Below, piece after piece: positions 1 to 64,000 of a stretch of 64,000 nt of DNA. The notes under the pieces were generated by a model. That model was not told the DNA's origin and made no database searches. It saw only the letters and a program-made list of their open reading frames with translations. Position numbers and translations under genes: made by a program. This stretch comes from Candidatus Hermodarchaeota archaeon (lineage in GTDB: Archaea; Asgardarchaeota; Thorarchaeia; Thorarchaeales; Thorarchaeaceae). The stretch is from contig JBHLLF010000009.1 in NCBI GenBank assembly GCA_048885865.1, forward strand, positions 1 through 64,000. Reading direction: 5' to 3'. Within the stretch, counting starts at the first letter, position 1, and the number at the start of each line of letters is the position of its first letter.

Positions 1-124
1 TCACTGTTCCGGATTAGGCATGACAATCGGACCGGTCACCTTCGAATCAGATTCGTCGCAGATACTCTATTCTAACCTGGACCTTCCTCAAGCTCCGGAT
101 GGGTTATGGATCACGTGGATTACG

Positions 125-1576
125 TCACATCCATAGCAGCCGTGTGGTCATCATTCTGAGGGGCCGGAGTTCAAATCTCGCCCGATCCGCCATCTCTATC
201 CTGATTGGTTGGTCTAATCTTTCCATTATTTGATTCCCGGCTTCCACAGACTCCACAGATAGAAATTGCTGTCCGGGGGCAGCGTATTCCACAACTCCTC
301 CAACCATTGTCATTAGTACCTCTAAGTCAGCAAGAGTGTTCTCGGGAACTGTCAGCGGATTGTCTGAAAGAATTACCAAGTCTGCGAATTTACCCACCTT
401 AATGTTCCCTTTTACGTCCTCTTGAAACGTGCCATAAGCTGCATCAATTGTAATGAGCCGCAGAGCTTGTTCTACACTTAGAGTCTGGTTTAACATCCAA
501 TCTGTGGGTGTAAGCCCTAGCCCGCCAACCCTTGTGACGGCACTAGAGACCGCATACATTGCTGACCTCTCTATTGTCCCCAGAAGCCAAGGAAAGTCAG
601 TACTGCCTTGGGAAGGTATCCCAGCTTCAAGAATGTCCCTCCATCTACCTGCGAGGTGGGAATAATTCTGCAGAGCTTGAAATGATACTGCCTCCTTCCA
701 GTCTGAATTCATCCACGTGAGTTGGAAAGAAGCGATAATTCCTAGGTCTGCCAACCTCTGTATCTGATCATCTCTTAGTAGGACGAGGTGCTCAATCCGG
801 TGACGGTACTGTTGGTTTGATTGCCCGTCCAAAGCCAATTCCAGAGCGTTTAGTACAATGTCTGTGGCATTATCGACCACACTGTGAATAGCAATCTGGA
901 AACCTAAATCATGAGCTTCCTGTACTAATGAGTTCAATTCAGTCTGAGAGAAGTAGTGAAGCCAACTAGGATAATACCAGCTGTCCATAAAGATCTTCAC
1001 TCCCGCTATCCTGAGCTTTGAACTGTATTCATGCCCCGGTTGATAGGCCTGATACCAATCTCCGAACCTCTCAAACTGCCAGCTCAATGGAAGATAAGCA
1101 TTAACACGAACGCGAAGATTGTCCTGTTGATCCAGAGTTATGAGTCCATCCAGGCGGTCCTGATTTACAAAGAGTTCAGAAATACTGGTCCATCCAGAGC
1201 TAAGCACCGATTCAATTACTTCATCTGCCGTTGATTGATTCACATAACTACGGTCACCTATATGATGAGAATGAGCATCGATAAAACCCGGTAGAAGCGT
1301 CCTTCCCTCAAGGTCGATGAATTGGGTGCTTGGTCCTGCCATCGCGAGGATGGCATTCTCATCGCCGATAGCAACAATATACTCACCTTTGATGGCAAGT
1401 GCCTCGATTTGCACTGGGGATTGCTCCATAGTCAGTATTTCGCCGTTATGTATGATGATGTCAGGCGAATCGCTTGTTTCATTCCAGAATCCTTGTGAAA
1501 TGAGATACAGGACAGAAGCCAGCAAAAGGGCCAGTATTACAAACGAAGCTAAGAGAAGTCCGCGTCTATTCATCAA
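125..1576 (-). CDS. Amidohydrolase family 3 (YtcJ-like) with N-terminal membrane anchor
   Basis: LLPGFIDAHSH, GFQIAIH, HRIEH, GSTDFP and G.IKVGKFADLVILS motifs; hydrophobic N-terminus. Confidence 0.9.
   Translation of the reverse strand: MMNRRGLLLASFVILALLLASVLYLISQGFWNETSDSPDIIIHNGEILTMEQSPVQIEALAIKGEYIVAIGDENAILAMAGPSTQFIDLEGRTLLPGFIDAHSHHIGDRSYVNQSTADEVIESVLSSGWTSISELFVNQDRLDGLITLDQQDNLRVRVNAYLPLSWQFERFGDWYQAYQPGHEYSSKLRIAGVKIFMDSWYYPSWLHYFSQTELNSLVQEAHDLGFQIAIHSVVDNATDIVLNALELALDGQSNQQYRHRIEHLVLLRDDQIQRLADLGIIASFQLTWMNSDWKEAVSFQALQNYSHLAGRWRDILEAGIPSQGSTDFPWLLGTIERSAMYAVSSAVTRVGGLGLTPTDWMLNQTLSVEQALRLITIDAAYGTFQEDVKGNIKVGKFADLVILSDNPLTVPENTLADLEVLMTMVGGVVEYAAPGQQFLSVESVEAGNQIMERLDQPIRIEMADRARFELRPLRMMTTRLLWM
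170..192 (+). repeat. Orphan tRNA 3'-end copy (T-loop to CCA)
   Basis: TTCAAATCTCGCCCGATCCGCCA = T-loop, T-stem 3' strand, acceptor 3' strand, G73, CCA; no matching 5' half folds upstream. Confidence 0.7.
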
Positions 1577-1680
1577 GACATCTCCTTGTTCCTAACCAAT
1601 TGGAATTCTACTGTTGGAAGCCGGTAAATAATCATCCGTTCAGGCGTTCTTTAGGCCCCTAGGACTGAAATCGCCGCAAC

Positions 1681-1703
1681 TTCAGACTGCATCCGGTCCA
1701 CCA
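1681..1703 (+). repeat. Degenerate tRNA 3'-end copy
   Basis: TTCAGACTGCATCCGGTCCACCA, 15/23 identical to 170-192 in the same register, mostly transitions, followed by a pyrimidine tract. Confidence 0.5.
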
Positions 1704-1724
1704 TTTCTCCGAGCGAGCTAGAGA

Positions 1725-2870
1725 TTATCCTAAGATTTCTTCCATTCTATCAATTGCTTCCACGATTCTATCTTCAGGTTGAAGAACTGTCATTCTGAAG
1801 AAGTTCTCATATCGTTGATTAAAGACATCACCTGGTGCTACTACGACATTCTTCTTTGAGAGTAATTCCATCGTGAACTCGCGACCGGTCATGTCCACCT
1901 CAATTTCCGGAAACACGTAGAACGTCCCGTCAGGACGGTAGAATGAAACAGGCAAGCGCTCAAGTTCCTTGCAGGCAGTAGAGAGACGGTCTTCGACTAT
2001 TTTCGAGTAGGAATTGGCTTCATCGACGCAGTCGAGGGCGGCCATTCCAGCATATTGGATAAACTCAGGTATTGAGATGACGCTCTGTCTCTGTCTTTTC
2101 ACCATATTTGATGCGTTTGGCACATCTGTCACAACATATCCAAGTCGATACCCTGTCATCCCGAACTCCTTGGAGAATGAGCCAACATAGGTCTGTTTAC
2201 AATCAGGAAACTCCAGAATACTTGTGAATTCGGTGCCGTAATTGAGAGTGGAATAGACCTCATCACTCAACACATAGATGCCATTGTCTGAGGCAACTTC
2301 AGCAATCTGTTTCATGGTATCTCGATTGAGGGTCTTCCCTACCGGATTGTTCGGTGTTATCGTTATGATCATCTTTGTCTTGTTGTTGATAGCCTCTACC
2401 AGTCTGTCGATATCAGGGTCCCATTGCGCCTCAAGGTCTGTGAAAAGGAGAACTGGATGTGCGCCAACATCACGTACTGAGAAGAGGTATGGAGGGTATA
2501 CAGGTGCTATCACAACGACCTCATCGCCTGGGCCTACCAAATGATCTATGCACAGATTGATTGCTTGTCGTGCACCAACCGTGATGATCACATTGTCCTC
2601 GCTCAAATCACGATTGAATTTTCCACCAACAACTGATGCGATCTTTTCCCTGAATTCTGGAATACCCGCTGAATCGGTATACTTGGTCTTGTTGTTATTG
2701 AGTGCCTCGATGGTAGCGTCAATCACCCTCTTAGGAGGACCAAAGTCAGGGTCCCCAATTGCAAGATGAATGAGATCTTTGCCTTCCCTCTCTAGTTTCC
2801 GCGCAGTTTGGAATATCTCGAACAGCGTTCTGTCTTCTGCCATTTCAGCACATCCTTCACACTTGAGCAC
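1725..2870 (-). CDS. PLP-dependent aminotransferase class I/II (aspartate aminotransferase-like)
   Basis: GDPDF, PNNPVG, SDEVY, SFSKEFGMTGYRLGY (PLP lysine). Confidence 0.95.
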   Translation of the reverse strand: MLKCEGCAEMAEDRTLFEIFQTARKLEREGKDLIHLAIGDPDFGPPKRVIDATIEALNNNKTKYTDSAGIPEFREKIASVVGGKFNRDLSEDNVIITVGARQAINLCIDHLVGPGDEVVVIAPVYPPYLFSVRDVGAHPVLLFTDLEAQWDPDIDRLVEAINNKTKMIITITPNNPVGKTLNRDTMKQIAEVASDNGIYVLSDEVYSTLNYGTEFTSILEFPDCKQTYVGSFSKEFGMTGYRLGYVVTDVPNASNMVKRQRQSVISIPEFIQYAGMAALDCVDEANSYSKIVEDRLSTACKELERLPVSFYRPDGTFYVFPEIEVDMTGREFTMELLSKKNVVVAPGDVFNQRYENFFRMTVLQPEDRIVEAIDRMEEILG

Positions 2871-3052
2871 ATAGCCCCAAGATTTTTACATTTGAAGTGT
2901 GCTAGAGCTGGATTGTCTCTGCAAATATGTTTCCATCCAAATAGGAATCATTGCTTCCGAAGAGAGAATAGGAAAGACTCACCATGCCCACCAGCCATCA
3001 CATCAAGTCTATATACAGGCCATACTGTCATTCCGACGTGTGAGTTGATTCA

Positions 3053-4180
3053 ATGGTAGACCAGGAAACCTGGGAGCGTACTGTGCTTCAAAAACTTGAA
3101 TTGCCAAATGGATTATTGGCGTCCAGCCGAATTATGCGGGCTGCAACTTGGATGGGACAGGCAGAAGGAGATGGAAAATGTGGTGACACAATCATTGAAA
3201 CTTACGGAAAGATTAGGGCAGGTATCATCGTAACTGGCTTTCAATATGTCATGAATGAAGGACAGGCTATTCGGCATATGATTTCGAATAGCAAGCCCGA
3301 AGATGTTGCAGGTCTAAAGCGCCTGGCCGCTGTGATTCACTCTACAGGGGCTCTAGCAGCAGCTCAATTGGTCCATTGTGGAAGCAGAAGCTGGCCCAAA
3401 CTGACTGGTAATGATGTAGTATTTGGGCCCAGCGATATGGAGGTCCCTCAGCAGAAGGGAGAGGCTGTTCAGGTAAAGGCGATGACAGTAGACCATGTTG
3501 AAAGAACCACTCAGGCCTATGCAGATGCGGCGGCGCGTGCAGTTGATGCAGGATTTGATCTTATTGAACTCCACGGAGCCCATCATTATGGACTGTGGCA
3601 ATTCTTTGACCCATCATACAATAAACGTCCTGTGAATGATCCATACACAGGATCGACAATTGAGGGTCGCTCAAAAGCAATGGTCGATGCTGTACGAGCT
3701 GTCAGAGAGATGGTGGATGTTCCAATCCAAGTCAAGGTGGATTCAAGCTCAGAGTATGTCAGACCAGGAGAAGTAGGTGAGCTAACAAAGAAGCTCGCTG
3801 AAGCAGGCGCATACTGTGTGATATTCAGCGGCCCCAATTCAATGCAAGACCCAAAGGATTCTGGAGAGGCGTATTTCTTGGATTATGCAATGGAGATCCG
3901 TTCGATTGCAAAAGGTAGTGGTCTTCTATTCGGACTAGTAGGTGGGATAAGGTCTCCAGAGACCGTTGTCAGATTGCTATCAGGAAATGGAAATCCCACA
4001 GATGCGTTTGATGTGATTCAGCTTAGTCGTCCGTTGATTAGTGAACCCGCGTTATTGGAACGTTGGACTGAAGAAGCAAAGAGTGGAAAACAGGAACCGG
4101 CTCGGTGTATATCCTGCAACAGTTGTTTCCGAGCAGGATTTAGGGACAAGGTGAGGTGTGTTCAATTCGAAGATCAATAA
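3053..4180 (+). CDS. NADH:flavin oxidoreductase (Old Yellow Enzyme family)
   Basis: AQLVHCG, AGFDLIELHGAHHY, VGGIRS, SRPLISEP, C-terminal CISCNSC. Confidence 0.92.
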   Translation: MVDQETWERTVLQKLELPNGLLASSRIMRAATWMGQAEGDGKCGDTIIETYGKIRAGIIVTGFQYVMNEGQAIRHMISNSKPEDVAGLKRLAAVIHSTGALAAAQLVHCGSRSWPKLTGNDVVFGPSDMEVPQQKGEAVQVKAMTVDHVERTTQAYADAAARAVDAGFDLIELHGAHHYGLWQFFDPSYNKRPVNDPYTGSTIEGRSKAMVDAVRAVREMVDVPIQVKVDSSSEYVRPGEVGELTKKLAEAGAYCVIFSGPNSMQDPKDSGEAYFLDYAMEIRSIAKGSGLLFGLVGGIRSPETVVRLLSGNGNPTDAFDVIQLSRPLISEPALLERWTEEAKSGKQEPARCISCNSCFRAGFRDKVRCVQFEDQ

Positions 4181-4329
4181 TGTCGAACGCGATGACAACT
4201 CTTTGCCGTCTTATGCTGAGGCAGAGTGCAGGCATCTATGACCGGACCCATTATCCGGATATCGACATTTACTAACGCTTAATACCAATGTGTCTGCATA
4301 ATCTCTGCAATAGTAAAGGAGGACCAACA

Positions 4330-4491
4330 ATGGAAAAAGGTCATGACCAGCATATGTGTGTATTCTCTCGACATAACGATGTTGCGCAAATCGTAGAACG
4401 CGTCAAGGGTGCAAAGTTCATGTGTCAGAACTGTGGCAGAGTTGCTAACAAAAAGGAGTATCTCTGCAAACCCATAGCAGTCGAAGTATAA
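4330..4491 (+). CDS. Small Cys/His zinc-binding protein
   Basis: AAGGAGG SD before ATG 4330; HxxHxC...CQNCGR...LCKP pattern. Confidence 0.75.
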   Translation: MEKGHDQHMCVFSRHNDVAQIVERVKGAKFMCQNCGRVANKKEYLCKPIAVEV

Positions 4492-4707
4492 GCTGCTACA
4501 GCAATTTCGACACGACGTGCAATCGCGTTGCTCAAGAATCATTATCATGATTCAGAGCTATTTGAAGGGGGAATGAGATACCCCGACTCAAGAGGCCGGG
4601 GTATCAAGTATCTATGGGAACATGAGAGGAGTCCATATACTCAACTTTTTCCAGCCGCTTATCTCGGTAATGTCGCTCAAACTCATCAGGAGAGCAATAG
4701 ACTGCAG

Positions 4708-5157
4708 CTACATGTCTTTGTTGATTTCTCTAAGCCAAGCTGGAGCTCGAAATTCCTTTACAACTAACCATCGCCCTTTGCTCCAGTCAGGATATGGCTT
4801 GATATCTAGAACAGGGGATTTATCACAGGCGTCAAGACCCCGGACCCACAGAATGTTTTCTTCTCGTCTGATGAGCTCCACCAGGGATAGCCCAATTGAA
4901 TTTGGATGCCTTGGCGACCTGGCGGCCAAAACTCCATCCTTGGCCCACTCTGACCTCTCTAAGGATACTTGATGCAGATAGTAGATTATGTAGACATGCG
5001 ACCATTCTTCAATTCCGTTCAATGCAGGAGTTAGTTCGCTGTCAATTATGATTCGGACCAAATGTGATAGATCTCGCTCATCTTCTTCTGCAGACTCTCG
5101 TGCTATATAGCCAATTGGAAACATCTGGATGTTATCTGAGTCGGACAATCTCTCCAC
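4708..5157 (-). CDS. tsaA: tRNA m6t6A37 methyltransferase TsaA/TrmO-like
   Basis: PIGYI, GVLAARSPRHPNSIGLS, GLDACDKSPVLDIKPY. Confidence 0.85.
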   Translation of the reverse strand: MERLSDSDNIQMFPIGYIARESAEEDERDLSHLVRIIIDSELTPALNGIEEWSHVYIIYYLHQVSLERSEWAKDGVLAARSPRHPNSIGLSLVELIRREENILWVRGLDACDKSPVLDIKPYPDWSKGRWLVVKEFRAPAWLREINKDM

Positions 5158-5255
5158 AATTTGTCATGGTCATCAACAGTGATTAAAAAACTGTGCCAGA
5201 CCGACCTTACTATTCGGCTTCCAGTATCATCTGAGGTGTGTCTAGGAGAAACGAT

Positions 5256-5444
5256 CTAAGGGGTATTCCGCGTCCTTTCCACATCCTGCTCTTCACTATC
5301 TTCGGATGAGTTTTCTGGTTTGTCAGTGATTCCTAGCATCTTGCGCCATGCCTTCTTTCCAGCCTCATCAAGGTCTTCTGCGACTGCCTGCATAATGGCA
5401 ACCACTTTGAAGGCGGTTTCCTGCTCCTTCTCTTCTTTGCTCAA
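5256..5444 (-). CDS. Small hypothetical protein
   Basis: 62-aa ORF co-oriented directly downstream of the DUF1801 gene. Confidence 0.5.
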   Translation of the reverse strand: MSKEEKEQETAFKVVAIMQAVAEDLDEAGKKAWRKMLGITDKPENSSEDSEEQDVERTRNTP

Positions 5445-5458
5445 TGATATCAGATAGA

Positions 5459-5866
5459 TTATCTGTCAAACCGTTTAAGGGATTTCTTGATTATCTTCTT
5501 GAGCACGTTTTTGTCTACATCTGCGAGCTTGTTGATGTAAAGGCATGATTTTCCAATTTTGTGTTTGCCCAGCTTATCGAGTAAATCCTTGTACTCTTCA
5601 AAACCTGACATGATATAGACTGTAAGGCTCTTTTTTCTGGGAGAGAACCCTGTCAGGGGCATATCACCCTCGCGTCCGCTTTCGTATTTGTAATGATATG
5701 ACCCAAACCCAATGATGGACGGCCCCCACATTATGGGCTCTTCATTTGTTATTTCCTTCATCATCTCTAGAAGCTCAAAGCCGTCTTCTCTTCTCTGAGG
5801 ATGCTCAACGTCTTTCAAGAAGTCTTCAACACTTGCATCCGTGGGTCTTGTCTTTGCTTCACTCAT
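5459..5866 (-). CDS. DUF1801 / YdhG-like protein
   Basis: MWGPSIIGFGSYHYKYESGREGD, GFSPRK, LGKHKIGKSCLYI. Confidence 0.9.
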   Translation of the reverse strand: MSEAKTRPTDASVEDFLKDVEHPQRREDGFELLEMMKEITNEEPIMWGPSIIGFGSYHYKYESGREGDMPLTGFSPRKKSLTVYIMSGFEEYKDLLDKLGKHKIGKSCLYINKLADVDKNVLKKIIKKSLKRFDR

Positions 5867-5934
5867 AATTATAGTTAAGTTGTAGAGTAATAAAATGGTT
5901 TCTCTAGCTGCCGAAGCAATTACTAACGATTCAA

Positions 5935-6468
5935 TTATCTCTGAAGTGCTGCGGCTACAGGCAAATCAATCTGCAGAACTGAACCCTCATAGTGCTGAAT
6001 CCGAGCGCCTGCGCGTTCGGCAATTGTGATAATCGCGACGTTGTTTGATAGGACGTGCGCTCTCAGGTGCTTAATCCCGTTTTCGTCTGCAAGCTCTGCA
6101 AGTGCCTGCAATAGCTGAGTTCCAAGTCCTCTGTTCTGGAATTCATCAATGACCGTCACTGCCGCTTCTGCAACATCCGGCTCGCCCTCACATCGGACAT
6201 ACCTAGCGATGCCAATCCCGACCATGGGATCCTGACTAGTGTCGAATGCACAGATGGCCAGATGATGATCCTGGTCTATCTTCTTGAGTTCCTTGAGCTG
6301 AGCATCAGGTAGCTTGCACAAGCTCGTCATGAATCGGAGGTAGAAGGAACTATCTGAGATCTTCTTCAGTCCTTCACGCACTTCATTAATGTCGTCAGGC
6401 TCGTACATCCTAATGAGTACGGGTGTTCCATCCTTTAGTTGCGATTCACGACGAAATTCGATTGTCAA
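5935..6468 (-). CDS. GNAT acetyltransferase
   Basis: LKDGTPVLIR, ARYVR, AEAAVTVIDEFQNRGLGT acetyl-CoA motif. Confidence 0.9.
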   Translation of the reverse strand: MTIEFRRESQLKDGTPVLIRMYEPDDINEVREGLKKISDSSFYLRFMTSLCKLPDAQLKELKKIDQDHHLAICAFDTSQDPMVGIGIARYVRCEGEPDVAEAAVTVIDEFQNRGLGTQLLQALAELADENGIKHLRAHVLSNNVAIITIAERAGARIQHYEGSVLQIDLPVAAALQR

Positions 6469-6525
6469 TACTTGCTCGATCTAGAATACTCACCACTTCG
6501 CTATATATCATATCGACCGAAATCG

Positions 6526-7614
6526 CTAGTTAGAATTTTGATAATCCACGCCAAGTCCAGGACCAACGGGACGGAGGATTGTTCCTTGGTCTTCTACTAA
6601 TCCCTGTATAGGATCATCCGCCAGCTCCTGTGTGCCTATTTCATGAGGATGGTTGAAGTTAGAACCCGAGAGGACAAGATGGACTGCAGCAGACACTCCA
6701 ATCTGAGTTTCCCATGGACTGATCACAACGCACTCAATCCCATGCTCCTCAGCTAGCGATGCGATTTGTCTTGCCCTGTAAATCCCGCCGTGTTTTATGA
6801 GTTTGAGCCCGAAGAAGTCCACCGCTTCGTGTTCAATAAGTGATTCTGCGTCTTTGATTGTGTATAGCGACTCATCGGCCATGATGGGTGTGCCACTTTC
6901 TTTTCGAATTTGGCCAAGGCCATCATGATTGTCTGCAGCTACGGGCTGTTCGAGGTATTCTAAGTCGATGTTCTCAGTTTTACGTAGTACCTTTAGCGCT
7001 GTTTCAACTGAATATCCTGTGTTGGCGTCTGCACGAATTCTAACGGAATCTCCTACAACATCTCTCACTATCTTCAGGGTTTCAATGTCTTGGGCTGGCT
7101 CGATTCCAACTTTGATCTTGATAGCTCTGGCCCCATGCTCTACTTCCTGCAAAGCTGTCTTCGCAATCTCAGCGGGATTTCCAATCCCTAGCACCTTTGC
7201 CAACTCCACATGGTCACGGGAAAGACCGCCGAGAATCTGGTAGACGGGAACGCCCCTCAACTTTCCTGCGAGATCATGAAGAGCAATGTCAATTCCGGCT
7301 CTCGCTGTGCCTCCCGCCAGAGGATATTCATCCAGGTCCTCATTGAGATTGTCAAAATCAAACGGATCTTTCCCAGTCATACTAGGCCCCAAGTCCTGAT
7401 CGATGACACGTTTGATATGATTGAAGTCATCGTCAGCCGTAAAGGGGAGGGGACAAGCCTCACCAATGCCTGTAATTCCATTGTCGGCAGTGATCCAAAC
7501 CATCACGTGATGGCGAGTGGTGGGTTCGCTTCCATAGGTGGTAACGAATTCACCGGCGAGATGCGTCTGTACTAATCGAGTTCTAAATGATGCTATTGAT
7601 ACCATATTCCTCAC
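6526..7614 (-). CDS. Enolase superfamily, dipeptide epimerase / muconate lactonizing enzyme subgroup
   Basis: GIGEA, DIALHDL, KIKVG, DANTGY, EQP, ADES, KLIKHGG. Confidence 0.92.
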   Translation of the reverse strand: MRNMVSIASFRTRLVQTHLAGEFVTTYGSEPTTRHHVMVWITADNGITGIGEACPLPFTADDDFNHIKRVIDQDLGPSMTGKDPFDFDNLNEDLDEYPLAGGTARAGIDIALHDLAGKLRGVPVYQILGGLSRDHVELAKVLGIGNPAEIAKTALQEVEHGARAIKIKVGIEPAQDIETLKIVRDVVGDSVRIRADANTGYSVETALKVLRKTENIDLEYLEQPVAADNHDGLGQIRKESGTPIMADESLYTIKDAESLIEHEAVDFFGLKLIKHGGIYRARQIASLAEEHGIECVVISPWETQIGVSAAVHLVLSGSNFNHPHEIGTQELADDPIQGLVEDQGTILRPVGPGLGVDYQNSN

Positions 7615-7792
7615 AGGATCTCTTTTTTCATCAGGTCTGGCAACACGATTAGATTAATCTGCTTGGACAAGTCCTCGTTATGTAACACATCATCCTAAGT
7701 AGGACTTTATACTCATCCTCCAATAGAGTCCTTTGGTAATTGAACACAGTAGATTGATAACCATCCTGCTGATGTACCTAAGGTGATGCCAC

Positions 7793-7996
7793 ATGCAATT
7801 CGCACAACCCCAGTATATGGACACATTCTTCCAGTACATATTCGGCTTCTTTGACCAGCTGTTCGCGACGCCCCTGCAGCCTTATATTCAATTGGGACCA
7901 GGAGACTGGTTCTTCGTAATCTATACCCTATTTTGGATAGTTGTAGTGGCAGTAGTCCGGAGACGCGGCGGTCGTAGAAGCACGTATCAAGTCTAG
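7793..7996 (+). CDS. Small single-pass membrane protein
   Basis: AGGTGA SD; TM segment followed by RRRGGRR. Confidence 0.65.
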   Translation: MQFAQPQYMDTFFQYIFGFFDQLFATPLQPYIQLGPGDWFFVIYTLFWIVVVAVVRRRGGRRSTYQV

Positions 7997-8147
7997 CAAG
8001 ATTGTTTTAATTGAGGACGGAGGACCGGCCAACAAGTCCTCATCGTATGACAATTCGCGATTGGAAACTAGGTTCAAGCATCGAGCATCGCATTTTTCTG
8101 CTAATACGGGTGAGTTGGATAATAGCAGAAGCAGGTTGGCAATTTAC

Positions 8148-8726
8148 ATGCATAAACTCCTCCTAGAAATTCCGACTCTCCTGGAATCGGAAACCCTGAT
8201 TGTCAGAAAATTCGAGAGAGGCGACGGAAAAGGTCTCCTAGCCTTGTTGGAACGCAACAGCAACAGAGAGTTTCTCAGAGAGGCCGCTGATGAAGTAGAT
8301 GACATCAAGACGCTAGATGATGCTGAAATTGATATCAGAGAACATGCAGCAGAGTGGGAATCCAGAAAGAGGTTCGTAATGGGCATTTGGCTGAAGGCTA
8401 CAGGCGAATATGTAGGACAGATTTGGATTGAACCAAAGAGGTGGGAAGTACCATCTTTTGAGCTAGGCTATTACATTGATCAGGGCTGTGCTCGAAAGGG
8501 GATAGCAACCGAAGCAGCCAAACGGGCATTGAGATTCCTATTCGAAGACTTGAAGGCTCACAAAGTGATAATCATAACTCGCGATACAAATGAGAGAAGT
8601 TGGAAACTGGCAGAGAGATTGGGATTCAAGAGGGAGGGGCATCATCGAGAGTGCAATATAAGGGATGGAAAGCGTTGGGGTCTCTTCTATTATGGAATGT
8701 TGAGATCTGAGTTCAAGAGTGCTTAA
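8148..8726 (+). CDS. GNAT acetyltransferase, RimJ/RimL family
   Basis: FELGYY, RKGIATEA, NERSWKLAERLGFKREG; start moved to ATG 8148. Confidence 0.9.
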   Translation: MHKLLLEIPTLLESETLIVRKFERGDGKGLLALLERNSNREFLREAADEVDDIKTLDDAEIDIREHAAEWESRKRFVMGIWLKATGEYVGQIWIEPKRWEVPSFELGYYIDQGCARKGIATEAAKRALRFLFEDLKAHKVIIITRDTNERSWKLAERLGFKREGHHRECNIRDGKRWGLFYYGMLRSEFKSA

Positions 8727-8751
8727 GTGATAGGTTGGAGAGGGCTGAGAT

Positions 8752-9387
8752 ATGGACGATGAAATCCGTGAAGAACTCACTCGCCTTGTAATGGAAATGG
8801 GGCAAGACCTTGAGGATCCGGAGAGTTATCTGAAGCTCGGTTGGAAACTATATGACGAGTCACGCCTCGAAGATGCAACGCAAGCCTATGAAATAGCTTT
8901 AGAACTCAATCCGTCCTATGCAGATGCATGGCGCGAGTTGGGAGCCACGTTATTCATCCTGGGTCACAATGAAGAGGCCGAGTCTGCGATGACTACTGGA
9001 CTGAAACACGACTCAAATGATGCCGACGCATGGTACAATCTAGGATGCCTCTATAATGCAAATGAGCGAGAAGAGGAAGCGGAGAAGGCTTTTAGGACTG
9101 CACTCGAGTATCAACCGGAGGGCCCGGACATATGGTGCAATCTGGGTATCCTATTGGCTTCAATTGGCCGTACTGATGAAGCCGAAACAGCTCTCAAGAA
9201 GGCGGTCGAGATTAGACCTGAGCATTTAGTGGCTTGGCTCAATCTTGTCAAACTACTCTATTCTGAAAATCGAGAGGAGGAAGCCGAGAATGCATATGAT
9301 GCAGCGGTTTCTCATGTCCCTGGATTTGAGAACTTCGTGGAGTCACTGAAGGATTTTGCAGACGACAAGCTCGACGAGGCGAGTTGA
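8752..9387 (+). CDS. TPR repeat protein
   Basis: About five TPR units (AWxxLG...A...A.EL.P). Confidence 0.9.
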   Translation: MDDEIREELTRLVMEMGQDLEDPESYLKLGWKLYDESRLEDATQAYEIALELNPSYADAWRELGATLFILGHNEEAESAMTTGLKHDSNDADAWYNLGCLYNANEREEEAEKAFRTALEYQPEGPDIWCNLGILLASIGRTDEAETALKKAVEIRPEHLVAWLNLVKLLYSENREEEAENAYDAAVSHVPGFENFVESLKDFADDKLDEAS

Positions 9388-9959
9388 GATTGAGCTTCGA
9401 GAACTCCTTTGAAACGCCAGTACAGAAAATAGAACTTGAGCAGCTCCCTCGAGAAGGACTGATAATTGACATTGGTGGCGGTGGAGAGGGTCTAGTCTCC
9501 CGAATTGAAACCTCCAGAGTCTGCGCGGTGGACTTCAATTTGAATAAGATTAGAGAGGCCATGATCTATGGTCAGATGTCACAGTGGATACTCTCTGACG
9601 CAAGGATGCTGCCAGTAAAGGATGAGGGGTTCAATGTAGCCACTCTTTGGTTCTCTCTCGGATATATTCAAGATTGGGACTCAAAGAGACAAGTATTAGC
9701 TGAAGCAGCAAGAGCGATGAAGCAATCTGGACATATCTCAATCATTGGTGCGAGAATCACATGCTCTGACTCAAGATTCGTCATAAGAACGCTTTTTCAT
9801 TTTCCCGATGGATCGATTTCCAAGATGAGCTATGGTATGGCTGGCATGCAGAGGCAGGATGCAGAATCTGTTGTCAATTTGATTCAAGAAACGGGCTTCA
9901 GCAATATCACATGTGAAGACAATGGACATTGGTTTCGTGTTAATGCACAGAAACAATAG
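9384..9959 (+). CDS. Class I SAM-dependent methyltransferase
   Basis: IIDIGGGGEG motif I; DARMLP. Confidence 0.85.
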   Translation: MRLSFENSFETPVQKIELEQLPREGLIIDIGGGGEGLVSRIETSRVCAVDFNLNKIREAMIYGQMSQWILSDARMLPVKDEGFNVATLWFSLGYIQDWDSKRQVLAEAARAMKQSGHISIIGARITCSDSRFVIRTLFHFPDGSISKMSYGMAGMQRQDAESVVNLIQETGFSNITCEDNGHWFRVNAQKQ

Positions 9960-10038
9960 CTAGAGTTGACTGTGTTCCAAAAGCTTAAAGTGGAAACCGT
10001 TTGTCTGAGCGGCCAACTCAGAAGCCAGGTGGAGAAGA

Positions 10039-10557
10039 ATGAGCCTAGCAGTATGGTGGAGAAGAGGCAGCAAACCAGGACTCATCTTGATTTTCCTCGG
10101 AATTGCTGGACTAGCCCAAATTCCAATTCTGTGGCATGCACAGGCCTACATCATTGTGCTAAGCGCTGAACTCCAGCTTCTTGTTGCTCTCGGGGCCATG
10201 GCGGTGCTGGGTGGTGCGTTTATCCTCATGGCAGAGGCAATGTATAGATGGGCTCATATTGTTTCAAGGAAGAAGAAGCGTCGACGTCAGAGAGAGAGGA
10301 ATGACATCATAACTCGACTATCTAGATTCGCCAGATCTTCGACGGATATGCCGGCATTTGTTGGAGTTGCGCTATTGACCTGCATGTTCTTCATGTTCTA
10401 CTTCATTCCATTCGCAATCGCTGACGGAACTAATCTCCCCTCGTTCTTGGCGACCATCGCGTTCTTCGACTCACTCTATATTTACCCAATAGCAGTCAAT
10501 GCAGCTGCGGTTCTGGCAGCGCTCGTTGCCAGCTATATGAACCACAAAATAAGGTAG
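10039..10557 (+). CDS. Four-TM membrane protein
   Basis: Four hydrophobic segments with a basic loop. Confidence 0.7.
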   Translation: MSLAVWWRRGSKPGLILIFLGIAGLAQIPILWHAQAYIIVLSAELQLLVALGAMAVLGGAFILMAEAMYRWAHIVSRKKKRRRQRERNDIITRLSRFARSSTDMPAFVGVALLTCMFFMFYFIPFAIADGTNLPSFLATIAFFDSLYIYPIAVNAAAVLAALVASYMNHKIR

Positions 10558-10630
10558 ATTCAAAATTCCGGTCAATCTAGACCTGAATTCTTAAGTTGAG
10601 TCGGCATTAGATGTAGCTAGGTGAAGCGCT

Positions 10631-11098
10631 ATGGTTGATATCGGAGACATAGCACCGGATTTCACATTACTAGAGGCACCTGCAAAGAGTGTCACATTGA
10701 GTGATGAGTTGAAGGAGGGCCCAGTGGTCTTGTTATTCTATCCAGCTGATTTCACGTCAGTGTGCACAGAGGAAATGTGTTTCTTCAGAGATACACTTGC
10801 AGATTACAACGACTTGGGTGCGAATGTTCTTGGAATATCTGTTGATGGCATTTTCAGTCATGCGGCATTCAAGGAAAAGAATGCAATACAGTTCCCATTG
10901 CTTTCAGATTGGGAGAAGACAGTAATCCATGCCTACGATGTAGTCCATCCAGACCTTGCAGGTATGAAAGAAGTTGCCAAGAGAGCTGTGTTTGTGGTCG
11001 GTGTGGATGGCAAAGTAAGCTACAAGTGGATAGGAGCTAGCCTCGGCGATCTTCCGCCCTTTGATGAAGTGACGGCTGCAGTTAAGGACCTAACTTAA
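10631..11098 (+). CDS. Peroxiredoxin (AhpC/TSA, Bcp/AhpE-like)
   Basis: APDFTL, FYPADFTSVCTEE, FPLLSD, KRAVFVV. Confidence 0.95.
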   Translation: MVDIGDIAPDFTLLEAPAKSVTLSDELKEGPVVLLFYPADFTSVCTEEMCFFRDTLADYNDLGANVLGISVDGIFSHAAFKEKNAIQFPLLSDWEKTVIHAYDVVHPDLAGMKEVAKRAVFVVGVDGKVSYKWIGASLGDLPPFDEVTAAVKDLT

Positions 11099-11392
11099 AA
11101 TCCAAATCGTAAATACAGACCAGTGAGAAGCAGCACCATAAAGATGGTGAATTCAACCAGAATTTTCGGATGAGTCATAGAGATTTGCAATGTTTCAAGG
11201 TTCACAAGGGTGTAATCAGGAAAGCAAGTGCAACGAATGATCCGCTATCATGAAGTCACTAATTGTGATTGGGTCCATAATCATCCCTTTTAGATTGCTC
11301 AAGATGAGTACCTATTAATCAATAATGGCAGAGGAAATGTCTGACGTCGCTAGCTTTATATCACGAATCCAAAGCCATGAAATCGCTAACGT

Positions 11393-11499
11393 GCCGCGGT
11401 AGATCAGCCAGGGAGATCGCACGGCTGAAGACCGTGTTGTCCGCGGTTCACACTGGATATATACGATCCAGTGGCCGAAAAATCCGCGCCGCGGCACCA
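11393..11499 (+). tRNA. tRNA-Phe(GAA) with 30-nt T-loop intron (56/57; 11450-11479)
   Basis: GCCGCGG/CCGCGGC acceptor, GATC D-stem, CACGG-CTGAAGA-CCGTG anticodon arm; BHB CGGT/GCCG with CACTGGAT/ATCCAGTG hairpin; encoded CCA. Confidence 0.95.
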
Positions 11500-11603
11500 T
11501 TCATTCTATACGTTTTTCCAGATTACGGTTGCTTTATGGACTTCCAAAAAGCCGCAACATCAACACTAATTCGATTGCTTAATCATATTCAACAGGTGTA
11601 GAA

Positions 11604-12059
11604 ATGCGCAGGCTCAATCCGAAGAAACTCCATGTTCGCTATAATTCACCAACTTCAGAAGAAGGCCCAATTCATCCAAGATGCTATACATTGACACACT
11701 CAGATCGGACTGGCGATTTCTTTCTCACAGTTGGACCAGAATACGATGAGATGCAAATTCGAGGACTATATACACGCCTCATGAGAGACGAAGTCGTTGC
11801 TGAGTGGAGGGAGGGCAAAGAGGGGTCGGAACTTCATGTTCATTGCGAAGTAGGTAGAGGACTTGGTTCAGCTAGGATGAGAGAGAACATATTTCGCAGA
11901 GAACTCGACTTAGTTCTAGAAGCATTCCGCTATGGTGACCGTGAGTTTTTCGAGAAATATCCCATTCTCGATTCTGCAAGAATTCTGGTGCATTTTCATG
12001 CACGGAAGAAGGTGAACGATAAAGTGGAGGATTGGGGTAGGCCTGAGAATTATTCTTGA
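11604..12059 (+). CDS. Stay-green (SGR, Mg-dechelatase) family protein
   Basis: LNPKKLHV, PRCYTLTHSDRTG, RLMRDEVVAEW, LHVHC, IFRRELDLVLEAFRYGD. Confidence 0.9.
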   Translation: MRRLNPKKLHVRYNSPTSEEGPIHPRCYTLTHSDRTGDFFLTVGPEYDEMQIRGLYTRLMRDEVVAEWREGKEGSELHVHCEVGRGLGSARMRENIFRRELDLVLEAFRYGDREFFEKYPILDSARILVHFHARKKVNDKVEDWGRPENYS

Positions 12060-12077
12060 CTGTAAATGAGTTAGAGT

Positions 12078-12090
12078 GTTCAAATCCACG
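12078..12090 (+). repeat. Partial copy of the spliced tRNA-Phe T-arm
   Basis: GTTCAAATCCACG vs mature GTTCAAATCCGCG (12/13), intergenic just after the SGR gene. Confidence 0.35.
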
Positions 12091-12134
12091 GCCCTCTGAT
12101 TTCAGCTGCCGTCTTGATTTCAAATAACATTGTG

Positions 12135-13085
12135 TCATGAAAGCAGCGGCATAACTTCTTCACAAAACAGGTTCATGTCCTCAGGTGATGTGCTTGGTGC
12201 AAATGTCAGAGTGAAGAATCCAAATCCCATCTCAACATAATTCTGAAGTTGCTCAGCTATTTCATTCGGAGTACCTATCTTGAAAATCTCCATATCTACA
12301 CTAGTCGATCTCACACCACTTCCGCTTGAGGCTTCAGCGGTCTTCCTTATCTTGAACTGGACTTCTTCATTGTCACCGCCGAGGAAAAGAATGAAGCCAA
12401 TCCCCTTTCTTATCTCATCATAGTCCCGACCCACAGACTTGCAGTGGTCCCTCAATGCTTGCAGCTTGTCTTTGACAACCTCTAAGCTACACCATGGGTG
12501 GAAGTGACTGATATCAGCATGCTTTGCTGCTATCTTGAGGGTGAACCTTTCCCCTCCTCCTCCAACCAGTATCGGGATATGTTTCTGCACAGGCGGGGGC
12601 GAATTCTGCACATCTCTATACTGGTATACTTTTCCTTTGTAGTTAGATTTCTCATTGGTGAACATACCTCTGCAGATTTCCACTGTTTCCTCGAGCCCCC
12701 CCATTCGTTCCGTGACAGGCGGGAATCTATTGAAATACGCTTTGAATTCTTGTTCGTGCCATCCTGCGCCTAGACCAAGAATCAGCCTTCCATTGGAGAT
12801 GATATCAATAGTGGTAGCCATCCTTCCTAGGAGAGTCGGCTCTCGAAAACCATAGCAGCTTACCAAAGGAGCCAGTTTGATTCTCTCAGTCACCCCAGCC
12901 AAGCCCGCTAGCGTTGTCCAGCATTCCAAAGGTGGGCCTCTTCCAGTTCCAGGGTCCATAAAATGGTCAGGAATGGAGAAGAAATCAAGTCCACAATCTT
13001 CAGCTGATTGACACATCTGTTTCATAGTCTCAAAGTCACGACTCTCTCCAGCTTCATTTATGCCAAACCAAATCTCACCAGGCAT
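12135..13085 (-). CDS. LLM-class (luciferase-like, probably F420-dependent) oxidoreductase
   Basis: PDHF, LECWTTLAGLA, SNGRLILGLGAGW, PILVGGGGE. Confidence 0.93.
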   Translation of the reverse strand: MPGEIWFGINEAGESRDFETMKQMCQSAEDCGLDFFSIPDHFMDPGTGRGPPLECWTTLAGLAGVTERIKLAPLVSCYGFREPTLLGRMATTIDIISNGRLILGLGAGWHEQEFKAYFNRFPPVTERMGGLEETVEICRGMFTNEKSNYKGKVYQYRDVQNSPPPVQKHIPILVGGGGERFTLKIAAKHADISHFHPWCSLEVVKDKLQALRDHCKSVGRDYDEIRKGIGFILFLGGDNEEVQFKIRKTAEASSGSGVRSTSVDMEIFKIGTPNEIAEQLQNYVEMGFGFFTLTFAPSTSPEDMNLFCEEVMPLLS

Positions 13086-13178
13086 GTACTCCCAACCTTT
13101 GCGAATAATAGCGAACATCAATTAATAAAATGAGGAACCAGATTTGTCTTCTGGTATTATGAAGAATCTTGAGGAATA

Positions 13179-13201
13179 TTCGGATGCTCATCGTGACACC
13201 A
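13179..13201 (+). repeat. Degenerate copy of the tRNA-Phe 3' end (spliced form)
   Basis: TTCGGATGCTCATCGTGACACCA vs TTCAAATCCGCGCCGCGGCACCA, 15/23 ungapped. Confidence 0.35.
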
Positions 13202-13281
13202 CACCATTCTCTGACTTCTGAATAGAGAAGACTCAATAGATATTCAAGTTGACTTTCATAATCGATCTGGAGTTGGCTACC

Positions 13282-13626
13282 ATGCGCATAGTACGGGAAT
13301 CTGAAGCCCCCATGCTGGAAACCGTTAAGGGAAGACAGGGAGTGATTCTCATAGTTGGCGAAAACGTCATGATGATGAAACTCACCATCGAACCAGGAAT
13401 ACCGACTCCGCCACATTCACATCCTCATGAGCAAATGGGCTATCTACTGGAAGGGAAGGGCATTCTGTACATTAACAACGAGTCCAGAGAGATTGAAGCA
13501 GGCACATCATTCTGGATACCTCCAAATGCCCCTCACAACTTTGATGCAACGGGAGATAGGCCTGCAGTTCTTATCGAGGCTTTCAGTCCTCCTCGAGAAG
13601 ACTATTTGAATCGTGTCGAAGACTAA
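13282..13626 (+). CDS. Cupin domain protein
   Basis: PHSHPHEQMGY...IPPNAPH...FSPPREDY. Confidence 0.92.
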   Translation: MRIVRESEAPMLETVKGRQGVILIVGENVMMMKLTIEPGIPTPPHSHPHEQMGYLLEGKGILYINNESREIEAGTSFWIPPNAPHNFDATGDRPAVLIEAFSPPREDYLNRVED

Positions 13627-13790
13627 TGCGGATGGTTTGACTGGTTAAGAAACTGGCAATCTATGCCTGAGGATTTGCCAAGAAGGTCATGGAACAATAA
13701 ACCTTGAATTCTGCCGAAAAGTAGTTATCGAAATCTGCAGAATGCAGTATGTCGACTCCAGAATACCTCAGGACTCATCTATGATGGGAC

Positions 13791-14225
13791 GTGATTGCGT
13801 TGAAGTGGTCTGAATTCACGAAGTATGCGCTTATTGGCATGCTTGTTGTCGGTCTTTTTCTTTCAGTTCCATACAGACGAGTTGAACAGCGAACCAATAC
13901 CTATGAGTTTACACCCCAATCATGGCACAATGTCACGCTGTTGTTTGGAGGCCCGATGATCACCCTTGTCACTGTTGATCTGAACAGAACATCGGATATT
14001 CGCTTCATGTATCCGGAGGGAGTTTGGCCTAGGAATTTCCTGCTGGCGTCATTTACGGGGACAAATGCAATGTATAACTATCGAGGGGAACATTATACAA
14101 TATCTATTGAAATTGACGCAAAAGGACCAGTTTGGATTAGGGTGCGCTATGTATATGCTGAAGAAATAGAGGGCAGCTTTTTTGACGACCCATTTAGCTG
14201 GCTGAATCCTTTCACGTTTCCCTGA
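13791..14225 (+). CDS. Membrane-anchored hypothetical protein
   Basis: N-terminal TM, beta-rich body. Confidence 0.65.
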   Translation: MIALKWSEFTKYALIGMLVVGLFLSVPYRRVEQRTNTYEFTPQSWHNVTLLFGGPMITLVTVDLNRTSDIRFMYPEGVWPRNFLLASFTGTNAMYNYRGEHYTISIEIDAKGPVWIRVRYVYAEEIEGSFFDDPFSWLNPFTFP

Positions 14226-14285
14226 CAGCAAGCTTGGTCGTGGTCGTGGAATTAGACTCTTATCAATTCCTATTCCGAGGTGAAC

Positions 14286-14585
14286 CTATGCCTTCCCATG
14301 GGCCCTCTTCCTAGCAGTGATTTTGAGGACCACGCCCGCTGAGGTGGGATCAGGACAACGAACGAACTCTGTTGTGATTCCATCCTTGTTGATGACCTTC
14401 TCATAGGGAGTGCCCTTGTAGCTCCACCCAAGTCGACCATCGAATATCAGTACTCGAATCATTGCATTTGCACTGTCTAGGAGCCACGGACATATCTTAC
14501 CTGCATCTTCCTCATACTTGAACTTCTGACCCACAGGGTGTCTCCCACACCCGCTCTCGAATATCTCAAGTTCTATTTCTCTCAT
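14286..14585 (-). CDS. TIGR04076-like Cys-containing protein
   Basis: CGRHPVGQKF, ICPW, CPDP; AGGAGGT SD before ATG 14585. Confidence 0.7.
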   Translation of the reverse strand: MREIELEIFESGCGRHPVGQKFKYEEDAGKICPWLLDSANAMIRVLIFDGRLGWSYKGTPYEKVINKDGITTEFVRCPDPTSAGVVLKITARKRAHGKA

Positions 14586-14744
14586 CGAAAAGCAACCTCC
14601 TTTTTGATGACAATAGCCCCTCAATAGTGGTTTCTATTAACGCAGGATTTTCCACTCTAGAAAGGACCATATGCGGAAAAGGCCAAGTGGTGGCTAGGAG
14701 ATTTGCAGGTGTCAGAAACTGTATGGGGTATTTTTCCACTAGCA

Positions 14745-14927
14745 ATGGATGAGAGCGACCTCATGATGCTGCTCCTGTCACTACTAGTGCTCATTGTACT
14801 TGTAATTCTGATATTCATCACTTTTCCAATGGAAATAGCCCTACTCATGACTGCTGGAATCGGACTTGCATTTGTATATGCAGTATATGAAACAAGAAAG
14901 ATGGCTAGATTGAATGCCGGAGAATGA
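14745..14927 (+). CDS. Small two-TM membrane protein
   Basis: Two hydrophobic helices. Confidence 0.55.
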   Translation: MDESDLMMLLLSLLVLIVLVILIFITFPMEIALLMTAGIGLAFVYAVYETRKMARLNAGE

Positions 14928-14967
14928 GAGAAAAAGAGGAAGGGGGCTGATGCCCCCCGATTGTTTG

Positions 14968-16080
14968 TTAAGAACCTTGATATCCGTCAGAATAGACTCG
15001 GCGTTTCTCGTATTCTTCTTCATAGCGGCGGTAGAGGCGTCTGCGTCTGCCAAAAGGCCGCTGCCTCTTGCCATGGTCACCCTGCCACCATAGACCCCTG
15101 CCACTCTGGAGATGCATTGGAACCTTCGTCAGGTTAACAATGACCTTCCAGGTGTTAGTCACGACTACGATGAAGATGATGAAGAGCCATATCGAGTCGA
15201 ATGATACGAAGGGAATCCCTTGATCGATGAAGAAGGCCTCCAAGTCAATCAGACCCCAAGTCACTCCATCAATACTGCCATAGAAGTAGTCTGTAGGCCA
15301 GCCGACGTTGATAAGACCCATTGCCAACAGGATCATGGCTATTCCCAGCACTGCTTCGAAGATCAGATTGAGGTTGTTCTCACCTGCCACCAGAAACATG
15401 CCACCCTTGACAGCACCCAAGAATAACAGCGCTACTACAGGCCCTACGAAGGGAACGAATGCAGGCGTGTAGAGAGCCTGGATTGTTGGGTGGAGTAGGA
15501 CTATTCCGAAAACAATCCCGAAGAACACATCACCTGCTGCATCAGACTTTGGCTTGGGCTTGAAGCCTTCACTTCCTATGCCGAGGAATCCCTCTAGAGC
15601 GGTCCTTTCAGTCGGCAACTTCTCCCTATCAGCCAGAGTGATTCCACCGATTATCACCACGACAAAGACCACGTTGACCACTATCATGATTGGCAGTGAC
15701 ACGGGGAAGTTCTCAATCTCAGCGATTACCCCGAGGGGAACGAGTAGAGCATTGCCAACAACATATGCGCCTACGATAAATGCAACCCCTACTCCTATCA
15801 GGACTAGTAGCATTCTCATCACAGGCTGGGCATATTCAGCAGGAACAGGTCCAACCTTCTTACCGCTATCCGCATACTCACTCGCCACCGTCTTGGGCTC
15901 ACCCATCCGTTCAATCGCCATGAGCGTTGAGCCCGGGGTCATGTTCCCACTCCCAATAGACTCAGCAGACTCAATGAGGTGAGTGCGAATCTCTCGGAGG
16001 ACGTCCTCGCTGCCAATAGGCAAATAGACCTTGACACGATCAAGATACTCATCAATAAGCTTCATTGGATCCTTGGTCAT
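14968..16080 (-). CDS. PadR-associated membrane sensor (HAAS-like N-terminus)
   Basis: LIDEYL..V...L...EIRTHL...ERMGEPKTVASEY plus several TMs; coupled to padR. Confidence 0.8.
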   Translation of the reverse strand: MTKDPMKLIDEYLDRVKVYLPIGSEDVLREIRTHLIESAESIGSGNMTPGSTLMAIERMGEPKTVASEYADSGKKVGPVPAEYAQPVMRMLLVLIGVGVAFIVGAYVVGNALLVPLGVIAEIENFPVSLPIMIVVNVVFVVVIIGGITLADREKLPTERTALEGFLGIGSEGFKPKPKSDAAGDVFFGIVFGIVLLHPTIQALYTPAFVPFVGPVVALLFLGAVKGGMFLVAGENNLNLIFEAVLGIAMILLAMGLINVGWPTDYFYGSIDGVTWGLIDLEAFFIDQGIPFVSFDSIWLFIIFIVVVTNTWKVIVNLTKVPMHLQSGRGLWWQGDHGKRQRPFGRRRRLYRRYEEEYEKRRVYSDGYQGS

Positions 16081-16445
16081 TGTGTTTCGACCCCCGTTGT
16101 GATGTCTCTCATCTCATGCGAGAGGACATTCCAGGTCTGCGCCATCATCTGAAGAGCTGTGCGGCCTTCATCTGTCAAACCGTAATATTTCTTGGGTTTT
16201 GTTGGATCTTCATAGTCCCACTCAGATACCAACAAGCCACGTTTCTCCATCCGTCTCAGCAGAGGATAGACAGTACCTTGTTCGAGCTGCAAGAAGGAAA
16301 CTTTCTGTTCCAGTTTCTTCACAAGCTCGTAGCCATAGGCGGGCTCATCATCGAGAAGAGCCAGTATCGCAAGAGTAACTGCACCGCGCTTCACTTCTTT
16401 AGCCCACCTGTCCATTTCTTGGTCTGCTTTCGACATCAGTTTCAC
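16077..16445 (-). CDS. PadR family transcriptional regulator
   Basis: YGYELVK, GTVYPLLRRME, KKYYGLTDEGR. Confidence 0.95.
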   Translation of the reverse strand: MKLMSKADQEMDRWAKEVKRGAVTLAILALLDDEPAYGYELVKKLEQKVSFLQLEQGTVYPLLRRMEKRGLLVSEWDYEDPTKPKKYYGLTDEGRTALQMMAQTWNVLSHEMRDITTGVETQ

Positions 16446-16450
16446 CAGAT

Positions 16451-16540
16451 TTGTATTGCTTTGTATTGTGCATCATTGTGCATCACACTATACTGTGTAT
16501 TGTATAGTACTAGGTGTTATTTGTATATAAATGTTACTAG
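16451..16540. promoter_or_regulatory. Probable PadR operator array
   Basis: ACTATAC-N8-GTATAGT (16487-16508) among repeated TGTAT/TTGTGCATCA units directly upstream of padR. Confidence 0.55.
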
Positions 16541-16575
16541 GTAGGCAAGAAACTCTGAGAATGCAAAAGGAAATG

Positions 16576-17697
16576 TCAGGTGCCCTCATTCGGCGTTTCA
16601 TCATCAGCAATATGCTTCTTGGACCGCTGGCGCCACGCAGAGAGTCGAGATCTCAGCATCAACATGAATGGGACCTTCATTTCGGACTCTTCACTTAACT
16701 TTCCATCTTCTTCTAGGGGTTCAATTGCCCGAACATACTGAAGCAGAACCAATCCGATGACAAATGTGGCGGGAAATGGTATGACTAGTAAATACTGCGA
16801 AAACACAATTGCGAACAGCATATAGATGACTGATGGTATCTGCATGGCGAACCCCGTGATATAAGCCGTCCTCTTGCTTCCTCTACCTAGCACATATCTC
16901 ACTACTGTCCATACGAAAAGCAAGTTTGCAAGAGAAACTGCGATGGAGATCCCGTATGTTGCCCAATTGAGTGGTTCTTGTATTATGATCCCAATGGAGC
17001 TGTATGGTGATTCTATGTATTTGGAATATTCGAACTGTAGGAGAAAGCCCGCAAATGCAAGTGGTACATATGGAGAGGAGGTATAAGGCCCAGCTTGCCA
17101 CAGGACTACAGTAGGAAGCAGGAGCGCACTAAGGAGCAGAAAAAGGCTGACGCTCTTTGGTGAGAGAAGTGTGTCCTTCAAGCCTCTATCAATTTCATTC
17201 ATATTCCTCGCTGGAAGAGAGTTGCAGAACCATGCGATGGACGGCAGGAGCATGAAACCAGCAAGAAGTAGACTACAGTAACCAACTGAAACTGGTAAAT
17301 TCGTAGCAATGTCGAACCACTCCATCGAGCTAACGGAAAGGAACTGCATGAATAAGTAGATCGGATAAGCAGAGAAAACAATTCCAGACAATAGTGCTGA
17401 GAAGCGGGGGAATGACTCACTGCCATGCATGCCTAGTCTAAGCGTGAAACTCAAGGCAAGCAGACCCAGCAAAAGGCTCAGTGGATGCTGAAGCAAGTAC
17501 CACCGGAATAGAATAGGAAACGTTCCCCCTGCGAATGTTTGGAGATAGTAAGTATCGTTGTAGGCGGTAATACTCGTTCCTGCCGAATCACTGCTGAAAT
17601 AAAGCAACAAGGGGATAAGTAAAATAAACAACAACCGCAGGCTATTCCAGAATACCGACTTGAGAATCCTCTTCAATGCAACTCGTGATCCTAGCAA
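16576..17697 (-). CDS. Multi-pass membrane protein
   Basis: Many TM segments, charged C-terminal tail. Confidence 0.75.
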   Translation of the reverse strand: MLGSRVALKRILKSVFWNSLRLLFILLIPLLLYFSSDSAGTSITAYNDTYYLQTFAGGTFPILFRWYLLQHPLSLLLGLLALSFTLRLGMHGSESFPRFSALLSGIVFSAYPIYLFMQFLSVSSMEWFDIATNLPVSVGYCSLLLAGFMLLPSIAWFCNSLPARNMNEIDRGLKDTLLSPKSVSLFLLLSALLLPTVVLWQAGPYTSSPYVPLAFAGFLLQFEYSKYIESPYSSIGIIIQEPLNWATYGISIAVSLANLLFVWTVVRYVLGRGSKRTAYITGFAMQIPSVIYMLFAIVFSQYLLVIPFPATFVIGLVLLQYVRAIEPLEEDGKLSEESEMKVPFMLMLRSRLSAWRQRSKKHIADDETPNEGT

Positions 17698-17999
17698 CTC
17701 TGAATCCCCCTTGGGAAATGCGAGTGTAGAATCACTTCTTCAGTTCCGCCAACAGCTTGCACCAGCCAGATAGCTGGTGATACATCAGACAGCTCGCTAT
17801 CACGCGAAGAATCAAGGCCATCATTAAAATGTTGGATTGGCTGAATCCATGAAGCTGTTCTGAAAGCCATTACAAATCGACCAGTGAATTCGATTCTCGC
17901 CGCAACAGATTTGTCGGCGATGTGATTCTGTATGCAGTCCATAGTTTCTGCAGCTGAAGATGTACAGATGGATGCAGGACTCATGAACCACAGCATCAT
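17691..17999 (-). CDS. Hypothetical protein
   Basis: Stop overlaps the start of the next gene; no recognisable motif. Confidence 0.35.
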   Translation of the reverse strand: MMLWFMSPASICTSSAAETMDCIQNHIADKSVAARIEFTGRFVMAFRTASWIQPIQHFNDGLDSSRDSELSDVSPAIWLVQAVGGTEEVILHSHFPRGIQSC

Positions 18000-18169
18000 G
18001 ATCTTCCTTCTGGGTGCCCTGAAAGCACAATGACTCTACCCTAAAACCTGCATTTGATGAAATAAAGCTTTGCTCAGTAAGTGGGTGTTTGAGGAATACT
18101 TGCAAAAACCGCAAGTATTTGTGAGAGAACGAACGAAAGCATAGTAATCAAATCCAAGGTGCCAGAGAT

Positions 18170-18616
18170 ATGAGAAACGACCCAGTCATTGTTGCGGTTA
18201 AACTTCACCATCCTGATGCAAAGGTACCAAGGCTGGCGAATCAGGGAGATGTAGCATTTGATTTGTACTCAGTTGAAGATGTGACATTGAAACCGGGGCA
18301 GTGGCATGCAGTGGCCACTGGAATATCTCTCGAGATATCTCCCGGCTATGAGGGGCAAGTGAGGCCGAGAAGTGGCCTGGCACTGAAACATGGTGTGACA
18401 GTTCTCAATGCACCAGGCACCATAGACAGCGGGTACCGCGGTGAAGTGAAATCAATCATGATTAACCACGGGAAAGAGCCCTTCAAGATAACCAAGGGAA
18501 TGAGGATCTCTCAACTGGCTATTCGTGCTGTTCCCAAGGCTCTCTTTGAGGCTGTCGATGACCTTGAAGAGTCTGAACGGGGAGAGGGGGGGTTCGGAAG
18601 CACCGGGATGAAATGA
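18170..18616 (+). CDS. dut: Trimeric dUTPase
   Basis: FDL, RPRSGLA, GTIDSGYRGE, RISQL, RGEGGFGSTG. Confidence 0.97.
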   Translation: MRNDPVIVAVKLHHPDAKVPRLANQGDVAFDLYSVEDVTLKPGQWHAVATGISLEISPGYEGQVRPRSGLALKHGVTVLNAPGTIDSGYRGEVKSIMINHGKEPFKITKGMRISQLAIRAVPKALFEAVDDLEESERGEGGFGSTGMK

Positions 18617-18669
18617 ACCTCTTGTCGCAATGTTTTTAATCGACAGTATTGGTCTTGACGAACCTGAAT

Positions 18670-18778
18670 GGGCCGGTGGTCTAGCCCGGCTATTGTATCA
18701 TTCCTCGGAATGGTATAGTCGATTGATACCGCATTGACAGTGCGGTGGTCACGTGTTCAAATCACGTCCGGCCCACCA
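18670..18778 (+). tRNA. tRNA-Val(GAC) with 31-nt D-arm intron (21/22; 18693-18723)
   Basis: GGGCCGG/CCGGCCC acceptor, CCGCA-TTGACAG-TGCGG arm, ACGTG-TTCAAAT-CACGT; central helix CGGC/GTCG with 3-nt bulges. Confidence 0.93.
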
Positions 18779-18890
18779 ATTTCTATTCCTGATTTTACTA
18801 ATCTTGTAGCATCATTTGCTCAAAGGCATTATAAGCATAGAATCAGCAATCTAACCTGAGAAACTATCAATTTGGATTTTGGGAGATATT

Positions 18891-19328
18891 ATGCAAACAG
18901 TAGCACTAGAAAGAGTCAGAATTAGAATGGTCTTGGACTTTCTCTCACGGAACTACTCACGCGTCTATAGAAAGGAGTGGAGAGAAGGTGACAAGATCTT
19001 GGCTATTTTCGTTCACCAAGAATATGTCTTGAGAACAAGTAGTGATCAGACGCTAGTCACGATAGTTGAGTATAATCAATCCTCTGAGAGGGGAATGTGT
19101 ACCGTGGTGGCAAGCGGAGGAGGAAAGGGTCTCTTTGGCTTTGACTGGGGTTCAGGATCTGATGGAGAACGAACCGTGAGCAGTAGGATTGAGAATCTAA
19201 TCAGAACGGATGAGATGCGTGCCAGACGATACTGCCACAACTGCGACACATGGAATGATTATGAAGCAGAAAGGGGGCAAACCGAAGTCTTCTGCAGAAC
19301 CTGCGGACAGAGGATTAAGATTCAGTAG
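18891..19328 (+). CDS. DUF6054-like domain plus C-terminal zinc ribbon
   Basis: EYVLRTSS...VVASGGGKGLFGFDWG; CHNC...CRTCG. Confidence 0.65.
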   Translation: MQTVALERVRIRMVLDFLSRNYSRVYRKEWREGDKILAIFVHQEYVLRTSSDQTLVTIVEYNQSSERGMCTVVASGGGKGLFGFDWGSGSDGERTVSSRIENLIRTDEMRARRYCHNCDTWNDYEAERGQTEVFCRTCGQRIKIQ

Positions 19329-19341
19329 GAGCATAGCTAGG

Positions 19342-19863
19342 CTAGAAATACATTCCAGCACGCATTGGATAGCGTTTTCTGAATACACTCATTGCGGACT
19401 TGTCGAGCTGGTCCTGGACCTTCTTCACATCCCCGCCGAGCGAGGTTAGGTCAGGCCTTGTCAGAACTGGTCCACTGAGTATGTGGTCTATGGAACCTGT
19501 GCCTAGCTCTGCGGTTGAAACTGGCGCCCTCTGTATAATGCGGCGAAGTTTCGATTGCATGCCCAGGGGATTGCCAAATGCGGCAACAAGTCCCCGTATA
19601 TCGGTCTCAGTCAGGGGTCTGAAACCAAACTCAGGAGTCGATCGGACAGACTGGACAACACTATTTGAATCCTTGATCTCCATGCCTGAACCAACAAACT
19701 CGAAGGGATTCAATGAGATGAGCTTTAGCTGAAATGCAGAGTCTGGCCCGACCACTAGCATCTCTCCTCGAGGAGTGGTCATTACCCTCCAGCCTCTGGG
19801 TCGTTCTGAATACTGCTCGAGGATGCGAGGCACAAGTTCTTCAGCTGGCTCAATCTTTGTCAA
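19342..19863 (-). CDS. Hypothetical protein
   Basis: 173-aa ORF with plausible composition. Confidence 0.75.
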   Translation of the reverse strand: MTKIEPAEELVPRILEQYSERPRGWRVMTTPRGEMLVVGPDSAFQLKLISLNPFEFVGSGMEIKDSNSVVQSVRSTPEFGFRPLTETDIRGLVAAFGNPLGMQSKLRRIIQRAPVSTAELGTGSIDHILSGPVLTRPDLTSLGGDVKKVQDQLDKSAMSVFRKRYPMRAGMYF

Positions 19864-19941
19864 TGTGTTTCAATGATATAATCGCGTTTACTCTGATAAC
19901 CATGTCGTTGAAGCAGCTCATGCACCGGAATAGAAGTGGCT

Positions 19942-20331
19942 CTAAGGTCGAAGAACCAATGCTTCTCCAAAAGCAGATTCCATATCTAGCGATCCGCGTA
20001 CCAAGTTTCCTTGAGCCCCTAGCTTGGACATGATGTCATCCATGGCTTGGTTAGCTTGTGCCGTTTGCTCCTCCCAAGTACTGGATGGGTCACAGAGGTC
20101 ATCGAAGGTTAGTACGTACTTGAAAGTGAGGGCCACCCCATTCATCTTGACTCCAAGAGCGGTGAGTGTCATTCTTCGAAGACGCTTCTGGTCATCAAGA
20201 AATGGACTATAGAAGTACTCAGGAGAGTACATCACGAGAGCCGCTTTACTGGCAAACGTTTCGAAGTCCTCAAATTTCTCAAGGACAACAGGGGGGACAA
20301 TGACAGGATTCTCGTTACTCATTCTTCTCAT
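19942..20331 (-). CDS. Hypothetical protein
   Basis: 129-aa ORF with upstream TATA box and structured leader. Confidence 0.75.
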   Translation of the reverse strand: MRRMSNENPVIVPPVVLEKFEDFETFASKAALVMYSPEYFYSPFLDDQKRLRRMTLTALGVKMNGVALTFKYVLTFDDLCDPSSTWEEQTAQANQAMDDIMSKLGAQGNLVRGSLDMESAFGEALVLRP

Positions 20332-20499
20332 CTCGTTCCTTCCAATGCATAAACCCCCTGTCCCCTCGACTTCCAGTGGAGCCGCTGGAGGGGGTGCTAG
20401 CTAAACGGGCCTTCTGGCCAGTGCCTGTATGCATTGTTTCAAAATCTTATAAATATATCTATTTATCTATTTAATTAGCGCTTTGTTTAAATAATACTC

Positions 20500-20517
20500 T
20501 TGGAACACGTGTTCCAA
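20500..20517. promoter_or_regulatory. Perfect 18-bp palindrome, candidate transcription-factor site
   Basis: TTGGAACACGTGTTCCAA about 45 bp upstream of a minus-strand TTTATAA box. Confidence 0.5.
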
Positions 20518-20559
20518 ATACAAATGAGTTAGAAACACGCAGGTTCAAGGAAGAAGCAT

Positions 20560-21078
20560 CTATTGATCTACGTCACCAAAGATTGGCGAGAATGGGGTTC
20601 GATCAGAAGTGTCAAACGAGTCACACACCTTCCTAAGTCGCTTGATGTGACTGGATTTCAGAAATGCCAGATACTCAAAGAGGGCGCTTATGACCTCTGA
20701 CTTTGCTCTGTTAGCAATCGATAGATAGAAACCATATGCATTAAGACTGCGTTGCAGAGTATCATTACAAATAGACCATCTCTGGAACTGGATGCTATCA
20801 GCAAAAGGAGATGCAAACTCGAAAAGATCCTCGTTCGGATTCTCCCAGTTGGCCTTTCGTTCTCTGCTATTCTCCACCCCTTCCAAGGGACCAGCGACCA
20901 TCATATGCTCTATCCTCTCAATCAGATTCTCCTCTGACTCCTCCAATACCATCAGCAGTGCCCTGACTTCTGGCCTAGTAGCCTTCTCCAATTCTTGTTG
21001 ATAGTAGGCCAAGTCATTCAGTGCTGTGGCGAGGGCGAGGTTCAGCATATGTCGGACGGGATCCTTTCTTTCGCTCAT
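20560..21078 (-). CDS. Ferritin/rubrerythrin-like four-helix protein (degenerate ligands)
   Basis: Two YY/FY..LA......V..LF..LA..E..H type repeats. Confidence 0.65.
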   Translation of the reverse strand: MSERKDPVRHMLNLALATALNDLAYYQQELEKATRPEVRALLMVLEESEENLIERIEHMMVAGPLEGVENSRERKANWENPNEDLFEFASPFADSIQFQRWSICNDTLQRSLNAYGFYLSIANRAKSEVISALFEYLAFLKSSHIKRLRKVCDSFDTSDRTPFSPIFGDVDQ

Positions 21079-21118
21079 TCTTCTAAGATATCAGATACTT
21101 CGTAAAAGAAATCAGTTT

Positions 21119-21823
21119 CTATGGCTGATGTTTAGATGGGTCAGCCAAATAGCTAGTAATCAGCTTGTATTCTTCGGAATCCATCGAGTCCTGCAAAAGT
21201 GGTAAGCCTTCGTCAACGAAATCTATGAGGGCATGCAATTTTATTCCAGCCTCCTTGGCCCTCTTCTTTGCACCTTGTTGGCGGTCTAGTACTACGGCTA
21301 CGTCATCACAAACGACATCTTGAACCTCTCTTCTTTCAATCTCTGCCTGTACCTGTGTCCGGGCAATGAGCTTGCTCTCCATCCCTGTAACAAGATCATC
21401 GACTATGCAAAGAACGTCGCCTTCCTCCACTATTCCTTCGAGAAGTGAGTGCTGCCCGTATTCCTGGATTGCTTTGCGGAGGTCCTCTTCTGTCCTTACA
21501 CCCAGCATTTTGCGAGTATGACAGGCAGGTAGACCAGACTCGATTGAAACAGCTGTAGCAATTGGAATTCCTGCAAAGGCCACTCCGACTACCTTGTTCA
21601 CATTGGGAGCTTCCTCTTTCAGGAGTGTGGTCATTGCCTGACCAACTTTCTTCAATGTTCCAGGATATGAACTCAATAGACGCAACTGGATGTAGAATGG
21701 ACTCCAGATACCAGAAACCAGCGTCCACCCCTCTTTCTTGTCTCGTGAGGCTGTCAGGAGCATTCTGTTCTGATAGATCTCATTCATAATGTTCCTTTTC
21801 AGGATGTCAAGATTGTCAGTCAT
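21119..21823 (-). CDS. pyrE: Orotate phosphoribosyltransferase
   Basis: TLVSGIWSPFYIQLR, GVAFAGIPIA, IVDDLVTG PRPP loop, VLDRQQG. Confidence 0.9.
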   Translation of the reverse strand: MTDNLDILKRNIMNEIYQNRMLLTASRDKKEGWTLVSGIWSPFYIQLRLLSSYPGTLKKVGQAMTTLLKEEAPNVNKVVGVAFAGIPIATAVSIESGLPACHTRKMLGVRTEEDLRKAIQEYGQHSLLEGIVEEGDVLCIVDDLVTGMESKLIARTQVQAEIERREVQDVVCDDVAVVLDRQQGAKKRAKEAGIKLHALIDFVDEGLPLLQDSMDSEEYKLITSYLADPSKHQP

Positions 21824-21915
21824 TGTCCACTCCCACCAACATCATGCTCGAGCCGTTCTTAACACTGTCGAAAGCCGTGGGAAGAGATAAGCGAGCTAAG
21901 AGCATTGTATTAGAC

Positions 21916-22962
21916 ATGGTTTCCCCGGAAGCTATCCAGTGGTTATTGGCCAATTCGGGACCATCTATCCGATTTCAGACTGTAGTAGATTTGCTTCAAG
22001 ACCAAGATGTGGGGAGAGTTAGCTCTGTATTAGCAGATCTACTGGCCAGTCCTTTGGTTAGTGAATGGATAAGCAGGCTGAATCCAGGTCTTCAGATGAA
22101 ACAGATACACTCGTCTAGACCTGAAGCATTCGAGAACACCATGGGCAAACTGGGAGAGCTAGGGTTAAGAGCGGGGCTACAGCCATTTGATAGCAAGACC
22201 TTGCCATTTCGAGCTTGGTTGACAGACACTGCTGAGGATGAAATAGAAAATCCATTTCATGTCTTTTCGCGTGCTATAGTTGCCTCGTTCCTATCGTTCA
22301 CGGGCTACTCAAGCACTGAACCAGTTTACGACGTGCTTACAGAACGGCTTGAAGCGATTTACTCCTTTGCGAAAAGCCCAGATTTTGCAGATGTATATGT
22401 TGGCAAAAGGGGAGATGACGGCCTCGTTAATCCCCGGCTATATCCAGATCAGCAATTCGCTTTGCCATGGATTCATGACATACGCGGCTTCGCTAGCTCA
22501 AACCAGATTCTCTCCGATTCTAGTCTTCGTCAGAAAACAGAGACAGTTGTTTCAATGGTGCTTAGACCAGAATATCAAGAACTGCAACACGGCTACGGCT
22601 TCATGAAGTATGAGGATCAAGGATACAAGATTGGCTGGAGCGTCCATTTACCTGGCTTTAGTTCTGAACCATCAGATACTTCCATGCCGAATATACTTCT
22701 CATTCTCCCTATTATGGCACCATTCAAGACCGCCCGAAGTAGTGAATGGTTTATTCGAATGATGGAAAAACTGGAAGCTTGCAAGACTGAATATGACACA
22801 TATCAATTCCCGAGGGATTGGTTGCCCGAGAAGCAAGAGGGGTACTGGGTGAATGGGGCCTATATGGCCCTTGAAGAGAACAGGAGAAAATCATCTGCAA
22901 TTGAGTCTGAGTCAACATTTAGGATGTTCAGAATCAAGCATCTGATGGAGAAGTTTCCCTAG
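21916..22962 (+). CDS. Conserved hypothetical protein (alpha-helical, prenyltransferase-fold-like)
   Basis: IQWLLANSGPSIRF N-terminus; long ORF; start moved to ATG 21916. Confidence 0.7.
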   Translation: MVSPEAIQWLLANSGPSIRFQTVVDLLQDQDVGRVSSVLADLLASPLVSEWISRLNPGLQMKQIHSSRPEAFENTMGKLGELGLRAGLQPFDSKTLPFRAWLTDTAEDEIENPFHVFSRAIVASFLSFTGYSSTEPVYDVLTERLEAIYSFAKSPDFADVYVGKRGDDGLVNPRLYPDQQFALPWIHDIRGFASSNQILSDSSLRQKTETVVSMVLRPEYQELQHGYGFMKYEDQGYKIGWSVHLPGFSSEPSDTSMPNILLILPIMAPFKTARSSEWFIRMMEKLEACKTEYDTYQFPRDWLPEKQEGYWVNGAYMALEENRRKSSAIESESTFRMFRIKHLMEKFP

Positions 22963-24046
22963 ATGGTTTGGTGAAGCTGATTCTTGGAGACCCTCTAAAT
23001 AATACACTTAGAAAACGATTCCTTGTTATGATATATTTTGTTAGAAGAAAGCCAATTGTGATTCCTAGAATGAACCTTAGCGGCCAGAACAAAGTGCTGT
23101 GTTCAAGACCAGATAACGGTAGTCCAAGTGGCAATGCTACCAAAGGTGCAAGATAGAAGAAGACGGGATGAATCTCATAGAGCTCTTGTGAGTTCTTGCC
23201 AAGACCCATGAACAAGTTCCTGAGAAGATTGGAATACACCAACGCGCTTGAGGCCAGGAATACCAGAATAGTTCCAATGGTCCCTGGGATCAAGTAAATG
23301 AAAAGACTCACTCCAAGATTATCGACCGCAATGTCAGTAAACCCATTGAAATCAGAAACCAGGACTAGTATGACGGAAAGCAGAAGGAAAATAGCAGCAT
23401 CACGGACCTTTGATGATGACAGCCAGGGATTCAAGCCCCTATACTGACGCATGGCATTCCCAAAGAACACGAATGTTGCTGCCACAAATACGCTGCTTAG
23501 CCGCCATGGAACGAGATTTGGCAAAAAGAAGGACTGAATTATCATAGCAATAACTGGAAAGACCACTATGATAATCCATCTGGAGTAGTAGGGAAACCGC
23601 TGCAATGCTCGATCAGTGATTACGAACAGCATCAATCCGAAGTAGAGTACCGGCAGAAACCACAGATGAGAGGCTGAGAGGGGAGGCCCGTTCCCATATA
23701 GGAACCATAGAAAGATTTCCACGGGAGTAAAAGCTGACTCAATATTGGAGGAGAGTGGAAGAAATAGGACCATCATTATGATGTAAAGGAAAAAGTATGG
23801 AATCAGAAATTGCTTCCCTCGAGATACGGCGAAGTATCGTAAGTTCCCCCTATATCGATAGTTATTGTAGGTGAAACCAGCCAAGACGAAGAAGATGGCT
23901 ATTGTAAAACTGCTCAGGTGAATCGTAACGGGATTGAGCCATGGTATCATGGAATGGACTAGTATGACGAAAGTGATTCCGATGCCTTTTGTCACCTCAA
24001 TCCATTCAAGCCGGGGTAGTTGGGGCTCACCTTCCATACCTTCCAT
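22934..24046 (-). CDS. Acyltransferase family 3 membrane protein
   Basis: RLEWIEVTKGIGITFVILVH, FFVLAG, LWFLPVLY, LGKNSQELYEIH. Confidence 0.9.
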   Translation of the reverse strand: MEGMEGEPQLPRLEWIEVTKGIGITFVILVHSMIPWLNPVTIHLSSFTIAIFFVLAGFTYNNYRYRGNLRYFAVSRGKQFLIPYFFLYIIMMVLFLPLSSNIESAFTPVEIFLWFLYGNGPPLSASHLWFLPVLYFGLMLFVITDRALQRFPYYSRWIIIVVFPVIAMIIQSFFLPNLVPWRLSSVFVAATFVFFGNAMRQYRGLNPWLSSSKVRDAAIFLLLSVILVLVSDFNGFTDIAVDNLGVSLFIYLIPGTIGTILVFLASSALVYSNLLRNLFMGLGKNSQELYEIHPVFFYLAPLVALPLGLPLSGLEHSTLFWPLRFILGITIGFLLTKYIITRNRFLSVLFRGSPRISFTKPSRETSPSDA

Positions 24047-24146
24047 GAGTATATTCTCCGCCCTTGTTCCTCTACAAAGCTTTCATTCTGTTAGGGCTTC
24101 ATCCTGAAGAGTCTTTAGGCGCCTCTTCAGTTGTAGATTGATTCTC

Positions 24147-25142
24147 ATGTCAGAAGTATTGATTCTTTCACAGAATGAAGTGCAATCCTGTCTTCCCATG
24201 GGAAAGACAATCGAGGCAGTACGCGAGGCATACATTGCATTTGCCAAGGGCAGAGTGCAACTAGCACCAGTTGCACATCTGGATGTCAAGCAGTATAACG
24301 GAGAGGTCGATATCAAGCCCGGGTATGTCGAGGACTTTGGAATCATCGGGACAAAGATTGCCAGCGGATACTACGACAACCACAAACTCGGACTGCCGCC
24401 AGGAGTTGCTGTCATTGTCCTTATGGATCTGAAAACGAGTATGCCCATCGCTATAATGGATGGGACCTACATCACTGCCTACAGAACTGGTGCTGCTGGT
24501 GCGGTTGCAGCCGATGTCTTGGCCAGGAAGAATTCAAAGATTGTAGGGGTTGTAGGCACCGGAACCCAAGGAAGAATGCAGATTATGGCCCTGAGAGAGC
24601 TCTTCAATATAGAAGAGATTCGGGCTTGGGACATCGTCGGAGAAGTAGCTGAGCGCTATGCAAAGGAGATGGCTGAGAGTCTGGGGATAGAAGTGAATGC
24701 GTTTTCAGATGTGGGGGATGTCGTTCGAGATGTGGATATCGTCGTGACAGTGACTCCGTCTAGAGAGGCATTAGTCAAGAGTGATTGGATAGGAGAGGGC
24801 GTCCATATCAATGCAATAGGAGCAGATGGCCCAGGGAAGCAAGAACTGGACCCCAAGATTGTGGCGAATGCAGACAAAATTGTGGTGGACAGCCTTGTCC
24901 AGTGTCGAAGGATTGGAGAGATTCAACATGCTTTAGCACAGAACCTCATTACTGAAGACAATGTGCATGCCGAGATAGGTCAGATTCTGATTGGTGACAA
25001 GTCTGGTCGGGAGTCAGACGAGGAGGTAACCATGTTTGATTCAACTGGTCTAGCAGCTCAGGATATTGCTGCTGGATATGTGGTCTACAAGGAAGCCAAA
25101 GAAAAGGGGCTGGGACTGACGACAAATCTACTAAACATCTAG
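24147..25142 (+). CDS. Ornithine cyclodeaminase / mu-crystallin family (archaeal alanine dehydrogenase-like)
   Basis: ITAYRTGAAG, GTGTQG, HINAIGADGPGKQELD, FDSTGLAAQD. Confidence 0.92.
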   Translation: MSEVLILSQNEVQSCLPMGKTIEAVREAYIAFAKGRVQLAPVAHLDVKQYNGEVDIKPGYVEDFGIIGTKIASGYYDNHKLGLPPGVAVIVLMDLKTSMPIAIMDGTYITAYRTGAAGAVAADVLARKNSKIVGVVGTGTQGRMQIMALRELFNIEEIRAWDIVGEVAERYAKEMAESLGIEVNAFSDVGDVVRDVDIVVTVTPSREALVKSDWIGEGVHINAIGADGPGKQELDPKIVANADKIVVDSLVQCRRIGEIQHALAQNLITEDNVHAEIGQILIGDKSGRESDEEVTMFDSTGLAAQDIAAGYVVYKEAKEKGLGLTTNLLNI

Positions 25143-25154
25143 GGTGAGCGTGTC

Positions 25155-26117
25155 GTGAAAGAAATCAGCTTGGAGAGCATTCGGAAGGCACAGAAGACCA
25201 TCAAAAAGTATGTCAAGGCCACACCCCTTGTCCGTTCATATTCCCTCAGTGAGCGATGCCAGGGCCAAGTCTATCTTAAGCTGGAGAATCAGCAACACAC
25301 TAACTCATTCAAGGTGCGTGGTGCACTAAACAGAATGTCACAATTGAAAGCTAAAGAGAGGAAGAAGGGAGTCGTCACTGCCTCATCCGGAAATCATGCG
25401 CAAGGTGTGGCATATGCCGCGCAGCAGCTAGACATACCCGCCACAATAGTCGTACCAAATGAGGTCTCCAAGGCCAAGCTGAAGAAGGTTCGTGCGTTTG
25501 ATGTCGAGGTCGTCCTAGGTGGAGGATTCGATGAGGTGGAGGCCAAGGCCAGAGAGATGGCGAAGACAGAGAAGCTGACCTATGTAAGCCCCTACAATGA
25601 CTATGCAGTGATGGCTGGACAAGGCACTATCGGTCTCGAGATTATCGAAGAAATCGACGCCTTTGACTCGATTGTCGTACCTGTTGGGGGAGGCGGATTG
25701 ATTGCAGGCATCGCTGTGGCTGTTAAGAGTATTAGACCGGAAATCCAGGTGATTGGAGTTCAAACACCGGGTTCAGCCACAATGTATGAGTCATGGCTCG
25801 CAGGCGAGGTCGTTGAGATAGAAGAGTCAAACACCCTTGCAGAGGCATTTCTGGGAGGGGTTGAAAAAGGGTCTCTGACACTGGATGTTATAATGAAATA
25901 TGTTGACGACATTGTCTTAGTCGATGAGAAGACCGTGGCAGATGCAATCCGCCTTCTTTGGATAGAAGAGGGACAGGTGATTGAAGGAGCCGGAGCGACG
26001 TCCATAAGTCCCCTGTTAGAAACACCTGAACGATTCAATGGGCACACTGTTGTCTGTGTTGTGAGTGGAGGCAATATCGAGAGGTCGATTTTCGACAGAA
26101 TAATTGGTAGAACGTAG
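25155..26117 (+). CDS. Threonine/serine dehydratase (catabolic type, no ACT domain)
   Basis: LKLENQQHTNSFKVRG, ASSGNHAQG, PVGGGGL, VVSGGN. Confidence 0.93.
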   Translation: MKEISLESIRKAQKTIKKYVKATPLVRSYSLSERCQGQVYLKLENQQHTNSFKVRGALNRMSQLKAKERKKGVVTASSGNHAQGVAYAAQQLDIPATIVVPNEVSKAKLKKVRAFDVEVVLGGGFDEVEAKAREMAKTEKLTYVSPYNDYAVMAGQGTIGLEIIEEIDAFDSIVVPVGGGGLIAGIAVAVKSIRPEIQVIGVQTPGSATMYESWLAGEVVEIEESNTLAEAFLGGVEKGSLTLDVIMKYVDDIVLVDEKTVADAIRLLWIEEGQVIEGAGATSISPLLETPERFNGHTVVCVVSGGNIERSIFDRIIGRT

Positions 26118-26160
26118 CGAATCCTTTAAATTCGCTCACCAAAGTCATCGGCTCAGCAAT

Positions 26161-26268
26161 GCGCTCGTTGTCTAGGGGCTATGATGGATCCCTGCCAATG
26201 CGCGGGGGTTTATCCCTCGGAACCGTAGAACGGATCCGGCCCGGGTTCGAATCCCGGCGAGCGCACCA
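26161..26268 (+). tRNA. tRNA-Gly(GCC) with canonical 33-nt intron (37/38; 26198-26230)
   Basis: GCGCTCG/CGAGCGC acceptor, GATCC/GGATC stem, BHB CTGC/GTAG, CCGGG-TTCGAAT-CCCGG. Confidence 0.95.
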
Positions 26269-26286
26269 TCCCTCTAATTATGTTCG

Positions 26287-27369
26287 TCATCTAACCAGAC
26301 TCTCAAAAAGCCGAGCTGACCTCTTATCCTGAGAATCAGTTTCAGTTGCTTGTTTCAATGCTTCCCGTGCTTCATCAATGCGGTTCTGCTTTAGAAGGGC
26401 AATTCCAAGATCACACCAAGCAGCTGTGAGTGACGGGTCAATTCCAATAGCCGATCTTAGTGCAGTTTCCGCTTCCTCGTATTTGCTTTGAGCGAGCAAG
26501 CATTTACCCAATGTGTGGGGGAAGTCAGCATATTCAGGGGACTCTTCAGCCAGTTTCCTGTACTTAGCTTCAGCCTGGGGCATGCTTCCCAAGCCACTCA
26601 ATGAGATAGTGAACAACTGTCTGGCTCTTGGGTCAATTCGACTCAGTTCTGCTCGTTTAGTCGAGAGATCTATTAACCCAATCTCTTCAAGTTTCGCCCC
26701 AAGTCTATCGATTGCAAAGTCAGTAAGTGGCTCAATGCTTATTGCTTTCTCATATGCCTCGAGGGCTTCATCCAACATGCCTTGCATGAGCAGGACAACT
26801 CCTAGTTTGATCCACACTACGTAGCTCCGGCTGTTGAATTGAAGGGCTTTCTGATAACTATGGATAGCTTCTTCGTATTTCTGGTCGCGTTGTTGAAAAT
26901 CGGCCAACTTCTCCCACTGAAATGAATCATCTGGATGGGTTCTCACGCCTTCTTCATAGGCTTCCTCTGCTGATACTTCAAGACCCAGCTCAGCAGATAG
27001 CTCAGCAATGTGGTTCCATGACGATGTGTCGTCAGGCTTTCTAGAAACTGCTTCGCGAAAGCATTCTATTGCCTCAATCTTGAGGCCTTCTGACATCAAG
27101 AAGAAACCTAGCTGCCTCAGAGCGTTGGGACTCGCTTCATGAGTCCGAGCAGCCTCTCTTAGCATTGTCTTGGCAGCCTCTCTTTTACCATGATTGTAAA
27201 GGAATATTGCGTAGGAAGTCAAACCCGCCTCGAATTCGGGATAAGTAGATGTCAATTCTATATAGGTGTCCTCAGCTGCTCTATGATCTCCTTTCTGTTC
27301 AAACTCAATGGATTTGGTCAAGAGCCCAAATGCTCTTTCATGTCGTATCCAATTCCGAATCCTACGCAA
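26287..27369 (-). CDS. TPR repeat protein
   Basis: Eight or more TPR-like units. Confidence 0.88.
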   Translation of the reverse strand: MRRIRNWIRHERAFGLLTKSIEFEQKGDHRAAEDTYIELTSTYPEFEAGLTSYAIFLYNHGKREAAKTMLREAARTHEASPNALRQLGFFLMSEGLKIEAIECFREAVSRKPDDTSSWNHIAELSAELGLEVSAEEAYEEGVRTHPDDSFQWEKLADFQQRDQKYEEAIHSYQKALQFNSRSYVVWIKLGVVLLMQGMLDEALEAYEKAISIEPLTDFAIDRLGAKLEEIGLIDLSTKRAELSRIDPRARQLFTISLSGLGSMPQAEAKYRKLAEESPEYADFPHTLGKCLLAQSKYEEAETALRSAIGIDPSLTAAWCDLGIALLKQNRIDEAREALKQATETDSQDKRSARLFESLVR

Positions 27370-27417
27370 CGTCTATTCTCTCAGTGATGATATTGGATTA
27401 ATGGCATATAGATTATC

Positions 27418-27482
27418 GTTAGCGGGTTATCATGCAGCTCTTCGAAGCTATGACCAGGGTTCGAATCCCGGCGAACGTACCA
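27418..27482 (+). pseudogene. Degenerate tRNA-Gly-like copy; direct repeat of the tRNA-Gly(GCC) 3' end
   Basis: 27460-27482 matches 26246-26268 at 21/23; decayed anticodon and D-arm-like sequence upstream; no 5' acceptor strand. Confidence 0.8.
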
Positions 27483-27586
27483 TTTCTTGCATTCCTAGAA
27501 GCATCGATACGATATGTTCATCTTAGAGTGAATGCCTGTTGTGCAGCAATAATAAGCCTTCAAAATCCATGGGGGACCGAAGTGAG

Positions 27587-28057
27587 ATGTCTTTTCGATA
27601 TACTGTTAGAGTAGGATATATCCTGCTTGTTCTAACCCTACTAACACCCTTCAGCGCAATGATCCAGGCAATAACTGAAGATAATACCACGATTGCGCTA
27701 CTTGCCCCCTTGTGGCAGTACATATGGCACAGCACATTGCCAGTTCATTTTGCATTCTCTCCATTCGGTTTGCTATACTTTCCATACTATGGTTTGAGTG
27801 TGTATATCTCGTGGCTAGCTTACAATACAGCCCGCAAGCAGAATATTGAAAGAAAACAGTATGCATGGAGATTAGTCATCATAATAGCTCTTCAGATTGC
27901 AGTGATACTGCTAATTCCGCCCTTTAGTGGGGACCCTCGGCCCGTGAATATTCCACTGCCTATAATGGGCGTACTGGGACTTCTTCTTACAAACTACACT
28001 GTGAGGAAACTAACTAGTCCATGGGAGGATCAAGTGGTCTTTTCTGAATCAGAATAG
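27587..28057 (+). CDS. Four-TM membrane protein
   Basis: Hydrophobic segments; C-terminal SPW motif. Confidence 0.7.
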   Translation: MSFRYTVRVGYILLVLTLLTPFSAMIQAITEDNTTIALLAPLWQYIWHSTLPVHFAFSPFGLLYFPYYGLSVYISWLAYNTARKQNIERKQYAWRLVIIIALQIAVILLIPPFSGDPRPVNIPLPIMGVLGLLLTNYTVRKLTSPWEDQVVFSESE

Positions 28058-28076
28058 ACTCATGCATAGCTAGTAA

Positions 28077-28099
28077 TTTGAATCTCTGCGAGCGCATCA
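28077..28099 (+). repeat. Second repeat of the tRNA-Gly(GCC) 3' end
   Basis: TTTGAATCTCTGCGAGCGCATCA vs TTCGAATCCCGGCGAGCGCACCA (19/23). Confidence 0.75.
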
Positions 28100-28151
28100 C
28101 TTCTCATTCATCGTCCTATGCAGGACAACACGTAAATCATGAGAGAGTGAG

Positions 28152-28586
28152 ATGCATGCTATGAATAACCATCTTCTCCATATGGCTGCTCGTGTGTGGC
28201 TGATTGAAACGCTGTTCTCCATATTCAATTTCTTCGTTCTCATGAATCTCGTCTATGAACCGGCGTGGGGTGAATTGGTAGCACACCAGATAGGGATGTC
28301 GACCAGGATTGTGGTTATTGTGATTCTCGCATATATGCTACTTCGATATGTCCAGGAATACGAAACGAGAGACCTTGTTCATGTAGGGTTGCTCTGGGTC
28401 GGACTGGAGCTATTGTTCGAATGGGGTGGCAGTCTATTGGTTGGGCGATCTGTAGAAGAAATCCTCATTGGATGGAACATCTTTGCGGGCTACATTTGGC
28501 CCTACGTACTACTCACCTACCTTCTGTCCAATCTTGTCATAGGTGTAGCTTTCCATCCAGGGAAGAGAACAACTGGTCAGAGATAA
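28152..28586 (+). CDS. Conserved four-TM membrane protein
   Basis: GELVAHQI, GLLWVGLELLFEW, WNIFAGYIWP. Confidence 0.75.
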   Translation: MHAMNNHLLHMAARVWLIETLFSIFNFFVLMNLVYEPAWGELVAHQIGMSTRIVVIVILAYMLLRYVQEYETRDLVHVGLLWVGLELLFEWGGSLLVGRSVEEILIGWNIFAGYIWPYVLLTYLLSNLVIGVAFHPGKRTTGQR

Positions 28587-28687
28587 GAGACTGATCGTTA
28601 ACCAACCAATATGGGTAAATTGTGATTGCTAGGGCGATCCTGTGCAAGATTGAAAAGGAAGTTTGCATCTAGTGCTCATTTGGCGAG

Positions 28688-29815
28688 TTGAAACCAATGC
28701 AAAAGGGCACTACTGGACACAGACCTAAAATGCACCCCGTAGTGGCTGTGCTTTCAAGAGCACCAATGAAGCTCATCTACACAATAATCCTCGTTGGTAT
28801 ACTTACCTATGCTGGGTTTCTTTTACTCACTCTCTTGACAGGACAGATTACACAAGTATTCTTCTCATTCATGCATCTTGTGCAATTAGATTTCTCCTTG
28901 CTAATTGCGGTTGGACTCTTCTTCCTTTTCAGTTACTACAAGACTTTGGAGAAAAGGCTCAGAGAGATTCGCTATGTCTTCTTGATCGATGATGATGATT
29001 TTGAAGGATATCTCGAAGAATTGACCAGCAAGATGGGTAGCGCACAGGGCTACCTGCTAGGTCTGCCGTTTATTGCTCTATCAATAGCTTCGATTTTTCT
29101 CTTTGTAATGCCAACAATGCCTAATGCTCTATTCCCAGTCAATCCACTATCACCTGTTTGGCTCTACCTTTCCATAGTCGAGTTCAGCCTCATTATGCTT
29201 CCATTGTTCGGAGTAGCTATCTGGCTGGGCATGGTAGTCATGTCAGTTTCGAAAGATATTGGACGAAAGTTGGAGATTTCTGTGGAACCGATTTCGCCTG
29301 ATCGCGCAGGAGGACTAGTTTCATTCTCTGAGGTGCTCTTGAGAGGTGTATTCATGTTTTCGCTGTTGCTAGTATTGCTGATCCCCCTGCTCGCCTACCT
29401 TGTGCACAATCTAAGCTCAAGTAGTCCCCTATTGGCTCTAATTCCTACAGCTGGCTTGGTGTTGGCAATTATGACCATTTCTGTATTCTTTTTGGTCCCT
29501 CAATACAACATTCACAGCATTTTGGAGGAGGAGAAGAAGAAACACTTGTCCCAAGTCAGTAGGGAAGTCAATGATGTGCTTTCCAATATACGCGGCGTGC
29601 TCTCCGCCTCTCCCACAATGTCTGATATTCCATCTCAGCAACTCACACTTGTAAGTCTTCAACTTACTATGCTCTTTGAACAAGTGGAAAAGATGAAAAC
29701 ATGGCCATCCACTCTCTGGATAGCAGCCAAGGCAGTCAGTTCTTTGTTGCTGATTCTGCTAACATTCTTTGTTAATCAGCTGCTCCTATACTATATAGAA
29801 TCGATTCTTAGCTGA
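28688..29815 (+). CDS. Multi-pass membrane protein
   Basis: Several TMs; PDRAGGL and VPQYNIH..L...K...TWP motifs. Confidence 0.75.
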   Translation: MKPMQKGTTGHRPKMHPVVAVLSRAPMKLIYTIILVGILTYAGFLLLTLLTGQITQVFFSFMHLVQLDFSLLIAVGLFFLFSYYKTLEKRLREIRYVFLIDDDDFEGYLEELTSKMGSAQGYLLGLPFIALSIASIFLFVMPTMPNALFPVNPLSPVWLYLSIVEFSLIMLPLFGVAIWLGMVVMSVSKDIGRKLEISVEPISPDRAGGLVSFSEVLLRGVFMFSLLLVLLIPLLAYLVHNLSSSSPLLALIPTAGLVLAIMTISVFFLVPQYNIHSILEEEKKKHLSQVSREVNDVLSNIRGVLSASPTMSDIPSQQLTLVSLQLTMLFEQVEKMKTWPSTLWIAAKAVSSLLLILLTFFVNQLLLYYIESILS

Positions 29816-30101
29816 CTACCATCAAAATTCGGCTATCAATCCTGAGAAGCCATTATCAATACCTATCGGATGCGTCCAATTCTCGTTCCTCAGATTGCTA
29901 ATTCACTGGTACTCATTTGGTATGCTAGAACCCAAAGACTTGGGCAAAACACGCCGCTCAAGGTTTAAGTACGGAAAAATCCAATATTCAAATGACTGTG
30001 GGAGAGTTAGCATTCATTGCCGCCACCTCAATACACTGTTTCTACGTCCTAGTTTTCCTAAGGTCTACTCTCATAGTCAATTGTCTAATTGAGGAGAAAA
30101 A

Positions 30102-31532
30102 ATGGAAGATAACAGACGGATACGATTAGGAATAATGGTATCATTTACCATTGTGATGCTATTCATGACGGTCTCTGTCACGCCCGTAGCCGCATATGGC
30201 AACTCGAGTGGAGTCCGCTCTAACAAGACAGGAAATGACCCTCATGACTGGATTACATTCCGGGCTATCAGTATACTTGGCTCGGATGGATATTCGAAAA
30301 TCAGCGCTGAGGCCAACACTTACTTCGCGAAGATGCAGGAGGGATCTTACGATGCTGACTGGGGAGAAGGAGTCATTGCAGACCTGCCTGTTGCCGCCAG
30401 TGGACACTATTGTGACCCAACTACTGGTCTAGGTTTCAATCTTATTTTCCAAGGTGCTGGGAGCTATGCTCAGGGATACTTCGACAAAGCTGTGGATTTG
30501 TACGAAGGCGGGAATAAGGAAGAGGCATACTACAACCTAGGAGCTGCAATCCACGTGCTCCAAGACCTCACGGTTCCCCATCATGCACACATTTGGGCAT
30601 GGGAGCAGGCTGGACATACGACCTACGAAAGCTACATCAACGGAAAAGAATCCTTCATCAAAGGAATAGGCGGCCCTGGCTACTATGACATGGCTACAAC
30701 TGCAAATGGGTGGGTCCGCTACAACGCAAAGCAGAGTTATGGATACCACACTTATGTGAACGGTGCTTCAACTTCAGGCAACAACGATTACTGGCTTGCG
30801 GCCCGGAATCTCTTGCCTATAGCTGTAAAGACGACTGCTGGATTCCTGCGCTTCTTCTATGAGGAGGCCAATCAAGGGAGAAAAGAAGCCGAGTTCTCTG
30901 GAACTCTATACAGTACAGGGACATCATATGTCAACTATGTCGATGTGCCCTTTGGCGATCATACAATTGTACTGGTCGGCAATGAGCCTGGTGCAGATGT
31001 TGACCTCTATGTGAAATGGGGGGCAACGCCCTCTTACCCCTACACTGCATCTAGCTTGACAGGAGATTCAATGGAGAAGGTCACTGTACGAGGGAAAGGT
31101 CGACTATATTTCAAGGTCTACTCTTGGAAAGGTAGTAGCAGCTGGAAGCTAGCTGTCATCTACGGAAAACCAGACAAGTCAGAATCTATCACCAATTCAC
31201 TCAGCTATTCTTCTGATCGCACAGACACCTTCAGCCTCAAAGGAGGACAGACTGAAGGCTACATGATTGGCTGGGCATTCATGGCTGGGCCTGATGGCAA
31301 CGACTTCGATCTCTATGTACGATGGGAGAGAGCCCCTACGACTTCCACCTATTACGACAGAGGCTATACATCGAAACCTCAGGAGATATGTGATGCCAGG
31401 TCACCGAAGTACGCACCTTCCTCTGGATACCAAGTGAAGGGCTACGTCTATAGCTACAACTATCTCTTCTATGTGATGGCGAGGGCATACAGAGGCTCAG
31501 GCGACTACATGCTCCTGATTCTCATATTCTAG
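30102..31532 (+). CDS. Secreted zinc-dependent phospholipase C family protein with two PPC-type domains
   Basis: Signal peptide; HDWI, GSYDAD, HYCDP, LGAAIHVLQDLTVPHH, HTTYE; ADVDLYVKWG and NDFDLYVRW..APTTSTYYDRG. Confidence 0.82.
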   Translation: MEDNRRIRLGIMVSFTIVMLFMTVSVTPVAAYGNSSGVRSNKTGNDPHDWITFRAISILGSDGYSKISAEANTYFAKMQEGSYDADWGEGVIADLPVAASGHYCDPTTGLGFNLIFQGAGSYAQGYFDKAVDLYEGGNKEEAYYNLGAAIHVLQDLTVPHHAHIWAWEQAGHTTYESYINGKESFIKGIGGPGYYDMATTANGWVRYNAKQSYGYHTYVNGASTSGNNDYWLAARNLLPIAVKTTAGFLRFFYEEANQGRKEAEFSGTLYSTGTSYVNYVDVPFGDHTIVLVGNEPGADVDLYVKWGATPSYPYTASSLTGDSMEKVTVRGKGRLYFKVYSWKGSSSWKLAVIYGKPDKSESITNSLSYSSDRTDTFSLKGGQTEGYMIGWAFMAGPDGNDFDLYVRWERAPTTSTYYDRGYTSKPQEICDARSPKYAPSSGYQVKGYVYSYNYLFYVMARAYRGSGDYMLLILIF

Positions 31533-31550
31533 TGATGCTTTAGTTTGATG

Positions 31551-31598
31551 AGGGCATAGCAGGCTGTGAAATGCCGCTGTGCCCCTAGCTTCTTTTAT
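31551..31598 (+). terminator. Hairpin plus T-tract after the PLC gene
   Basis: GGGCATAGC/GCTGTGCCC stem followed by TTCTTTTATT. Confidence 0.45.
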
Positions 31599-31692
31599 TG
31601 ACTTGTGAAGATGGGCGGCTTCTTCCTCGTTGACACAAAGCCCAAACTATATTTCGGATTGTTAGTATCTTGACTTAATGAGATGAACAAAC

Positions 31693-31935
31693 ATGATGAA
31701 CAAGTTCCAAGACCTGATGAATGCCAAAGTTCCTGTACAGCTAGTAGTGGACGCAATAACCGATAGAGCGCATCACAAGGTTGTCAAGGGCAGAATAAAA
31801 CTTGTCACCAGGAACTACATCGAAATAGGCAGGGCGGCCACAGGAGATGAAAAATCCCAGTTTGGTACCGAAGAAGTCAGAGTCATAATTCCAATGGAGA
31901 AGATTGCCGAGGTAATATACTCACAAAGTGAATAG
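31693..31935 (+). CDS. Small hypothetical protein (possible Sm-like beta fold)
   Basis: KGRIKLV..NYIEI...VIIPMEKIAEV pattern. Confidence 0.6.
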   Translation: MMNKFQDLMNAKVPVQLVVDAITDRAHHKVVKGRIKLVTRNYIEIGRAATGDEKSQFGTEEVRVIIPMEKIAEVIYSQSE

Positions 31936-31953
31936 ACGTAAGCAGGAATGTGC

Positions 31954-32895
31954 TTAGTCCGGAACCCCGTGAATCCTAACGGCGTTCTCCCAATAGAGCT
32001 TGCCAAGAACTGATGCAGGCAAATCTAGACCATTGATGAAGGTCCCACCAGTATCTTTTGTGTCTGCATCATCGAATGGGAGGGGTCTTTCTCGGACATT
32101 GGTTTCCCATAGAAGCCTCTGGGCAAGATATCTTCCGGCAAAGTAGTCCTCACTCCCCCTGTTGTTCGACAAATCCGTACCAAACATGATTCTATCAGAA
32201 TACTTGAGCAAGAAATCACGAGCCTTTTCGACATCCTTGCTGAGCTCTCTTGCCATCCATCGGGAAGATGCCGTATCAATGACTACATTTGGAAATCTAT
32301 CCAACCATCTGGCAAGGTTTGAGAGATGATGTATCTCTGGCTGTGAGCCAAAGTGGGGAAGCTGGAAGACAAGGCGTGAATGGCGTTCTATAACATTCTC
32401 AAGTTGTCCAAGACTGTCCGCCTTGGTGCCGTACTTCTTCTTATCTTGATAGTGTAAGTCATAGTATGTGTCGGGATCGGCAACATGAAGCAGAAGAGGG
32501 ACTTTGTGGTCCTCAAGGGCCTGAAAGACTGGATCTAAGCGGAGATCATCAATGCTGAAGTCATCAGGGACTTCCTGATAGTAGTCCCTCCAACGAGGAC
32601 CGAACCACATCTTTGCCAGTCCGTAACCGTCGGGCCCAATTCTCTCAATAACTGCTATGACTTTGTCCACCTCAAAATTCGCAATATCACTAAGAGATAG
32701 ATACCTGGCAAAAACGAACCTGCTAGGAAACCGCTTCTTTATTGCTTCGAGATTACCCTCTCCATGCACAATAGCAACCTGAGAAGCGACGTTAAACTCT
32801 TCTTCGATCTTCACCATCTGCATTAGATCATCTGAATGACCGATATGCGTATGTGCATCGAAAATAGGCCCTTTGTATTTCCACTCTTCTGTCAA
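31954..32895 (-). CDS. Amidohydrolase family 2 protein
   Basis: DAHTH, LLHVADP, PHFGS, DRIMFGTD, KLYWENA. Confidence 0.9.
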   Translation of the reverse strand: MTEEWKYKGPIFDAHTHIGHSDDLMQMVKIEEEFNVASQVAIVHGEGNLEAIKKRFPSRFVFARYLSLSDIANFEVDKVIAVIERIGPDGYGLAKMWFGPRWRDYYQEVPDDFSIDDLRLDPVFQALEDHKVPLLLHVADPDTYYDLHYQDKKKYGTKADSLGQLENVIERHSRLVFQLPHFGSQPEIHHLSNLARWLDRFPNVVIDTASSRWMARELSKDVEKARDFLLKYSDRIMFGTDLSNNRGSEDYFAGRYLAQRLLWETNVRERPLPFDDADTKDTGGTFINGLDLPASVLGKLYWENAVRIHGVPD

Positions 32896-33054
32896 AATTG
32901 ACCAATTCTGCGATATTATAGGTATTGAAAAGCGATTCCGTTCAGGACCTTCTCTCTATTGAGCTAGTCCAAGAGCTTCTCTTTGACGGTTGCCTTGTGT
33001 ATGACTCAACTCTTAAGATGGACTTTGATTTTGACGAGTCGAGAGAATTCAATC

Positions 33055-33885
33055 ATGACGCCAGTAGCGCTTGTGAAGTTCAAGGATAACCTGAAGAGCA
33101 CGCTCAGTGCAGGCCTGGACCTTATTGGTGGGTTTTCAAATCTGAAATCACCAATACTCATTAAGCCTAACATCTGCACGATTTCTGATTCTACTGGCTC
33201 GTCAGTCACAGATGTGAGGGTCGTTGAGGCTATTGTTAGACTCATTCTTGAGGAAGACAAAGGATTGGTCGTTAAGATAGTTGAATCAGACAGTCAGAGC
33301 AAATACGCAGATGAAGCCTTTGAGAAGTTCGGATATGCAGACTTGGAAAGGTCAATGATGAAGGAGGGGTTCGATGTGTCTGTGGTCAATCTTTCCAAAT
33401 CACCTCTGATCAAAGCGGAGTTCAAAGGTAGATATTTCGACAGGCCTGAGCTGCCAGAACTGCTGGTCAATCCCCATTATTTTGTTTCAGTCGCTGCAGC
33501 TAAGACGCATTATCTTACTACCATCACTGGAGCTTTGAAGAACCAGTTCGGAGTTCTTCCTAGGAAGGATCAAGGCTTCTATCATTCAGAAATTGATGAT
33601 GTGGTTGTAGACCTGAATAGTTTCATACGACCAGACCTGTGCATCGTTGATGCAAGATTTGGTGTGGAGGGCTGGAACGGACCCAAAACGCGACGACTTG
33701 ATGCATTCATCATTGGTTGCAAGCCTGCTTCAGTCGATGCCACAATGGCTCGAATCATGGGCTTCGAGCCAGGTGAGATTCCACATATACTGGAATCTAG
33801 TCAGCTAGGTCTTGGCAACATCGATCCAACCGTCTTGGGGGAAGCCATTGAATCAGTGCAGGTCGCGTTCAATCTGCCTAAATGA
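33055..33885 (+). CDS. DUF362 domain protein
   Basis: ILIKPN, KTH...ITGALKNQFG, PDLCIVDA, VDATMARIMG. Confidence 0.9.
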   Translation: MTPVALVKFKDNLKSTLSAGLDLIGGFSNLKSPILIKPNICTISDSTGSSVTDVRVVEAIVRLILEEDKGLVVKIVESDSQSKYADEAFEKFGYADLERSMMKEGFDVSVVNLSKSPLIKAEFKGRYFDRPELPELLVNPHYFVSVAAAKTHYLTTITGALKNQFGVLPRKDQGFYHSEIDDVVVDLNSFIRPDLCIVDARFGVEGWNGPKTRRLDAFIIGCKPASVDATMARIMGFEPGEIPHILESSQLGLGNIDPTVLGEAIESVQVAFNLPK

Positions 33886-34400
33886 CTATGTTTCTTATGC
33901 AACCCACTCAAATGACCAATGAAGCTCGAACTGCGAGGAGTGAAGGAACAGTGAAAAGAGTCCTATTCTTGTGTACTGGAAATTCAGCACGCAGTCAGAT
34001 GTCGGAAGCCCTGCTAAGACTACTGGGCGAGGATAGATTTGAAGCCTATAGTGCAGGTACACATCCAGCATCTGAAGTAAACACCTTTGCCCTAGAAGTC
34101 TTGAAAGAAAGAGGAGCCAGCATAGAGGGCCTCTTTCCGAAGACTATTGATCACTTTACAGGACAGGAGTTTCATCTTGTAGTGACAGTCTGCGATAACG
34201 CGAAAAAGGAGTGCCCGACTTTCTCAGGAGCGAAAGCAATGGACCATTGGTCGCTAGAAGATCCCGCAGCCTTTGAGGGGACCTATGAGGAGATTCTTCT
34301 AAAATTCAGAGAAACCAGAGATGAGATTGAGAGAAGAATCAAGACTTACATTCTCCAGGACAAGCTTGCGGAGGACCCATTGACAACACTCAGATTGTAG
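33882..34400 (+). CDS. arsC: Arsenate reductase / low-molecular-weight phosphatase
   Basis: VLFLCTGNSARSQMSEA, VTVCD...CP, HWSLEDP; true start probably GTG 33951. Confidence 0.9.
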   Translation: MTMFLMQPTQMTNEARTARSEGTVKRVLFLCTGNSARSQMSEALLRLLGEDRFEAYSAGTHPASEVNTFALEVLKERGASIEGLFPKTIDHFTGQEFHLVVTVCDNAKKECPTFSGAKAMDHWSLEDPAAFEGTYEEILLKFRETRDEIERRIKTYILQDKLAEDPLTTLRL

Positions 34401-34409
34401 ATTGGTACA

Positions 34410-36419
34410 CTAGCCCTCCTCTACCCAAGAGAACTTCCTCTGAAGAGTTGCAGGATAGACTTTTCGCCAAGGATACTCTACCTTCTGACACCATTTGTAG
34501 ATAGTCTTGGGATGGATGTATGACTTGAGGGCCGTTCCAAGGTTCCAAGTGCGACTATCCCGTGCGAGGGAATAATCCATCTCTATCTTGCGCTTCACCA
34601 ACTTGGCTTTTTCTAACCTATCCTTTGCGATTTTGACCGTCTTCTCAGCGCGAGTCATCCGTGCAGCAGACTTCTCTTTGAAGTCTGCAAGAGATTGTTG
34701 TTTCTTCTCAAGAGCTACTCTGCTTCTATTGTAGCGCTTTCGAGCCTCTGTAAGGCCCTCCTCCGCCTTATCCAAACGTATCCTACTCCGCTCTATACTG
34801 ACTTGGGCATCCTCTAGACGCTGCTTCTTGGTTGTCTTACCCTTCCTTTTGCTGCCTCTTGTTCGACGTTTTCTTTCTCGAGCATTGTCCCAGGTGATCT
34901 TGGCATTGTCTCGTTTCTCACGCCAAGCAGCGACTGACTGCTTGTTCTTCTCGACAATCTCCTTCTGCTTAGAAACTGCAGACTGACGTTTAGCGATATT
35001 TTCGTTCTCTTTCCTCTTCGCCGCTCTCAGACTCTTGCTCTTTTCAGTAAGTTGAGATTCAGCTTTCTTAACACGTTCTCCTGCCTTTCTGATTCGTTCT
35101 TTATAGCGGTCTGCTGATTTGGCCCATCCTTTCGGTGCTTGTTTTGTATGGTTCATCACTCGTGCAACTTCAAGATTGGCACGCTTCACTGCCTCTTTCT
35201 TGATGAATTCCTGATCAGTTCTTTTGGCCTTGCTCCGACCAAGCTCCTCCTTCATTGTTAGAGTTGCATGAAATGTTCTGAAGACTTTAGCAGTGAGGTC
35301 TTTGTCGAATCCGCCAAGGAAACGGTTGACTTGTACACTTCCCACACTTGGGAAGATTTGTGCAGGTTTTTTCGGGTCTACACGAGTGCTTTTGCTCTTC
35401 CGCGTCCTGAAGGACTCCAATCTCTCCACTGCATTGCTATAGAGTTCTACGAACACCTCGTAGACGTCCGGGGGCATCTCTAACTCTTTATGCCATGCAA
35501 CACTATCCTTGCCAAGGAAGTCGAATACAACTGAGTTCGTTGTGAATGTGAGGTGCTCAACTCTGAGAGTCGTTGCACCCACGGTATCAGCTTCATCAGG
35601 ATCTTTCTCATCACCAACTCGGAGACTAAGTCTATCAATGAGATAACAGGCAGCAGCTACCATTCTTGTCTTTGGGCTGCTGGAGTGGATGCCCTCCATG
35701 ATATATTCTCGAATCTCGGATATCTTTCTGGACAGTTTCATGGCCGTGTCGAACTTGGCTGCTTCACGTTCCTGTTTGATAGGAGTGCTGTCATGGAGCC
35801 AAATGTACTTTGTACTCTTGGTGAGTTCATCAGTCCATTTTGCCACCCACATACTATCTGGAGCCCACTCAATCTTGGCCCAGTCACCCTCCGGGACCTC
35901 GGTATCAGGACTCAGGTTCAAGGTGATGTCTCGTTCTCTTGCACCCTGCTTCCATCGCCCTCGCAGGGGATGCTCCCCTCGACCCATAAAGATACCAGAT
36001 GGCTCTGTCTGGTAATTGCCAAGCTCCATGCGTTCTCCATCTACGAGTGCATAACCAAACTCCTCTTTCAGCCGTTCTCGTTCGGCTTTGCGAGCCTCCC
36101 TTGCGGCTTTCTTCTCATCCTTACTCATAGCTTCCTTTGTAGCACGTTCTTCTTCAACGAATTGGATTACGGAAGAAAAGTCGACTTCATCCAAGTCTAG
36201 CGGAGGTTCTACTTTCAGAGCTTTGCTGAAGTCGCTCATGAAGTTTTCAATGAAGACAGAATCCTCAACGTAGGGGGTGCCTAGTTTTCTCACCCACGCA
36301 ATCGCCATCTCTTCTTGAAGCTGATTAAGGATTATGGATTCGCCGCGAACAACTATCTCAAAATGATGTGGTTCTGGTGGGTCTAGTACAATGATGCCTT
36401 TATGTTCGAGGGACTCCAT
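34410..36419 (-). CDS. top1: DNA topoisomerase IB (eukaryote-like Top1)
   Basis: LEHKG, EPSGIFMGRGEHPLRG, LRVGDEKD, FDFLGKDS, AKVFRT, MNH, long coiled-coil linker, NLGTALKSYIHP catalytic Tyr. Confidence 0.93.
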   Translation of the reverse strand: MESLEHKGIIVLDPPEPHHFEIVVRGESIILNQLQEEMAIAWVRKLGTPYVEDSVFIENFMSDFSKALKVEPPLDLDEVDFSSVIQFVEEERATKEAMSKDEKKAAREARKAERERLKEEFGYALVDGERMELGNYQTEPSGIFMGRGEHPLRGRWKQGARERDITLNLSPDTEVPEGDWAKIEWAPDSMWVAKWTDELTKSTKYIWLHDSTPIKQEREAAKFDTAMKLSRKISEIREYIMEGIHSSSPKTRMVAAACYLIDRLSLRVGDEKDPDEADTVGATTLRVEHLTFTTNSVVFDFLGKDSVAWHKELEMPPDVYEVFVELYSNAVERLESFRTRKSKSTRVDPKKPAQIFPSVGSVQVNRFLGGFDKDLTAKVFRTFHATLTMKEELGRSKAKRTDQEFIKKEAVKRANLEVARVMNHTKQAPKGWAKSADRYKERIRKAGERVKKAESQLTEKSKSLRAAKRKENENIAKRQSAVSKQKEIVEKNKQSVAAWREKRDNAKITWDNARERKRRTRGSKRKGKTTKKQRLEDAQVSIERSRIRLDKAEEGLTEARKRYNRSRVALEKKQQSLADFKEKSAARMTRAEKTVKIAKDRLEKAKLVKRKIEMDYSLARDSRTWNLGTALKSYIHPKTIYKWCQKVEYPWRKVYPATLQRKFSWVEEG

Positions 36420-36585
36420 CTTAACGCCTCTTCATTTGGAGGATTTGGGCAGAAGGCCGGTCAATCAGTGTGATTTTGCAGCTCGATGTCGAGAGCAGAA
36501 ATGTGTAAACAAAAGGATTGTGCTAAGGGAGTCATCCAGAGCGATTAGTTTAAATCGAATCCGTCTGGTCTGCGCTCTAGAACCT

Positions 36586-36660
36586 GCGGCCATAGTCTAG
36601 GGGTTATGATCCGAGCCTTCCAAGCTCGTAACCCGGGTTCGAATCCCGGTGGCCGCACCA
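36586..36660 (+). tRNA. tRNA-Gly(TCC), intronless
   Basis: GCGGCCA/TGGCCGC acceptor, CGAGC-CTTCCAA-GCTCG, canonical T-arm, CCA. Confidence 0.96.
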
Positions 36661-36668
36661 TTCTCCTT

Positions 36669-37382
36669 CTATAGATTGTATCGAGCGTCGGCTACTCCAA
36701 TTTTCTTCGAGTATACCCAAAGCATTTCTGCACACACATGCCACGCCATCATTACTTCTGGGTCCAGCTCGATGTGATTGTGGAAGACAGACTTCACATC
36801 TTCGCTGAATTCACCATGTGGAAAAGCCCCTACACCAAGAATGACAGGAACTAGTTCATCCTCCGGAAATATCGACTCAAGTCCATCTATTGTCGTTTGA
36901 ATGCCACCCTCAACACACAGCGCAGTGATACTCTGAGGGCTATCAGCTCTGAGTCGGAGTACAAGGTCAGTAAGGGATTCATCTGTCACTCGAAGAAGAG
37001 GCTCACCCTCCTGAGGCACTCTTCCCATTAGCAGAAGCTGCTCAAAGAGACCTATGAATCTATCATAGTTTCTTGGCAAACGCACAGCTGGATTGACCTC
37101 GACTACACGACCGTCTAGAAGATGTAGATGGATACTGAGTGACCCATGCTTGCAGAGAGGGGTTTCCAGTAATGTCATTAGAGAAAGGAAAGCAATGTCC
37201 GGCCGCCCTCGGCGTTCAGTATTCTCTAATTTTGTCATGACCTGGCCATGGTATGATTGATCGAGGAGAAGTTGATTTGGTTTCTTTCCCCTCCTGCTGG
37301 CGTGTTTCTGAACTAGCTTGGTAGAACTCAGATGAGTAGGAACCAATTCGATGGCTGACTCAAGAAGGATGACATGGAGCAT
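36669..37382 (-). CDS. nep1: SSU rRNA pseudouridine N1-methyltransferase Nep1/Emg1
   Basis: ESAIELVP, RGRPDI, RLPRNYDRFIGLFEQLL, GAFPHG. Confidence 0.93.
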   Translation of the reverse strand: MLHVILLESAIELVPTHLSSTKLVQKHASRRGKKPNQLLLDQSYHGQVMTKLENTERRGRPDIAFLSLMTLLETPLCKHGSLSIHLHLLDGRVVEVNPAVRLPRNYDRFIGLFEQLLLMGRVPQEGEPLLRVTDESLTDLVLRLRADSPQSITALCVEGGIQTTIDGLESIFPEDELVPVILGVGAFPHGEFSEDVKSVFHNHIELDPEVMMAWHVCAEMLWVYSKKIGVADARYNL

Positions 37383-37459
37383 GACTGATCCACCTAATCT
37401 AGTGATAGCCACGAACGATTTAAGATGTATCGGACAACTCATCGATTTGAGGAAGTTCT

Positions 37460-37777
37460 GTGCCCAGAAGACGGACTAAGCAATCAGAAACCAAGCGTCT
37501 AGCCAGGGCCAGGATAGAGATACTTTGGGAACAAGCTTCGGAGATGGCTAAGACTGACCGAGAGGGTGCTCGCAGACGTATGCAGGTAGCCTCCAGAGTC
37601 GCACAGAGAGCACGTATCAAGGTTCCAAAGGACATCAGGAGAAAGATCTGTCGTCAATGTGGGATGGTGCTGATTCCTGGTGAGAGCTGCCGGGTAAGAA
37701 TGCGAAACAACCGAGCGAAACATCTCACAGTAACATGCATTGCGTGTGGTAATATCGCGAGATACTATGTCGGATAG
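37460..37777 (+). CDS. rnp4: RNase P protein Rpp21
   Basis: ARARIEIL, CRQC..VLIPG, TCIACG. Confidence 0.92.
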   Translation: MPRRRTKQSETKRLARARIEILWEQASEMAKTDREGARRRMQVASRVAQRARIKVPKDIRRKICRQCGMVLIPGESCRVRMRNNRAKHLTVTCIACGNIARYYVG

Positions 37778-37819
37778 GAACGCTAAAGTGGGAAATCCAC
37801 TCGAACAGGGCGACCAGAC

Positions 37820-38089
37820 ATGGGACTTGCAGATAGACCAGACAAGACGAGAATAAACATTGTATGGCAGGACCCAGCCATAATGCAGATAGGAAAGAGC
37901 GGACTCTCCGAAGGCATTATCAAGGAAACAAAGAGGCTCCTCAAGAAACACAAATACATCAAGGTACGTCTGCTTAGGTCCGCAGTAACATCGAGTTCCA
38001 AAGAGGAAGTTTTCAAGTCTCTTGTGCAAGGGACTGGTTCTCACTTGGCCGGCATACGTGGAAACACTGCAGTTCTGTATAAGCTGTAG
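37820..38089 (+). CDS. YhbY/CRM RNA-binding protein
   Basis: QIGKSGL, KHKYIKV, RGNTAVLY. Confidence 0.9.
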   Translation: MGLADRPDKTRINIVWQDPAIMQIGKSGLSEGIIKETKRLLKKHKYIKVRLLRSAVTSSSKEEVFKSLVQGTGSHLAGIRGNTAVLYKL

Positions 38090-38215
38090 ACAGTTTCCTT
38101 GGCACGTTGCGACAACCTTTTATGCGGACTAATTTTGACGAGGGCAGCCTTCTGAGGTAGGCCACTTGCCCAGTCTATGTGCGGTGACCCCCTCAAATGA
38201 AATGGTGACAGACAG

Positions 38216-38668
38216 ATGCCTACGGTCTATGATATCCCATCTACCGTCATGATACGACGACTTGCACAGGACCTTAGGTCTCGGGATGAGATCAAACCTC
38301 CGGAATGGGCCCTCTTTGCGAAGACTGGTGCACATAAGGAGCGATCACCAGATGATCCAGACTGGTGGTATGTGAGGTGCGCCAGCATTCTCAGAAAGGT
38401 CTATCTCAGGGGTCCGATAGGAACAGAACGTCTCCGTATTGACTATGGCGGCAAGAAACGGCGTGGTGCAAAGCCGAATAAGTTCCACAAAGGAAGTGGA
38501 GCAATTGTACGGACTGCCTTGCAACAGCTGGAAAGAGCAGGCTTCATCATGAAGCAGGGAAAGAAAGGCCGCGAGATGACCAACATAGGCAGGTCATACA
38601 TGGACAAGCTGTCTGCAGCTCTGAAGAAGGAGCTCTCGAAGGCGATACCTGAGCTGGAGAACTACTAG
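38216..38668 (+). CDS. rps19e: 30S ribosomal protein S19e
   Basis: PEWA.FAKTG.HKE..P, WWYVRCASILRKVY, GSGAIVR. Confidence 0.97.
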   Translation: MPTVYDIPSTVMIRRLAQDLRSRDEIKPPEWALFAKTGAHKERSPDDPDWWYVRCASILRKVYLRGPIGTERLRIDYGGKKRRGAKPNKFHKGSGAIVRTALQQLERAGFIMKQGKKGREMTNIGRSYMDKLSAALKKELSKAIPELENY

Positions 38669-38688
38669 ACGCCTTTTAGGCGTGGTAG

Positions 38689-39027
38689 GTGAGTGTGCTG
38701 AGCGACGAGGAGCTTGATGAGATTCGAAGGAGGAAACTTGCATCTCTGAGAGAAGAAGCCCTTGAAGAACAAGTTAGGGAACAACAGATTGCTGAGGCAC
38801 AGGCGCAGAAGGAGGCAATTCTACGACAGATATTGACTCCCGAGGCCCGTTCTAGGCTCACGAACATCAGAATGGTCAAGCCCCAAGTTGCAGAACAGAT
38901 TGAGTTGCAGCTCATTCAGCTGGCTTCATCTGGAAGGCTGAGGGCGAGAGTGACTGATGAACAATTGAAGAAACTGCTCCAACAGATAACTGGAAAGGAA
39001 CGAGAGAGGAAAATCTCGTTTAGATAG
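38689..39027 (+). CDS. PDCD5 / dsDNA-binding protein
   Basis: LRQILTPEARSRL.NI. Confidence 0.93.
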   Translation: MSVLSDEELDEIRRRKLASLREEALEEQVREQQIAEAQAQKEAILRQILTPEARSRLTNIRMVKPQVAEQIELQLIQLASSGRLRARVTDEQLKKLLQQITGKERERKISFR

Positions 39028-39045
39028 CTGCGTAAGGTGAAAGAA

Positions 39046-39201
39046 ATGGCAAGGAACAAACCCCTCGCGAAGAAACTCAGGATGGCAAGAGCACTCAAGA
39101 GTAATTCCTCAGTGCCCACCTGGGCTGTAGTTAAGACTGGTGGGAAAGTAAGAAGAACACCCAAGCAGCGAAACTGGCGCGAAACCAAACTCAAACCGTA
39201 G
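39046..39201 (+). CDS. rpl39e: 50S ribosomal protein L39e (missing from ORF track)
   Basis: [51 protein letters not shown]; AGGTGA SD. Confidence 0.96.
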
Positions 39202-39214
39202 TCAGGTGTGCTAA

Positions 39215-39613
39215 ATGATTGATGAGAAAGAGATTGAGGAGATTCCTGAACTCGAAGAGATAGAAGAGATTGGCGAGGATGAGGAGATCGAAGCTGTAGA
39301 GGATAGGCCAGATGCTGAGGAAGTTGAACCCGCTGAAGTCGTTCCAGAGGAAGAAATCATCGATGAACGAATCTACACAGTACCCCTGAGAAAAGCATAC
39401 TGGACTGGCAGCAGACTCCGTAGGTCTAATAGGGCCGTAAGAATACTCAGAGAGTTCGTAGAACGTCACATGAAGCCCGAAGAGGTTGTGATTCAACCTG
39501 AGGTGAACGAGAGAATCTGGGAGAGAGGGATCCAGAAGCCTCCACGAAGGATAAGAATTCGGGCAACCAAAAACTCAGATAACCTTGTCCGAGTTTATCT
39601 GGCAGAGGGATAG
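39215..39613 (+). CDS. rpl31e: 50S ribosomal protein L31e with acidic N-terminal extension
   Basis: ERIYTVPLR, RAV..LREFV.RHMK, IWERGIQKPP. Confidence 0.95.
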   Translation: MIDEKEIEEIPELEEIEEIGEDEEIEAVEDRPDAEEVEPAEVVPEEEIIDERIYTVPLRKAYWTGSRLRRSNRAVRILREFVERHMKPEEVVIQPEVNERIWERGIQKPPRRIRIRATKNSDNLVRVYLAEG

Positions 39614-39618
39614 TATAA

Positions 39619-40284
39619 ATGATCGCCCGATATGACTTCGAGGGCGATTCAAATGTTGGTGCCTTTGGAATCGCCACAGACAGGTATGTGTTTGTTTCTC
39701 CAAACATGTCAGAAAGGTCCATAGATACTATGGAACGTGTCTTCAATCTTCCATTGGTGCAGTCAACAGTGGCCACCTTAGATGTGATTGGCCTTGTCTG
39801 TGTAGCGAATTCAAATGGCATTCTTCTTCCATACACAACTAATGATGATGAGCTTGAGGCATTGAAGGAATATCCTGACATTCGGGTAGAGTGGATTGAT
39901 AACAAGATGACGGCTCTGGGCAATATCATCCTAGCAAATGATAGCGGAGCTATTTGCCATCCAGATTTTGACAAGAATGCGCGAGCCAAGATTTCAGACG
40001 CTCTAGATATCGAGGTCATTCCAGGAACCGTGGCTAATCTACCCACTGTTGGGTCCAACACAGCAATAACAAATCAGGGTGCTATTGTCCATCCTATGGC
40101 CACAACAGCTGAAATTGAGAAGATATCACAGCTGTTAAAAGTGCACGTCGAGGTTGGCACAGTCAACCGAGGCAGTCCCTACACCAGTCTAGGTGTAATG
40201 GCGAATATGGACAGCATGATTGTTGGGTCAGAAACAACGGGTGTGGAATTGGCCCACATCAGTCAAGTCCTAGGCTTTGTCTAA
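39619..40284 (+). CDS. eif6: Translation initiation factor 6 (aIF6)
   Basis: ANSNGILLP, GNIILAND, GTVNRG, SETTGVEL. Confidence 0.95.
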   Translation: MIARYDFEGDSNVGAFGIATDRYVFVSPNMSERSIDTMERVFNLPLVQSTVATLDVIGLVCVANSNGILLPYTTNDDELEALKEYPDIRVEWIDNKMTALGNIILANDSGAICHPDFDKNARAKISDALDIEVIPGTVANLPTVGSNTAITNQGAIVHPMATTAEIEKISQLLKVHVEVGTVNRGSPYTSLGVMANMDSMIVGSETTGVELAHISQVLGFV

Positions 40285-40299
40285 AGAGGTGTTATTCAG

Positions 40300-40542
40300 A
40301 TGAGTTCCAAAGTATGGAGAGCAAAGGGCGAGTATCGTAAGATGAAACGGAAGTTCACTTTCTCAAAGGAGATGATTGCACTGAAAGAGGCTCATGTTAT
40401 GGAGAAGATTTACTCTGAGCTAGGCAGTCGTCACAGAGTGAAAAGAAAGGATATCACAGTCACTGAGCTTGTTGAGATTAAACCTGAAGAGGCGACGAAT
40501 CTGGAGCTCAGAAGGATACTCGGACTGGAGAGCGAACTCTAA
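40300..40542 (+). CDS. rplX: 50S ribosomal protein LX / eL20
   Basis: FSKE..A...EKIYSELGSRHRVKR. Confidence 0.92.
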   Translation: MSSKVWRAKGEYRKMKRKFTFSKEMIALKEAHVMEKIYSELGSRHRVKRKDITVTELVEIKPEEATNLELRRILGLESEL

Positions 40543-40979
40543 TGACGGAGGAGCAACAGAAACTCCTTCAGCAGCTCTACCGGGAACAACAACTCGCTGA
40601 GTCCAACCTAAATGCCCTTCAACAACAAATCGAATTGACACAGGTGCTGCTAAATCAGTACCAAAATGGGTTTATCGTGTTAAAAGAGCTTGAAAGCGGA
40701 AAGGAAGGCCAAGAAACGATGTTCAATGTTGGAGGAGGTATCTTCGTACAGGCAAAGCTGATAGATACCTCCAAAGTGACAAGAGCCCTCGGAAGCGGAG
40801 TCAGAATCGAGCAGAGTCTTGAGCAGGCCATTGAAGGAGTCGAAAAGGCCATCGAGAGTCTTGGTAGACAGTATGAGAGCCTTATTACTGAACTAGGAAA
40901 GATCGCCAGAAGGTCAGAAGAGATTGATGCTCAGATGAGACAACTGGTGGCACAGATGCAAGGCCAGGGGGCACAATAG
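40542..40979 (+). CDS. pfdA: Prefoldin alpha subunit
   Basis: Coiled coils flanking VGGGIFV...LGSGV.IE. Confidence 0.92.
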   Translation: MTEEQQKLLQQLYREQQLAESNLNALQQQIELTQVLLNQYQNGFIVLKELESGKEGQETMFNVGGGIFVQAKLIDTSKVTRALGSGVRIEQSLEQAIEGVEKAIESLGRQYESLITELGKIARRSEEIDAQMRQLVAQMQGQGAQ

Positions 40980-40980
40980 C

Positions 40981-41889
40981 TTGTTTGAGAAGCTCCGGGG
41001 TGCAATGGACTCTGCGGTCACTAAAGCCACCACTAAGGAGCTAAACGAGAAGAACCTTGCAGATGCGGTATGGGACCTTCAGATGGTCCTAATTCAGAAC
41101 GATGTCGCAGTAGATGTTGCTGAGCATATTTGTAACCTGACCAAGGAGAAGCTGATTGGGACGAGAGCAGGTCGTCTGGAGAAGACTGGTAAACTGTTCA
41201 GAGCTGCAATCTATGAGTCAATAATGGAAGTCTTGACGCCTGAACATCCACTTGATCCAATTCAGTTCGCCTCTGACAAGAAAGCAAAAGGAGAACATAC
41301 CGTGATTCTCTTTGTGGGTGTAAACGGGACTGGAAAGACAACTACATTGGCAAAGCTGGCAAATCTCTACAAGAAGAACGGTTTCTCTGTTGTTATCGCA
41401 GCTGGAGATACATTCCGCGCCGGAAGTATTGAGCAGCTTGAAGAACACGCAAAAAGGCTTGGAATTCGAGTCATCAAGCAGAATTATGGCTCTGATGCAG
41501 CAGCTGTAGCATATGATGCGATATCCCACGCACGGGCAAAAGGGATTGACATTGTTTTGATAGACTCAGCAGGTAGAATGCAGAGTAACAAGAACCTCAT
41601 CTCTGAGATGCAGAAGATTGCGAGAGTTACCGAACCAGACTTGAAAATCTTCGTGGGAGATGCACTTGCAGGGAATGATGCTCTCTCTCAAGCAAAAGAG
41701 TTCAATGATGCGATAGAGATAGATGGGGCTATTCTGACTAAGGTGGATGCGGATCCCTCTGGAGGTGCCGCGCTTTCAGTGGCCTTTGTTACAGGTCGAC
41801 CTGTGGTCTATATCGGAGTTGGGCAGAGTTATGATGATCTACGCAAGTTCGAGCCTGAGTGGTTTGCCCAGAGACTCGTAGCTAGTTAA
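40981..41889 (+). CDS. ftsY: SRP receptor FtsY
   Basis: GVNGTGKTT, DTFRAG, DSAGR, TKVD. Confidence 0.96.
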   Translation: MFEKLRGAMDSAVTKATTKELNEKNLADAVWDLQMVLIQNDVAVDVAEHICNLTKEKLIGTRAGRLEKTGKLFRAAIYESIMEVLTPEHPLDPIQFASDKKAKGEHTVILFVGVNGTGKTTTLAKLANLYKKNGFSVVIAAGDTFRAGSIEQLEEHAKRLGIRVIKQNYGSDAAAVAYDAISHARAKGIDIVLIDSAGRMQSNKNLISEMQKIARVTEPDLKIFVGDALAGNDALSQAKEFNDAIEIDGAILTKVDADPSGGAALSVAFVTGRPVVYIGVGQSYDDLRKFEPEWFAQRLVAS

Positions 41890-41961
41890 ACAGGTGGACA
41901 GTTTTATTACGCGGCAGAATCTGAGACCTCAGTATCTAATCCACTAGTCGAGGTAACCATT

Positions 41962-42888
41962 TTGGATTTCAAAGGTAGAAGTTTTGTAGATCTTTCAGAT
42001 TTCAACAGAGATGAACTGAGAGTCTTTCTTGATAAGGCACATGAGCTGAAACGCAAACAGAATAATGGAGAGCCCCACCAGATTCTGAAGGGCAAGTCAC
42101 TTGCGATGATCTTCATGAAGTCATCGACAAGGACGCGTGTTTCCTTTGAAGTGGGGATGACTCAGCTTGGTGGTCATGCGCTCTACCTTCAGCCTAGTGG
42201 CACACAGCTTGGCAGAGGAGAAACGATTGCAGACACTGCTAAGGTCCTAAGCAGATATTGTGATGTGATTATGGCCCGAGTATTTGGCCATAATGAGGTG
42301 ACTGAATTAGCCGAACATGCTACAGTTCCCGTAATCAATGGACTTTCTGACTATAATCATCCTTGTCAAATCATGGCTGACATGATGACGATTGAGGAAC
42401 AAAAGGGTAAGCTGGAAGGACTCAAGATAGCATATGTCGGTGACTCAAACAATGTGAGCAATTCGATAATGCAAGGTTGCACCATTATGGGAATGGATGT
42501 CACGATTGGCTCGCCGAAAGGGTACACTCCCTCTGAGGAAATCATCAAGAAAGCTGACGCATTGAGCAAGACCTACAACACAACCGTTGAAGTGGTTAAC
42601 GATCCTGCTGATGCCGTGAAAGGAGCTGCTGTAATATACACTGACACCTTCTTCAGCATGGGTCAGGAAAAATCAAAAGAGAAGGAAGATGCCTTAATGC
42701 CATTCCAAGTCAATAGGGCTCTTGTTGGCAAGGCAAGCAAAGATGTGATTGTGATGCACTGCCTGCCGGCTCATCGTGATGAAGAGCTGACCTCTGATAT
42801 AATGGATGATGACAAGTATAGTGTTGTATTTGACCAAGCAGAGAATCGTCTGCATGCGCAGAAGGGAATAATGGCACTCATAGTGTAA
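41962..42888 (+). CDS. argF: Ornithine carbamoyltransferase
   Basis: SSTRTR, HPCQ, SMG, HCLP, AENRLH. Confidence 0.96.
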   Translation: MDFKGRSFVDLSDFNRDELRVFLDKAHELKRKQNNGEPHQILKGKSLAMIFMKSSTRTRVSFEVGMTQLGGHALYLQPSGTQLGRGETIADTAKVLSRYCDVIMARVFGHNEVTELAEHATVPVINGLSDYNHPCQIMADMMTIEEQKGKLEGLKIAYVGDSNNVSNSIMQGCTIMGMDVTIGSPKGYTPSEEIIKKADALSKTYNTTVEVVNDPADAVKGAAVIYTDTFFSMGQEKSKEKEDALMPFQVNRALVGKASKDVIVMHCLPAHRDEELTSDIMDDDKYSVVFDQAENRLHAQKGIMALIV

Positions 42889-42900
42889 GAGGCTGTAGAA

Positions 42901-43872
42901 TTGGTGCGAGAGATTGTTGTCGTGGGCAGAATCAATGTAGACGTGATTATGGAAGTCGGCAGGATTCCAGCAAAGAATGAGCATGTCACAAGCAGACAAG
43001 GTTTCATATCTTTTGGCGGTTCGGCATCAAACTTTGCTACCCAAGCAGCTAGACTCGGTGTGGGCACAGGGATAGTCGGTTGCGTTGGTGATGACTTCTA
43101 TGGGCAGCAGGCCTTGAAAGATCTATCAAATGCTGGTGTAGATACCAGTTCAGTTCTAGTCTTGGACAACCAACCAACTGGCATATTCTTTCTAGCGGAG
43201 CAGAAGAATGGAGACAGAGTTGTTATTTCAGAACCAGGCGCAAATCGATTTCTAGAGAAACATGTCCTTGATGAAGACCTTCTGATAAAATCTACAGTTG
43301 TGCATCTCGCTGGTGCATTTCCAATGCTGACATCTAGAATCCAAGAGGTGTCCACAGCGAATGGAATGATATTTTCCTTTGATCCAGGAAGGGCCGCGGG
43401 CTCTTTGGACTTCAAATCAGTCCTTCGGAGAACCGATCTTCTGTTTCTAAACCAAGGAGAGCTACGCAACTACTTCAAGATTAACCCGAACGAGAAGGCA
43501 TTGAAAGCGTTTGCCAAGACAATACCGGGAATTGTGATAGTCAAGAAGGGAGAGAAAGGCGCGGTTGCTACTGATGGGTTTGAGTACTGCACATCCCCGG
43601 TTTTCGATGTCCCTGCGGTTGACACGTTGGGAGCTGGAGATGCTTTTGCAGCCGGCTTTGTCACTGCCTGGACTCGCTCAGAGAGGATTGAGCAAGCGCT
43701 TCATGTCGCTAATGCGGTTGCGGCTCTGACAATTACCAAGAAAGGTGCTCAAAACGGACAGCCCACAATGGATGAAACAGCTAGGCTTCTGAAGAAGAAC
43801 AGAGTAGCAATCGACTCAGTATTGAGAACCTTCAAGCCCAAGAAACGAAGAAAGGGAAAGGGTAGGCGATAG
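42901..43872 (+). CDS. PfkB family carbohydrate kinase
   Basis: GGSASN, VGDDFYG, DTLGAGDAF; basic C-terminal tail. Confidence 0.93.
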   Translation: MVREIVVVGRINVDVIMEVGRIPAKNEHVTSRQGFISFGGSASNFATQAARLGVGTGIVGCVGDDFYGQQALKDLSNAGVDTSSVLVLDNQPTGIFFLAEQKNGDRVVISEPGANRFLEKHVLDEDLLIKSTVVHLAGAFPMLTSRIQEVSTANGMIFSFDPGRAAGSLDFKSVLRRTDLLFLNQGELRNYFKINPNEKALKAFAKTIPGIVIVKKGEKGAVATDGFEYCTSPVFDVPAVDTLGAGDAFAAGFVTAWTRSERIEQALHVANAVAALTITKKGAQNGQPTMDETARLLKKNRVAIDSVLRTFKPKKRRKGKGRR

Positions 43873-43942
43873 TCGGTATTACCGTCGTAGTATTCCACTT
43901 TTTCTTAGGAGAATACACCGATATTAGCACGGAACTGAAGGT

Positions 43943-45136
43943 GTGATTGAGCTTATGCATCCATTATTGGAAGAGGTCCTTCGTACAGCGCCAACTGGAC
44001 AACGTGAAACACAGTATGGCAAGTCCTCAAAGAAGACTCCTGCGAAATCTGCCACAACTGATGAGGATCTGGCTAGTATTTTGGAATCCGTCAGCGCCAG
44101 GATACTCGTAGTTGGAGTTGGCGGAGCTGGTAACAATGCAGTAACACGTTTGATGCAAGTTGGAGTAGAAGGAGCGGAAACACTTGCAGCTAACACGGAT
44201 GCGCAGGACCTCTATTTTTGCAGCTCAAACCATAAGCTGCTTCTTGGCAGGGAAACCTGTGGAGGACTCGGAGCTGGAAACGACCCCGATATAGGTGAAG
44301 CTGCGGCTCTAGAAACATATGAAGTCATTAAAGATGTGATTCGAGGCGATCTTGTGTTTATAACCGCTGGAATGGGTGGTGGAACAGGAACAGGCGCCGC
44401 ACCGCTAATTGCCAAAGCCGCACAAGAAAATGGTGCTCTGACAGTGGCCATTGTGTGTCTGCCCTTTGAAGTGGAGGGGGACACTAGAAGACGGAATGCT
44501 CAGCGTGGCCTCAATGCAATCATGGAACATGTGGATACCTTGATAGCCATACCCAATGAGAAGCTCTTGGAGATAGCTCCTGACCTTTCCTTGCCAGAGG
44601 CCTTCATGGTGGCCGATGAGGTCCTAGTGAGAGCTGTAAAGGGCATCGCGGAATTGATCTCAAAGCCTGGGCTTGTGAACCTAGACTTTGCTGATGTCCG
44701 TACAACGATGAAGAATGGTGGCGTTTCAATCATCGCACTTGGCGAGGGAGAGGGAGAGAACAGAGCTGAAGACGCTGTAATCAATGCTCTGAGGAACCCC
44801 TTGATAGAAGTTTCAATTGAGAACGCGCGTAACATTCTTGTCAATGTCAGTGGCAGCACTGACCTTCAGTTGTCTGAGGCAAAGCAAGTCGTACAACTGG
44901 TGACTGAGCAAGTGAATCCTGGAGTAGAGATAATCTATGGGGCATTGATCGCTCCAGAACTTGAGGATCGAATTCGTGTGACCATTATTGCATCTGGTGT
45001 AAGCTCTCCGTATGTCTTCGATAAGACAGAGAGAGTAATGCCTTTAGCAGATGACCTGAAGACTGACTTGGGACTTCAGAGGTTGGATGAATCCGACATG
45101 GACAATCAGGAAGGGTTAAAAGAAGACTCGGACTGA
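43943..45136 (+). CDS. ftsZ: Cell division protein FtsZ
   Basis: GVGGAGNN, ANTDAQ, GGGTGTG, NLDFAD; next to secE-spt5. Confidence 0.97.
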   Translation: MIELMHPLLEEVLRTAPTGQRETQYGKSSKKTPAKSATTDEDLASILESVSARILVVGVGGAGNNAVTRLMQVGVEGAETLAANTDAQDLYFCSSNHKLLLGRETCGGLGAGNDPDIGEAAALETYEVIKDVIRGDLVFITAGMGGGTGTGAAPLIAKAAQENGALTVAIVCLPFEVEGDTRRRNAQRGLNAIMEHVDTLIAIPNEKLLEIAPDLSLPEAFMVADEVLVRAVKGIAELISKPGLVNLDFADVRTTMKNGGVSIIALGEGEGENRAEDAVINALRNPLIEVSIENARNILVNVSGSTDLQLSEAKQVVQLVTEQVNPGVEIIYGALIAPELEDRIRVTIIASGVSSPYVFDKTERVMPLADDLKTDLGLQRLDESDMDNQEGLKEDSD

Positions 45137-45186
45137 GAGCAGTCGAATCCTACTTGAGGGATTCAGACACCAGGATGTGAACACAT

Positions 45187-45402
45187 TTGGGCATTAGTGA
45201 ATTCATTCAAGAGAGCAGACGCATCCTAAAGCTAGCTACCAAGCCTTCCAGGACGGAACTTTGGACAAGCACAAAGATTACGCTATTAGCTATGGTTCTA
45301 GTTGGTCTGCTTAGTTTCATTGTCCAAATCTTCATGACTACTATTACCAGCGACTGGGGTACCGAAAGCTGGATACCGATATCATTGGCAGGGCTGTTAT
45401 AG
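45187..45402 (+). CDS. secE: Protein translocase SecE / Sec61-gamma
   Basis: RILKLATKPS..E plus one TM. Confidence 0.92.
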   Translation: MGISEFIQESRRILKLATKPSRTELWTSTKITLLAMVLVGLLSFIVQIFMTTITSDWGTESWIPISLAGLL

Positions 45403-45446
45403 TCCCTAGCCTATCCAGCAGCCGAACATATCAAGGGGGTTTCTAG

Positions 45447-46127
45447 TTGGAGCCAAAAAGCAGCATTTACGCGGTTCGCACTACCATAGGACAAGAGAAG
45501 GGCGTTACAGACCTTATAACTACAGCAGTCATAGGTGAAACAGATGTCTGGACATGTCCTTTCTGTTCTGAGGAGTTTTCTTCTAAGGAAGCCACCTTAG
45601 AGCACATGAGCAGCTGCAAGAAGAAGAAAAAGAAGTCAGGAGAGCCAAAGTTGGTATCGACCAACCAGCTTCTGGGACGGGTCAAGGCAATTTTGGTACC
45701 CGAAACTCTTCGAGGCTATGTATTCCTAGAGACCCTTGAGTTTAGAGATGTGGAGATTGCAATCTCAGGTGTACCGCATGTTAGAGGCCGCGTAGGTGGC
45801 AAGGTCAGCTTTGAAGAAATCGATAAGTTCTTGGTACCAAAGCCGGCTGCAGAAGGAATCTCGACTGGAGATGTTGTAGAGATCATTTCTGGACCATTCA
45901 AGGGGGAACGAGCCAAGGTTGCACGAGTTGACGCGGCAAAGGAGGAACTCATTCTGGAGCTTTTAGACAGCCCGCATACAATTCCGATACGTGTCCACGC
46001 AGACTTTGCTAAAATAGTTGAGAAAGCACATCGTGAGGAAGAGGTCGAGGTCACCGGTGATGATGAAGACCGGGCTGATGAGAAGGAAGAGGATTTGGAA
46101 GACGACTCTTTCTGGGCTCACGACTAG
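45447..46127 (+). CDS. spt5: Transcription elongation factor Spt5 with zinc-finger insert
   Basis: YAVRTTIGQE, LRGYVFLE, KOW GDVVEIISGPFKGE; insert CPFC-x12-H-x3-C. Confidence 0.95.
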   Translation: MEPKSSIYAVRTTIGQEKGVTDLITTAVIGETDVWTCPFCSEEFSSKEATLEHMSSCKKKKKKSGEPKLVSTNQLLGRVKAILVPETLRGYVFLETLEFRDVEIAISGVPHVRGRVGGKVSFEEIDKFLVPKPAAEGISTGDVVEIISGPFKGERAKVARVDAAKEELILELLDSPHTIPIRVHADFAKIVEKAHREEEVEVTGDDEDRADEKEEDLEDDSFWAHD

Positions 46128-46349
46128 CAGGGACCATTCAGTCACTCCAAAATGCTTAAAACATTCTAGATGTGGGGTCGAATCATCTCCTTAATTGGAC
46201 ATAGACGCACGACGTCGTGTCTGGGGTGAAGAAAGTGACAATGAATGCAGTAGACCGAACTGGACAGAGTACTACTTGTGCCATTAGGTCGACCATAATC
46301 GTGGCGTCCAAGGACCCATCGAGGTTACTGCATCAGGAGTTGTGAAAAA

Positions 46350-46856
46350 TTGAGCGAAACTAAGCCAATTATTGTAGAGGCGATGGTAGAGGGTGGCAAA
46401 GCCTCCGGAGGGCCGCCGATTGGACCGGCTCTTGGACCTACTGGGGTAAACATATTCCAGGTCGTCACCAAAATCAATGAGGTCACTGAAGCCTTTGCTG
46501 GTCTCAAGGTACCTGTGAAGATAACGGTCAACCCAAATGACAAGAGCTTCACCGTTGATGTGGGAACTCCACCAACTAGCGCACTGATCTTGAAAGAGAT
46601 TGGGCAACCAAAGGGCTCCGGAGAGCCAAACACAAACATCGTTGGAAACCTCACTATTGACCAGATCAAGTCAATTGCAAAGGGCAAAGCGAGTGACATC
46701 TCCGCACTCAACTTGAAGAGTGCAGCTCTGATTGTGTCTGGCACCTGCGTTTCAATGGGTGTGACTGTGGAAGGAAAGGCTGCCAAGGAGTTCCAGCAGG
46801 AAGTCAAAGATGGTGTCTGGGACAGCCAGCTGGACGAACCACTCAGGGAGGGCTAA
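46350..46856 (+). CDS. rpl11: 50S ribosomal protein L11
   Basis: GGKASGGPPIGPALGP, VG.PPTS.L, GTCVSMGV. Confidence 0.97.
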   Translation: MSETKPIIVEAMVEGGKASGGPPIGPALGPTGVNIFQVVTKINEVTEAFAGLKVPVKITVNPNDKSFTVDVGTPPTSALILKEIGQPKGSGEPNTNIVGNLTIDQIKSIAKGKASDISALNLKSAALIVSGTCVSMGVTVEGKAAKEFQQEVKDGVWDSQLDEPLREG

Positions 46857-46859
46857 TCT

Positions 46860-47522
46860 ATGTCAGTCAAAGTTGAACCCATAGAAGCCGCCGTCGCTGA
46901 GGCGAGAAAACTTGGAACTAAGAAGAAAAGGAAGTTCAAGCAGAGCTTTGATGTTGCTGTCAACTTCAGGAAGAAGGAGCTTGATGTTACCAAGCCAGAG
47001 AATCGATTCAATCAGGATGTTGTGCTCCCCAATGCGATGTTTCCTCCTGTAAAGGTATGCGCCTTTGGCGATGGTGATTTCGCGGAAAAAGCTCTGGCTG
47101 CTGGAGTTCAGAGGGTTGTGTCAAAAGACGAAATCCCAAAGCTTGGCGATGAAAAGAAGGAGAGAAAAGCCTTAGCAAAGGGCTTCGACTTTTTCATTGC
47201 GGCAGTAGATGCGATGCCCCTCGTGGGACGTTACCTAGGACAGGCATTGGGGCCCAGAGGGAAGATGCCAAGACCGTTCCCACCACAAGCAGATCTCAGT
47301 CCTGTGGTAGAGCAGTATCAACGGACTGTCCGAGTAAGGATGAGGAATACCCCAACGTTCCACGTCAAGGTTGGTCATGTGAATATGGCTGACAAAGAGG
47401 TTGCTGACAACATTGCGGCAGTTCTAAGCTTCGTGGACAGCAAGGGATTCCTGGACCGTGTCGGCAGCGTGCTCGTCAAGAGCACAATGGGACCAACGGT
47501 CAATGTACCAATCGAGAGGTGA
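46860..47522 (+). CDS. rpl1: 50S ribosomal protein L1
   Basis: RKFKQSFD, LGPRGKMP, KSTMGP. Confidence 0.97.
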   Translation: MSVKVEPIEAAVAEARKLGTKKKRKFKQSFDVAVNFRKKELDVTKPENRFNQDVVLPNAMFPPVKVCAFGDGDFAEKALAAGVQRVVSKDEIPKLGDEKKERKALAKGFDFFIAAVDAMPLVGRYLGQALGPRGKMPRPFPPQADLSPVVEQYQRTVRVRMRNTPTFHVKVGHVNMADKEVADNIAAVLSFVDSKGFLDRVGSVLVKSTMGPTVNVPIER

Positions 47523-47527
47523 TTGAA

Positions 47528-48541
47528 ATGTCAGTTTACGAGAAGACTATTCCACAATGGAAACTTGACAAAGTAGCTGAACTCGCCGCCAGAATTGACG
47601 AGAGCGAGATGATTGGTCTTGTGAACGTGGAAGGTGTTGGAGCAAAGCAACTCTCAGGAATCAGAGAGAGCCTGAGAGGCTCAGCAACAATGATGATGGC
47701 ACGGAATACACTGATGATTAGGGCTCTTGAGGCAGCCAAGAAAAAGGGAATCAAGAATCTCATAGAACATGTTTCAGGCCCTGTGGCCTTCATGTTCAGC
47801 AATCAGGACCCATTCGTTCTGACAAAGTTTCTTGGCGAAAACAGGGCAGCAGCCCCAGCCAAAGGCGGTCAGATTGCGCCAAAGGACATTGTTGTTCCAG
47901 CCATGAATACGGGTGTTGCTCCTGGTCCATTCATCAGCGAGCTGGCTGCATTAAGGATTCCAGCTCGTGTGAAAGGAGGAGTCATTCATGTCACTGATGA
48001 CACCGTTGCTGTTAAGGCTGGAGATATAATCTCAAACGCGATGGCGCAGATGTTGACAAGACTGGGAATCGAACCCATGGAACTCCAGCTGAAGCTCATA
48101 GCAGCCTATGCCGACGGATCGGTAATGACCGGTGACAGTCTGGAGATTGACCTGGGTGGTCTGTTGGCCCAGGTCGTGGCAGGCCATCAGTATGCAGTCA
48201 ATCTGTCGATAAACACCGGATATCCCACAGTAGAAACTATTCCTATGCTGCTTGCTAAGGCTAGTTTTGAGGCCAAGCGTCTGACTATGGAGATAGGCTT
48301 TTTCGAACCAGATATGATTGGCGAGTTCTTAGCCAAGGCAAACTCAGAAGCATTTGCGCTTGCAGCAATAATCTCTGAGAAAGACCCCGACGCAATATCC
48401 TCCGAAGCCCTTAGCCAGGTTCAGGCTGCTGCAGCATCAGCTACTGCGGCTCCAGCAGAGGAGCCAGAGCAACCTGAAGAGGTTGAGGAAGAGGAGGAGG
48501 AGGAAGAAGAAGTTGCAGGCCTCGGCGGCCTGTTTGGATAA
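47528..48541 (+). CDS. rpl10: 50S ribosomal protein L10 / P0
   Basis: PQWK, RNTL..RAL, PAKGG.IAP; acidic tail GLGGLFG. Confidence 0.96.
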   Translation: MSVYEKTIPQWKLDKVAELAARIDESEMIGLVNVEGVGAKQLSGIRESLRGSATMMMARNTLMIRALEAAKKKGIKNLIEHVSGPVAFMFSNQDPFVLTKFLGENRAAAPAKGGQIAPKDIVVPAMNTGVAPGPFISELAALRIPARVKGGVIHVTDDTVAVKAGDIISNAMAQMLTRLGIEPMELQLKLIAAYADGSVMTGDSLEIDLGGLLAQVVAGHQYAVNLSINTGYPTVETIPMLLAKASFEAKRLTMEIGFFEPDMIGEFLAKANSEAFALAAIISEKDPDAISSEALSQVQAAAASATAAPAEEPEQPEEVEEEEEEEEEVAGLGGLFG

Positions 48542-48561
48542 TAGTAACGAGGTAGATAGAA

Positions 48562-48867
48562 ATGGAGTACGTATATACAGCACTTCTGCTCCACAAAGCA
48601 GGCCAGAAGGTCAATGCCAAGAACATGGAAGCTGTACTCACCGCTGCAGGTGTTGAAGCTGACAAGGGCAGAATCAAGGCACTTCTTGCAGCCTTGAAGG
48701 ATGTTGACATTGATGAGGCTTTGAAGGGTGCAGCTATGCCAATGGCTGTCGCTGCAGCTCCTGCAGCTGGTGGCGCCACTGAGGCAGCCCCAGCTAAAGA
48801 GGAGAAGAAGGAAGAAGAGGAAGAGGAAGAAGAGGTCACTGCTGGTCTCGGTAGCCTCTTTGGTTAG
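48562..48867 (+). CDS. rpl12: 50S ribosomal stalk protein P1 (aL12)
   Basis: [11 protein letters not shown]...[12 protein letters not shown]. Confidence 0.97.
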
Positions 48868-48997
48868 AGTGGAACCCGATCATAAGATCAGTCCCTCTAG
48901 TGAGAGGGCGGGCAGGTTGCGAGCCTGTCCGCTCACCAGCGTTTTTTGTCTGATTTGACCCACAGAAACATATGCCGCCGAATCAAGACTAGATGGC

Positions 48998-49786
48998 GTG
49001 AAGATTGTATATCATCCCCTAATGCGCAATTCCTATGATGGGACTCCTGCAGGTGCATCAGGCCGACTTGACACTGCCATTGAGATTCTAAGTGGGCATC
49101 CGGAATACGAGTTCGTTGAGCCAAGTCCTGCTACAGATGAGCAGATTCTACGAGCTCATGGTCCAGGGCATCTGGATGAGGTAAGGCGGGATACTGACTA
49201 CACACGCCAAGGACTCCTTTATGAGATGGCGGCGCTCGCAGCTGGTGGAGCCATTATGACTGCCGAGATAGCAGTGGAAGGGGAGCCTGCCTTCGGACTG
49301 ATACGGCCTCCAGGTCACCATGCATCGTGGGACAGCTATTGGGGATACTGCTATCACAACAATATTGCAGTTTCACTCCTGCATCTCAAGGCACTGGCGA
49401 AGATTGAAACTGCATTTATTCTGGACTTTGACCTTCACACTGGAGATGGCAATATCAATATCTTGGGAGATAGCGAGGATTATGTCATCTATAATCCTCG
49501 AGGGCATGGAGATGATGCCTATCTGGCAGATACGAAGAGGGCTCTGGATTCCAGTCCAGATGTGGATATTATAGTCGCATCTGCTGGATTTGATCAGTAT
49601 ATTGACGACTGGGGAAGCAACCTCTCAATGGAGGCCTTTAGGAAAATTGGCAAGATGATGCATGACTTTGCCATGGAGAGATGTGAGGGCAGGAGATATG
49701 GCCTCCTAGAGGGGGGTTATAACTTTGAGGACCTTGGAAAGAACATTCTTGCCTTTTGCGAGGGTCTAAGATTAGGGACGGATTAG
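48998..49786 (+). CDS. Histone deacetylase / AcuC family protein
   Basis: RPPGHHA, GYC..NN, DFDLHTGDG, SAGFD, LEGGY. Confidence 0.93.
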   Translation: MKIVYHPLMRNSYDGTPAGASGRLDTAIEILSGHPEYEFVEPSPATDEQILRAHGPGHLDEVRRDTDYTRQGLLYEMAALAAGGAIMTAEIAVEGEPAFGLIRPPGHHASWDSYWGYCYHNNIAVSLLHLKALAKIETAFILDFDLHTGDGNINILGDSEDYVIYNPRGHGDDAYLADTKRALDSSPDVDIIVASAGFDQYIDDWGSNLSMEAFRKIGKMMHDFAMERCEGRRYGLLEGGYNFEDLGKNILAFCEGLRLGTD

Positions 49787-49851
49787 ATTGTGTCCCTGAT
49801 ATTCATGGTGACCTTAAATTACGAAGCCATGACTCACTGCTGGTGAGAGGC

Positions 49852-50100
49852 TTGCGACTATTCAATCTCCTTAGTCCATTATCAGACTTTGTAAGCATGA
49901 TAGCAATTTACTTAGCTGAGATCTGGGACTTTCTAATCTTCCTTGGGAGGGTTTCAGGAGTAATTGTCATCCTTGTTGGGGCAATCCTCTGGTTTACTGA
50001 GGTCAATCCCGGTCGGGGAAAGGGATTGGTCGCCAGTGGGATACTCCTGTCAATTGTAGTGCAATACTTCGTGATGTATCCACCATCATTCGTACTCTGA
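49852..50100 (+). CDS. Small membrane protein
   Basis: GGTGA SD before TTG 49852; two to three TMs. Confidence 0.6.
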   Translation: MRLFNLLSPLSDFVSMIAIYLAEIWDFLIFLGRVSGVIVILVGAILWFTEVNPGRGKGLVASGILLSIVVQYFVMYPPSFVL

Positions 50101-50245
50101 CCTCATAACATCCCCGGTTTCACACACACCCGCTAGGCTCGGGGGCGATCTGCTCTCGAGCCACCTTCTATATAGATTACATGTTGCTCTTACCGAATTT
50201 TCCATTTCCAACAAATTTATTAATTATAGTTAATATTGGAAATTT

Positions 50246-51055
50246 ATGTCGAAGATAAATCCAATCTACCTACAGATTGCCAATGTGGTGGCGGTTGTAG
50301 GGAGCACAGTGTTCAATGCACTAGTGAACATTCTACCTCTCAACGGGATAACTACTGGTGAGGTTTCAAATGCGTATCCTAACCTCTTCACGCCTGCAAA
50401 CTACGTGTTCTCAATTTGGGGTGTAATCTACACATTACTATTCGTATTCATGTTCTATCAGATTAGAACGAGTCAACGTGACTCACAATACCTTCAGGAC
50501 ATTGGATACCTATACCTACTTAGTGCTGTGATAAACATCGCTTGGCTCACGGTATTCCATTATTCATATCCAGCCCCCAATGATCTAATCATTCTTACAA
50601 CAGTTCCCATTTTTGGACTGTTTCTGACCCTTCTCTACATCTACCTGCGATTAGGTGTTGGTGTGAAAGAGGCATCAAGGGGAGTGAAACTTGCAGTTCA
50701 TTTGCCCCTGAGCGTCTATCTCGGTTGGCTATCAGTCGCAACAATTGCAAATACAGCCTCTGTCCTCAATCATCTTGGGAGGAGTCCAGAGATTCCTATC
50801 CCGATTCAGGAGACTTGGACTGCGCTAGTGATAGTGGTTGCGTTCCTCATCACGGTTCTGATGTTGATCAGAAGAAGAGACTTTGCTTTCAGTTTCGTCG
50901 TCATTTGGGCCACAATAGGGATTGCAGCAAAACAAGCCGCTGTGCCTCTGATCTACTTCACTGCGTTGGGAGTTGCAGTCGCCATTCTTATACTCATTCT
51001 TCTACTTCCATTGTTGAAGAAAGAGGGTTTCTCAAAGTACTACATGATGGGCTGA
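50246..51055 (+). CDS. TspO/MBR-like tryptophan-rich membrane protein
   Basis: LFTPANYVFSIWGVIY, SVYLGWLSVATIAN. Confidence 0.85.
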   Translation: MSKINPIYLQIANVVAVVGSTVFNALVNILPLNGITTGEVSNAYPNLFTPANYVFSIWGVIYTLLFVFMFYQIRTSQRDSQYLQDIGYLYLLSAVINIAWLTVFHYSYPAPNDLIILTTVPIFGLFLTLLYIYLRLGVGVKEASRGVKLAVHLPLSVYLGWLSVATIANTASVLNHLGRSPEIPIPIQETWTALVIVVAFLITVLMLIRRRDFAFSFVVIWATIGIAAKQAAVPLIYFTALGVAVAILILILLLPLLKKEGFSKYYMMG

Positions 51056-51181
51056 GAGGGCGCGCGTTGGGCAAGTCTTTGCTCAGCGCACCTCTTTTAT
51101 TTTCCACATGAGGTAGAAAGGTACCAGTGAGTATATCACGGACCATGACCTAAGACTCCGAAAACAGATGATATCAGCGGG

Positions 51182-51646
51182 ATGAAAATGACTGGAAGAC
51201 AAATGGATTCAAAAACTCAGGAGAAACTAGCGCAACTGTTCGATTCTCAACTGATAGCTGTATTAGGAACTTCAAGTGATGACGATCCTTACACCTGTCT
51301 TGTGGGATTCAAGTTCACATCGGACCTCAAGAATGTCATTTTTGCTACCATGAGGAATCGCTTGAAGTATCGCCAAATCAGTTCAAATCCCAGAGTTTCA
51401 TTAATCATTGATGATCGGAAGAATTCTCCTTCGGACTTCAATCATGCCACATCGGTAACAATAGTAGGTACTGCAATAGACACTGAAGAACCAGAGCGTG
51501 AAAGGCTTGCAGACATGTTGGTTGAGAAACACCCGTTCCTGAAGGACTTCGTGAAAGATCCCAGCTGTGCAATCATGAAAGTCATGGTTGAGAGGATGTA
51601 TATTGTTGGTGATTTTGAGAAAGTGCAGAAAATCAATATGGCATAG
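51182..51646 (+). CDS. Pyridoxamine 5'-phosphate oxidase-like protein
   Basis: AVLGT...PY, FAT..N..K...I..NPRVSLIID. Confidence 0.88.
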   Translation: MKMTGRQMDSKTQEKLAQLFDSQLIAVLGTSSDDDPYTCLVGFKFTSDLKNVIFATMRNRLKYRQISSNPRVSLIIDDRKNSPSDFNHATSVTIVGTAIDTEEPERERLADMLVEKHPFLKDFVKDPSCAIMKVMVERMYIVGDFEKVQKINMA

Positions 51647-51695
51647 TCTCGCCCAACCAATTCTCTTTTAAGAATATGAAAATGTGAAACAGTTA

Positions 51696-51804
51696 GGGCC
51701 CGTTGCCTAGTCTGGTTTCAGTGAGCTTTTCGCCTCTGAAAGGCACATAGGGCGCTAGCCTTCTAAGTTAGAGGTCGACGGTTCAAATCCGTCCGGGCCC
51801 GCCA
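51696..51804 (+). tRNA. tRNA-Arg(TCT) with 31-nt D-loop intron (19/20; 51716-51746)
   Basis: GGGCCCG/CGGGCCC acceptor, CTAGC-CTTCTAA-GTTAG; strict BHB: CCTA/TAGG, GTCT/AGGC, TTCAG/CTGAA. Confidence 0.94.
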
Positions 51805-51814
51805 TCTGCTTCTT

Positions 51815-53557
51815 CTAATCAAACTTGAGAGCTCGTGCCAACCATGGTGAGATCTCGGTCCCTACGATTGATTCCAAGTGGAAAAGTCCCTCCAAGGATT
51901 CTTCAGTTCTTATTCTGGCTGCTCTTTTCGACCCAATTCCTGGGATAGCCTTCCACTGCGCAAGGGAAACAGTGTGTGCTTTGAGCGGGTAGGGAAGGAC
52001 TGTGACTGATCGAGGGCCATGATCAACAACAAATACGTCGGCATATACCCCCGGATCCGGTCCGCTCGGCATGAAGCAGAGCAATGGGTATGTACCAAGA
52101 GGCCGCAGAAGGTAGTTGTTGCCTTCCATCTGTTCCATGAAGACTGACTGAATCACAGTTCCAGAAGGTGCAACTTTCTTAATCATTTCCACATCGATTT
52201 CTTCACGAACCTGCTTCTTGTGTTGAAAGAAATCGTGCTTCTTGACCTTACTTTTCCTCGTATCTCCTACTCTCGTACCAGAAAATCCAATGACCTGGCG
52301 AATATTGATTCGACGTACGATGAGGTTCTCTTCCACTAAGTTCTGGAGAAACGCATAGTTGTACTCCAGAGTCTTTTTGCTCTCTCCCGGAAGACCGTAT
52401 AGGAGATTGATTCCAGGCAGTAGATGTGGAAGACCCCACTCTGGTCTATGGCCTCCGACCTCATTTAGCAGTCTTACCGCTTCAAGCACTTGGTCCTCGT
52501 CAGCCTTCAAATTGTTACGACGAATCACCTCTGGATCTACTGATTCCACCCCAAATGCGGCAACATCACCGGAAGTATGATGTTTAATGATAGACTTGGC
52601 CACCTCTGTGCTCTCATGTGGATGTCGCGCAATGGTGCCAGGATTCACGTTGTCGATATGAAGGACGTGTAATCCAGGGGCAGCTCTACGAACCTTAGAG
52701 AAGAGCTCCTCGATTACATCAGGATTCGGTTTCGGAAACTCTTCTTCACCAATTTCTTTGGACCCAAATGTAAACAGGTCTGCCTGATTGCCAATCCTGA
52801 ACGCTCTTGCACCCTGCTCATAGAGAGATTCGATCTCCTTTGCCACATCAGACGCAGTCCTTTGCATCGGTTTCCCATAGAGAGGCTCAGTGCAGAAGGA
52901 GCAACCACCGGAGATATAGCGAGGGCAGCCGCGGTATGTTTCAACCTCACAAATCATGTACCCTGCTGAATATCCAGGGTGTTGTGGTAGTACGCATGCG
53001 CCCCGTTTCGCAAACTCTTCTACTTCATCCAATGCGTTTCTGGTGCTAGAGAAATCGACTGAGGATAAATCTCCGTGCGCATCCATTATTCTAGCTGATA
53101 CTATCTCGGGGTCTCCCGTGGCAATGTAGTCGAATGGAGGGCTGAGGACATCCGAGCTCAGAGCTAGTCGTCCACCCTCAACTCCACAGCCAAATCGCGC
53201 CCATGGACCGACTAATACCTTTGGAATATCCTCTAGCCTAGCATCAGAAAAGAATCGTTTCGCTTCCTTCACAGAAATTGGCGTACCACCAAGATACTTG
53301 CCAGGGACGATCATCCCAGCAATGAGAAGGATAAGATCCGTGGTCGACCAAAGGTCTTGTGGGTCAGTATGCCTGCGAACAGTATCAATAGTCTGATAGA
53401 GGACCTCGGTCTTCGCAGACCTGCTCCAGATGGCTCCTGCGATATATCTGGGGTAAGGACTAACGTAAGGAGGCACTCCCAGATTCGTGGGTTCATCAAC
53501 ATAGCCATCAACGATGACAATTCTGTCCAGCTCATTCCCACTCCCTGAAGTTATCAT
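51815..53557 (-). CDS. Archaeal radical SAM protein with C-terminal helix-hairpin-helix
   Basis: DGYVDEP..LGVPPY, ETYRGCP.....GCSFCTEP, IPGIGSKRA; start ATG 53557 or CTG 53530. Confidence 0.9.
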   Translation of the reverse strand: MITSGSGNELDRIVIVDGYVDEPTNLGVPPYVSPYPRYIAGAIWSRSAKTEVLYQTIDTVRRHTDPQDLWSTTDLILLIAGMIVPGKYLGGTPISVKEAKRFFSDARLEDIPKVLVGPWARFGCGVEGGRLALSSDVLSPPFDYIATGDPEIVSARIMDAHGDLSSVDFSSTRNALDEVEEFAKRGACVLPQHPGYSAGYMICEVETYRGCPRYISGGCSFCTEPLYGKPMQRTASDVAKEIESLYEQGARAFRIGNQADLFTFGSKEIGEEEFPKPNPDVIEELFSKVRRAAPGLHVLHIDNVNPGTIARHPHESTEVAKSIIKHHTSGDVAAFGVESVDPEVIRRNNLKADEDQVLEAVRLLNEVGGHRPEWGLPHLLPGINLLYGLPGESKKTLEYNYAFLQNLVEENLIVRRINIRQVIGFSGTRVGDTRKSKVKKHDFFQHKKQVREEIDVEMIKKVAPSGTVIQSVFMEQMEGNNYLLRPLGTYPLLCFMPSGPDPGVYADVFVVDHGPRSVTVLPYPLKAHTVSLAQWKAIPGIGSKRAARIRTEESLEGLFHLESIVGTEISPWLARALKFD

Positions 53558-54524
53558 ATCCCGCTGTAGAGATTTCGAGTGGCCCTTCCGAGGTTTCGTA
53601 GTAGACTCCTTTGCCTTCCAAGGCATATCCTATCTGTTTCAGTGGAACATGCATTCTGGTGGCAATCGTGTATGCTTCATCCCAATGAGCCTCAGGTATA
53701 GCAAGTACTAGTATGAATTCCTCTCCACCCTCCATTACCATTTTCCATTCAGGAATGTAAAGGTCTCTTGAGAAATAGGTCACACCTTCTGCTATGGGCA
53801 AGTCTTCAATCATAAAGGACACATTGCTCTGGGCAGCCATTGTGTTCAGTGTGATGCCGAGACCATCACTGCTGTCCATCGAAGCTGATACAAGGCCTCT
53901 CTCAGCCAGTGCAGAAACAATTCCAAAATGAATATCTGGCCTATAAGCAGCGCCGATTGCTCGACTCCTAAGGTCATCATCAGCCTGTTTTCCCTTCAAA
54001 AGCACTTCAAATGCAACAGATGTAAGGCCAAAATCACCAGTGACGGCAATTACATCACCTTCTTTTGCGCCTCCGCGAGACACAATGCTGTCAGGTGATG
54101 CAATTCCTATTGCTACTCCTGTAAGCACCACGTCTCTCGAAGATCCGACATCTCCCCCAATGAATGGAACACCGGACTTCACGCAATATTGAGAGAATCC
54201 TCGAATCAGTTCTTTAGCTGCAAGGACATCAAACTCCTTTGGAACGCATAATGATAGCATCGTCGCGAGAGGCTTGGCACCCTTTGCAACGATATCGCTC
54301 AAGGCCATGACAGCGGTCTTTCTGCCAGCCTGGGCTTCAGTCATACCTGGTAGCCAGTCCGTTTCACGGACAAAAGTATCTACGTTGACAACGATACTCG
54401 TTCGGTCGGAGATTGGAATGTCAGAAGCGTCTTCATCAAATCCGAGTCGGGCATCAGCAATCTCATCAACGAGCTCTCTGATTCTCTTGAGAAACTCACG
54501 CTCTCCAATCTCTTTGGTGCTCAT
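53532..54524 (-). CDS. thiL: Thiamine-monophosphate kinase
   Basis: IGEREF, LSDIVAKGA.P, GGD, MDSSDGL, GGEEF. Confidence 0.92.
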   Translation of the reverse strand: MSTKEIGEREFLKRIRELVDEIADARLGFDEDASDIPISDRTSIVVNVDTFVRETDWLPGMTEAQAGRKTAVMALSDIVAKGAKPLATMLSLCVPKEFDVLAAKELIRGFSQYCVKSGVPFIGGDVGSSRDVVLTGVAIGIASPDSIVSRGGAKEGDVIAVTGDFGLTSVAFEVLLKGKQADDDLRSRAIGAAYRPDIHFGIVSALAERGLVSASMDSSDGLGITLNTMAAQSNVSFMIEDLPIAEGVTYFSRDLYIPEWKMVMEGGEEFILVLAIPEAHWDEAYTIATRMHVPLKQIGYALEGKGVYYETSEGPLEISTAGYDNFREWE

Positions 54525-54601
54525 CTGCTAGCCTCCTACCTGAATCCTTTGTGTTCATGATAAACTTTTATAACAAATACATTAGGTTGCGCCGCAGACG
54601 G

Positions 54602-54678
54602 GCCTCGGTGGCCAAGCGGTTTAAGGCGACTGCTTCGTAAGCAGTAGATCGGGGGTTCAAATCCCCCCCGGGGCTCCA
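54602..54678 (+). tRNA. tRNA-Thr(CGT), intronless
   Basis: GCCTCGG/CCGGGGC acceptor, ACTGC-TTCGTAA-GCAGT, U73, CCA. Confidence 0.95.
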
Positions 54679-54770
54679 CTTATTCTTCTCATGATATCAT
54701 TTGATTTTAGGAAAGCGGTCTTTCAGACCGCTCCAAAATGATATATCCTTCTTACGCAGCCAAGTAATGC

Positions 54771-55046
54771 ATGACAACGAAGAAGTCATTCACCAGTAGA
54801 GAGGCAAAAGAGATTGGAGATAGGCTTGGCATCAAGTGGGATGAATTTGATGTAGAGCAATTTCGAATGGGAATGGACGTGGAGTTAGAACACGGGAAAC
54901 GAGACGAAGCCACAAATGTGACTAACGATGATGCATTGATGACAGGCAAGATTGCGTTAGCCCACCTCAAGGAGTTCCCAGACTACTATGATAGGCTGGA
55001 CAAGCTTGAGGAAGAAGCAAAAGCCTTCTGGAAGGAACGGGAATAG
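54771..55046 (+). CDS. DUF5661 family protein
   Basis: QFRMGMDVELEHG, KIALAHL.E.PDYY. Confidence 0.85.
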   Translation: MTTKKSFTSREAKEIGDRLGIKWDEFDVEQFRMGMDVELEHGKRDEATNVTNDDALMTGKIALAHLKEFPDYYDRLDKLEEEAKAFWKERE

Positions 55047-55088
55047 AGTCGGATTGAAAGTCCTTGCTTTTGACCGAAATCATTCATC

Positions 55089-55703
55089 TCAAACAACTAC
55101 GCCGCTTTTGACGACAATTCGCAGAGTGTCCTTAATTTTACCCCAATCAAATGGTTTGCCTGTGACTAGTGAATAGAGTGACAGGCCGTTTGATGATCCT
55201 ATCAGTATTCCAGCCAGGCTCTCAGCATCGATGTCTTTTCTGAACTCACCGTTCGCTTGACCCTCTTCAATTATATCAGCGAGAAAGCGAAGTGTCTTGA
55301 AGTACTGTTTCTGGAACTTCGACCTCCAAGACTTCTGTCTTGAGGCCTGTATTTGGAGCTCAAATGTAAGCCGACATTGCTCATCGGATTCATCGAACAT
55401 AGAGTCTGGTAGGAGAGACAATGTCTTCTCCAACTTGGTCCAAGCTGAGTCTTCTGGGGAGAACAACGTCTTTACTCCCTCAAGACTGGTATCACTTGCC
55501 TTTTCCATTACGGATAGGAAAAGCTGCTCCTTACTGTCGAAATGTCCATATATGGCGCCTTTGCTATAGCCGCTTTCCTTGACGATGTCATCCATCGATG
55601 TTCCGTGATATCCCTTTTCTGAGAAAAGAGATTCTGCGGCTTCCAATATTGTGTTGAGAATCTGCTGCTTCTTTTCTGCGGTGACCTTTGGCATGTTAAT
55701 CAA
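55089..55703 (-). CDS. TetR/AcrR transcriptional regulator
   Basis: ILEAA..LFSEKGYHGTSMDDI...SKGAIY.HFDSKEQLF. Confidence 0.95.
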   Translation of the reverse strand: MINMPKVTAEKKQQILNTILEAAESLFSEKGYHGTSMDDIVKESGYSKGAIYGHFDSKEQLFLSVMEKASDTSLEGVKTLFSPEDSAWTKLEKTLSLLPDSMFDESDEQCRLTFELQIQASRQKSWRSKFQKQYFKTLRFLADIIEEGQANGEFRKDIDAESLAGILIGSSNGLSLYSLVTGKPFDWGKIKDTLRIVVKSGVVV

Positions 55704-55724
55704 TCATCTCATTCAATTCTAATG

Positions 55725-55847
55725 AAACCGACTGGTTAGTTTCGAATAAATGTATCGATTAGGGACTGAATTCTTGCGCCTGGCGGAAGATTTATATTAA
55801 AACCGACCGGTTAGTTTTAATAATAATAGAAACCGACTGGTCGGTTT
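55725..55847. promoter_or_regulatory. Three TetR-type palindromic operators
   Basis: AAACCGACyGGTyrGTTT at 55725-55742, 55800-55817 and 55830-55847 between divergent tetR and MFS genes. Confidence 0.85.
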
Positions 55848-55873
55848 ATATCAAGATAATAGAGGTAAAACAG

Positions 55874-57232
55874 TTGAAAACTGAAACAAAACAGGAAGAA
55901 CAGCAACTCTTGATAGAAGCTGTCACTATCGATACTGAATCGACGCTTCTCACCACTGATGAGGTGTCAATGGACCTACAGATTGATACTGATAAGACGC
56001 ACCAACTGAAGGATTTCATGAAGATACTAGGAGGTCAAGGATTCTCATTAGTTGGTAGTGCACTAGTTCAATTCTCACTAGTTTGGTGGTTGACCATAGC
56101 AACCGGGAGCGCAATAGTCCTAGCGATTGCCACAATCATGGCTTTGCTCCCTCAGATATTGATTAGTCCTTTCGCGGGAGTCCTGGTTGATAGGTGGGAT
56201 CGTCGCAAGGTCTTGATCACTTCAGATGGCATAGCCGCTTTGATGATTGTGGTACTAGCATTTCTGTTTGCTCAAGGGTCTGCCAATATTTTCCATGTAT
56301 ATGGCATAATGGCGATACGTTCGGCAGTTGGAGTGTTTCAATGGCCAGCATTGCAGGCGTCAGTTTCACTCATGGTACCCGATGAGCACCTATCTAGAAT
56401 CAATGGACTGTATCAGTCTCTGTCCGGACTGGCTCAAATAGCAGCTCCTCCTCTGGGAGCGATGCTTTTATTGATCATGCCAATTCAGACGATATTGCTG
56501 ATTGATATCGGCACTGCAGCTCTAGCAATCTTTCCATTGATGTTCATTAGGATTCCACAGCCAGACAGAGAACAATCAACACAGGAAAGCTCTTCCATTC
56601 TGACTGATATGATGCGAGGCGTGAGATTCCTTACACGATGGAGAGGTGGTCAATTCACGCTCGTTGCAATGATGATTACGAACCTGATTCTGATTCCTTC
56701 GATGTCATTAGTACCCATCTTAGCATTGGTTCACTTCAATGGAGGTGCATTTGAGTTAGCATGGCTTCAGTCAGCCCTGGGTGTGGGAATGCTGGTAGGT
56801 GGAATAGCATTGAGCGTTTGGGGCGGGTTCAAGCGTCGAATGGATACAGTGGTGGTAGCAATAGTCGCAATGGGCATAGCCATATTCGCGGTGGGAATGA
56901 CTCCGAGCGGATTATTCTTTCTGGCTGTTGCGGGACTGTTCATAGCGGGAGTTATGGTTCCAATGGCCTCTGGGTCTATAATGGCTATTCTACAGACCAT
57001 TGTTCCCAAGGAGATTCAGGGCCGGGTCTTCTCAGTTGTCATCAGTCTCTCACCATTGATGGCGCCTGTAGGTCTTGCAATAGCAGGCCCCATCGCTGAG
57101 GCGTTTGGAACGTCCATCTGGTATCTAATCAGTGGTGTTGTTATGATACTAATAGGAGTCGTAGGGCGTCTTGACACCACAATTATGGGAATGGAGGAGG
57201 CTGAAAACCTGCTCCCAGCCCCTCCATTGTGA
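55874..57232 (+). CDS. MFS efflux transporter (DHA3 / Mef-like)
   Basis: GQ.FS..GS.LVQF, AGVLVDRWDRRK, QGRVFS; about 12 TMs. Confidence 0.92.
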   Translation: MKTETKQEEQQLLIEAVTIDTESTLLTTDEVSMDLQIDTDKTHQLKDFMKILGGQGFSLVGSALVQFSLVWWLTIATGSAIVLAIATIMALLPQILISPFAGVLVDRWDRRKVLITSDGIAALMIVVLAFLFAQGSANIFHVYGIMAIRSAVGVFQWPALQASVSLMVPDEHLSRINGLYQSLSGLAQIAAPPLGAMLLLIMPIQTILLIDIGTAALAIFPLMFIRIPQPDREQSTQESSSILTDMMRGVRFLTRWRGGQFTLVAMMITNLILIPSMSLVPILALVHFNGGAFELAWLQSALGVGMLVGGIALSVWGGFKRRMDTVVVAIVAMGIAIFAVGMTPSGLFFLAVAGLFIAGVMVPMASGSIMAILQTIVPKEIQGRVFSVVISLSPLMAPVGLAIAGPIAEAFGTSIWYLISGVVMILIGVVGRLDTTIMGMEEAENLLPAPPL

Positions 57233-57254
57233 ATACCAAATGCGTCATGTAGAA

Positions 57255-57300
57255 CCCGGGGAGTGGCAGGCCAAACAACACTCCCCTGGGCCCCCTTTTC
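57255..57300 (+). terminator. Hairpin plus T-tract after the MFS gene
   Basis: GGGGAGTG/CACTCCCC stem followed by TTTT. Confidence 0.5.
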
Positions 57301-57407
57301 TAGCGTTATTCAGTGACCAATGATGATTTGCATGATTCGTGAAGAGCATCCAGTGAGTCGGCGTTTACCTTAAGGATTATAGTGTGCGAGCTGATTATCT
57401 ATAGCAT

Positions 57408-57752
57408 GTGAACGACATGACCAAAGCTTCCTATCCAGATATCATCAAGAAACTCCCGAAAGTGAAACACTCAATGGATGGCGTCGAGGGCTGGCTCGCT
57501 CAGGGGAAGGATTTCCAGATAGCATTCTTTGAGATTCAACCCACAGCAAAGGTGCCACCACACACCCACGGAGCTCAGTTCGGAGTCGTAATGGAGGGCG
57601 AAATTACCCTAACAATAGGCGATGACACTCAAGTCTATGGCAAGGGTGACACCTATATCATTCCTGCAGGCGTCATTCACCATGCAGAGTGCAAGTCTGT
57701 TGTCCTTGTAATGGACTATTTTGATGATGCAGATAGATATGAAACCGAATAG
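57408..57752 (+). CDS. Cupin domain protein
   Basis: PPHTH.AQ.G...IPAGVIH. Confidence 0.88.
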   Translation: MNDMTKASYPDIIKKLPKVKHSMDGVEGWLAQGKDFQIAFFEIQPTAKVPPHTHGAQFGVVMEGEITLTIGDDTQVYGKGDTYIIPAGVIHHAECKSVVLVMDYFDDADRYETE

Positions 57753-57756
57753 ATTC

Positions 57757-58011
57757 CTACTCCCTCCAAGCCTCATTCGAAAACTCGATTGCATGCAACA
57801 CCTTCTGACCGAACTCGTTTGAATCGCATTCAAAAGTGTACATCACAAATCCATCATAAGCAAAGAAGTGCATTCTTCGCACATGATAGATGATCTTCGG
57901 CTGTGCAACTTGCACAAGCTCAAGGAACTCGTCCCGCTTAAACTTCACACGGTAAGAACTTGTATGTTGAGCGGCTGCCGCCGCAGCGGCTGCTCCACCT
58001 GCAAATGCCAT
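57757..58011 (-). CDS. Hypothetical protein with Ala-rich N-terminus
   Basis: AGGTG SD; plausible 84-aa ORF. Confidence 0.7.
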   Translation of the reverse strand: MAFAGGAAAAAAAAQHTSSYRVKFKRDEFLELVQVAQPKIIYHVRRMHFFAYDGFVMYTFECDSNEFGQKVLHAIEFSNEAWRE

Positions 58012-58124
58012 CTTATTGCACCTAATGGTATTCTGAGTTTCTTGATATCTAAACTTGGCTCTTGAAGCAGCTTATTGCTGTGAATTACACAGTGCTTATC
58101 TGATAGGGACCATACTGCCAAGCT

Positions 58125-58892
58125 ATGGCTCATCCAGGAGTAATGCGCGATTCTGAGGGACGAGTCCCTCATGTATACCTGAGAGAAGGTGATGTCGCGG
58201 AATATGTCTTGCTGCCTGGCCCTCCAGAGAGAGCAAGAGTGACAGCCTCAATGTTTGACAGTTCCAAAGAATTGGGATTCCATAGGGAATACCTCAGCTT
58301 CACCGGGGAGTATCAGGGCATTGAGGTCTCAGTGGTGTCCACGGGAATGGGAGTCTTCTCTGCGGTCGTCGCAGTTGAAGAACTCGCCGCCATTGGAGCT
58401 AATACATTCATTAGAATTGGGTCATGTGCGACGTATCAAGAGGAGATTCAACTTGGGGATAACATCATAGCTACTGGGTGTATCAGGGACGAAGGGTGTA
58501 CACTGGAATATGCACCATTGGCATTCCCGGCAATACCTGACCTATCTGTGATGACAGCACTCATAGATTCAGCTAAGGAAGTCGGGGCCACGTATCATAC
58601 GGGAGTTGTGCGAACCTGTGAGAACTTTTACTTGCGCGACCGGTCACCAGTCCTCAATGCACAATATGCGAAACTGGGTGCTGTTGCTCTTGATATGGAG
58701 CTCTCTGCTATATTGATGGCTTCGATTGATTTGGGAAAAAGAGCTGGTGGCATTCTCACTGTGGGATCCAACTTGGTCACGACTGAGAACCGGTATAAGG
58801 GGGACCGAATCACTGAGTTTGACGCCGGCGAGAAGAATATGATAAGAATAGCCTTAGAAACGGTAAGAAAATTGCACTCTCAAGACCACTGA
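58125..58892 (+). CDS. Nucleoside (uridine-type) phosphorylase
   Basis: LPGPPER, HREY, STGMG, IRIGSC, RDEG, DME. Confidence 0.92.
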   Translation: MAHPGVMRDSEGRVPHVYLREGDVAEYVLLPGPPERARVTASMFDSSKELGFHREYLSFTGEYQGIEVSVVSTGMGVFSAVVAVEELAAIGANTFIRIGSCATYQEEIQLGDNIIATGCIRDEGCTLEYAPLAFPAIPDLSVMTALIDSAKEVGATYHTGVVRTCENFYLRDRSPVLNAQYAKLGAVALDMELSAILMASIDLGKRAGGILTVGSNLVTTENRYKGDRITEFDAGEKNMIRIALETVRKLHSQDH

Positions 58893-59227
58893 TCCACCTC
58901 TAGACCTGTGCAGCTGCCCACAGCTTTATTCGTATTCAGAAGAACTCAACCGGACCAAAGAGGCGAAAATAGAAATGAAATACATTAGAAAACGAAAGGC
59001 TAGGAAAAAGCACTGGCAGTCACTCCCCCCATTCGAGTGGTATGCAGCAGCAGGACGATGAGTACTCATTCACTCATCAATCTAGTTTCCCGAGGTCTTA
59101 ATGAATTGACGCAGTTTCACTGACCTCGGTCCATACTTCTTCTCGAAAATTGGCATCCTTGCTACGGGCCTCTCCGACATCTTTAAGTGATTTGAAAATG
59201 CATCACCAAATCGCGAACACAAACGAT

Positions 59228-59347
59228 GCGGAGGTTGCCAAGCCTGGCCAAAGGCGCTAGGTTGAGGGCCTAGTTCAGTAGTGATTCGCGAGACTCCGGG
59301 TAATTCGTAGACCCGGGGCGCGTATTCAAATCTCGCCCTCCGCACCA
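59228..59347 (+). tRNA. tRNA-Leu(GAG) with 32-nt T-arm intron (53/54; 59293-59324)
   Basis: GCGGAGG/CCTCCGC acceptor, CTAGG-TTGAGGG-CCTAG, long variable arm, GCGAG|TTCAAAT CTCGC; central helix CGCG/CGCG with AGA and TAT bulges. Confidence 0.93.
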
Positions 59348-59379
59348 CCTTCTTCTTGATTCATTGAAATAGATTATTA

Positions 59380-59607
59380 CTATTCTTTGTCATCAATTCC
59401 AGGTAGATGACCCCCATAAAACCCGCCCATGCCCATGCCTTTAACCCCTCCCAAGTTTGAAGCTTGTGGTGCCGTATCTGAATACCTCGCTTGTGCAGAA
59501 GGAACACTAGTTTGCGAAGACTTGTTCCTTCTATCTTCTGGATAAAGCAAGAGAATGAGTGCGATAATGATTACACCAGCGATAAGCCCAGTAAACCACA
59601 GATTCAA
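59380..59607 (-). CDS. Small single-TM protein
   Basis: N-terminal TM, Gly-rich tail; fills the space between tRNA-Leu and its repeat. Confidence 0.6.
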   Translation of the reverse strand: MNLWFTGLIAGVIIIALILLLYPEDRRNKSSQTSVPSAQARYSDTAPQASNLGGVKGMGMGGFYGGHLPGIDDKE

Positions 59608-59670
59608 CTCAGTTAGCTTCCGTATTGATTTTGGTTTGAGTTGAGATAAACATTACCACGAACGAGATAT

Positions 59671-59693
59671 TTCAAATCTCACCCTCCGCACCA
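59671..59693 (+). repeat. Direct repeat of the tRNA-Leu 3' end
   Basis: TTCAAATCTCACCCTCCGCACCA vs 59325-59347 (22/23). Confidence 0.9.
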
Positions 59694-59772
59694 CTTTTCC
59701 TATTCTCTTTGAGGACTAGCTATCTTCTTATTATCGGAATCAAACCGGAGTGTGTTTGAAAGGTGATCTCAT

Positions 59773-60276
59773 TTGAATGAAGGGAATCACAAATTCAATG
59801 ACAAACTTGTAATGACATATGCTCAATACTTCAAGGCAATGACAAGCCGGGCTGCAAGCATAATCAGGGCATTTGAATCCGCCTTTGGAAGGGAAGAAGT
59901 CCATCAAGTTCTCAAGGATTGGTCAGAGAACGCGGCGCGTAAAATGGCCCCAGACTCAATAGCTGATTTTCAGAAGTTCAAAAACTACTGGAAGACTACA
60001 TTAGAGTCTGAGAATTGGTCAAAGATTCTGACCTGCGAGTTTCTTGAAGAGTCCAATAGGAAGTTGGCGTGCAAGTATTCCGAATGCCTATGGGCGGAAA
60101 CAATGAAGGATATGAATACTGAAGATATTGGTTACATTCTATTTTGCCACCCGGATTTTGAAATGGCAAAAGCAATGCATCCGAATCTAAGATTGGAGCG
60201 GTCTCGTACGCTTATGGAAGGGCATGAATTCTGTGATCACACATTCTATTGGGATGAGAAACCAACACCTGATTAG
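59773..60276 (+). CDS. L-2-amino-thiazoline-4-carboxylate hydrolase-like protein
   Basis: ECLWAE, GY..FCHPD, LERSRTLMEGHEFCD. Confidence 0.85.
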   Translation: MNEGNHKFNDKLVMTYAQYFKAMTSRAASIIRAFESAFGREEVHQVLKDWSENAARKMAPDSIADFQKFKNYWKTTLESENWSKILTCEFLEESNRKLACKYSECLWAETMKDMNTEDIGYILFCHPDFEMAKAMHPNLRLERSRTLMEGHEFCDHTFYWDEKPTPD

Positions 60277-60286
60277 TGGCTGTGTG

Positions 60287-60309
60287 CTTATATTACGCCC
60301 TGCGAACCA
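60287..60309 (+). repeat. Degenerate second repeat of the tRNA-Leu 3' end
   Basis: CTTATATTACGCCCTGCGAACCA, 16/23 ungapped, followed by a pyrimidine tract. Confidence 0.55.
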
Positions 60310-60328
60310 TCTGCTTCTAGGTGAGTTT

Positions 60329-60868
60329 TCACCTCACAAGCAGGATTGCGTATCTATTCATTGTCTGATCATAGTCAGATAGAACCTCTATCGGATAACC
60401 CACAGCCCTCGCTGTTGAAAAGACATCTACAGCCATGGCTTCTGGTGGAGGTCTGGAAAGCCTCTTCTGCTTGCAGTCTTCTCTAGCGCTAACACATTCA
60501 TCGCACAACGAACAGTTGTCTGCAGGGAGGATGAAAGCCTTGACTTCTCCTGAAAGAAACACCTCTCGCTCTAGCTTGAGAAGCTTCAGGTTTATTTCCT
60601 TCATTATTTCATGACGATCATCAGGATTGTCAAGTTCTATAGATAGGTGAAACAAGGCAATGTCATTATATTCGTCAAATAGCTCCCTGCACTCGGATAC
60701 TGATGGCGTGTTAGGAGGACATGCAGCGCATTGTCCATAGCTGGAGCATCCCCATGTGCATTTCATACGCACCCATTGGGAAACAACGACTTCCTTGGGA
60801 CCAATCCATTTGTAGTCATCGAATCCATGTTTCACAAACAGAGTTTCAAGATTCTTCAGACCGCTCAT
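60329..60868 (-). CDS. DUF2284 metal-binding protein
   Basis: WVRMKC.WGC..YG....CPP, CSLCDEC, RPPPEAMAVDV. Confidence 0.9.
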   Translation of the reverse strand: MSGLKNLETLFVKHGFDDYKWIGPKEVVVSQWVRMKCTWGCSSYGQCAACPPNTPSVSECRELFDEYNDIALFHLSIELDNPDDRHEIMKEINLKLLKLEREVFLSGEVKAFILPADNCSLCDECVSAREDCKQKRLSRPPPEAMAVDVFSTARAVGYPIEVLSDYDQTMNRYAILLVR

Positions 60869-60994
60869 AGTCTATCATCCTGATGCAAATATTGGCTTGT
60901 TTTTAGATTTGCCTTTGAACGTAACCTTCGCTTTCTAGATTCCATGGGACTTTTCAGAAGGATTAGTTCTGCTAACAGATAGGAGGCTATTGTA

Positions 60995-61315
60995 ATGAGT
61001 CTGTATGATCAATTCAAAGAAGAGATGAGGGAGGTCTGCACTGAATATCACAACTTGCTCCGGCAAAAAGAAGCTCTTGAAGCCCAACTAGAAACGCTTC
61101 ATGATTACATAGAAGCCACCATGAAGAAATACAAGCAGAATGAATACGATGAACCAGAAGTGCCTGTGAAGGTTGACAGAATCGAGTATATGACCGAGCG
61201 TATGAAGAGGGGTGGCAAGAAAAAGCTCAAGGAGATTCTGACAGAAAAGCAGTGGTCGGAAATTTACACAGAGAAGAAGGTTGTGAGCTATCGAATAACT
61301 CAGCGAGAAGAATGA
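60995..61315 (+). CDS. Hypothetical coiled-coil protein
   Basis: AGGAGG SD; 106 aa. Confidence 0.8.
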   Translation: MSLYDQFKEEMREVCTEYHNLLRQKEALEAQLETLHDYIEATMKKYKQNEYDEPEVPVKVDRIEYMTERMKRGGKKKLKEILTEKQWSEIYTEKKVVSYRITQREE

Positions 61316-61723
61316 GTCCTTTGTTTTGGACCCACCCATCACGGGGAGGCAAACCGCATGTTCAGGGTGGGTCCTTTGAGGGAGTTGTCGTCAGGAGCGT
61401 GATAGGGGGTTCCGAAGACAGAGGAACTCTCGCGCTTGGCGGGTCCGGATTGTCAAGGTGGGGAGCAAGAGAGGGCATAGGGACTCGGACTTTTTGAGAG
61501 GCCCAAGGGAACCCCCAGAGAGTCTTGCACACTACTTACAATCATGAACCCTGTTGGGGAGATATAAGGCTGTAATGCGAATTGGGGACATTCAAGAATA
61601 TGGTAATTGCGAAAAATTCGTCAAAATGAAATGGTTTTGAACGAGTAGTACATTCCACGGAGAAGAGGAATCTATAAAGGAGAACCAGTTTTTGATGAAA
61701 TCAAACAGCAGGAGTGGGCAGCC

Positions 61724-62728
61724 ACGACAACTCCAAAGATAGGAATCATTGGTACAGGCAACATGGGAAGGATTCATGCCCGGGTTCTCAGCAATATTCG
61801 AGCTCTCTCGGCCGTGGCTGATACCGATATGAAGCAGGCTGAAGAAGTGGCCCAGATGTATGGCGTAGATGCCTTCAGTGACTTCGAGTCATTGATTGAG
61901 CACGCGGAGTTAGATGGCGTCATCATTTCCACTCCAACTGCAACACATGCCGAAATAGCTGAGAGTGTTGCCAAGAAACAGAATGGAATAAGAGGTATTC
62001 TGATTGAGAAACCACTAGCAAGCAACCTCAAGGATGCGCGAAAGCTTGCCGAACTCCTAAGGAAGAAGGACATCATTGTCTTAGTTGGACACTCTGAGAT
62101 TTACAACCCGGTAGTTGAACGGGCATTGAACCTGATCAATGAAGGTGCCATTGGAGTCCCTCAGACGGTAATCCATGATAGGCGCGGATTTGTACAGGCA
62201 GAAAGATTGCCATCTCTCGGAGACGTGTTTGAAGACATTGGGGTTCATGATTTTGACATCATGACTCGGATAAGCAGTGGTAACGCTACTCTCTATGCTC
62301 AATGCCAGACCAAGAACGAGATTCTGAACACCGGAAATGTCACGGTGAGGTTCGAAAATGAGGCACAACACATCTTCCATTTATCGAGGCAATATGTAGG
62401 CAGGAAAAGGAGCATGGATGTTTCTGGGACAAAGGGAACCCTGAACCTTGACCTCTTTGGACAGGTCATTAAAGTTCAAGACCTCGATCAAGCGCCTCTG
62501 GCTGACAGCAGGACAATCCAGCTAATAGAACGTGGTGCTACAATCAAAGTGTATGGAGAACCCATTCTACAGGTGATAACTGACTTTCTACACTGCATAG
62601 AAACAGGTAGCTCACCCAAGGTTAATTTGGATGATGGAATTTTAGCCCTCGAAGTGGTTGAAGCAGCGAGAAAGAGTGCGGTCTCAGGGAAGGTCGTTGA
62701 TATCAATATTCAGTCTCGACACATCTGA
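61724..62728 (+). CDS. Gfo/Idh/MocA family oxidoreductase (probable ACG start)
   Basis: KIGIIGTGNMG Rossmann motif begins upstream of ATG 61763; STPT..H, LIEKP, DIGVHDFD. Confidence 0.9.
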   Translation, partial: TTTPKIGIIGTGNMGRIHARVLSNIRALSAVADTDMKQAEEVAQMYGVDAFSDFESLIEHAELDGVIISTPTATHAEIAESVAKKQNGIRGILIEKPLASNLKDARKLAELLRKKDIIVLVGHSEIYNPVVERALNLINEGAIGVPQTVIHDRRGFVQAERLPSLGDVFEDIGVHDFDIMTRISSGNATLYAQCQTKNEILNTGNVTVRFENEAQHIFHLSRQYVGRKRSMDVSGTKGTLNLDLFGQVIKVQDLDQAPLADSRTIQLIERGATIKVYGEPILQVITDFLHCIETGSSPKVNLDDGILALEVVEAARKSAVSGKVVDINIQSRHI

Positions 62729-64000
62729 GCGAAGAGATGAGTTCGCTCAGAAGATGTGATTTCAACATTGATGGTACTGCCCAGAGTGACTTCCTCAAGC
62801 AGTATGATTGGCTTATAGGCGAAGTTTCTACAGACGATACCACCTCTAGGACCGGCTTCAGTCGCAATCACCTCTCCAGTCCAACCCACCCATGAGGCAT
62901 TTAGATCAGTCACAAAATCCGATACAATGGAACTCAATTTCCGGCTTCTTTCCTTCTTGACTGAGGTATCAACTTTGTTGTTAGCTCTTGAAGCCGCCGT
63001 GCCAGGACGGTCACCATACTTTGAGATGTTAACTACCTCAGGACGCAGCCGCTGCAACAGGTGGACAGTGTCTTCAAAATCGGAGGCCATTTCTCCCGGA
63101 AACCCCACGATGATGTCAGTCGCAATTGTGGCTCTGGGGATTCTTCCTCTGATTTTTGAAACGATTTCAGTCCATTCAGTAACTGTGTATTTTCGTCCCA
63201 TCGCAGTGAGTAAACCATCGCTTCCTGTCTGGAGAGGCACATGAAAGAACTTGAAGAAATGTTCTGACTCCATTACGGCGATTAGGTCATCTATTGTATC
63301 AAGGACTAGATTGGGATTGAACATACCTAGTCTGAATTTATGGTTTCCTTCAATCTGATCCAAGTTATTGAGAAGTCCAACAAGCGTTTCACCGGTGTCA
63401 TGTCCAAAGACTCCGGCATCCTGAGATGTCAGACGAATCTCTCCGTACCCGAGATGTACGCACCTCTCTACTACGGTATGAATCTCAGAAACACTATAGC
63501 TACGCACACTTCCCCTAGCGAATCGTACAGCACAATAGGCACAGCTTCCAAGGCATCCTTCACAGATTGGTATTGTGCAAATCACACTGTCCGGGGGCCC
63601 CTCAAAGAATCTCAATTTTGATTCATAGTCTGACTCAAGATGGACAATTCCCCTCTCTCCCTTTAACACCCGATCGGCAACATTGCCGAGTGTCTCTAGT
63701 GACTGAGGGCCTAGAAGCGCTGCAAATGAGGGGATTGCTCGCTGGATTCGGTCTATAGAGATTCGAGGCAGACATCCTGCTACTATAACTGGAACAGGCT
63801 GGTTTCCGAGCTCTTCGAGGCGATGAATAATTCTGTCCTCTGTCGGTTCCTTTACACCGCACGTATTGAGAACGATGAGATTCGCCACCTCAATATTATG
63901 TGTCTGCTCTGCTCCTAGCCCATTAAGTCGGCTCACTATTAAATCTGAATCTGCTTTGTTGAGTGAACAACCATATGTTTCCAAGTAAAAGGTAGTTTCG
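62710..64000 (-). CDS. MiaB/MtaB-family tRNA methylthiotransferase (5' end outside the window)
   Basis: ETYGC, NTC, AGC, CLGSCAYC radical SAM motif, TDIIVGFPGE, C-terminal TRAM. Confidence 0.92.
   Translation of the reverse strand, partial: ETTFYLETYGCSLNKADSDLIVSRLNGLGAEQTHNIEVANLIVLNTCGVKEPTEDRIIHRLEELGNQPVPVIVAGCLPRISIDRIQRAIPSFAALLGPQSLETLGNVADRVLKGERGIVHLESDYESKLRFFEGPPDSVICTIPICEGCLGSCAYCAVRFARGSVRSYSVSEIHTVVERCVHLGYGEIRLTSQDAGVFGHDTGETLVGLLNNLDQIEGNHKFRLGMFNPNLVLDTIDDLIAVMESEHFFKFFHVPLQTGSDGLLTAMGRKYTVTEWTEIVSKIRGRIPRATIATDIIVGFPGEMASDFEDTVHLLQRLRPEVVNISKYGDRPGTAASRANNKVDTSVKKERSRKLSSIVSDFVTDLNASWVGWTGEVIATEAGPRGGIVCRNFAYKPIILLEEVTLGSTINVEITSSERTHLFAQMCRD

Follow-up and report, generated by a model that had tools for sequence, protein, structure and literature searches.

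The locus examined here raises the question of why the last 23 nt of certain tRNA genes recur behind those genes in a Thorarchaeota chromosome, and how the genes between the copies came to lie there. The window, the whole 64,000-nt stretch of DNA that we analysed, contains three additive rows of accessory genes: one behind tRNA-Gly(GCC), one behind tRNA-Leu(GAG), and a tRNA-Ala-type array cut by the contig end. A unit combines the pyrimidine-rich trailer of the tRNA with one accessory gene, which may point either way, and a co-oriented 23-nt copy of the tRNA end; the cargo is ordinary accessory genes. A sequence-only reading had described such repeats behind both tRNAs and at the window start, and these hold up, as does their description as direct repeats, given that all window copies lie on the tRNA strand. 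Its weaker repeats behind a tRNA-Phe have no counterpart, as the window holds no tRNA-Phe. The claim of exactly one gene per unit is accurate for the five window units (0.35–1.5 kb, with a single ORF between successive copies in each) but not for contig C54, where units hold one to three genes.

Two tRNA-Ala-type copies lie near the window start: a free-standing copy running from T-loop to CCA (170–192, plus strand), which matches this genome's tRNA-Ala(CGC) at 21/23 positions, and a degenerate copy (1681–1703, plus strand), which agrees with it at 17/23, including all of the last 11 nt. No tRNA stands beside them, since window position 1 is where the contig starts. The cassette gene of this array encodes an amidohydrolase (Amidohydro_3; 125–1576, minus strand), and its final ~20 codons read through the copy at 170–192, a variant that relatives keep beside the orthologous gene. 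A paralogous unit on contig C54 (70% nt identity) also has copies on its flanks, and amidohydrolase orthologs occur in tRNA-Ala arrays at 15 Thorarchaeota loci.

Array 1 is anchored on tRNA-Gly(GCC) (26161–26268, plus strand), which has a 33-nt anticodon-loop intron and an encoded CCA. Its first cassette gene (26287–27369, minus strand) encodes a 360-aa TPR-repeat protein, present in relative G015 (92.6% nt identity) and missing at the same locus in G002 and G008, and is followed by a first 3'-end copy (27460–27482, plus strand; 21/23) that retains 4/5 T-stem pairs upstream and has a pyrimidine tract after it. The second gene (27539–28057, plus strand), encoding a 172-aa membrane protein without a family, precedes a second copy (28077–28099, plus strand; 19/23, and 20/23 in its G015 ortholog). 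The third unit encodes a 144-aa membrane protein (28152–28586, plus strand); its closing copy (17/23) is found in G015, while here the corresponding ~70 bp are missing.

Array 2 is anchored on tRNA-Leu(GAG) (59228–59347, plus strand), which was identified by eye; ARAGORN misses it because of a 32-nt insert (59293–59324) just before the T-loop, located exactly at the T-stem/T-loop boundary that forms the left edge of the 23-nt repeat. Behind it follow the gene of a small 75-aa membrane protein (TM75; 59380–59607, minus strand), found in G015 and with a peptidase S9 gene in its place in G002; a first copy (59671–59693, plus strand; 22/23); the gene of a 167-aa ATC-hydrolase-like protein (59773–60276, plus strand), present in G015 and G002 and missing from G010 and G008; and a second copy (60287–60309, plus strand; 16/23, chance level if taken alone). 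This last copy is real because its G002 ortholog has the last 11 nt exact. The 3' end of the G008 tRNA itself aligns at 60287–60309, with the DUF2284 unit directly after it. That unit, the third one here (60310–61323), comprises the DUF2284 gene (60329–60868, minus strand) and a 106-aa ORF; it has no closing copy and stops just before 61324, the start of sequence conserved in 5/5 genomes. The other window tRNAs, namely Val(GAC) (18670–18778), Gly(TCC) (36586–36660), Arg(TCT) (51695–51804), and Thr(CGT) (54602–54678), have no cognate copies above chance.

Comparison with relatives (80–95% nt identity) showed that units are gained and lost as blocks edged by tRNA-end copies: at both the Gly and Leu loci, relatives differ by whole copy-bounded units, which are therefore gained and lost as cassettes, as had been proposed. 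At the Gly locus, two units not seen in this genome are present in G015 (93% nt identity), one beside the tRNA and one internal, G002 carries different cargo, and G008 has ~0.8 kb only. Behind tRNA-Leu, the order is TM75, ATC-hydrolase-like, and DUF2284 in this genome (G000), a new unit followed by the same three in G015, peptidase S9 and ATC-hydrolase-like in G002, thioesterase in G010, and DUF2284 in G008. The newest units of G015 adjoin the tRNA. In the tRNA-Ala arrays of 15 genomes, many cassettes are unique, but a few common ones follow one another in the same relative order. The median length over 112 units is 1.4 kb, and up to 10 units stand in a row. The predicted fall in identity with distance from the tRNA is seen in the window, with 21/23 then 19/23 for Gly and 22/23 then 16/23 for Leu, but neither in the C54 array (in order, 23, 23, 22, 22, 21, 19, 23, 20, 22, and 21 of 23) nor in the G015 Gly array (23, 17, about 14, 18, 20, and 17 of 23).

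The pattern extends well beyond the window. A scan downstream of all tRNAs in this genome recovered eight cognate copies with at least 19/23 identity, within 10 kb of 7/29 tRNAs, versus 0.00 with shuffled queries, and none at this threshold on the opposite strand. The copies are found throughout the family, where the tRNA-Ala-type 23-mer (up to three mismatches, true tRNA genes counted too) occurs 4–18 times per genome versus 0–5 times outside. Local repeats within 10 kb were direct in 359 cases and inverted in 12, and 18 local repeat families with at least three copies included 3' ends of protein-coding genes. Gain and loss of this kind takes place at many tRNAs and protein-coding 3' ends, across the genome and the whole family, and the specificity for tRNAs assumed by the sequence-only reading falls away, as 3' ends of protein-coding genes also fence arrays in this genome. 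Across 57 compared copies, conservation rises sharply at T54, a preferred breakpoint, and a 10-nt pyrimidine tract follows. About 45% of copies reach left of T54 into the T-stem, and one Tyr copy extends to the anticodon stem, which means that no single fixed cut defines the boundary.

What moves these units? None of them encodes an enzyme for its own mobility, and any catalyst therefore acts in trans. This part of the earlier proposal of a trans-acting recombinase stands, but no recombinase of a known type was found: this genome has no match to PF00589, PF16795, PF00239, or PF01867, and neither a tyrosine or serine recombinase, Cas1, nor inverted ends were detected in it. Across the family, tyrosine recombinases are absent from 25/41 genomes, including some that are 97–99% complete, and sporadic in the other 16. 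The best candidate catalyst is predicted to be a nuclease rather than a recombinase.

We tentatively favour insertion at the tRNA 3' end through repeated rounds of break and repair, with a protein family that we call X as the likeliest trigger, as a variant of additive tRNA islands and yeast WHO arrays. The tRNA gene would be broken at or near its T-loop or 3' end, and repair would copy from incoming or sister DNA in which a different neighbour follows the same tRNA end. This would restore the tRNA and push the old 3' end and older units downstream, and units would be lost through recombination between copies. The break would most likely be made by X, acting in trans as a tRNA-end-specific LAGLIDADG homing endonuclease family, and short inserts at the same boundary, now read as tRNA introns, may be repair scars tolerated by splicing. 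Counting against break-and-repair, tyrosine integrases that target the T-loop are said, after Williams in 2002, to leave a T-loop-to-CCA identity block likewise.

We met X at a G014 locus syntenic with the window's Gly array, where the tRNA is broken before the T-arm. Multi-copy in 35/61 family genomes, X often lies at contig ends or contains internal stops, and its hosts are Thorarchaeota wherever the organism is named. No Pfam family corresponds to it. At 5/12 loci (tRNA-Ala, Phe, and Ser), its stop codon lies 0–9 nt from the CCA of a complete tRNA; X is also found at tRNA-Gly(GCC) loci, and its tree groups by tRNA, with a Gly clade (three genera) and an Ala clade (two genera), each with 100/100 support. 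The structure model (pLDDT 89) matches PI-PfuI (Z 18.8), I-Tsp061I (Z 17.4), and I-DmoI (Z 16.2, rmsd 2.4 Å), and its two LAGLIDADG helices end in an invariant D177 and in D/E, respectively. The model points to a LAGLIDADG homing-endonuclease fold, which is shared with the non-nuclease WhiA, and DNA cutting is a prediction from it. A family HMM did not find X in this genome (87% complete) at E values up to 10. The 7–9 kb past X at the five tail-to-tail loci contained no tRNA-end copy of 16/23 or better that had been displaced, and X itself therefore did not leave the expected scar there, and no X remnants occur in the arrays of relatives save the intact gene at the G014 locus.

The closest precedent for such a nuclease is the WHO elements at FBA1 in Torulaspora and Lachancea yeasts, where a LAGLIDADG-type nuclease gene also lies directly behind a conserved gene, each homing event replaces the FBA1 3' end, and old ends pile up downstream as an array (PMC7282813). 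WHO clusters consist of WHO genes and pseudogenes (PMC7282813), whereas the arrays here hold unrelated cargo without nuclease remnants, the nuclease family is found in relatives only, the targets are tRNA genes, and the alignment of X, which covered its endonuclease domain, gave no evidence of an intein-like part.

Possible, if doubtful, is a classical additive island, in which integrase-less cassettes, comparable to cis-mobilisable elements, depend on tyrosine integrases that sporadic plasmids or viruses supply in trans, with crossover in the T-loop and the tRNA 3' end in attP. An identity block from T-loop to CCA with a step at T54 is compatible with tRNA integration sites of the T-loop class, the patchy distribution of tyrosine recombinases would be expected, and unit edges remain marked by copies diverged to 17/23. 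However, besides the lack of PF00589 and PF16795 matches here and of a tyrosine recombinase in 25/41 family genomes, the closed genome G004 has a single match, which is specific to that genome and 0.65 Mb away from the G004 array. Eight integrase loci in relatives have neither a tRNA nor a tRNA-end copy within ~10 kb, and more than 10 distinct anchor sequences in one genome would require many specificities. Tandem elements split by partial tRNAs are known (10.1101/2020.12.28.424599; PMC4898812; PMC6563490), and cassettes beside a tRNA separated by partial tRNA repeats have been described in bacteria (PMC4898812; 10.1101/2020.12.28.424599). The additive flexible genomic islands of Alteromonas share with our arrays a tRNA-side hot spot, a cassette number and kind that vary between close relatives, and a partial tRNA repeat downstream of inserted cassettes (PMC4898812). 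Those islands are bacterial, mostly multi-gene, and attributed to site-directed recombination (PMC4898812), in contrast to the mostly one-gene units of an Asgard archaeon, with no integrase found and ends of protein-coding genes used too.

Unlikely, in our view, is a process with no dedicated enzyme, in which homologous recombination or gene conversion with related-strain DNA uses tRNA-end copies as anchors, circular or ends-in integration adding units and inter-repeat deletion removing them. This would suit the many anchors of very unequal length (23 to ~245 nt), the conserved order of common cassettes, and the lineage-specific T-stem variants that copies share with their own tRNA. In G015, a diverged allele (82% identity versus 94–95% in the flanks) spans the whole tRNA-Leu region, beginning ~70 nt upstream and including the new unit, and resembles an imported tract. 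However, the first joining of a new gene to an anchor-end copy is left unexplained, 23 nt, often mismatched, is very short for strand exchange, and a sharp preferred left edge at T54 is unexpected from random crossovers.

Very unlikely is the alternative offered by the sequence-only reading, serial decay of full-size integrase-bearing islands or proviruses that each left one cargo gene and an att scar. The degenerate distal copies of the window (19/23, 16/23, and none at 61324) resemble old scars, and such remnants are described in Prochlorococcus tycheposon islands, where serial integration at one tRNA displaces older elements inward, partial tRNA copies lie between elements, and older ones are scattered (10.1101/2020.12.28.424599). 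Tycheposons encode a tyrosine or serine recombinase as well as replication genes of their own, and they leave integrase fragments (10.1101/2020.12.28.424599), whereas we found no integrase fragment in the window, as had been noted, in the genome, or at ~30 array loci of relatives, and no viral families among the unknown ORFs. The short median unit length also argues against decay, as do the position of the eight integrase loci of relatives away from tRNAs, an ancient C54 cassette flanked by perfect 23/23 copies and G015-unique units of 0.3–0.8 kb, one of which has a 22/23 flanking copy and is thus recent yet already minimal. Chance matches or tRNA pseudogene debris with no part in gene gain are barely conceivable: by our own estimate, a window should yield about one 16/23 match at random, but this explanation is ruled out by the shuffled queries, a reversed pattern without matches across 41 genomes, the co-orientation of every copy, and insertions and deletions between relatives that stop at copies.

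Rows of mostly single, unrelated accessory genes with a short recurring site and variable content also recall integron cassette arrays. Unlike integrons, the arrays have no IntI or attC hairpin, genes lie in either orientation, and the site that recurs is part of the adjacent gene; with copies lacking a hairpin and an irregular gradient, the suggested integron- or CRISPR-like age gradient is not borne out. In Caldiarchaeum subterraneum, a tRNA-Thr fragment lies 1–2 kb from the intact gene with an insert in between, and the same allele has a new intron (PMC3293823). The tRNA-Gly(GCC) allele of G015 presents the same picture, with a new 30-nt D-loop insert and, at that locus, a 1.3-kb unit at whose flank the first 12 nt of the tRNA are repeated. 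The 1.8-kb Caldiarchaeum insert is recombinase-encoding and multi-copy (PMC3293823), whereas the orphan ORF encoded by that of G015 is single-copy. The proposed repair scars find support in these G015 inserts and in the 32-nt T-loop insert of tRNA-Leu, which varies between close relatives: G000, G002, and G010 have it, and G015 and G008 do not.

We found rows of displaced tRNA 3' ends in the first 64 kb of contig C9, part of a 3.58-Mb assembly (G000) of 117 contigs that is 87% complete. Behind tRNA-Gly(GCC) (26161-26268), the anchor of the Gly array, the last 23 nt of the tRNA recur at 27460 (21/23 identical) and 28077 (19/23), and behind tRNA-Leu(GAG) (59228-59347), the anchor of the Leu array, at 59671 (22/23) and 60287 (16/23), while two tRNA-Ala-type copies lie at the window start (170 and 1681). 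These positions and identities bear out the sequence-only reading, whose additional tRNA-Phe anchor falls away, as the window contains no tRNA-Phe; no cognate copies were found for tRNA-Val, Gly(TCC), Arg(TCT) and Thr of the window. The signature of an element, with the tRNA 3' end repeated in direct orientation on either side of the unit, is present, and the five window units hold one ORF apiece, encoding an amidohydrolase, a TPR protein, two membrane proteins and an ATC-hydrolase-like protein, with cassette genes on both strands. The claim that a single gene separates successive copies stands for all five window units, but not for contig C54 of the same genome, where units between ten co-oriented tRNA-Ala-type copies within 15.5 kb contain 1-3 genes. 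Across the genome, cognate copies of at least 19/23 occurred within 10 kb downstream of 7 of 29 tRNAs (shuffled queries, 0.00), and zero were found on the opposite strand. Every window tRNA encodes its CCA, and several have non-canonical introns; tRNA-Val(GAC) (18670-18778) and tRNA-Arg(TCT) (51695-51804), with introns in the D-arm or D-loop, were misread or missed by ARAGORN in default mode. The amidohydrolase ORF runs ~20 codons beyond its conserved end (window 125-192), through the antisense of the tRNA-like copy, and the alignment to its orthologs stops at residue ~462 of 483.

Comparison with relatives at the Gly and Leu loci showed that units come and go as blocks, with whole-unit differences and a varying number and kind of cassettes. 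At the Gly locus, relative G015 (93% identical) has two additional units, one of 0.3 kb (62-aa ORF) directly behind the tRNA and one of 0.75 kb (213-aa ORF) separating the TPR cassette from the membrane-protein cassette, and it keeps a closing copy lost from the window; G002 carries TetR and flavodoxin genes in place of the window cargo, and G008 has just ~0.8 kb ahead of the conserved downstream gene. At the Leu locus, the tRNA is followed in G000 by genes for a 75-aa small membrane protein, the ATC-hydrolase-like protein and a DUF2284 protein, in G015 by a new unit and the same three genes, in G002 by a peptidase S9 gene and the ATC-hydrolase-like gene, in G010 by a thioesterase gene, and in G008 by the DUF2284 gene; beyond these units, all five genomes share one conserved sequence, starting at window position 61324. 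A unit is made up of a trailer, a gene and the next copy, and the trailer behind the window's tRNA is the one behind the second copy in G015. In the tRNA-Ala arrays of 15 genomes, the majority of units were unique, and the few common ones kept their relative order. Cassette GC was slightly low (0.40-0.46, against 0.46-0.475 in the flanks).

A profile of 57 tRNA-Ala-type copies placed the jump in conservation at the first T-loop base, with the 5' T-stem arm also kept in ~45% of copies. The 10-nt pyrimidine tract after the CCA was conserved in composition (74-95% pyrimidine) and not in sequence. No conserved upstream partner arm, as in an attC-like imperfect inverted repeat, was found in this profile, and terminal inverted repeats of units were not in excess over shuffles. 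The 32-nt insert of tRNA-Leu(GAG) (window 59293-59324), between T-stem and T-loop (position 53/54), coincides exactly with the left edge of the repeat and is polymorphic in close relatives: G000, G002 and G010 have it, G015 and G008 do not. In G015 (8447-9900 of locus L102, G015:C40), tRNA-Gly(GCC) has a 30-nt D-loop insert that is absent in the window's allele, and is preceded by a 1.3-kb unit that encodes an orphan protein of 342 aa and has the tRNA's first 12 nt in direct repeat on both sides. The same picture has been reported for the tRNA-Thr of Caldiarchaeum (PMC3293823).

Displaced 3' ends extended beyond the window and beyond tRNAs. In G000, downstream copies were also found for tRNA-Tyr, the tRNA at C23:2108, one tRNA on contig C5 and tRNA-Ala(TGC), and a genome self-comparison gave 359 direct versus 12 inverted local repeats and 18 repeat families with at least three copies, several of which consist of the 3' end plus terminator of a protein-coding gene, those for an acyl-CoA dehydrogenase and uS19 among them. 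The tRNA-Ala-type 23-mer, counted with up to 3 mismatches and with true tRNA genes included, had 4-18 occurrences in each of the 24 family genomes searched and 0-5 per genome in other families of the phylum, while a reversed 23-mer gave 0 matches. In the closed chromosome G004 (CP070658.1), five copies are packed into 4 kb, and the 3.6 kb upstream of them contain no full tRNA.

A candidate trigger emerged from relative G014, whose locus is syntenic with the window Gly array. There, the tRNA ends just short of the T-arm and is followed by a Schlafen/AlbA_2 gene and an ORF of at least 543 aa, which belongs to a family of hypothetical proteins (X) comprising 35 clusters without a Pfam domain and, where the source organism is named, from Thorarchaeota. 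The G014 contig (C150) ends inside this gene. Of 61 family genomes, 35 have X, in as many as 7 copies, frequently at contig ends or with internal stops; in G000 (87% complete), X was not found, even with the family HMM. At 5 of the 12 loci, X converges on a complete tRNA (Phe, Ser or, three times, Ala), with 0-9 nt between its stop codon and the CCA; the Phe-adjacent X is that of G011 (L130:2254-3864), and an Ala-type X lies at L137:7091-8941. In G049 and G051 X starts 110-300 nt past a Gly(GCC)-type end, alongside a four-copy Gly array in G051. X proteins group by adjoining tRNA, with a Gly clade from three genera and an Ala clade from two (support 100/100 for both); given that the relatives are not independent, this clustering is no more than suggestive. 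With the X-family HMM, no X remnants were detected in the relatives' array loci except for the intact gene at the G014 locus (L106).

The structural model of X (pLDDT 89.1, pTM 0.87) has a double LAGLIDADG core (alpha-beta-beta-alpha-beta-beta-alpha), with a Foldseek probability of 1.00 for this fold, and resembles PI-PfuI (Z 18.8), I-Tsp061I (Z 17.4) and I-DmoI (Z 16.2, rmsd 2.4 A over 168 residues). An invariant D177 ends helix 160-177 (first motif), and a QEG or QDG consensus, with Glu or Asp, ends helix 260-274 (second motif); these acidic helix-end residues are probably catalytic. By sequence, X gave sub-threshold matches alone to LAGLIDADG_3 (E 4.5e-4 and 0.041), the X profile had no match among PDB chain sequences, and the non-catalytic WhiA has the same fold. 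X is a candidate tRNA-end nuclease with predicted activity.

We tentatively favor a break-and-repair origin of the arrays, for which yeast WHO elements offer a precedent (PMC7282813). An X-type nuclease would break a conserved gene at its 3' end, and repair would replace this end and shift the old one downstream; repeated cycles would leave cassette rows behind tRNAs and other conserved genes, and non-canonical tRNA introns at repeat boundaries could be scars of break repair. Such a process would account for the many anchors and the missing integrases, for the preferred edge and the intron scars, and also for where X lies and how it groups in the tree. Counted against it are the failure to find X in G000, the lack of displaced copies beyond X and of X remnants in arrays, and the variable left edges. 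The broader proposal, that Thorarchaeota-specific tRNA-end LAGLIDADG nucleases drive general integrase-free single-gene capture in Asgard archaea and also seed tRNA introns, is a tentative one.

A tyrosine integrase acting in trans, though doubtful, stays a serious rival, given that the arrays have an identity block from T-loop to CCA, the textbook signature of this enzyme. The orphan tyrosine recombinase that the sequence-only reading proposed to look for elsewhere in the genome did not turn up: Pfam searches of G000 gave zero matches to PF00589 (tyrosine integrase), PF16795 (SSV-type), PF00239 (serine recombinase) and PF01867 (Cas1). Of 41 family genomes, 25 also lack PF00589, including several with a completeness of 97-99%, so a conserved XerA-type recombinase seems missing. 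Among relatives with integrases, those of G018, G011, G021 and G061 were rejected as catalysts, as their loci are not at tRNAs, and the single integrase-like gene of closed G004 has no homolog in 25 other genomes. By Pfam domains of cassette ORFs, no integrase gene lay inside any element examined, and the cargo consisted of common accessory genes or orphans. An integrase-like tblastn match at the G014 locus proved to be the Schlafen/AlbA_2 protein. Homologous recombination alone, an unlikely origin, explains less than either break-and-repair or an integrase, as does the decay of full islands, which is very unlikely given that 9 family integrases, used as tblastn queries on ~30 array loci and on the genome, had no credible match and hence revealed no integrase remnant.

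Other candidates were also set aside. Genuine TnpB copies in G015, G010 and G002 lie between aIF5B and NDK, and their downstream region matches no anchor; the G015 gene is complete (HTH, OrfB_IS605 and TNB domains; 8169-9455 of locus L117, G015:C58), and its end has no match upstream of the NDK gene of G000 (contig C67). No selfish gene recurs in the arrays, where merely common accessory families (SBP, LVIVD, DUF4760) reappear at 21-37% identity. The 342-aa ORF upstream of tRNA-Gly in G015 is an orphan present in one copy, and 10 ORFs of unassigned family had no matches in PHROGs.

Among known systems, tRNA-adjacent cassettes separated by partial tRNA repeats are on record under the name of additive flexible genomic islands (PMC4898812) and as islands built by tycheposons (10.1101/2020.12.28.424599). 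The arrays share with additive islands the site beside a tRNA, the varying cassettes and the partial tRNA repeat after them, and with self-integrating tRNA elements the direct repeats of the tRNA 3' end, but not the integrase or its remnant inside the element. The comparison with integrons drawn from the sequence alone did not hold, as there is no IntI beside the array (no PF00589 match in G000 or 25 of 41 family genomes) and no attC-type arm, and genes lie on both strands, whereas integrons have attC imperfect inverted repeats and co-oriented cassettes. Casposons, with Cas1, terminal inverted repeats and a 14-15 bp target duplication, differ in that G000 has no PF01867 match and units have no inverted ends above shuffles. 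WHO-like homing arrays share the row of displaced target-gene 3' ends, and their nuclease directly behind the target has its parallel in relatives (at 5 of 12 loci, with 0-9 nt to the CCA, and at the Gly(GCC) loci of G014, G049 and G051), but not in G000, where X was not found; WHO clusters are also interspersed with nuclease genes and pseudogenes, which Thorarchaeota arrays lack except for the intact X at the G014 locus. The literature searched yielded no paper on such arrays in Thorarchaeota. New relative to known islands are the Asgard host, the one-gene scale and unit number, the apparent integrase absence, the use of other gene ends as anchors, and the tRNA-end-associated LAGLIDADG family.

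No known organisms are more closely related to eukaryotes than Asgard archaea. Their genomes are large, with many genes acquired piecemeal (PMC13247210), and the rows described here reveal the places at which a Thorarchaeota chromosome gains and loses single accessory genes without a recognizable integrase. If X were the trigger, the yeast WHO/HO system would have a prokaryotic counterpart, X would form a new class of tRNA-gene-specific nucleases, and a long-standing idea could be tested directly, namely that the introns of archaeal tRNAs originate where mobile elements attack and guard against such attack; the tRNA-Leu alleles with and without intron would be natural test substrates.

Smaller repeat loci were also observed. 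On contig C88 of G000 (L003), three 3'-end copies terminating in GGCCCGCCA lie at 6391, 6670 and 7592, one of them inverted, with no full cognate tRNA in the assembly; contig C119 of G002 has the same pair of ends, and there the inverted copy has an X-family gene at a distance of ~640 nt. In closed G004, locus L133 (G004:C1:418000-432000) holds two kinds of direct-repeat array, with units of 79 nt and 130 nt in three copies apiece, and an X-family fragment (ORF 6655-7512) lies ~0.9 kb away. Finally, an extra 0.7-kb unit encoding a zf-PARP-domain protein is present at 18194-18880 of L102 (G015:C40); the corresponding window site (32980-33000) is empty, and the location is distant from any tRNA.

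Follow-up and report, generated by a model that had tools for sequence, protein, structure and literature searches.

A putative tRNA-anchored gene cassette array with no recognisable integrase in Thorarchaeota

We analysed a window of 64,000 nucleotides, that is, the whole stretch from position 1 to 64,000 of contig JBHLLF010000009.1 of a Candidatus Hermodarchaeota archaeon (GCA_048885865.1; G000 below). The region between 26.2 and 31.7 kb of this window is probably a tRNA-anchored gene cassette array, in which modules carrying only cargo have repeatedly been recombined into the 3′ end of a tRNA-Gly(GCC) gene (we put the probability of this reading at roughly 0.7). In this window and in related loci, an intact tRNA is followed by cargo genes that are separated by copies of the tRNA 3′ end. 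Alignments between relatives break at these copies, modules are reused and reordered, and none of the recombinase families that we searched for was found in or near the arrays.

The first-pass annotation had placed an intact tRNA-Gly(GCC) gene at the start of an array of repeats and single genes. Both Rfam and ARAGORN agree with this assignment. The gene scored 43.2 bits against the Rfam tRNA model (gathering score 29) with a 35-nt insert in the alignment, and ARAGORN with introns allowed reported the anticodon GCC and a 33-nt canonical intron after position 37 (~26198-26230); in its default mode without introns, ARAGORN did not call the gene. CCA is encoded, and the gene is conserved in relatives with 95-100% identity. 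The last 23 nucleotides of the gene, TTCGAATCCCGGCGAGCGCACCA (26246-26268), were said to recur twice downstream, and they do so at 27460-27482 (21/23) and 28077-28099 (19/23), all on one strand and at the reported spacing of 1214 and 617 bp. As described, both copies are intergenic, lying between the TPR gene 26287-27369(-) and the ORFs 27539-28057(+) and 28152-28586(+), and a pyrimidine tract directly follows each of them. Hydrophobic helices were found in both of these ORFs, in line with their description as membrane genes.

The repeat observation is correct and not due to chance. No match to the 23-mer with up to 3 mismatches was obtained in 100 dinucleotide shuffles of the window. When the whole 3.58-Mb genome was searched on both strands with up to 5 mismatches, we found the two fragments and six other tRNA-like 3′ ends elsewhere, three of which are ARAGORN tRNA calls; thus both non-tRNA matches in the genome lie less than 2 kb downstream of tRNA-Gly(GCC). 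Together, the shuffles and the genome-wide search rule out a chance origin. The copies were also rejected as functional tRNAs or tRNA pseudogenes, as they gave no Rfam match at E<=10 and a fold z-score of +0.5. The first copy is longer than 23 nt, with a core at 27452-27482 that is identical to the tRNA at 28 of 30 positions from 27454 onwards. Weaker similarity to a tRNA continues upstream as far as ~27416-27424, in a form like the anticodon arm of a tRNA-Gly that lacks an intron. We rejected the idea that a complete degenerate tRNA precedes this copy, the stretch being only a weak anticodon-arm-like extension (shuffle p ~0.06).

Judged from the sequence and from the loci of relatives, the array in the window comprises five cassettes and ends near 31.65 kb. 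The features are as follows:

26161-26268 (+): tRNA-Gly(GCC) gene, anchor of the array (Rfam tRNA; ARAGORN with introns allowed)
26269-27482: cassette 1; start in the pyrimidine tract, TPR gene 26287-27369(-), terminal tRNA 3′ fragment (core 27452-27482)
27483-28099: cassette 2 (memb1); gene for a 172-aa membrane protein 27539-28057(+), terminal fragment 28077-28099 (19/23)
28100-28594: cassette 3 (memb2); gene for a 144-aa membrane protein 28152-28586(+), terminal fragment decayed in this genome
28595-29829: cassette 4 ('D'); gene for a 375-aa multi-pass membrane protein 28688-29815(+), boundary fragments decayed here
29830-31681: cassette 5 ('E'); gene for a 476-aa Zn-dependent phospholipase-C-like protein with an N-terminal anchor 30102-31532(+), boundary fragments decayed here
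31682-33881: variable genes without recognisable fragments; 80-aa ORF, amidohydrolase 31954-32895(-), DUF362 gene 32983-33885(+) (Pfam)
33882-36660: conserved distal flank; low-molecular-weight phosphatase 33882-34400(+), eukaryote-type DNA topoisomerase IB 34410-36419(-), tRNA-Gly(TCC) 36586-36660(+)

The TPR gene matches Pfam TPR_1 (1.4e-34) and the 476-aa protein of cassette E matches PF00882 (1.3e-7), while no Pfam family was found for the 375-aa protein of cassette D. Upstream of the array lie genes for an ornithine cyclodeaminase, a PLP enzyme and an acyltransferase. The protein genes of the distal flank were assigned by PF01451, PF01028, PF02919 and PF14370; topoisomerase IB is present in 74 of 86 genomes of the family, in 71 of them as a single copy, and lies near tRNA-Gly(GCC) in several genera. 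The genes at 31682-33881 are common to G015, G010, G002 and G013 and occur in only part of the genus; none of them was seen in the fetched loci of G011, G004, G009 and G006, where WD40 genes are found instead. These variable genes may be old cassettes. A comparison of codon usage per unit, which the first-pass annotation had proposed, did not set the units apart: their codon usage, GC content and GC3 are like those of neighbouring genes.

If the region is an array of exchangeable units, indels among relatives should begin and end at the repeats, as had been predicted. In related Thorarchaeota loci the breakpoints indeed fall inside fragments. We aligned 26.2-31.7 kb with the corresponding loci of G015 (93-95% identical), G010, G002, G009, G013 and G008, and every alignment break in this region lies at a fragment copy or at a place where relatives still carry one. 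Such indels and replacements were observed between genomes that are 75-95% identical. The units that are present, absent, replaced or reordered among relatives include the TPR unit, those of the two membrane proteins, of the 375-aa membrane protein and of the Zn-phospholipase-C-like protein, a 3.7-kb ABC-transporter operon and further units of 0.3-0.75 kb. Cassette 1 is found with identical ends in G015, G010 and G009, beside differing right-hand neighbours, and homologues of cassette 2 occupy other array positions in G015, G009 and G006. The unit order is tRNA-TPR-memb2-memb1 in G009, where the cassette 3 unit directly follows TPR, versus tRNA-TPR-memb1-memb2 in this genome, and in G010 the ABC operon stands in place of memb1. 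Of 12 Thorarchaeota loci with cassette D, nine have tRNA-Gly(GCC) fragments on its flanks; the cassette lies directly behind the tRNA in G012 and at the fourth position in G000.

The same comparisons bear on the suggestion that accessory units with decayed repeats continue to about 31.5 kb. At the place equivalent to the end of cassette 3, a degenerate fragment is kept in G010 (L012 5985) and G015 (L047 5858). Cassette E is present in G015 and G013, and the whole unit is absent in G010, which has a tRNA fragment at the junction (L012 7358). Because G010 keeps a fragment where the unit 29830-31681 is missing, the array of the window reaches ~31.65 kb with decayed boundaries, and the suggestion holds. 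That the genes might instead be syntenic core genes of the lineage was checked and does not apply, as G011 lacks any cassette genes between the tRNA and the conserved distal genes. This nearly empty site has a counterpart in G019, where the tRNA adjoins the topoisomerase IB gene.

We collected 44 non-tRNA fragments from 23 related Thorarchaeota loci in two genera. Their match to the tRNA improves steeply at the first T-stem base, and from there to the end of CCA the identity is 0.86-1.0. A tract of ~10 nt follows, with at least 90% pyrimidine at positions +1 to +5. Fragment length varies from 23 to more than 65 nt, which is not what a single fixed att site would lead one to expect. We then compared fragments that share only the left or only the right cassette. 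With a shared left cassette (the ABC unit), the upstream flank (0.66) and the 5′ strand of the T stem (1.0) are conserved and the downstream flank reaches just 0.30. With a shared right cassette, the pyrimidine tract (0.67-0.80) and the downstream flank (0.43-0.57) are conserved and the upstream flank reaches just 0.21-0.23. In addition, one cassette end in G078 is joined to different neighbours on two contigs, and the sequences diverge after ...CCCGGCG. The left part of a fragment thus appears to move with the left-hand cassette and the pyrimidine tract with the right-hand one, which would place the exchange point in the segment from T loop to CCA; this placement draws on a small number of informative pairs and presupposes that no mutation came later.

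At the end of the ABC unit, the 40 nt that precede the fragment are ~67% identical between G004 and G010, and both fragments match the live tRNA at 28/28 positions. The probability of such conservation was calculated as 0.675^28, or ~2e-5. Some fragments are thus better kept than their flanks, which suggests that recombination was recent or that gene conversion or selection acts on the site. In the array of G010, the mismatches of successive fragments do not change monotonically with distance from the tRNA (3, 1, 0, 5, 4), so insertion does not seem to have always taken place at the live tRNA. With 2, 4 and more mismatches in its fragments, the array in the present genome has a partly fossil appearance.

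Fragments also record which tRNA alleles were involved. A fragment copy in G071 includes the canonical intron, a fragment in G008 carries a T-arm insert equal to that of a D-loop-intron-bearing tRNA-Gly(GCC) copy in G003, and the CGGACGC acceptor allele seen among the fragments is the live tRNA allele in SMTZ1-45. As the fragments derive from several natural tRNA-Gly alleles, the donors were other Thorarchaeota. In two apparently independent events, one in G015 and the other common to G063/SMTZ1-45, G068 and G089, a 12-nt 5′ relic ending at nt 12 is followed by a new complete tRNA-Gly(GCC) with a D-loop intron of ~29 nt, 2 nt from the end point of the relic. The foreign tRNA copy of G015, which includes a promoter, has one seamless joint inside the tRNA body and one abrupt joint at nt 12/13. 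Its D-loop intron is identical to that of G020, which belongs to another genus, and therefore the tRNA allele itself moves horizontally. A D-loop intron without any relic was found in G020, G080, G086 and G003. The 5′ insertion of G015 also contains a 342-aa orphan ORF, for which there was no Pfam, PDB or atlas lead; it was rejected as the enzyme, being unique in the genus, with one homologue (54%) and an atlas model of pLDDT 0.37.

A Pfam scan of ~45 different array ORFs revealed no recombinase, transposase, integrase fragment or nuclease family. This lack of an integrase, on which the first-pass annotation is silent, is what sets the locus apart. The tyrosine recombinase profile PF00589 matched in 14/14 controls and in neither 12 of the 15 other genomes of the genus nor this genome, which is an 87% complete MAG, a kind of assembly from which mobile DNA is often left unbinned. 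The sporadic tyrosine recombinases of the other three genomes (G004, G011 and G007) were rejected as the catalyst, as they are not conserved and have no adjoining tRNA fragments in the stretches fetched; the sole recombinase of G004 is unique to that genome. SSV-type integrases (PF16795) were found in 0/17 genomes. Cas1 (PF01867) is absent from G000, from all 16 genomes searched in the genus and from all except one of 28 genomes of g5, the other array-rich genus; it was found in 11 of 14 other genera of the family. There was no resolvase (PF00239) in G000. Y1 (PF01797) and IS110 (PF01548) transposases were missing from this genome, with few or none in the genus genomes searched, and TnpB (PF07282) gave sub-threshold matches only, all on other contigs. 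The search with the PF04986 profile carries no weight, as none of the control genomes was matched.

We also looked for a carrier element. Viral contigs contained no exact 28-mer of the kind that an attP-bearing virus would carry, and neither a free circular module nor an attP-bearing element was found in viral contigs or JGI metagenome contigs. The latter gave five matches, four of which are unrelated tRNAs in tRNA clusters and one a Thorarchaeota fragment. The sole tyrosine-recombinase-like catalyst found in these genomes is topoisomerase IB, at the far end of the array. As a single-copy conserved neighbour of tRNA-Gly(GCC) in many genera, and as one gene could not adjoin arrays at other tRNAs as well, it was rejected as a locus-specific clue; a role as a trans-acting candidate is speculative.

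We propose that the modules carry cargo only, in 0.3-4 kb and usually as one gene in either orientation. A module would start with a pyrimidine tract of ~10 nt, which becomes the tRNA terminator region, and would end with its own copy of the tRNA 3′ part, typically T arm, acceptor 3′ strand and CCA (28 nt) and sometimes more. Recombination in the T-loop-to-CCA segment would yield an intact tRNA followed by the module and, behind it, a hybrid fragment, and successive events would stack modules behind the tRNA. Recombination between any two fragments could delete, swap or reorder modules, within and between Thorarchaeota species. The catalyst would act in trans, be it an enzyme of an unrecognised kind, one encoded on mobile DNA that was not binned, or homologous recombination of the host on identities of 14-40 nt. 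As no catalyst was identified, we infer this mechanism from its scars, and with it the direction of events, a circular or imported intermediate and action in trans.

Several other histories could leave tRNA fragments behind a tRNA gene. A direct repeat of a tRNA 3′ end beside the intact tRNA is the textbook mark of integrase-mediated integration with tandem accretion, as described for tycheposon islands (bioRxiv 10.1101/2020.12.28.424599), and Asgard viruses of Heimdallarchaeum are known to use an integrase of their own for insertion at a tRNA-Gly gene (PMC8813620). The array might accordingly be a graveyard in which viruses or plasmids were serially integrated by tyrosine integrases, sporadic examples of which exist in three of the 15 genomes, and later deletions left cargo between att scars. 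We consider this improbable. Neither an integrase nor a fragment of one occurs among the ~45 array ORF families, PF00589 and PF16795 are as rare as given above, and no tRNA fragments adjoin the sporadic integrases in the stretches fetched, that of G004 being confined to one genome. Moreover, units of 0.3-0.6 kb that recur in varied orders with both ends intact are not expected from random internal deletion. A further alternative is a homing-like process, in which a free-standing endonuclease cuts the tRNA gene and repair copies the donor allele with its cargo, displacing the old end to the downstream or upstream side. The two 12-nt 5′ relics, with the same end nucleotide and beside D-loop-intron alleles, are suggestive of it. 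However, no nuclease gene was recognised in any unit and the orphan ORF of G015 offers no lead; displaced 3′ copies often match the live gene at 28/28 positions, and the 3′ arrays accordingly show no sequence immunity; and the D-loop intron also occurs without a relic in four genomes. End replacement of this kind thus seems slightly more improbable still. A Cas1-like or casposase-like integrase, making staggered cuts around the 28-nt tRNA end and duplicating the target in the manner of CRISPR repeats, would fit the length of the repeats, their shared orientation and growth that is roughly proximal, with cassette D beside the tRNA in G012 and fourth in G000. Cas1, however, is missing in the genus (0/16) and nearly so in g5 (1/28), fragment length is variable where target duplication would give a fixed one, and the left part of the fragment is not the same as in the resident tRNA and accompanies the cassette, and so was not copied from the target. 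For this genus, target-site duplication of the Cas1 type is largely refuted, and we regard it as very improbable.

Host homologous recombination alone, with fragments serving as portable homology for RadA-type or homology-facilitated illegitimate recombination and no dedicated enzyme, agrees with the missing recombinase families, with the variable fragment length and with fragments that are pieces of natural tRNA alleles, introns included. The 5′ relic of G015 resembles the outcome of one homologous and one illegitimate joint, and the replacement of memb1 by the ABC operon between two fragments is what a double crossover would produce. Against this, the identities are very short (the fragment of a 300-bp unit shares 14 uninterrupted nt with the tRNA in G010), and the 44 fragments share their left boundary, the first T-stem base, as well as a conserved pyrimidine tract, which suggests a defined site. 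It also leaves unexplained how new single-gene modules gain standard ends. Furthermore, tRNA-fragment arrays are not known to be general in archaea, all of which have RadA. We judge host recombination as the whole explanation to be unlikely, while giving it serious weight.

The cassette array shares features with several known systems. As in tRNA-targeted accreted islands, an intact tRNA stands at one end with direct, co-oriented partial tRNA copies between the units, newer units push older ones away, and accessory cargo differs between close relatives, with presence/absence polymorphism that breaks at the repeats. Such islands, including the tycheposon islands of Prochlorococcus, keep integrase genes or fragments (bioRxiv 10.1101/2020.12.28.424599); for tRNA-gene-targeted elements, see also Williams 2002 (cited in PMC8813620). 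The elements of tRNA islands encode tyrosine or serine recombinases and span many kb with replication or mobility modules, whereas no unit of the 23 loci encodes such a recombinase and most are single genes of 0.3-1.3 kb. Integrons, among them sedentary chromosomal arrays, attC clusters that lack an integrase and archaeal ones, likewise consist mostly of one-gene cassettes, each bounded by a travelling copy of the site with a hairpin-forming segment (here the T arm), and discrete cassettes are reshuffled, lost and shared between species in both. They differ in that an integron has IntI and attI as its platform, while here no IntI lies beside the array and the platform is a functional tRNA gene. 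Furthermore, integron cassettes end in attC, in place of which the repeat, judged by its identity, consists of tRNA T arm, acceptor strand and CCA. The description of archaeal integrons by Ghaly et al. 2022 (PMC9668308) does not mention tRNA. Integron cassettes are promoterless and co-oriented, whereas the TPR gene and many cargo genes of relatives are antisense to the repeats; because cassette genes lie in both orientations, the arrays have no common promoter logic. Streptococcal CIMEs, found next to ICEs, are att-flanked modules without an integrase that lie in tandem at a conserved gene's 3′ end and can be mobilised in trans. The present arrays resemble them as integrase-less tandem modules; for CIMEs, however, the cognate ICE integrase is known, with none here, and the present units are much smaller and far more numerous. 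Aloposons of Heimdallarchaeum are Asgard mobile DNA at tRNA sites as well, yet they are large, with two giant genes and a four-gene module, are not one-gene stacks between tRNA fragments, and have no integrase named in the available part of their description (PMC8813620). Because units change at the copies without any integrase or transposase family that we searched for, the locus can be likened to an integron assembled from different components.

The genomes of Asgard archaea are large and rich in genes, many of them acquired. How genes are taken up and shuffled in these archaea is poorly understood, and we found no description in the literature of such tRNA-fragment cassette arrays in this group. 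If our reading is true, a cassette system at a tRNA 3′ end without a recognisable integrase would open a new way for genes to flow in the prokaryotes most closely related to eukaryotes, and it would account for assembly breaks of MAGs at such loci. It raises the testable question which protein or host pathway recombines DNA at a 28-nt tRNA end. The locus offers clean comparisons at 93-95% identity between genomes, a site that is nearly empty, and evidence for the movement of whole tRNA alleles, introns included, from genus to genus. More tentatively, and with the odds somewhat against it, Thorarchaeota may possess a general platform for gene capture and exchange, in which T arm, acceptor and CCA of tRNA genes, here tRNA-Gly(GCC), serve as the recombination site of one-gene cassettes that lack an integrase and pass from species to species, the catalyst being a recombinase or nuclease of an unrecognised family or a co-opted housekeeping enzyme. 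Such a platform would be comparable to integrons in function, with an independent origin among the archaea that are related to eukaryotes.

The array starts at a tRNA-Gly(GCC) gene that encodes its CCA end and carries a 33-nt intron after position 37, because of which it was missed by ARAGORN at default settings. The Rfam tRNA model scored 43.2 bits on this gene (threshold 29), and the anticodon was called by ARAGORN with introns allowed. The first-pass annotation had reported two intergenic copies of the end of this tRNA, and sequence matching bore out their positions: the last 23 nt recur on the same strand at 27460-27482 (21/23) and 28077-28099 (19/23), both between genes. Both copies were tested as functional tRNAs and rejected. 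By local alignment, the first copy lengthens to 28/30 starting at 27454, and BLAST and MAFFT detected a weaker tRNA-like stretch upstream of it, back to about 27416-27424, which is closer to the anticodon arm of an intron-less tRNA-Gly than to that of the resident gene. At up to 3 mismatches, the repeat had no match in shuffled windows. When the whole 3.58-Mb assembly was searched at up to 5 mismatches, the only matches were the two window fragments and six other tRNA-like 3′ ends elsewhere.

Next to the window's own genome (G000), we searched 40 related genomes (G-numbers) at the DNA level and fetched 23 loci (L-numbers; contigs are given as C-numbers). An intact tRNA-Gly(GCC) followed by co-oriented 3′-end copies was found across the whole genus as well as in a second one, with five copies in addition to the tRNA in G010. 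As anticipated from the sequence, the region split into discrete modules when the window was aligned pairwise by BLAST with G015 (93-95% identical), G010, G002, G009, G013 and G008:

26161-26268, tRNA-Gly(GCC) gene with intron and encoded CCA (Rfam, ARAGORN)
26269-27482, TPR module
ending at 28099, membrane protein 1 module
ending at about 28594, membrane protein 2 module
ending at about 29829, module D, with the gene for a 375-aa membrane protein (28688-29815, + strand)
ending at about 31681, module E, with a Zn-phospholipase-C-like gene (30102-31532, + strand)
conserved distal flank, low-molecular-weight phosphatase gene, eukaryote-type DNA topoisomerase IB gene (34410-36419, − strand; 669 aa, with Topoisom_I_N, catalytic core and C-terminal domain) and tRNA-Gly(TCC)

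The boundary copies of the window are decayed after 28586, 29815 and 31532. Relatives keep recognisable fragments at the equivalent junctions, and the window array therefore consists of five cassettes and ends near 31.65 kb, in agreement with the earlier guess that decayed copies reach to about 31.5 kb. Since its copies carry 2 and 4 mismatches and then become unrecognisable, the window array looks largely inactive. The genus likewise varies in its genes at 31.7-33.9 kb, where no tRNA fragments are left.

The same modules were found in different combinations among the relatives. The G015 array has three added units: one of 300 bp behind the tRNA, one of 755 bp behind TPR and one of 478 bp behind D. 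In G010, the 300-bp unit is present, a 3.7-kb ABC-transporter operon substitutes for membrane protein 1, and E is missing. The order in G009 is TPR, membrane protein 2, membrane protein 1, and D lies immediately after the tRNA in G012 and after one other unit in G008. The one-contig genome G004 has the ABC operon alone between the tRNA and one perfect fragment, and G011 has none of the window-array genes. All MAGs in which relatives of the 375-aa protein were found, SMTZ1-45 among them, are titled Candidatus Thorarchaeota or Promethearchaeota. Outside the array, G015 carries a 719-bp extra segment opposite window 32980-33000 (L011 13232-13950). This segment separates the amidohydrolase gene from the DUF362 gene and contains a 228-aa ORF; on each of its sides, about 21 bp of the window aligned by BLAST. 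The genes for ornithine cyclodeaminase and a PLP enzyme that immediately precede the tRNA (window 24138-26117) are present in part of the genus only (G000, G015, G002, G008 and G010), so this side is variable too; in genomes that lack the pair, an acyltransferase gene (window 22934-24046) adjoins the tRNA.

In the fetched loci we counted 44 non-tRNA fragments. Their identity to the tRNA is about background upstream of the T stem, climbs at the first T-stem base (0.5-0.77 at −6 to −1) and reaches 0.86-1.0 over most positions from the T loop to CCA, with 0.75-0.77 at two. The roughly 10 nt after CCA are nearly all pyrimidine. About one in 5-6 fragments is longer. The copy of the TPR unit bears the anticodon-arm-like stretch in G000, G010 and G009, one G071 copy contains the canonical intron, and one G008 copy has a long T-arm insert that matches an insert in the only tRNA-Gly(GCC) copy found in G003, which also bears the D-loop intron. 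Several fragments have the acceptor allele CGGACGC, that of the live tRNA in SMTZ1-45. These introns, inserts and acceptor alleles indicate that the fragments are pieces of natural tRNA-Gly alleles circulating in Thorarchaeota.

To locate the exchange point, we compared the flanks of fragment pairs with only one neighbour in common. When the left cassette was shared (ABC unit), the upstream flank (0.66) and the 5′ strand of the T stem (1.0) were conserved, whereas the sequence past CCA was not (0.30-0.40). When the right cassette was shared, the pyrimidine tract (0.67-0.80) and the downstream sequence (0.43-0.57) were conserved, whereas the upstream flank was not (0.21-0.23). A cassette thus begins with the pyrimidine tract, continues with the cargo and ends with the tRNA 3′ copy, which places the exchange point in the 23-nt stretch that runs from the T loop through CCA. 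Two G078 contigs have a cassette end in common but differ in the neighbour joined to it, and the switch comes just after CCCGGCG. These contigs are G078:C10 and G078:C189 (L034 and L030), one of which stops there; arrays probably break assemblies through strain variation. In G010, the fragment after the 300-bp unit has just 14 uninterrupted bases in common with the tRNA (CCCGGCGAGCGCAC). Provided that no mutation came later, the two cases narrow the exchange point slightly, but their number is too small to pin down the crossover. The fragments are not always mere scars: the ABC-unit ends of G004 and G010 are about 67% identical across the 40 nt preceding the fragment, while each fragment matches the live tRNA at 28/28, which under equal decay has a probability of about 2e-5, as calculated from the flank comparison. 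This preservation would be accounted for if the fragments had recombined recently, had undergone gene conversion with the tRNA or were under selection as sites.

The 5′ side of the tRNA was affected as well. In G015, a 12-nt relic of the tRNA 5′ end lies ahead of the tRNA gene, separated from it by a 1.3-kb unit whose 342-aa ORF is an orphan; the tRNA-Gly(GCC) beyond this unit is complete and has a promoter-like region of its own, with a ~29-nt insert added to its D loop (L011, G015:C40, 3449-4900). In an apparently independent event, the same relic, with an identical end nucleotide, occurs in G063/SMTZ1-45, G068 and G089, where a 15-16-nt linker leads into a new tRNA allele whose acceptor reads GCGTCCG/CGGACGC and whose D loop holds a related insert; such relics and new copies lie at L052 1816-1980, L048 327-455, L056 and L057. 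The new copy of G089 is truncated after the anticodon stem. The D-loop insert, likely a second intron forming a strong hairpin, was found in 8 of the 86 family genomes (G015, L011 4777-4806; G020:C82; G003, G063, G068, G080, G086 and G089) and occurs without a relic as well. The G003 copy is without the canonical intron and has a further insert, of about 65 nt, ahead of the T loop. Since the insert of G015 is identical to that of G020, a different genus, and its new promoter region resembles that of G080, whole tRNA alleles move between genera. The relic pattern would fit the repair of a break near position 12-14 with a foreign allele as template.

A Pfam scan of about 45 ORF families from the arrays returned TPR, WD40, beta-helix or other large surface proteins, an ABC transporter with HTH regulator, a TetR regulator, radical-SAM/spore-photoproduct-lyase-like, cytidylate-kinase-like and caspase-like peptidase proteins, metallo-beta-lactamase, nitroreductase, epimerase, GNAT acetyltransferase, HEPN, DUF362 and Zn-phospholipase-C-like proteins; the remaining families are orphans. 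Among them were no recombinases, transposases or recognised mobile-DNA nucleases. The base composition of the units is unremarkable, which fits exchange among Thorarchaeota, and the 28-mer of the tRNA end was in no virus contig.

The best-supported reading is a tRNA-anchored cassette array, in which cargo-only modules would recombine repeatedly into the tRNA 3′ end and recombination between the resulting copies would remodel the array. A graveyard of classical integrase-bearing elements would also leave tRNA 3′ ends behind, but is unlikely because the 23 loci hold no integrase remnants, small intact modules are reused, and the integrase family is scarce: the tyrosine recombinase PF00589 had no match in the window's genome (87% complete) and was found in 3 of 15 genus genomes compared to 14 of 14 control genomes. 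The single recombinase of the complete genome G004 has no homologue within the genus, and SSV-type integrases were found in 0 of 17 genomes. Resolvase, Y1 and IS110 transposases gave no match in the window's genome, and the TnpB zinc-ribbon domain only sub-threshold matches on other contigs. The sole tyrosine-recombinase-like catalyst found in this genome is the topoisomerase IB. This gene is present in 74 of 86 family genomes (single-copy in 71) and in all 23 high-quality ones, and its position near tRNA-Gly(GCC) is conserved in several genera, so that cassettes pile up between the two.

Target duplication of the Cas1 type is excluded for practical purposes, because Cas1 is absent from the array's genus g1 (0/16), fragment length varies and the left halves of the fragments are cassette-specific. 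Cas1 was found in 1 of 28 genomes of the other array-rich genus, g5, versus 11 of 14 other family genera. The genera richest in multi-copy tRNA-Gly(GCC) fragments, g1 and g5, are thus both nearly without Cas1, which may be a phylogenetic coincidence. Host homologous recombination on short identities is a serious alternative and may do at least the reshuffling. A homing-like nuclease is suggested solely by the 5′ relics; the orphan 342-aa ORF of G015 was examined, and no nuclease behind them was identified.

Other tRNAs of the same genome are accompanied by fragments as well. A tRNA-Ala array on contig 54 (C54) has at least nine tRNA-Ala-like fragments, and further 3′-end fragments lie on C23 (Tyr, Arg), C28 (Cys) and C5 (Ser). 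Within the window, a tRNA-Leu-like gene with an insert (59228-59347), not detected by ARAGORN or, at gathering settings, by Rfam, is followed 324 bp downstream by a co-oriented 3′-end copy with 2 mismatches (59671-59693), with a small minus-strand ORF in between; the two form an array like that at tRNA-Gly(GCC), with a single unit. An Ala-like tRNA 3′-end copy at 170, a further 3′-end fragment at 51782 and a weak tRNA match (32.8 bits) at 51741-51801 were also seen.

Two kinds of known system come closest: tRNA-targeted islands that grow by tandem accretion, tycheposons among them (bioRxiv 10.1101/2020.12.28.424599), and integrons, including archaeal ones (PMC9668308). Their defining feature, an integrase, was not found at the tRNA-Gly(GCC) locus, which differs further in unit size, site type and gene orientation. 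The literature searched held no account of such arrays for Asgard archaea, and tRNA-fragment cassette arrays apparently represent a recurrent, undescribed phenomenon, for which the tRNA-Gly(GCC) array provides clean cross-genome comparisons and added mechanistic constraints.

Follow-up and report, generated by a model that had tools for sequence, protein, structure and literature searches.

A stack of single-gene cassettes behind a tRNA-Leu(GAG) gene in a Thorarchaeaceae genome, delimited by copies of the tRNA 3' end

The tRNA-Leu(GAG) gene of a Candidatus Hermodarchaeota archaeon (GCA_048885865.1, contig JBHLLF010000009.1; Thorarchaeia, Thorarchaeaceae) is followed by a stack of cassettes, each of which consists of a single gene and then a copy of the last 23 bases of the tRNA. 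The window analyzed comprises positions 1 to 64,000 of the forward strand of this contig. Comparisons among assembled relatives show the cassettes present, absent, and recombined, with junctions that always fall at the 23-nt copies. The best explanation is a tRNA-anchored stack produced by serial recombination at the tRNA 3' end, mediated by an unidentified enzyme that acts in trans. With no circle or excision-junction data at hand, the chance that this explanation is correct is about even. The genomes compared are designated by G-numbers (G000 is the genome of this locus), and L070 and L071 are metagenome contigs. The features of the locus are as follows.

59228..59292 (+): 5' exon of tRNA-Leu(GAG), positions 1-53, ending in the T-stem strand GCGAG (ARAGORN after splicing)
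59293..59324 (+): 32-nt intron at the non-canonical position 53/54, with a relaxed bulge-helix-bulge motif
59325..59347 (+): R1, the tRNA 3' exon (23 nt, T-loop to encoded CCA); functional copy
59348..59670: cassette 1 (346-bp period); its sole gene is a 75-aa membrane ORF at 59380-59607 (-)
59671..59693 (+): R2, displaced copy of the tRNA 3' end (22/23)
59694..60286: cassette 2 (616-bp period); its sole gene is ATC-hydrolase-like, at 59773-60276 (+) (Pfam PF14196, 8.4e-20)
60287..60309 (+): R3, degenerate or hybrid copy (16/23)
60310..60919: cassette 3; its sole gene is DUF2284, at 60329-60868 (-) (Pfam PF10050, 4.9e-44)
60920..60944 (+): R4, possible fourth copy, almost erased (about 13/23 with a 2-nt insertion); weak when taken alone
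60995..61315 (+): 106-aa coiled-coil ORF, the neighbor of the tRNA in more distant congeners
61324..61545 (+): conserved GC-rich, structured RNA-like element, the constant right border of the variable zone

For the tRNA gene (59228-59347), the unspliced sequence escapes detection by ARAGORN and Rfam, and removal of 59293-59324 yields a clean 88-nt tRNA-Leu(GAG) with a canonical fold (ARAGORN). The CCA is encoded in the genome. The 5' exon is 100% identical to those of G015, G010, and G002. The same intron is also found in G010, G002, G017, G018, and G020, and is lacking in G015, G008, G011, G006, and G004. Its hairpin shows compensatory changes among relatives (CCGGG/CCCGG, CCGAG/CTCGG, and TCGAG/CTCGA). 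The criteria for an archaeal non-canonical tRNA intron are met, as excision restores the cloverleaf and compensatory changes accompany the conservation of the intron. An old idea holds that introns in tRNA genes interfere with integration. Here the left edge of the attachment sequence is exactly where the intron lies, and cassettes accumulate nonetheless, such that the locus provides a natural test of this idea.

The sequence-only reading had described repeats of the 3' exon at R2 and R3 that enclose units of 346 and 616 bp. Mismatch counts and chance expectations bear out the repeats, and the R1-R2 and R2-R3 spacings match the unit sizes. R2 differs from R1 by a single G-to-A change that would break a T-stem pair, and its G015 orthologue is a perfect 23/23 match; in shuffled sequence, zero matches are expected at the level of R2 (one mismatch). 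The possibility that R2 serves as a split-tRNA or alternative 3' exon was rejected, given this T-stem-breaking change and the absence of upstream complementarity to the intron or exon 1. R3 has seven mismatches to R1 (18/27 in register). Genome-wide, matches of its strength occur at 1.05e-5 per position, which corresponds to 0.016 expected in the 1.5-kb zone on one strand. R3 is considered a genuine copy because its G002 orthologue is closer to the consensus. In this G002 orthologue, the seven mismatches are all confined to the first 12 nt, and the last 11 match throughout (hand-computed p of about 0.003), which indicates that the left half moves together with the ATC unit and the right half together with the flank downstream. 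R4 corresponds in alignment to the 3' end of the tRNA in G011, G009, and G006, and about 20 nt past it are homologous to the sequence behind the tRNA in these three genomes. Based on these alignments, a decayed fourth copy is probably present near 60920. From R1 to R4, the mismatches rise with distance from the tRNA (0, 1, 7, and then about 10).

The genes assigned to the first three units also stood up to examination. The single ORF of cassette 1 has a hydrophobic N-terminus and could not be assigned to any Pfam family. It is present in three of the 86 family genomes, with a dN/dS of 0.36-0.39 in comparison with G014. The ATC-hydrolase-like gene and the adjacent DUF2284 gene are both supported by the Pfam matches listed above. 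Every cassette starts with a T/C-rich tract that resembles a tRNA trailer; across 73 repeat copies, the 12 nt that follow are 81% pyrimidine, compared to a background of 50%. The array is flanked by a phosphorylase gene and the RNA-like element. In G011 and G009, the 106-aa coiled-coil ORF follows the tRNA 3' end directly, and in G006 it comes after one 2.4-kb cassette. In G000, G015, G010, G002, and G008, the variable region stops at the RNA-like element, and none of these five genomes has a repeat copy ahead of it. Conservation of this element exceeds that of the genes on either side, and an Rfam search gave no match for it.

Among the 17 congeners and two metagenome contigs, eight arrangements were found (units are named by U-numbers; U346 is the 346-bp unit with the 75-aa ORF). 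Six of them are tRNA-DUF2284, tRNA-U346-DUF2284, tRNA-U346-ATC-DUF2284, tRNA-U498-U346-ATC-DUF2284, tRNA-U1910-ATC, and tRNA-U915. The other two, tRNA(TAG)-U597-U346 and tRNA(TAG)-DUF2284, lie behind tRNA-Leu(TAG), which shares the 23-mer with the GAG gene. The ATC and DUF2284 units are found singly as well as in other combinations, and the junction is always at a repeat copy. For example, the ATC unit follows another cassette in G002, and is missing between U346 and the DUF2284 unit in L070 and L071. In G008 and G014:C130, the DUF2284 unit comes immediately after tRNA-Leu(GAG); in G016 it lies behind tRNA-Leu(TAG). An extra unit adjoins the tRNA in G015, G002, G014, and G006. Moreover, G015 differs simultaneously in the intron, in the 260 bp that precede the tRNA, and in the proximal unit.

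The sequence-only reading had regarded the 346-bp unit as a discrete mini-cassette rather than an eroding provirus, and this view gained support. U346 is 346-347 bp long in G000, G015, G014:C31, and L070 (L071 covers a part), with sequence identities to this locus of 98% in G015, 91% in L071, 87% in L070, and 83% in G014:C31. Its neighbors differ on both sides among these sequences. In one genome the tRNA in front of it is the TAG gene, such that the unit occurs behind two different tRNA-Leu genes. Two findings could have overturned the mini-cassette reading. The first, an integrase-bearing island between the same repeats, was not found in any relative. The second, misassembly, can be excluded because the locus was assembled independently in G015 (95-98% identity) and parts of it are also present in G002, G014, and the two metagenome contigs.

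The array is one instance of a family-wide phenomenon. The same architecture was found at a tRNA-Gly gene in the 64-kb window, over an entire 15.5-kb tRNA-Ala contig, and across the family. The survey covered 47 units in 23 loci, with sizes of 298-4685 bp, and the annotated ones carry nothing but cargo. Among the tRNA-Leu and tRNA-Gly units examined, almost the whole length is taken up by one ORF, and some of the surveyed units hold operons. Gene orientation is mixed (about 13 minus and five plus). The cargo across arrays includes hydrolases, peptidases, regulators, and membrane proteins of small size. Two tRNA-Ala arrays from different genera both carry small zinc-ribbon membrane proteins (32% identity); these were considered as the enzyme and rejected, as they look like cargo. 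As a proxy for strain heterogeneity, contig ends close to tRNA 3' ends were counted; there were three compared to 1.1 expected, a difference that is not informative.

For the unit boundaries, the left edge of the repeat lies at tRNA position 54/55 in eight of the nine internal Leu copies and in most internal Ala copies. The remaining copies start in the anticodon loop in some cases and near the acceptor strand in one. Repeat lengths vary (23, about 33, about 45, and at least 77 nt). Known tRNA-targeting tyrosine integrases use three att sublocations, the T-loop, the anticodon loop, and the 3' end (PMC8371274), and a site-specific reaction is inferred because the left edges fall at these three sublocations. 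In addition, A and G variants at T-loop position 57 are mixed inside single arrays, suggesting that cassettes bring their own copy. No conserved half-site mirroring the T-stem was found to the left of internal copies, the 23-nt site has no internal inverted repeat, and terminal inverted repeats are lacking from the units (5.85 of 20 positions match, compared to 5.11 in random pairs). The two boundary classes coincide with the cleavage sites of tRNA halves and tRF-3, which prompted the idea of retro-insertion primed by a tRNA 3' fragment.

The searches for a recombinase or mobile partner were negative at this locus. No integrase, Cas1, serine recombinase, or TnpB was found in the array itself. 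In this genome (87% complete), there is no match to the PF00589 tyrosine recombinase domain even when six-frame and read-through fragments are included, no match to serine recombinases, and no TnpB match above the cut-off. SSV-type integrases and Cas1 are both absent from the 17 genus genomes. PF00589 is present in four of the 17 genus genomes and in 16 of 41 family genomes, and none of the 14 integrase loci inspected in the family is located beside a tRNA. Cas1 is found in 19 of the 86 family genomes. These genes (PF00589, PF16795, and PF01867) are sparse in the genus and family, and their distribution does not correlate with that of the arrays. Neither whole nor fragmentary integrase or replication modules were found in the 47 units of the 23 loci. 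Among the 86 family genomes, none of the cassettes had an integrase-bearing relative, and no integrase-bearing element sharing the same att site was found in these genomes or IMG/VR, although absence from metagenome-assembled genomes is weak evidence. The Leu and Ala 23-mers had no IMG/VR match as viral attP sites; a single 18-mer match, to an unrelated phage contig with 54% GC, was dismissed as a chance hit. A literature search found no paper that describes such an array.

The mechanism inferred from these patterns is as follows. An incoming cassette would recombine inside the 23-mer of the functional tRNA gene, and the tRNA would be rebuilt from the copy that the cassette carries. The old 3' end, together with everything behind it, would be pushed one step downstream and then decay. 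Excision or exchange could take place between any two copies. The site-specific reaction would be supplied in trans by an enzyme that is unidentified and not encoded in the array. Counting against this mechanism are the negative recombinase searches, the lack of a conserved half-site beside the internal copies, and the lack of a viral contig with the 23-mer.

Alternatively, no dedicated enzyme may be involved. Short-homology recombination between the 23-mer copies may loop units out, and homologous recombination with related strains, anchored in the tRNA and its neighbors, may spread and reshuffle them. This explanation is unlikely in our judgment, but it deserves serious consideration. It is consistent with the absence of the tested recombinase families from the array, this genome, and most genus genomes. 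The first four arrangements listed above share their conserved flanks and differ only in which units lie between them, a pattern that allelic exchange can yield, and the concurrent differences in G015 look as if one segment had been replaced. However, it does not explain how the 23-mer flanks came to surround a new gene, or why dozens of independent units from two tRNA families have their left edge within 1 nt of position 54. It must also transfer units from one tRNA-Leu locus (GAG or TAG) to the other with just 23 bp of homology. The units may instead be remnants of integrase-bearing viruses or plasmids that accreted in tandem at the tRNA, each eroded to one cargo gene and two att copies. The att geometry fits, and tandem tRNA integration, post-integration loss of the integrase, and partial tRNA copies are documented (PMC8371274; bioRxiv 10.1101/2020.12.28.424599). 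In addition, metagenome-assembled genomes tend to miss extrachromosomal elements. Erosion is nevertheless improbable, as it has to be reconciled with the cargo-only content of the annotated units in the survey, the lack of integrase fragments in the six-frame search, the lack of an integrase-bearing cassette relative in the family, and the constant length of U346 across lineages that differ by about 15% in sequence.

Another hypothesis involves a nuclease or Cas1-like integrase that cuts both ends of the 23-mer in a staggered manner and duplicates the target, or an RNA-guided or homing nuclease that replaces the gene end. The layout is CRISPR-like, with a leader-like tRNA body, a repeat, and a new unit beside the leader. 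Some casposons target tRNA 3' ends, which is also in favor of this hypothesis. The existence of Cas1-TnpB transposons in Asgard archaea (PMC10691335) is in its favor as well. However, the distribution of Cas1, the lack of TnpB above the cut-off in this genome, the absence of terminal inverted repeats, and the variable repeat length all point the other way. Moreover, copies that differ at position 57 within one array cannot be simple target duplications. This hypothesis is disfavored and appears very improbable. Three other candidates were rejected. Retro-insertion primed by a tRNA 3' fragment conflicts with the mixed orientation, the operon units, and the genome-encoded CCA; Tn7/CAST-type insertion would leave a gap and element ends behind the tRNA; and IS110-type insertion would not duplicate 23 nt.

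Site-specific recombination by an enzyme acting in trans, if correct, would represent a new system with a very short (23-nt) natural target. If no enzyme is involved, the locus illustrates how far short-homology recombination can structure a pangenome. A broader reading is that Thorarchaeia possess a lineage-wide gene-capture platform, with tRNA 3' ends as attachment sites and one-gene cassettes that are inserted, excised, and exchanged by machinery unlike known integrases, Cas1, or transposases, or purely by homology. This reading is tentative, possible rather than probable. Asgard archaea are the closest known relatives of eukaryotes, and such a platform, if real, would be a functional analogue of integrons that arose independently in this lineage. 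For gene uptake and shuffling in Asgard archaea, the locus and its relatives show accessory genes handled singly, as portable modules at tRNA genes.

Among known systems, tandem accretion at tRNA genes has been described for the tycheposon islands of Prochlorococcus (bioRxiv 10.1101/2020.12.28.424599), and archaeal gene capture and tandem integrated elements have been reviewed (PMC8371274). As in the array, elements lie side by side behind a tRNA gene with partial tRNA copies between them, newcomers push older elements outward, the tRNA is rebuilt, and identity begins at the T-loop or anticodon loop. In contrast, most units here consist of one cargo gene, the arrays and most genomes contain no integrase, either whole or as fragments, and the same tiny units recur in other orders and behind other tRNA genes. 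The tycheposon criterion that some elements carry integrase and replication modules, with fragmented integrases, is not met in these arrays. Compared to tRNA-targeting integrative elements of the SSV or pNOB8 type, the locus has the direct repeats of the tRNA 3' part around the insert, the restored tRNA gene, and an identity block that starts at a tRNA loop or 3' end, but an intact or split integrase gene inside the element was not found.

Casposons are characterized by a Cas1 casposase, PolB, terminal inverted repeats, and a 14-15 bp target duplication. The array shares the repeat-unit-repeat layout and polarity of casposons and CRISPR, but the genus lacks Cas1, the units lack terminal inverted repeats, and the repeat is at least 23 nt and variable. 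CIMEs of streptococci are att-flanked elements without an integrase that lie in tandem at a tRNA-type site and rely on an enzyme supplied in trans; they descend from related ICEs that carry an integrase, and are found alongside them at the same site. The units here are likewise att-flanked, tandem, and without an integrase, but no integrase-bearing partner at the same site was found. Finally, integrons consist of IntI, attI, and arrays of attC cassettes, and archaeal integrons exist. The array differs in that no IntI is located next to it, the site is a 23-nt tRNA 3' end rather than a folded attC hairpin, gene orientation is mixed, and the anchor is a functional tRNA gene that needs to be rebuilt at each insertion. 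It shares with integrons compact, mostly one-gene, promoter-poor cassettes that each end in a recombination site, apparently proximal insertion, and shuffling of cassettes among relatives, and an array of compact single-ORF cassettes that varies between relatives satisfies an integron-like trait. By analogy, the array resembles an integron run by unknown machinery.

We consider it shown that the tRNA-Leu(GAG) locus is a cassette array anchored at a tRNA and built up serially, with units that have been exchanged at a 23-mer, the last 23 bases of the tRNA from the T-loop to the encoded CCA. The window covers 1-64000 on contig C9 of a genome (3.58 Mb, 117 contigs, 46% GC, 87% complete; hereafter G000) that has the Candidatus Thorarchaeota MAG JBHLRP01 as its closest named relative. 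Neither ARAGORN nor Rfam called a tRNA at 59228-59347, and removal of 59293-59324 yields a canonical 88-nt tRNA-Leu(GAG). The features of the locus are as follows.

59293-59324, intron of tRNA-Leu(GAG), between positions 53 and 54 (T-stem/T-loop junction)
59325-59347, R1, the functional 23-nt 3' exon TTCAAATCTCGCCCTCCGCACCA
59380-59607, minus strand, 75-aa protein with a single hydrophobic N-terminal helix, no Pfam family
59671-59693, R2, copy of the 3' exon with 1 mismatch
59773-60276, ATC-hydrolase-like protein (match 8.4e-20)
60287-60309, R3, copy of the 3' exon with 7 mismatches
60329-60868, minus strand, DUF2284 protein (match 4.9e-44)
About 60920-60944, R4, a fourth, nearly erased copy that aligns with the tRNA 3' end of three relatives (G011, G009, and G006)
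60995-61315, 106-aa ORF, which directly adjoins the tRNA in more distant congeners

This is a genuine intron, and an old one. It occurs at the same position with compensatory hairpin changes in two genomes of the genus (G010 and G002) and in three of other genera (G017, G018, and G020), and is missing or placed elsewhere in further relatives. Its position varies even among close relatives (loci L005, L013, L019, and L070 compared with 59228-59347): it lies at 53/54 in G000, G010, and G002, at about 46/47 in G014, G009, and one metagenome contig, and is absent from G015, G008, G011, G006, and G004. Introns at these differing positions open with similar bases (ACTCC...).

The sequence-only reading had placed repeats of the 3' exon at R2 and R3, enclosing a 75-aa membrane ORF and then an ATC-hydrolase-like gene, followed by DUF2284; all of this holds, and each interval between copies is filled by that one ORF. 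No match as good as R2 appeared in 100 shuffles of the sequence. Matches as weak as R3 occur at 1.05e-5 per position genome-wide, or 0.016 expected in the relevant 1.5 kb, and the R3 orthologue in G002 is nearer the consensus. The sequence past R4 is homologous to what follows the tRNA in G011, G009, and G006. The number of mismatches (0, 1, 7, and about 10 in successive copies) thus climbs with distance from the tRNA. The 75-aa ORF, sought in 86 family genomes as the same reading had proposed, was found in three, each time within the 346-bp unit (U346). Its dN/dS against the G014 copy is 0.36-0.39, suggesting that it is probably a real gene under weak constraint.

In all five close genomes, the variable zone stops at 61324, where a conserved GC-rich structured element starts; no repeat copy precedes this element in any of the five. 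The element (61324-61545; 57% GC) opens with a perfect 10-bp hairpin (GGACCCACCC/GGGTGGGTCC) and is near-invariant across these genomes, where the flanking genes are only 80-95% identical. A multi-helix fold is predicted and no Rfam match was found. It marks the fixed right-hand limit of the variable zone and is likely a structured RNA, as yet unclassified.

Mapping segments of the locus across 16 loci (from congeners and family members) and two metagenome contigs revealed eight arrangements (U followed by a number denotes a unit; ATC, the ATC-hydrolase-like unit).

tRNA-DUF2284: G008 and contig C130 of G014
tRNA-U346-DUF2284: metagenome contig L070, with the matching U346-DUF2284 part, without the tRNA, on metagenome contig L071
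tRNA-U346-ATC-DUF2284: G000
tRNA-U498-U346-ATC-DUF2284: G015
tRNA-U1910-ATC: G002
tRNA-U915: G010
tRNA-Leu(TAG)-U597-U346: contig C31 of G014
tRNA-Leu(TAG)-DUF2284: G016

A copy of the 23-mer lies at every junction. The U346 period is 346-347 bp in all four sequences that show both ends (83-98% identity). The relatives' extra units carry one gene each (a 132-aa protein, an acyl-CoA thioesterase, an S9 peptidase, a 152-aa membrane protein, a 632-aa secreted protein, and an alpha/beta hydrolase), with no mobility gene among them, and the units newly gained in G015, G002, G014, and G006 are those nearest the tRNA. The occurrence of U346-DUF2284 without ATC, and of ATC without U346 or DUF2284, implies either that single cassettes have been lost precisely or that the same one has inserted more than once. 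Under either, the compared sequences indicate that the units are discrete modules bounded by the 23-mer. The earlier suspicion that so short a unit did not arise by slow erosion of a provirus is thereby supported; the findings that would have refuted it, an integrase-bearing island in relatives or a misassembly, did not emerge.

The copies share a distinctive anatomy. Identity starts abruptly on the left: eight of nine internal tRNA-Leu copies, and most of the internal tRNA-Ala ones, begin at position 54 or 55, and position 54 itself is often altered (T, C, G, and A among the five copies after U346). In a minority of copies, identity continues to the anticodon loop (about 45 nt), takes in the end of the 53/54 intron, or spans most of the tRNA. 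On the right, every copy ends at the encoded CCA. Tyrosine integrases that target tRNA genes use three sublocations, the T-loop, the anticodon loop, and the 3' end (PMC8371274). The 12 nt past the copies are 81% pyrimidine against a 50% background, so every unit opens with a tract resembling a tRNA trailer, as expected if each had once stood directly behind the tRNA. In G002, the seven R3 mismatches are all confined to the first 12 nt, leaving the last 11 free of them (hand-computed p ~0.003), and the degenerate left half is common to G000 despite different right-hand neighbours. This makes the copy a hybrid that crossed over close to the acceptor strand.

Based on this boundary geometry, the best-supported inference, to which we give about even odds, is that cassettes would be exchanged at the 23-mer by a site-specific reaction supplied in trans. 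No candidate enzyme was identified in G000: PF00589 had no match, even in six-frame read-through, no serine recombinase matched, and nothing exceeded the cut-off for TnpB. PF00589 is present in 4 of 17 genus genomes and 16 of 41 family genomes, and none of 14 integrase loci inspected lies beside a tRNA or a T-loop-to-CCA site. SSV-type integrases are absent from all 17 genus genomes, and the Leu and Ala 23-mers are both absent from IMG/VR contigs. Because MAGs lose extrachromosomal elements, an enzyme supplied by a virus or plasmid that escaped binning remains possible. Tyrosine recombinases of any kind are detectable in just 16 of the 41 family genomes, or in 7 of 20 when only those of high quality are counted, so most of these archaea seem to lack a Xer-type recombinase.

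A recombinase-free route would account for both the absence of an enzyme and the variety of anchor genes, but it leaves the founding events and the sharp boundary at position 54 unexplained; we regard it as possible, with perhaps half the support of the site-specific reaction. Erosion of classical integrated elements, which is in line with the literature (e.g., tycheposon islands), is unlikely given the total absence of integrase remnants, the stable 346-bp length, and the single ORF that fills each unit. Least plausible, and very doubtful, is target duplication driven by a Cas1-like protein or a nuclease. Single arrays mix A with G variants at T-loop position 57, indicating that cassettes carry in their own copy and that the copies are not simple target duplications. 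Units have no terminal inverted repeats, and Cas1 is absent from all 17 genus genomes and unrelated to the arrays in the 19 of 86 family genomes that have it.

Such tRNA-anchored arrays are a general phenomenon, not isolated to the tRNA-Leu locus; across 23 loci, we counted 73 copies of the repeat, with 47 units of 298-4685 bp. A second small cassette array lies within the window (26161-28099), where tRNA-Gly(GCC), with an intron at the canonical position, occupies 26161-26268 and two copies of its 3' end lie downstream, at 27460 and 28077 (2 and 4 mismatches, respectively), enclosing genes for a 360-aa TPR protein and a 172-aa membrane protein. Contig C54 of G000 (locus L039, 1-15492; 15.5 kb) is entirely array, with ten tRNA-Ala 3'-end copies, and runs off both contig ends. 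Its units carry one to four cargo genes, including those for an amidohydrolase, MarR, a methyltransferase, a flavodoxin, an LVIVD protein, a solute-binding protein, a beta-lactamase-fold protein, and a luciferase-like oxidoreductase; the contig lacks both a tRNA body and any mobility gene. tRNA-Ala arrays of three to seven copies occur in many genera of the family. In two of these genera, small homologous zinc-ribbon membrane proteins (32% identity; L058:3290-3670 in G046 and L059:4162-4446 in G082) each fill a unit of 390-520 bp, a recurring mini-cassette type. Elsewhere in G000, the tRNA-Tyr 3' end on contig C23 (locus L040, 5386 and 16781) is exactly repeated 11.4 kb downstream, across ordinary-looking genes that include one for a TFB-like protein. 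On contig C88 (locus L042, 6391-7592), another tRNA-like 3' end, with the sequence TTCAAATCCCACCTGGCCCGCCA or a variant of it, is present three times in 1.2 kb, once in inverted orientation.

Integrase-bearing Asgard elements that insert at tRNA genes are known (PMC8813620), and our literature search found no description of such cassette arrays. The tRNA-Leu locus fails the defining tests for integrase-bearing integrative elements, casposons, and CIMEs. Integrons are a functional analogue, but the locus has neither IntI nor attC and fails their defining tests as well. Among known systems, tandem accretion islands at tRNA genes come closest, and the array is best called tRNA-anchored accretion in a new form, with single-gene, recombinase-free cassettes that recur in different orders.
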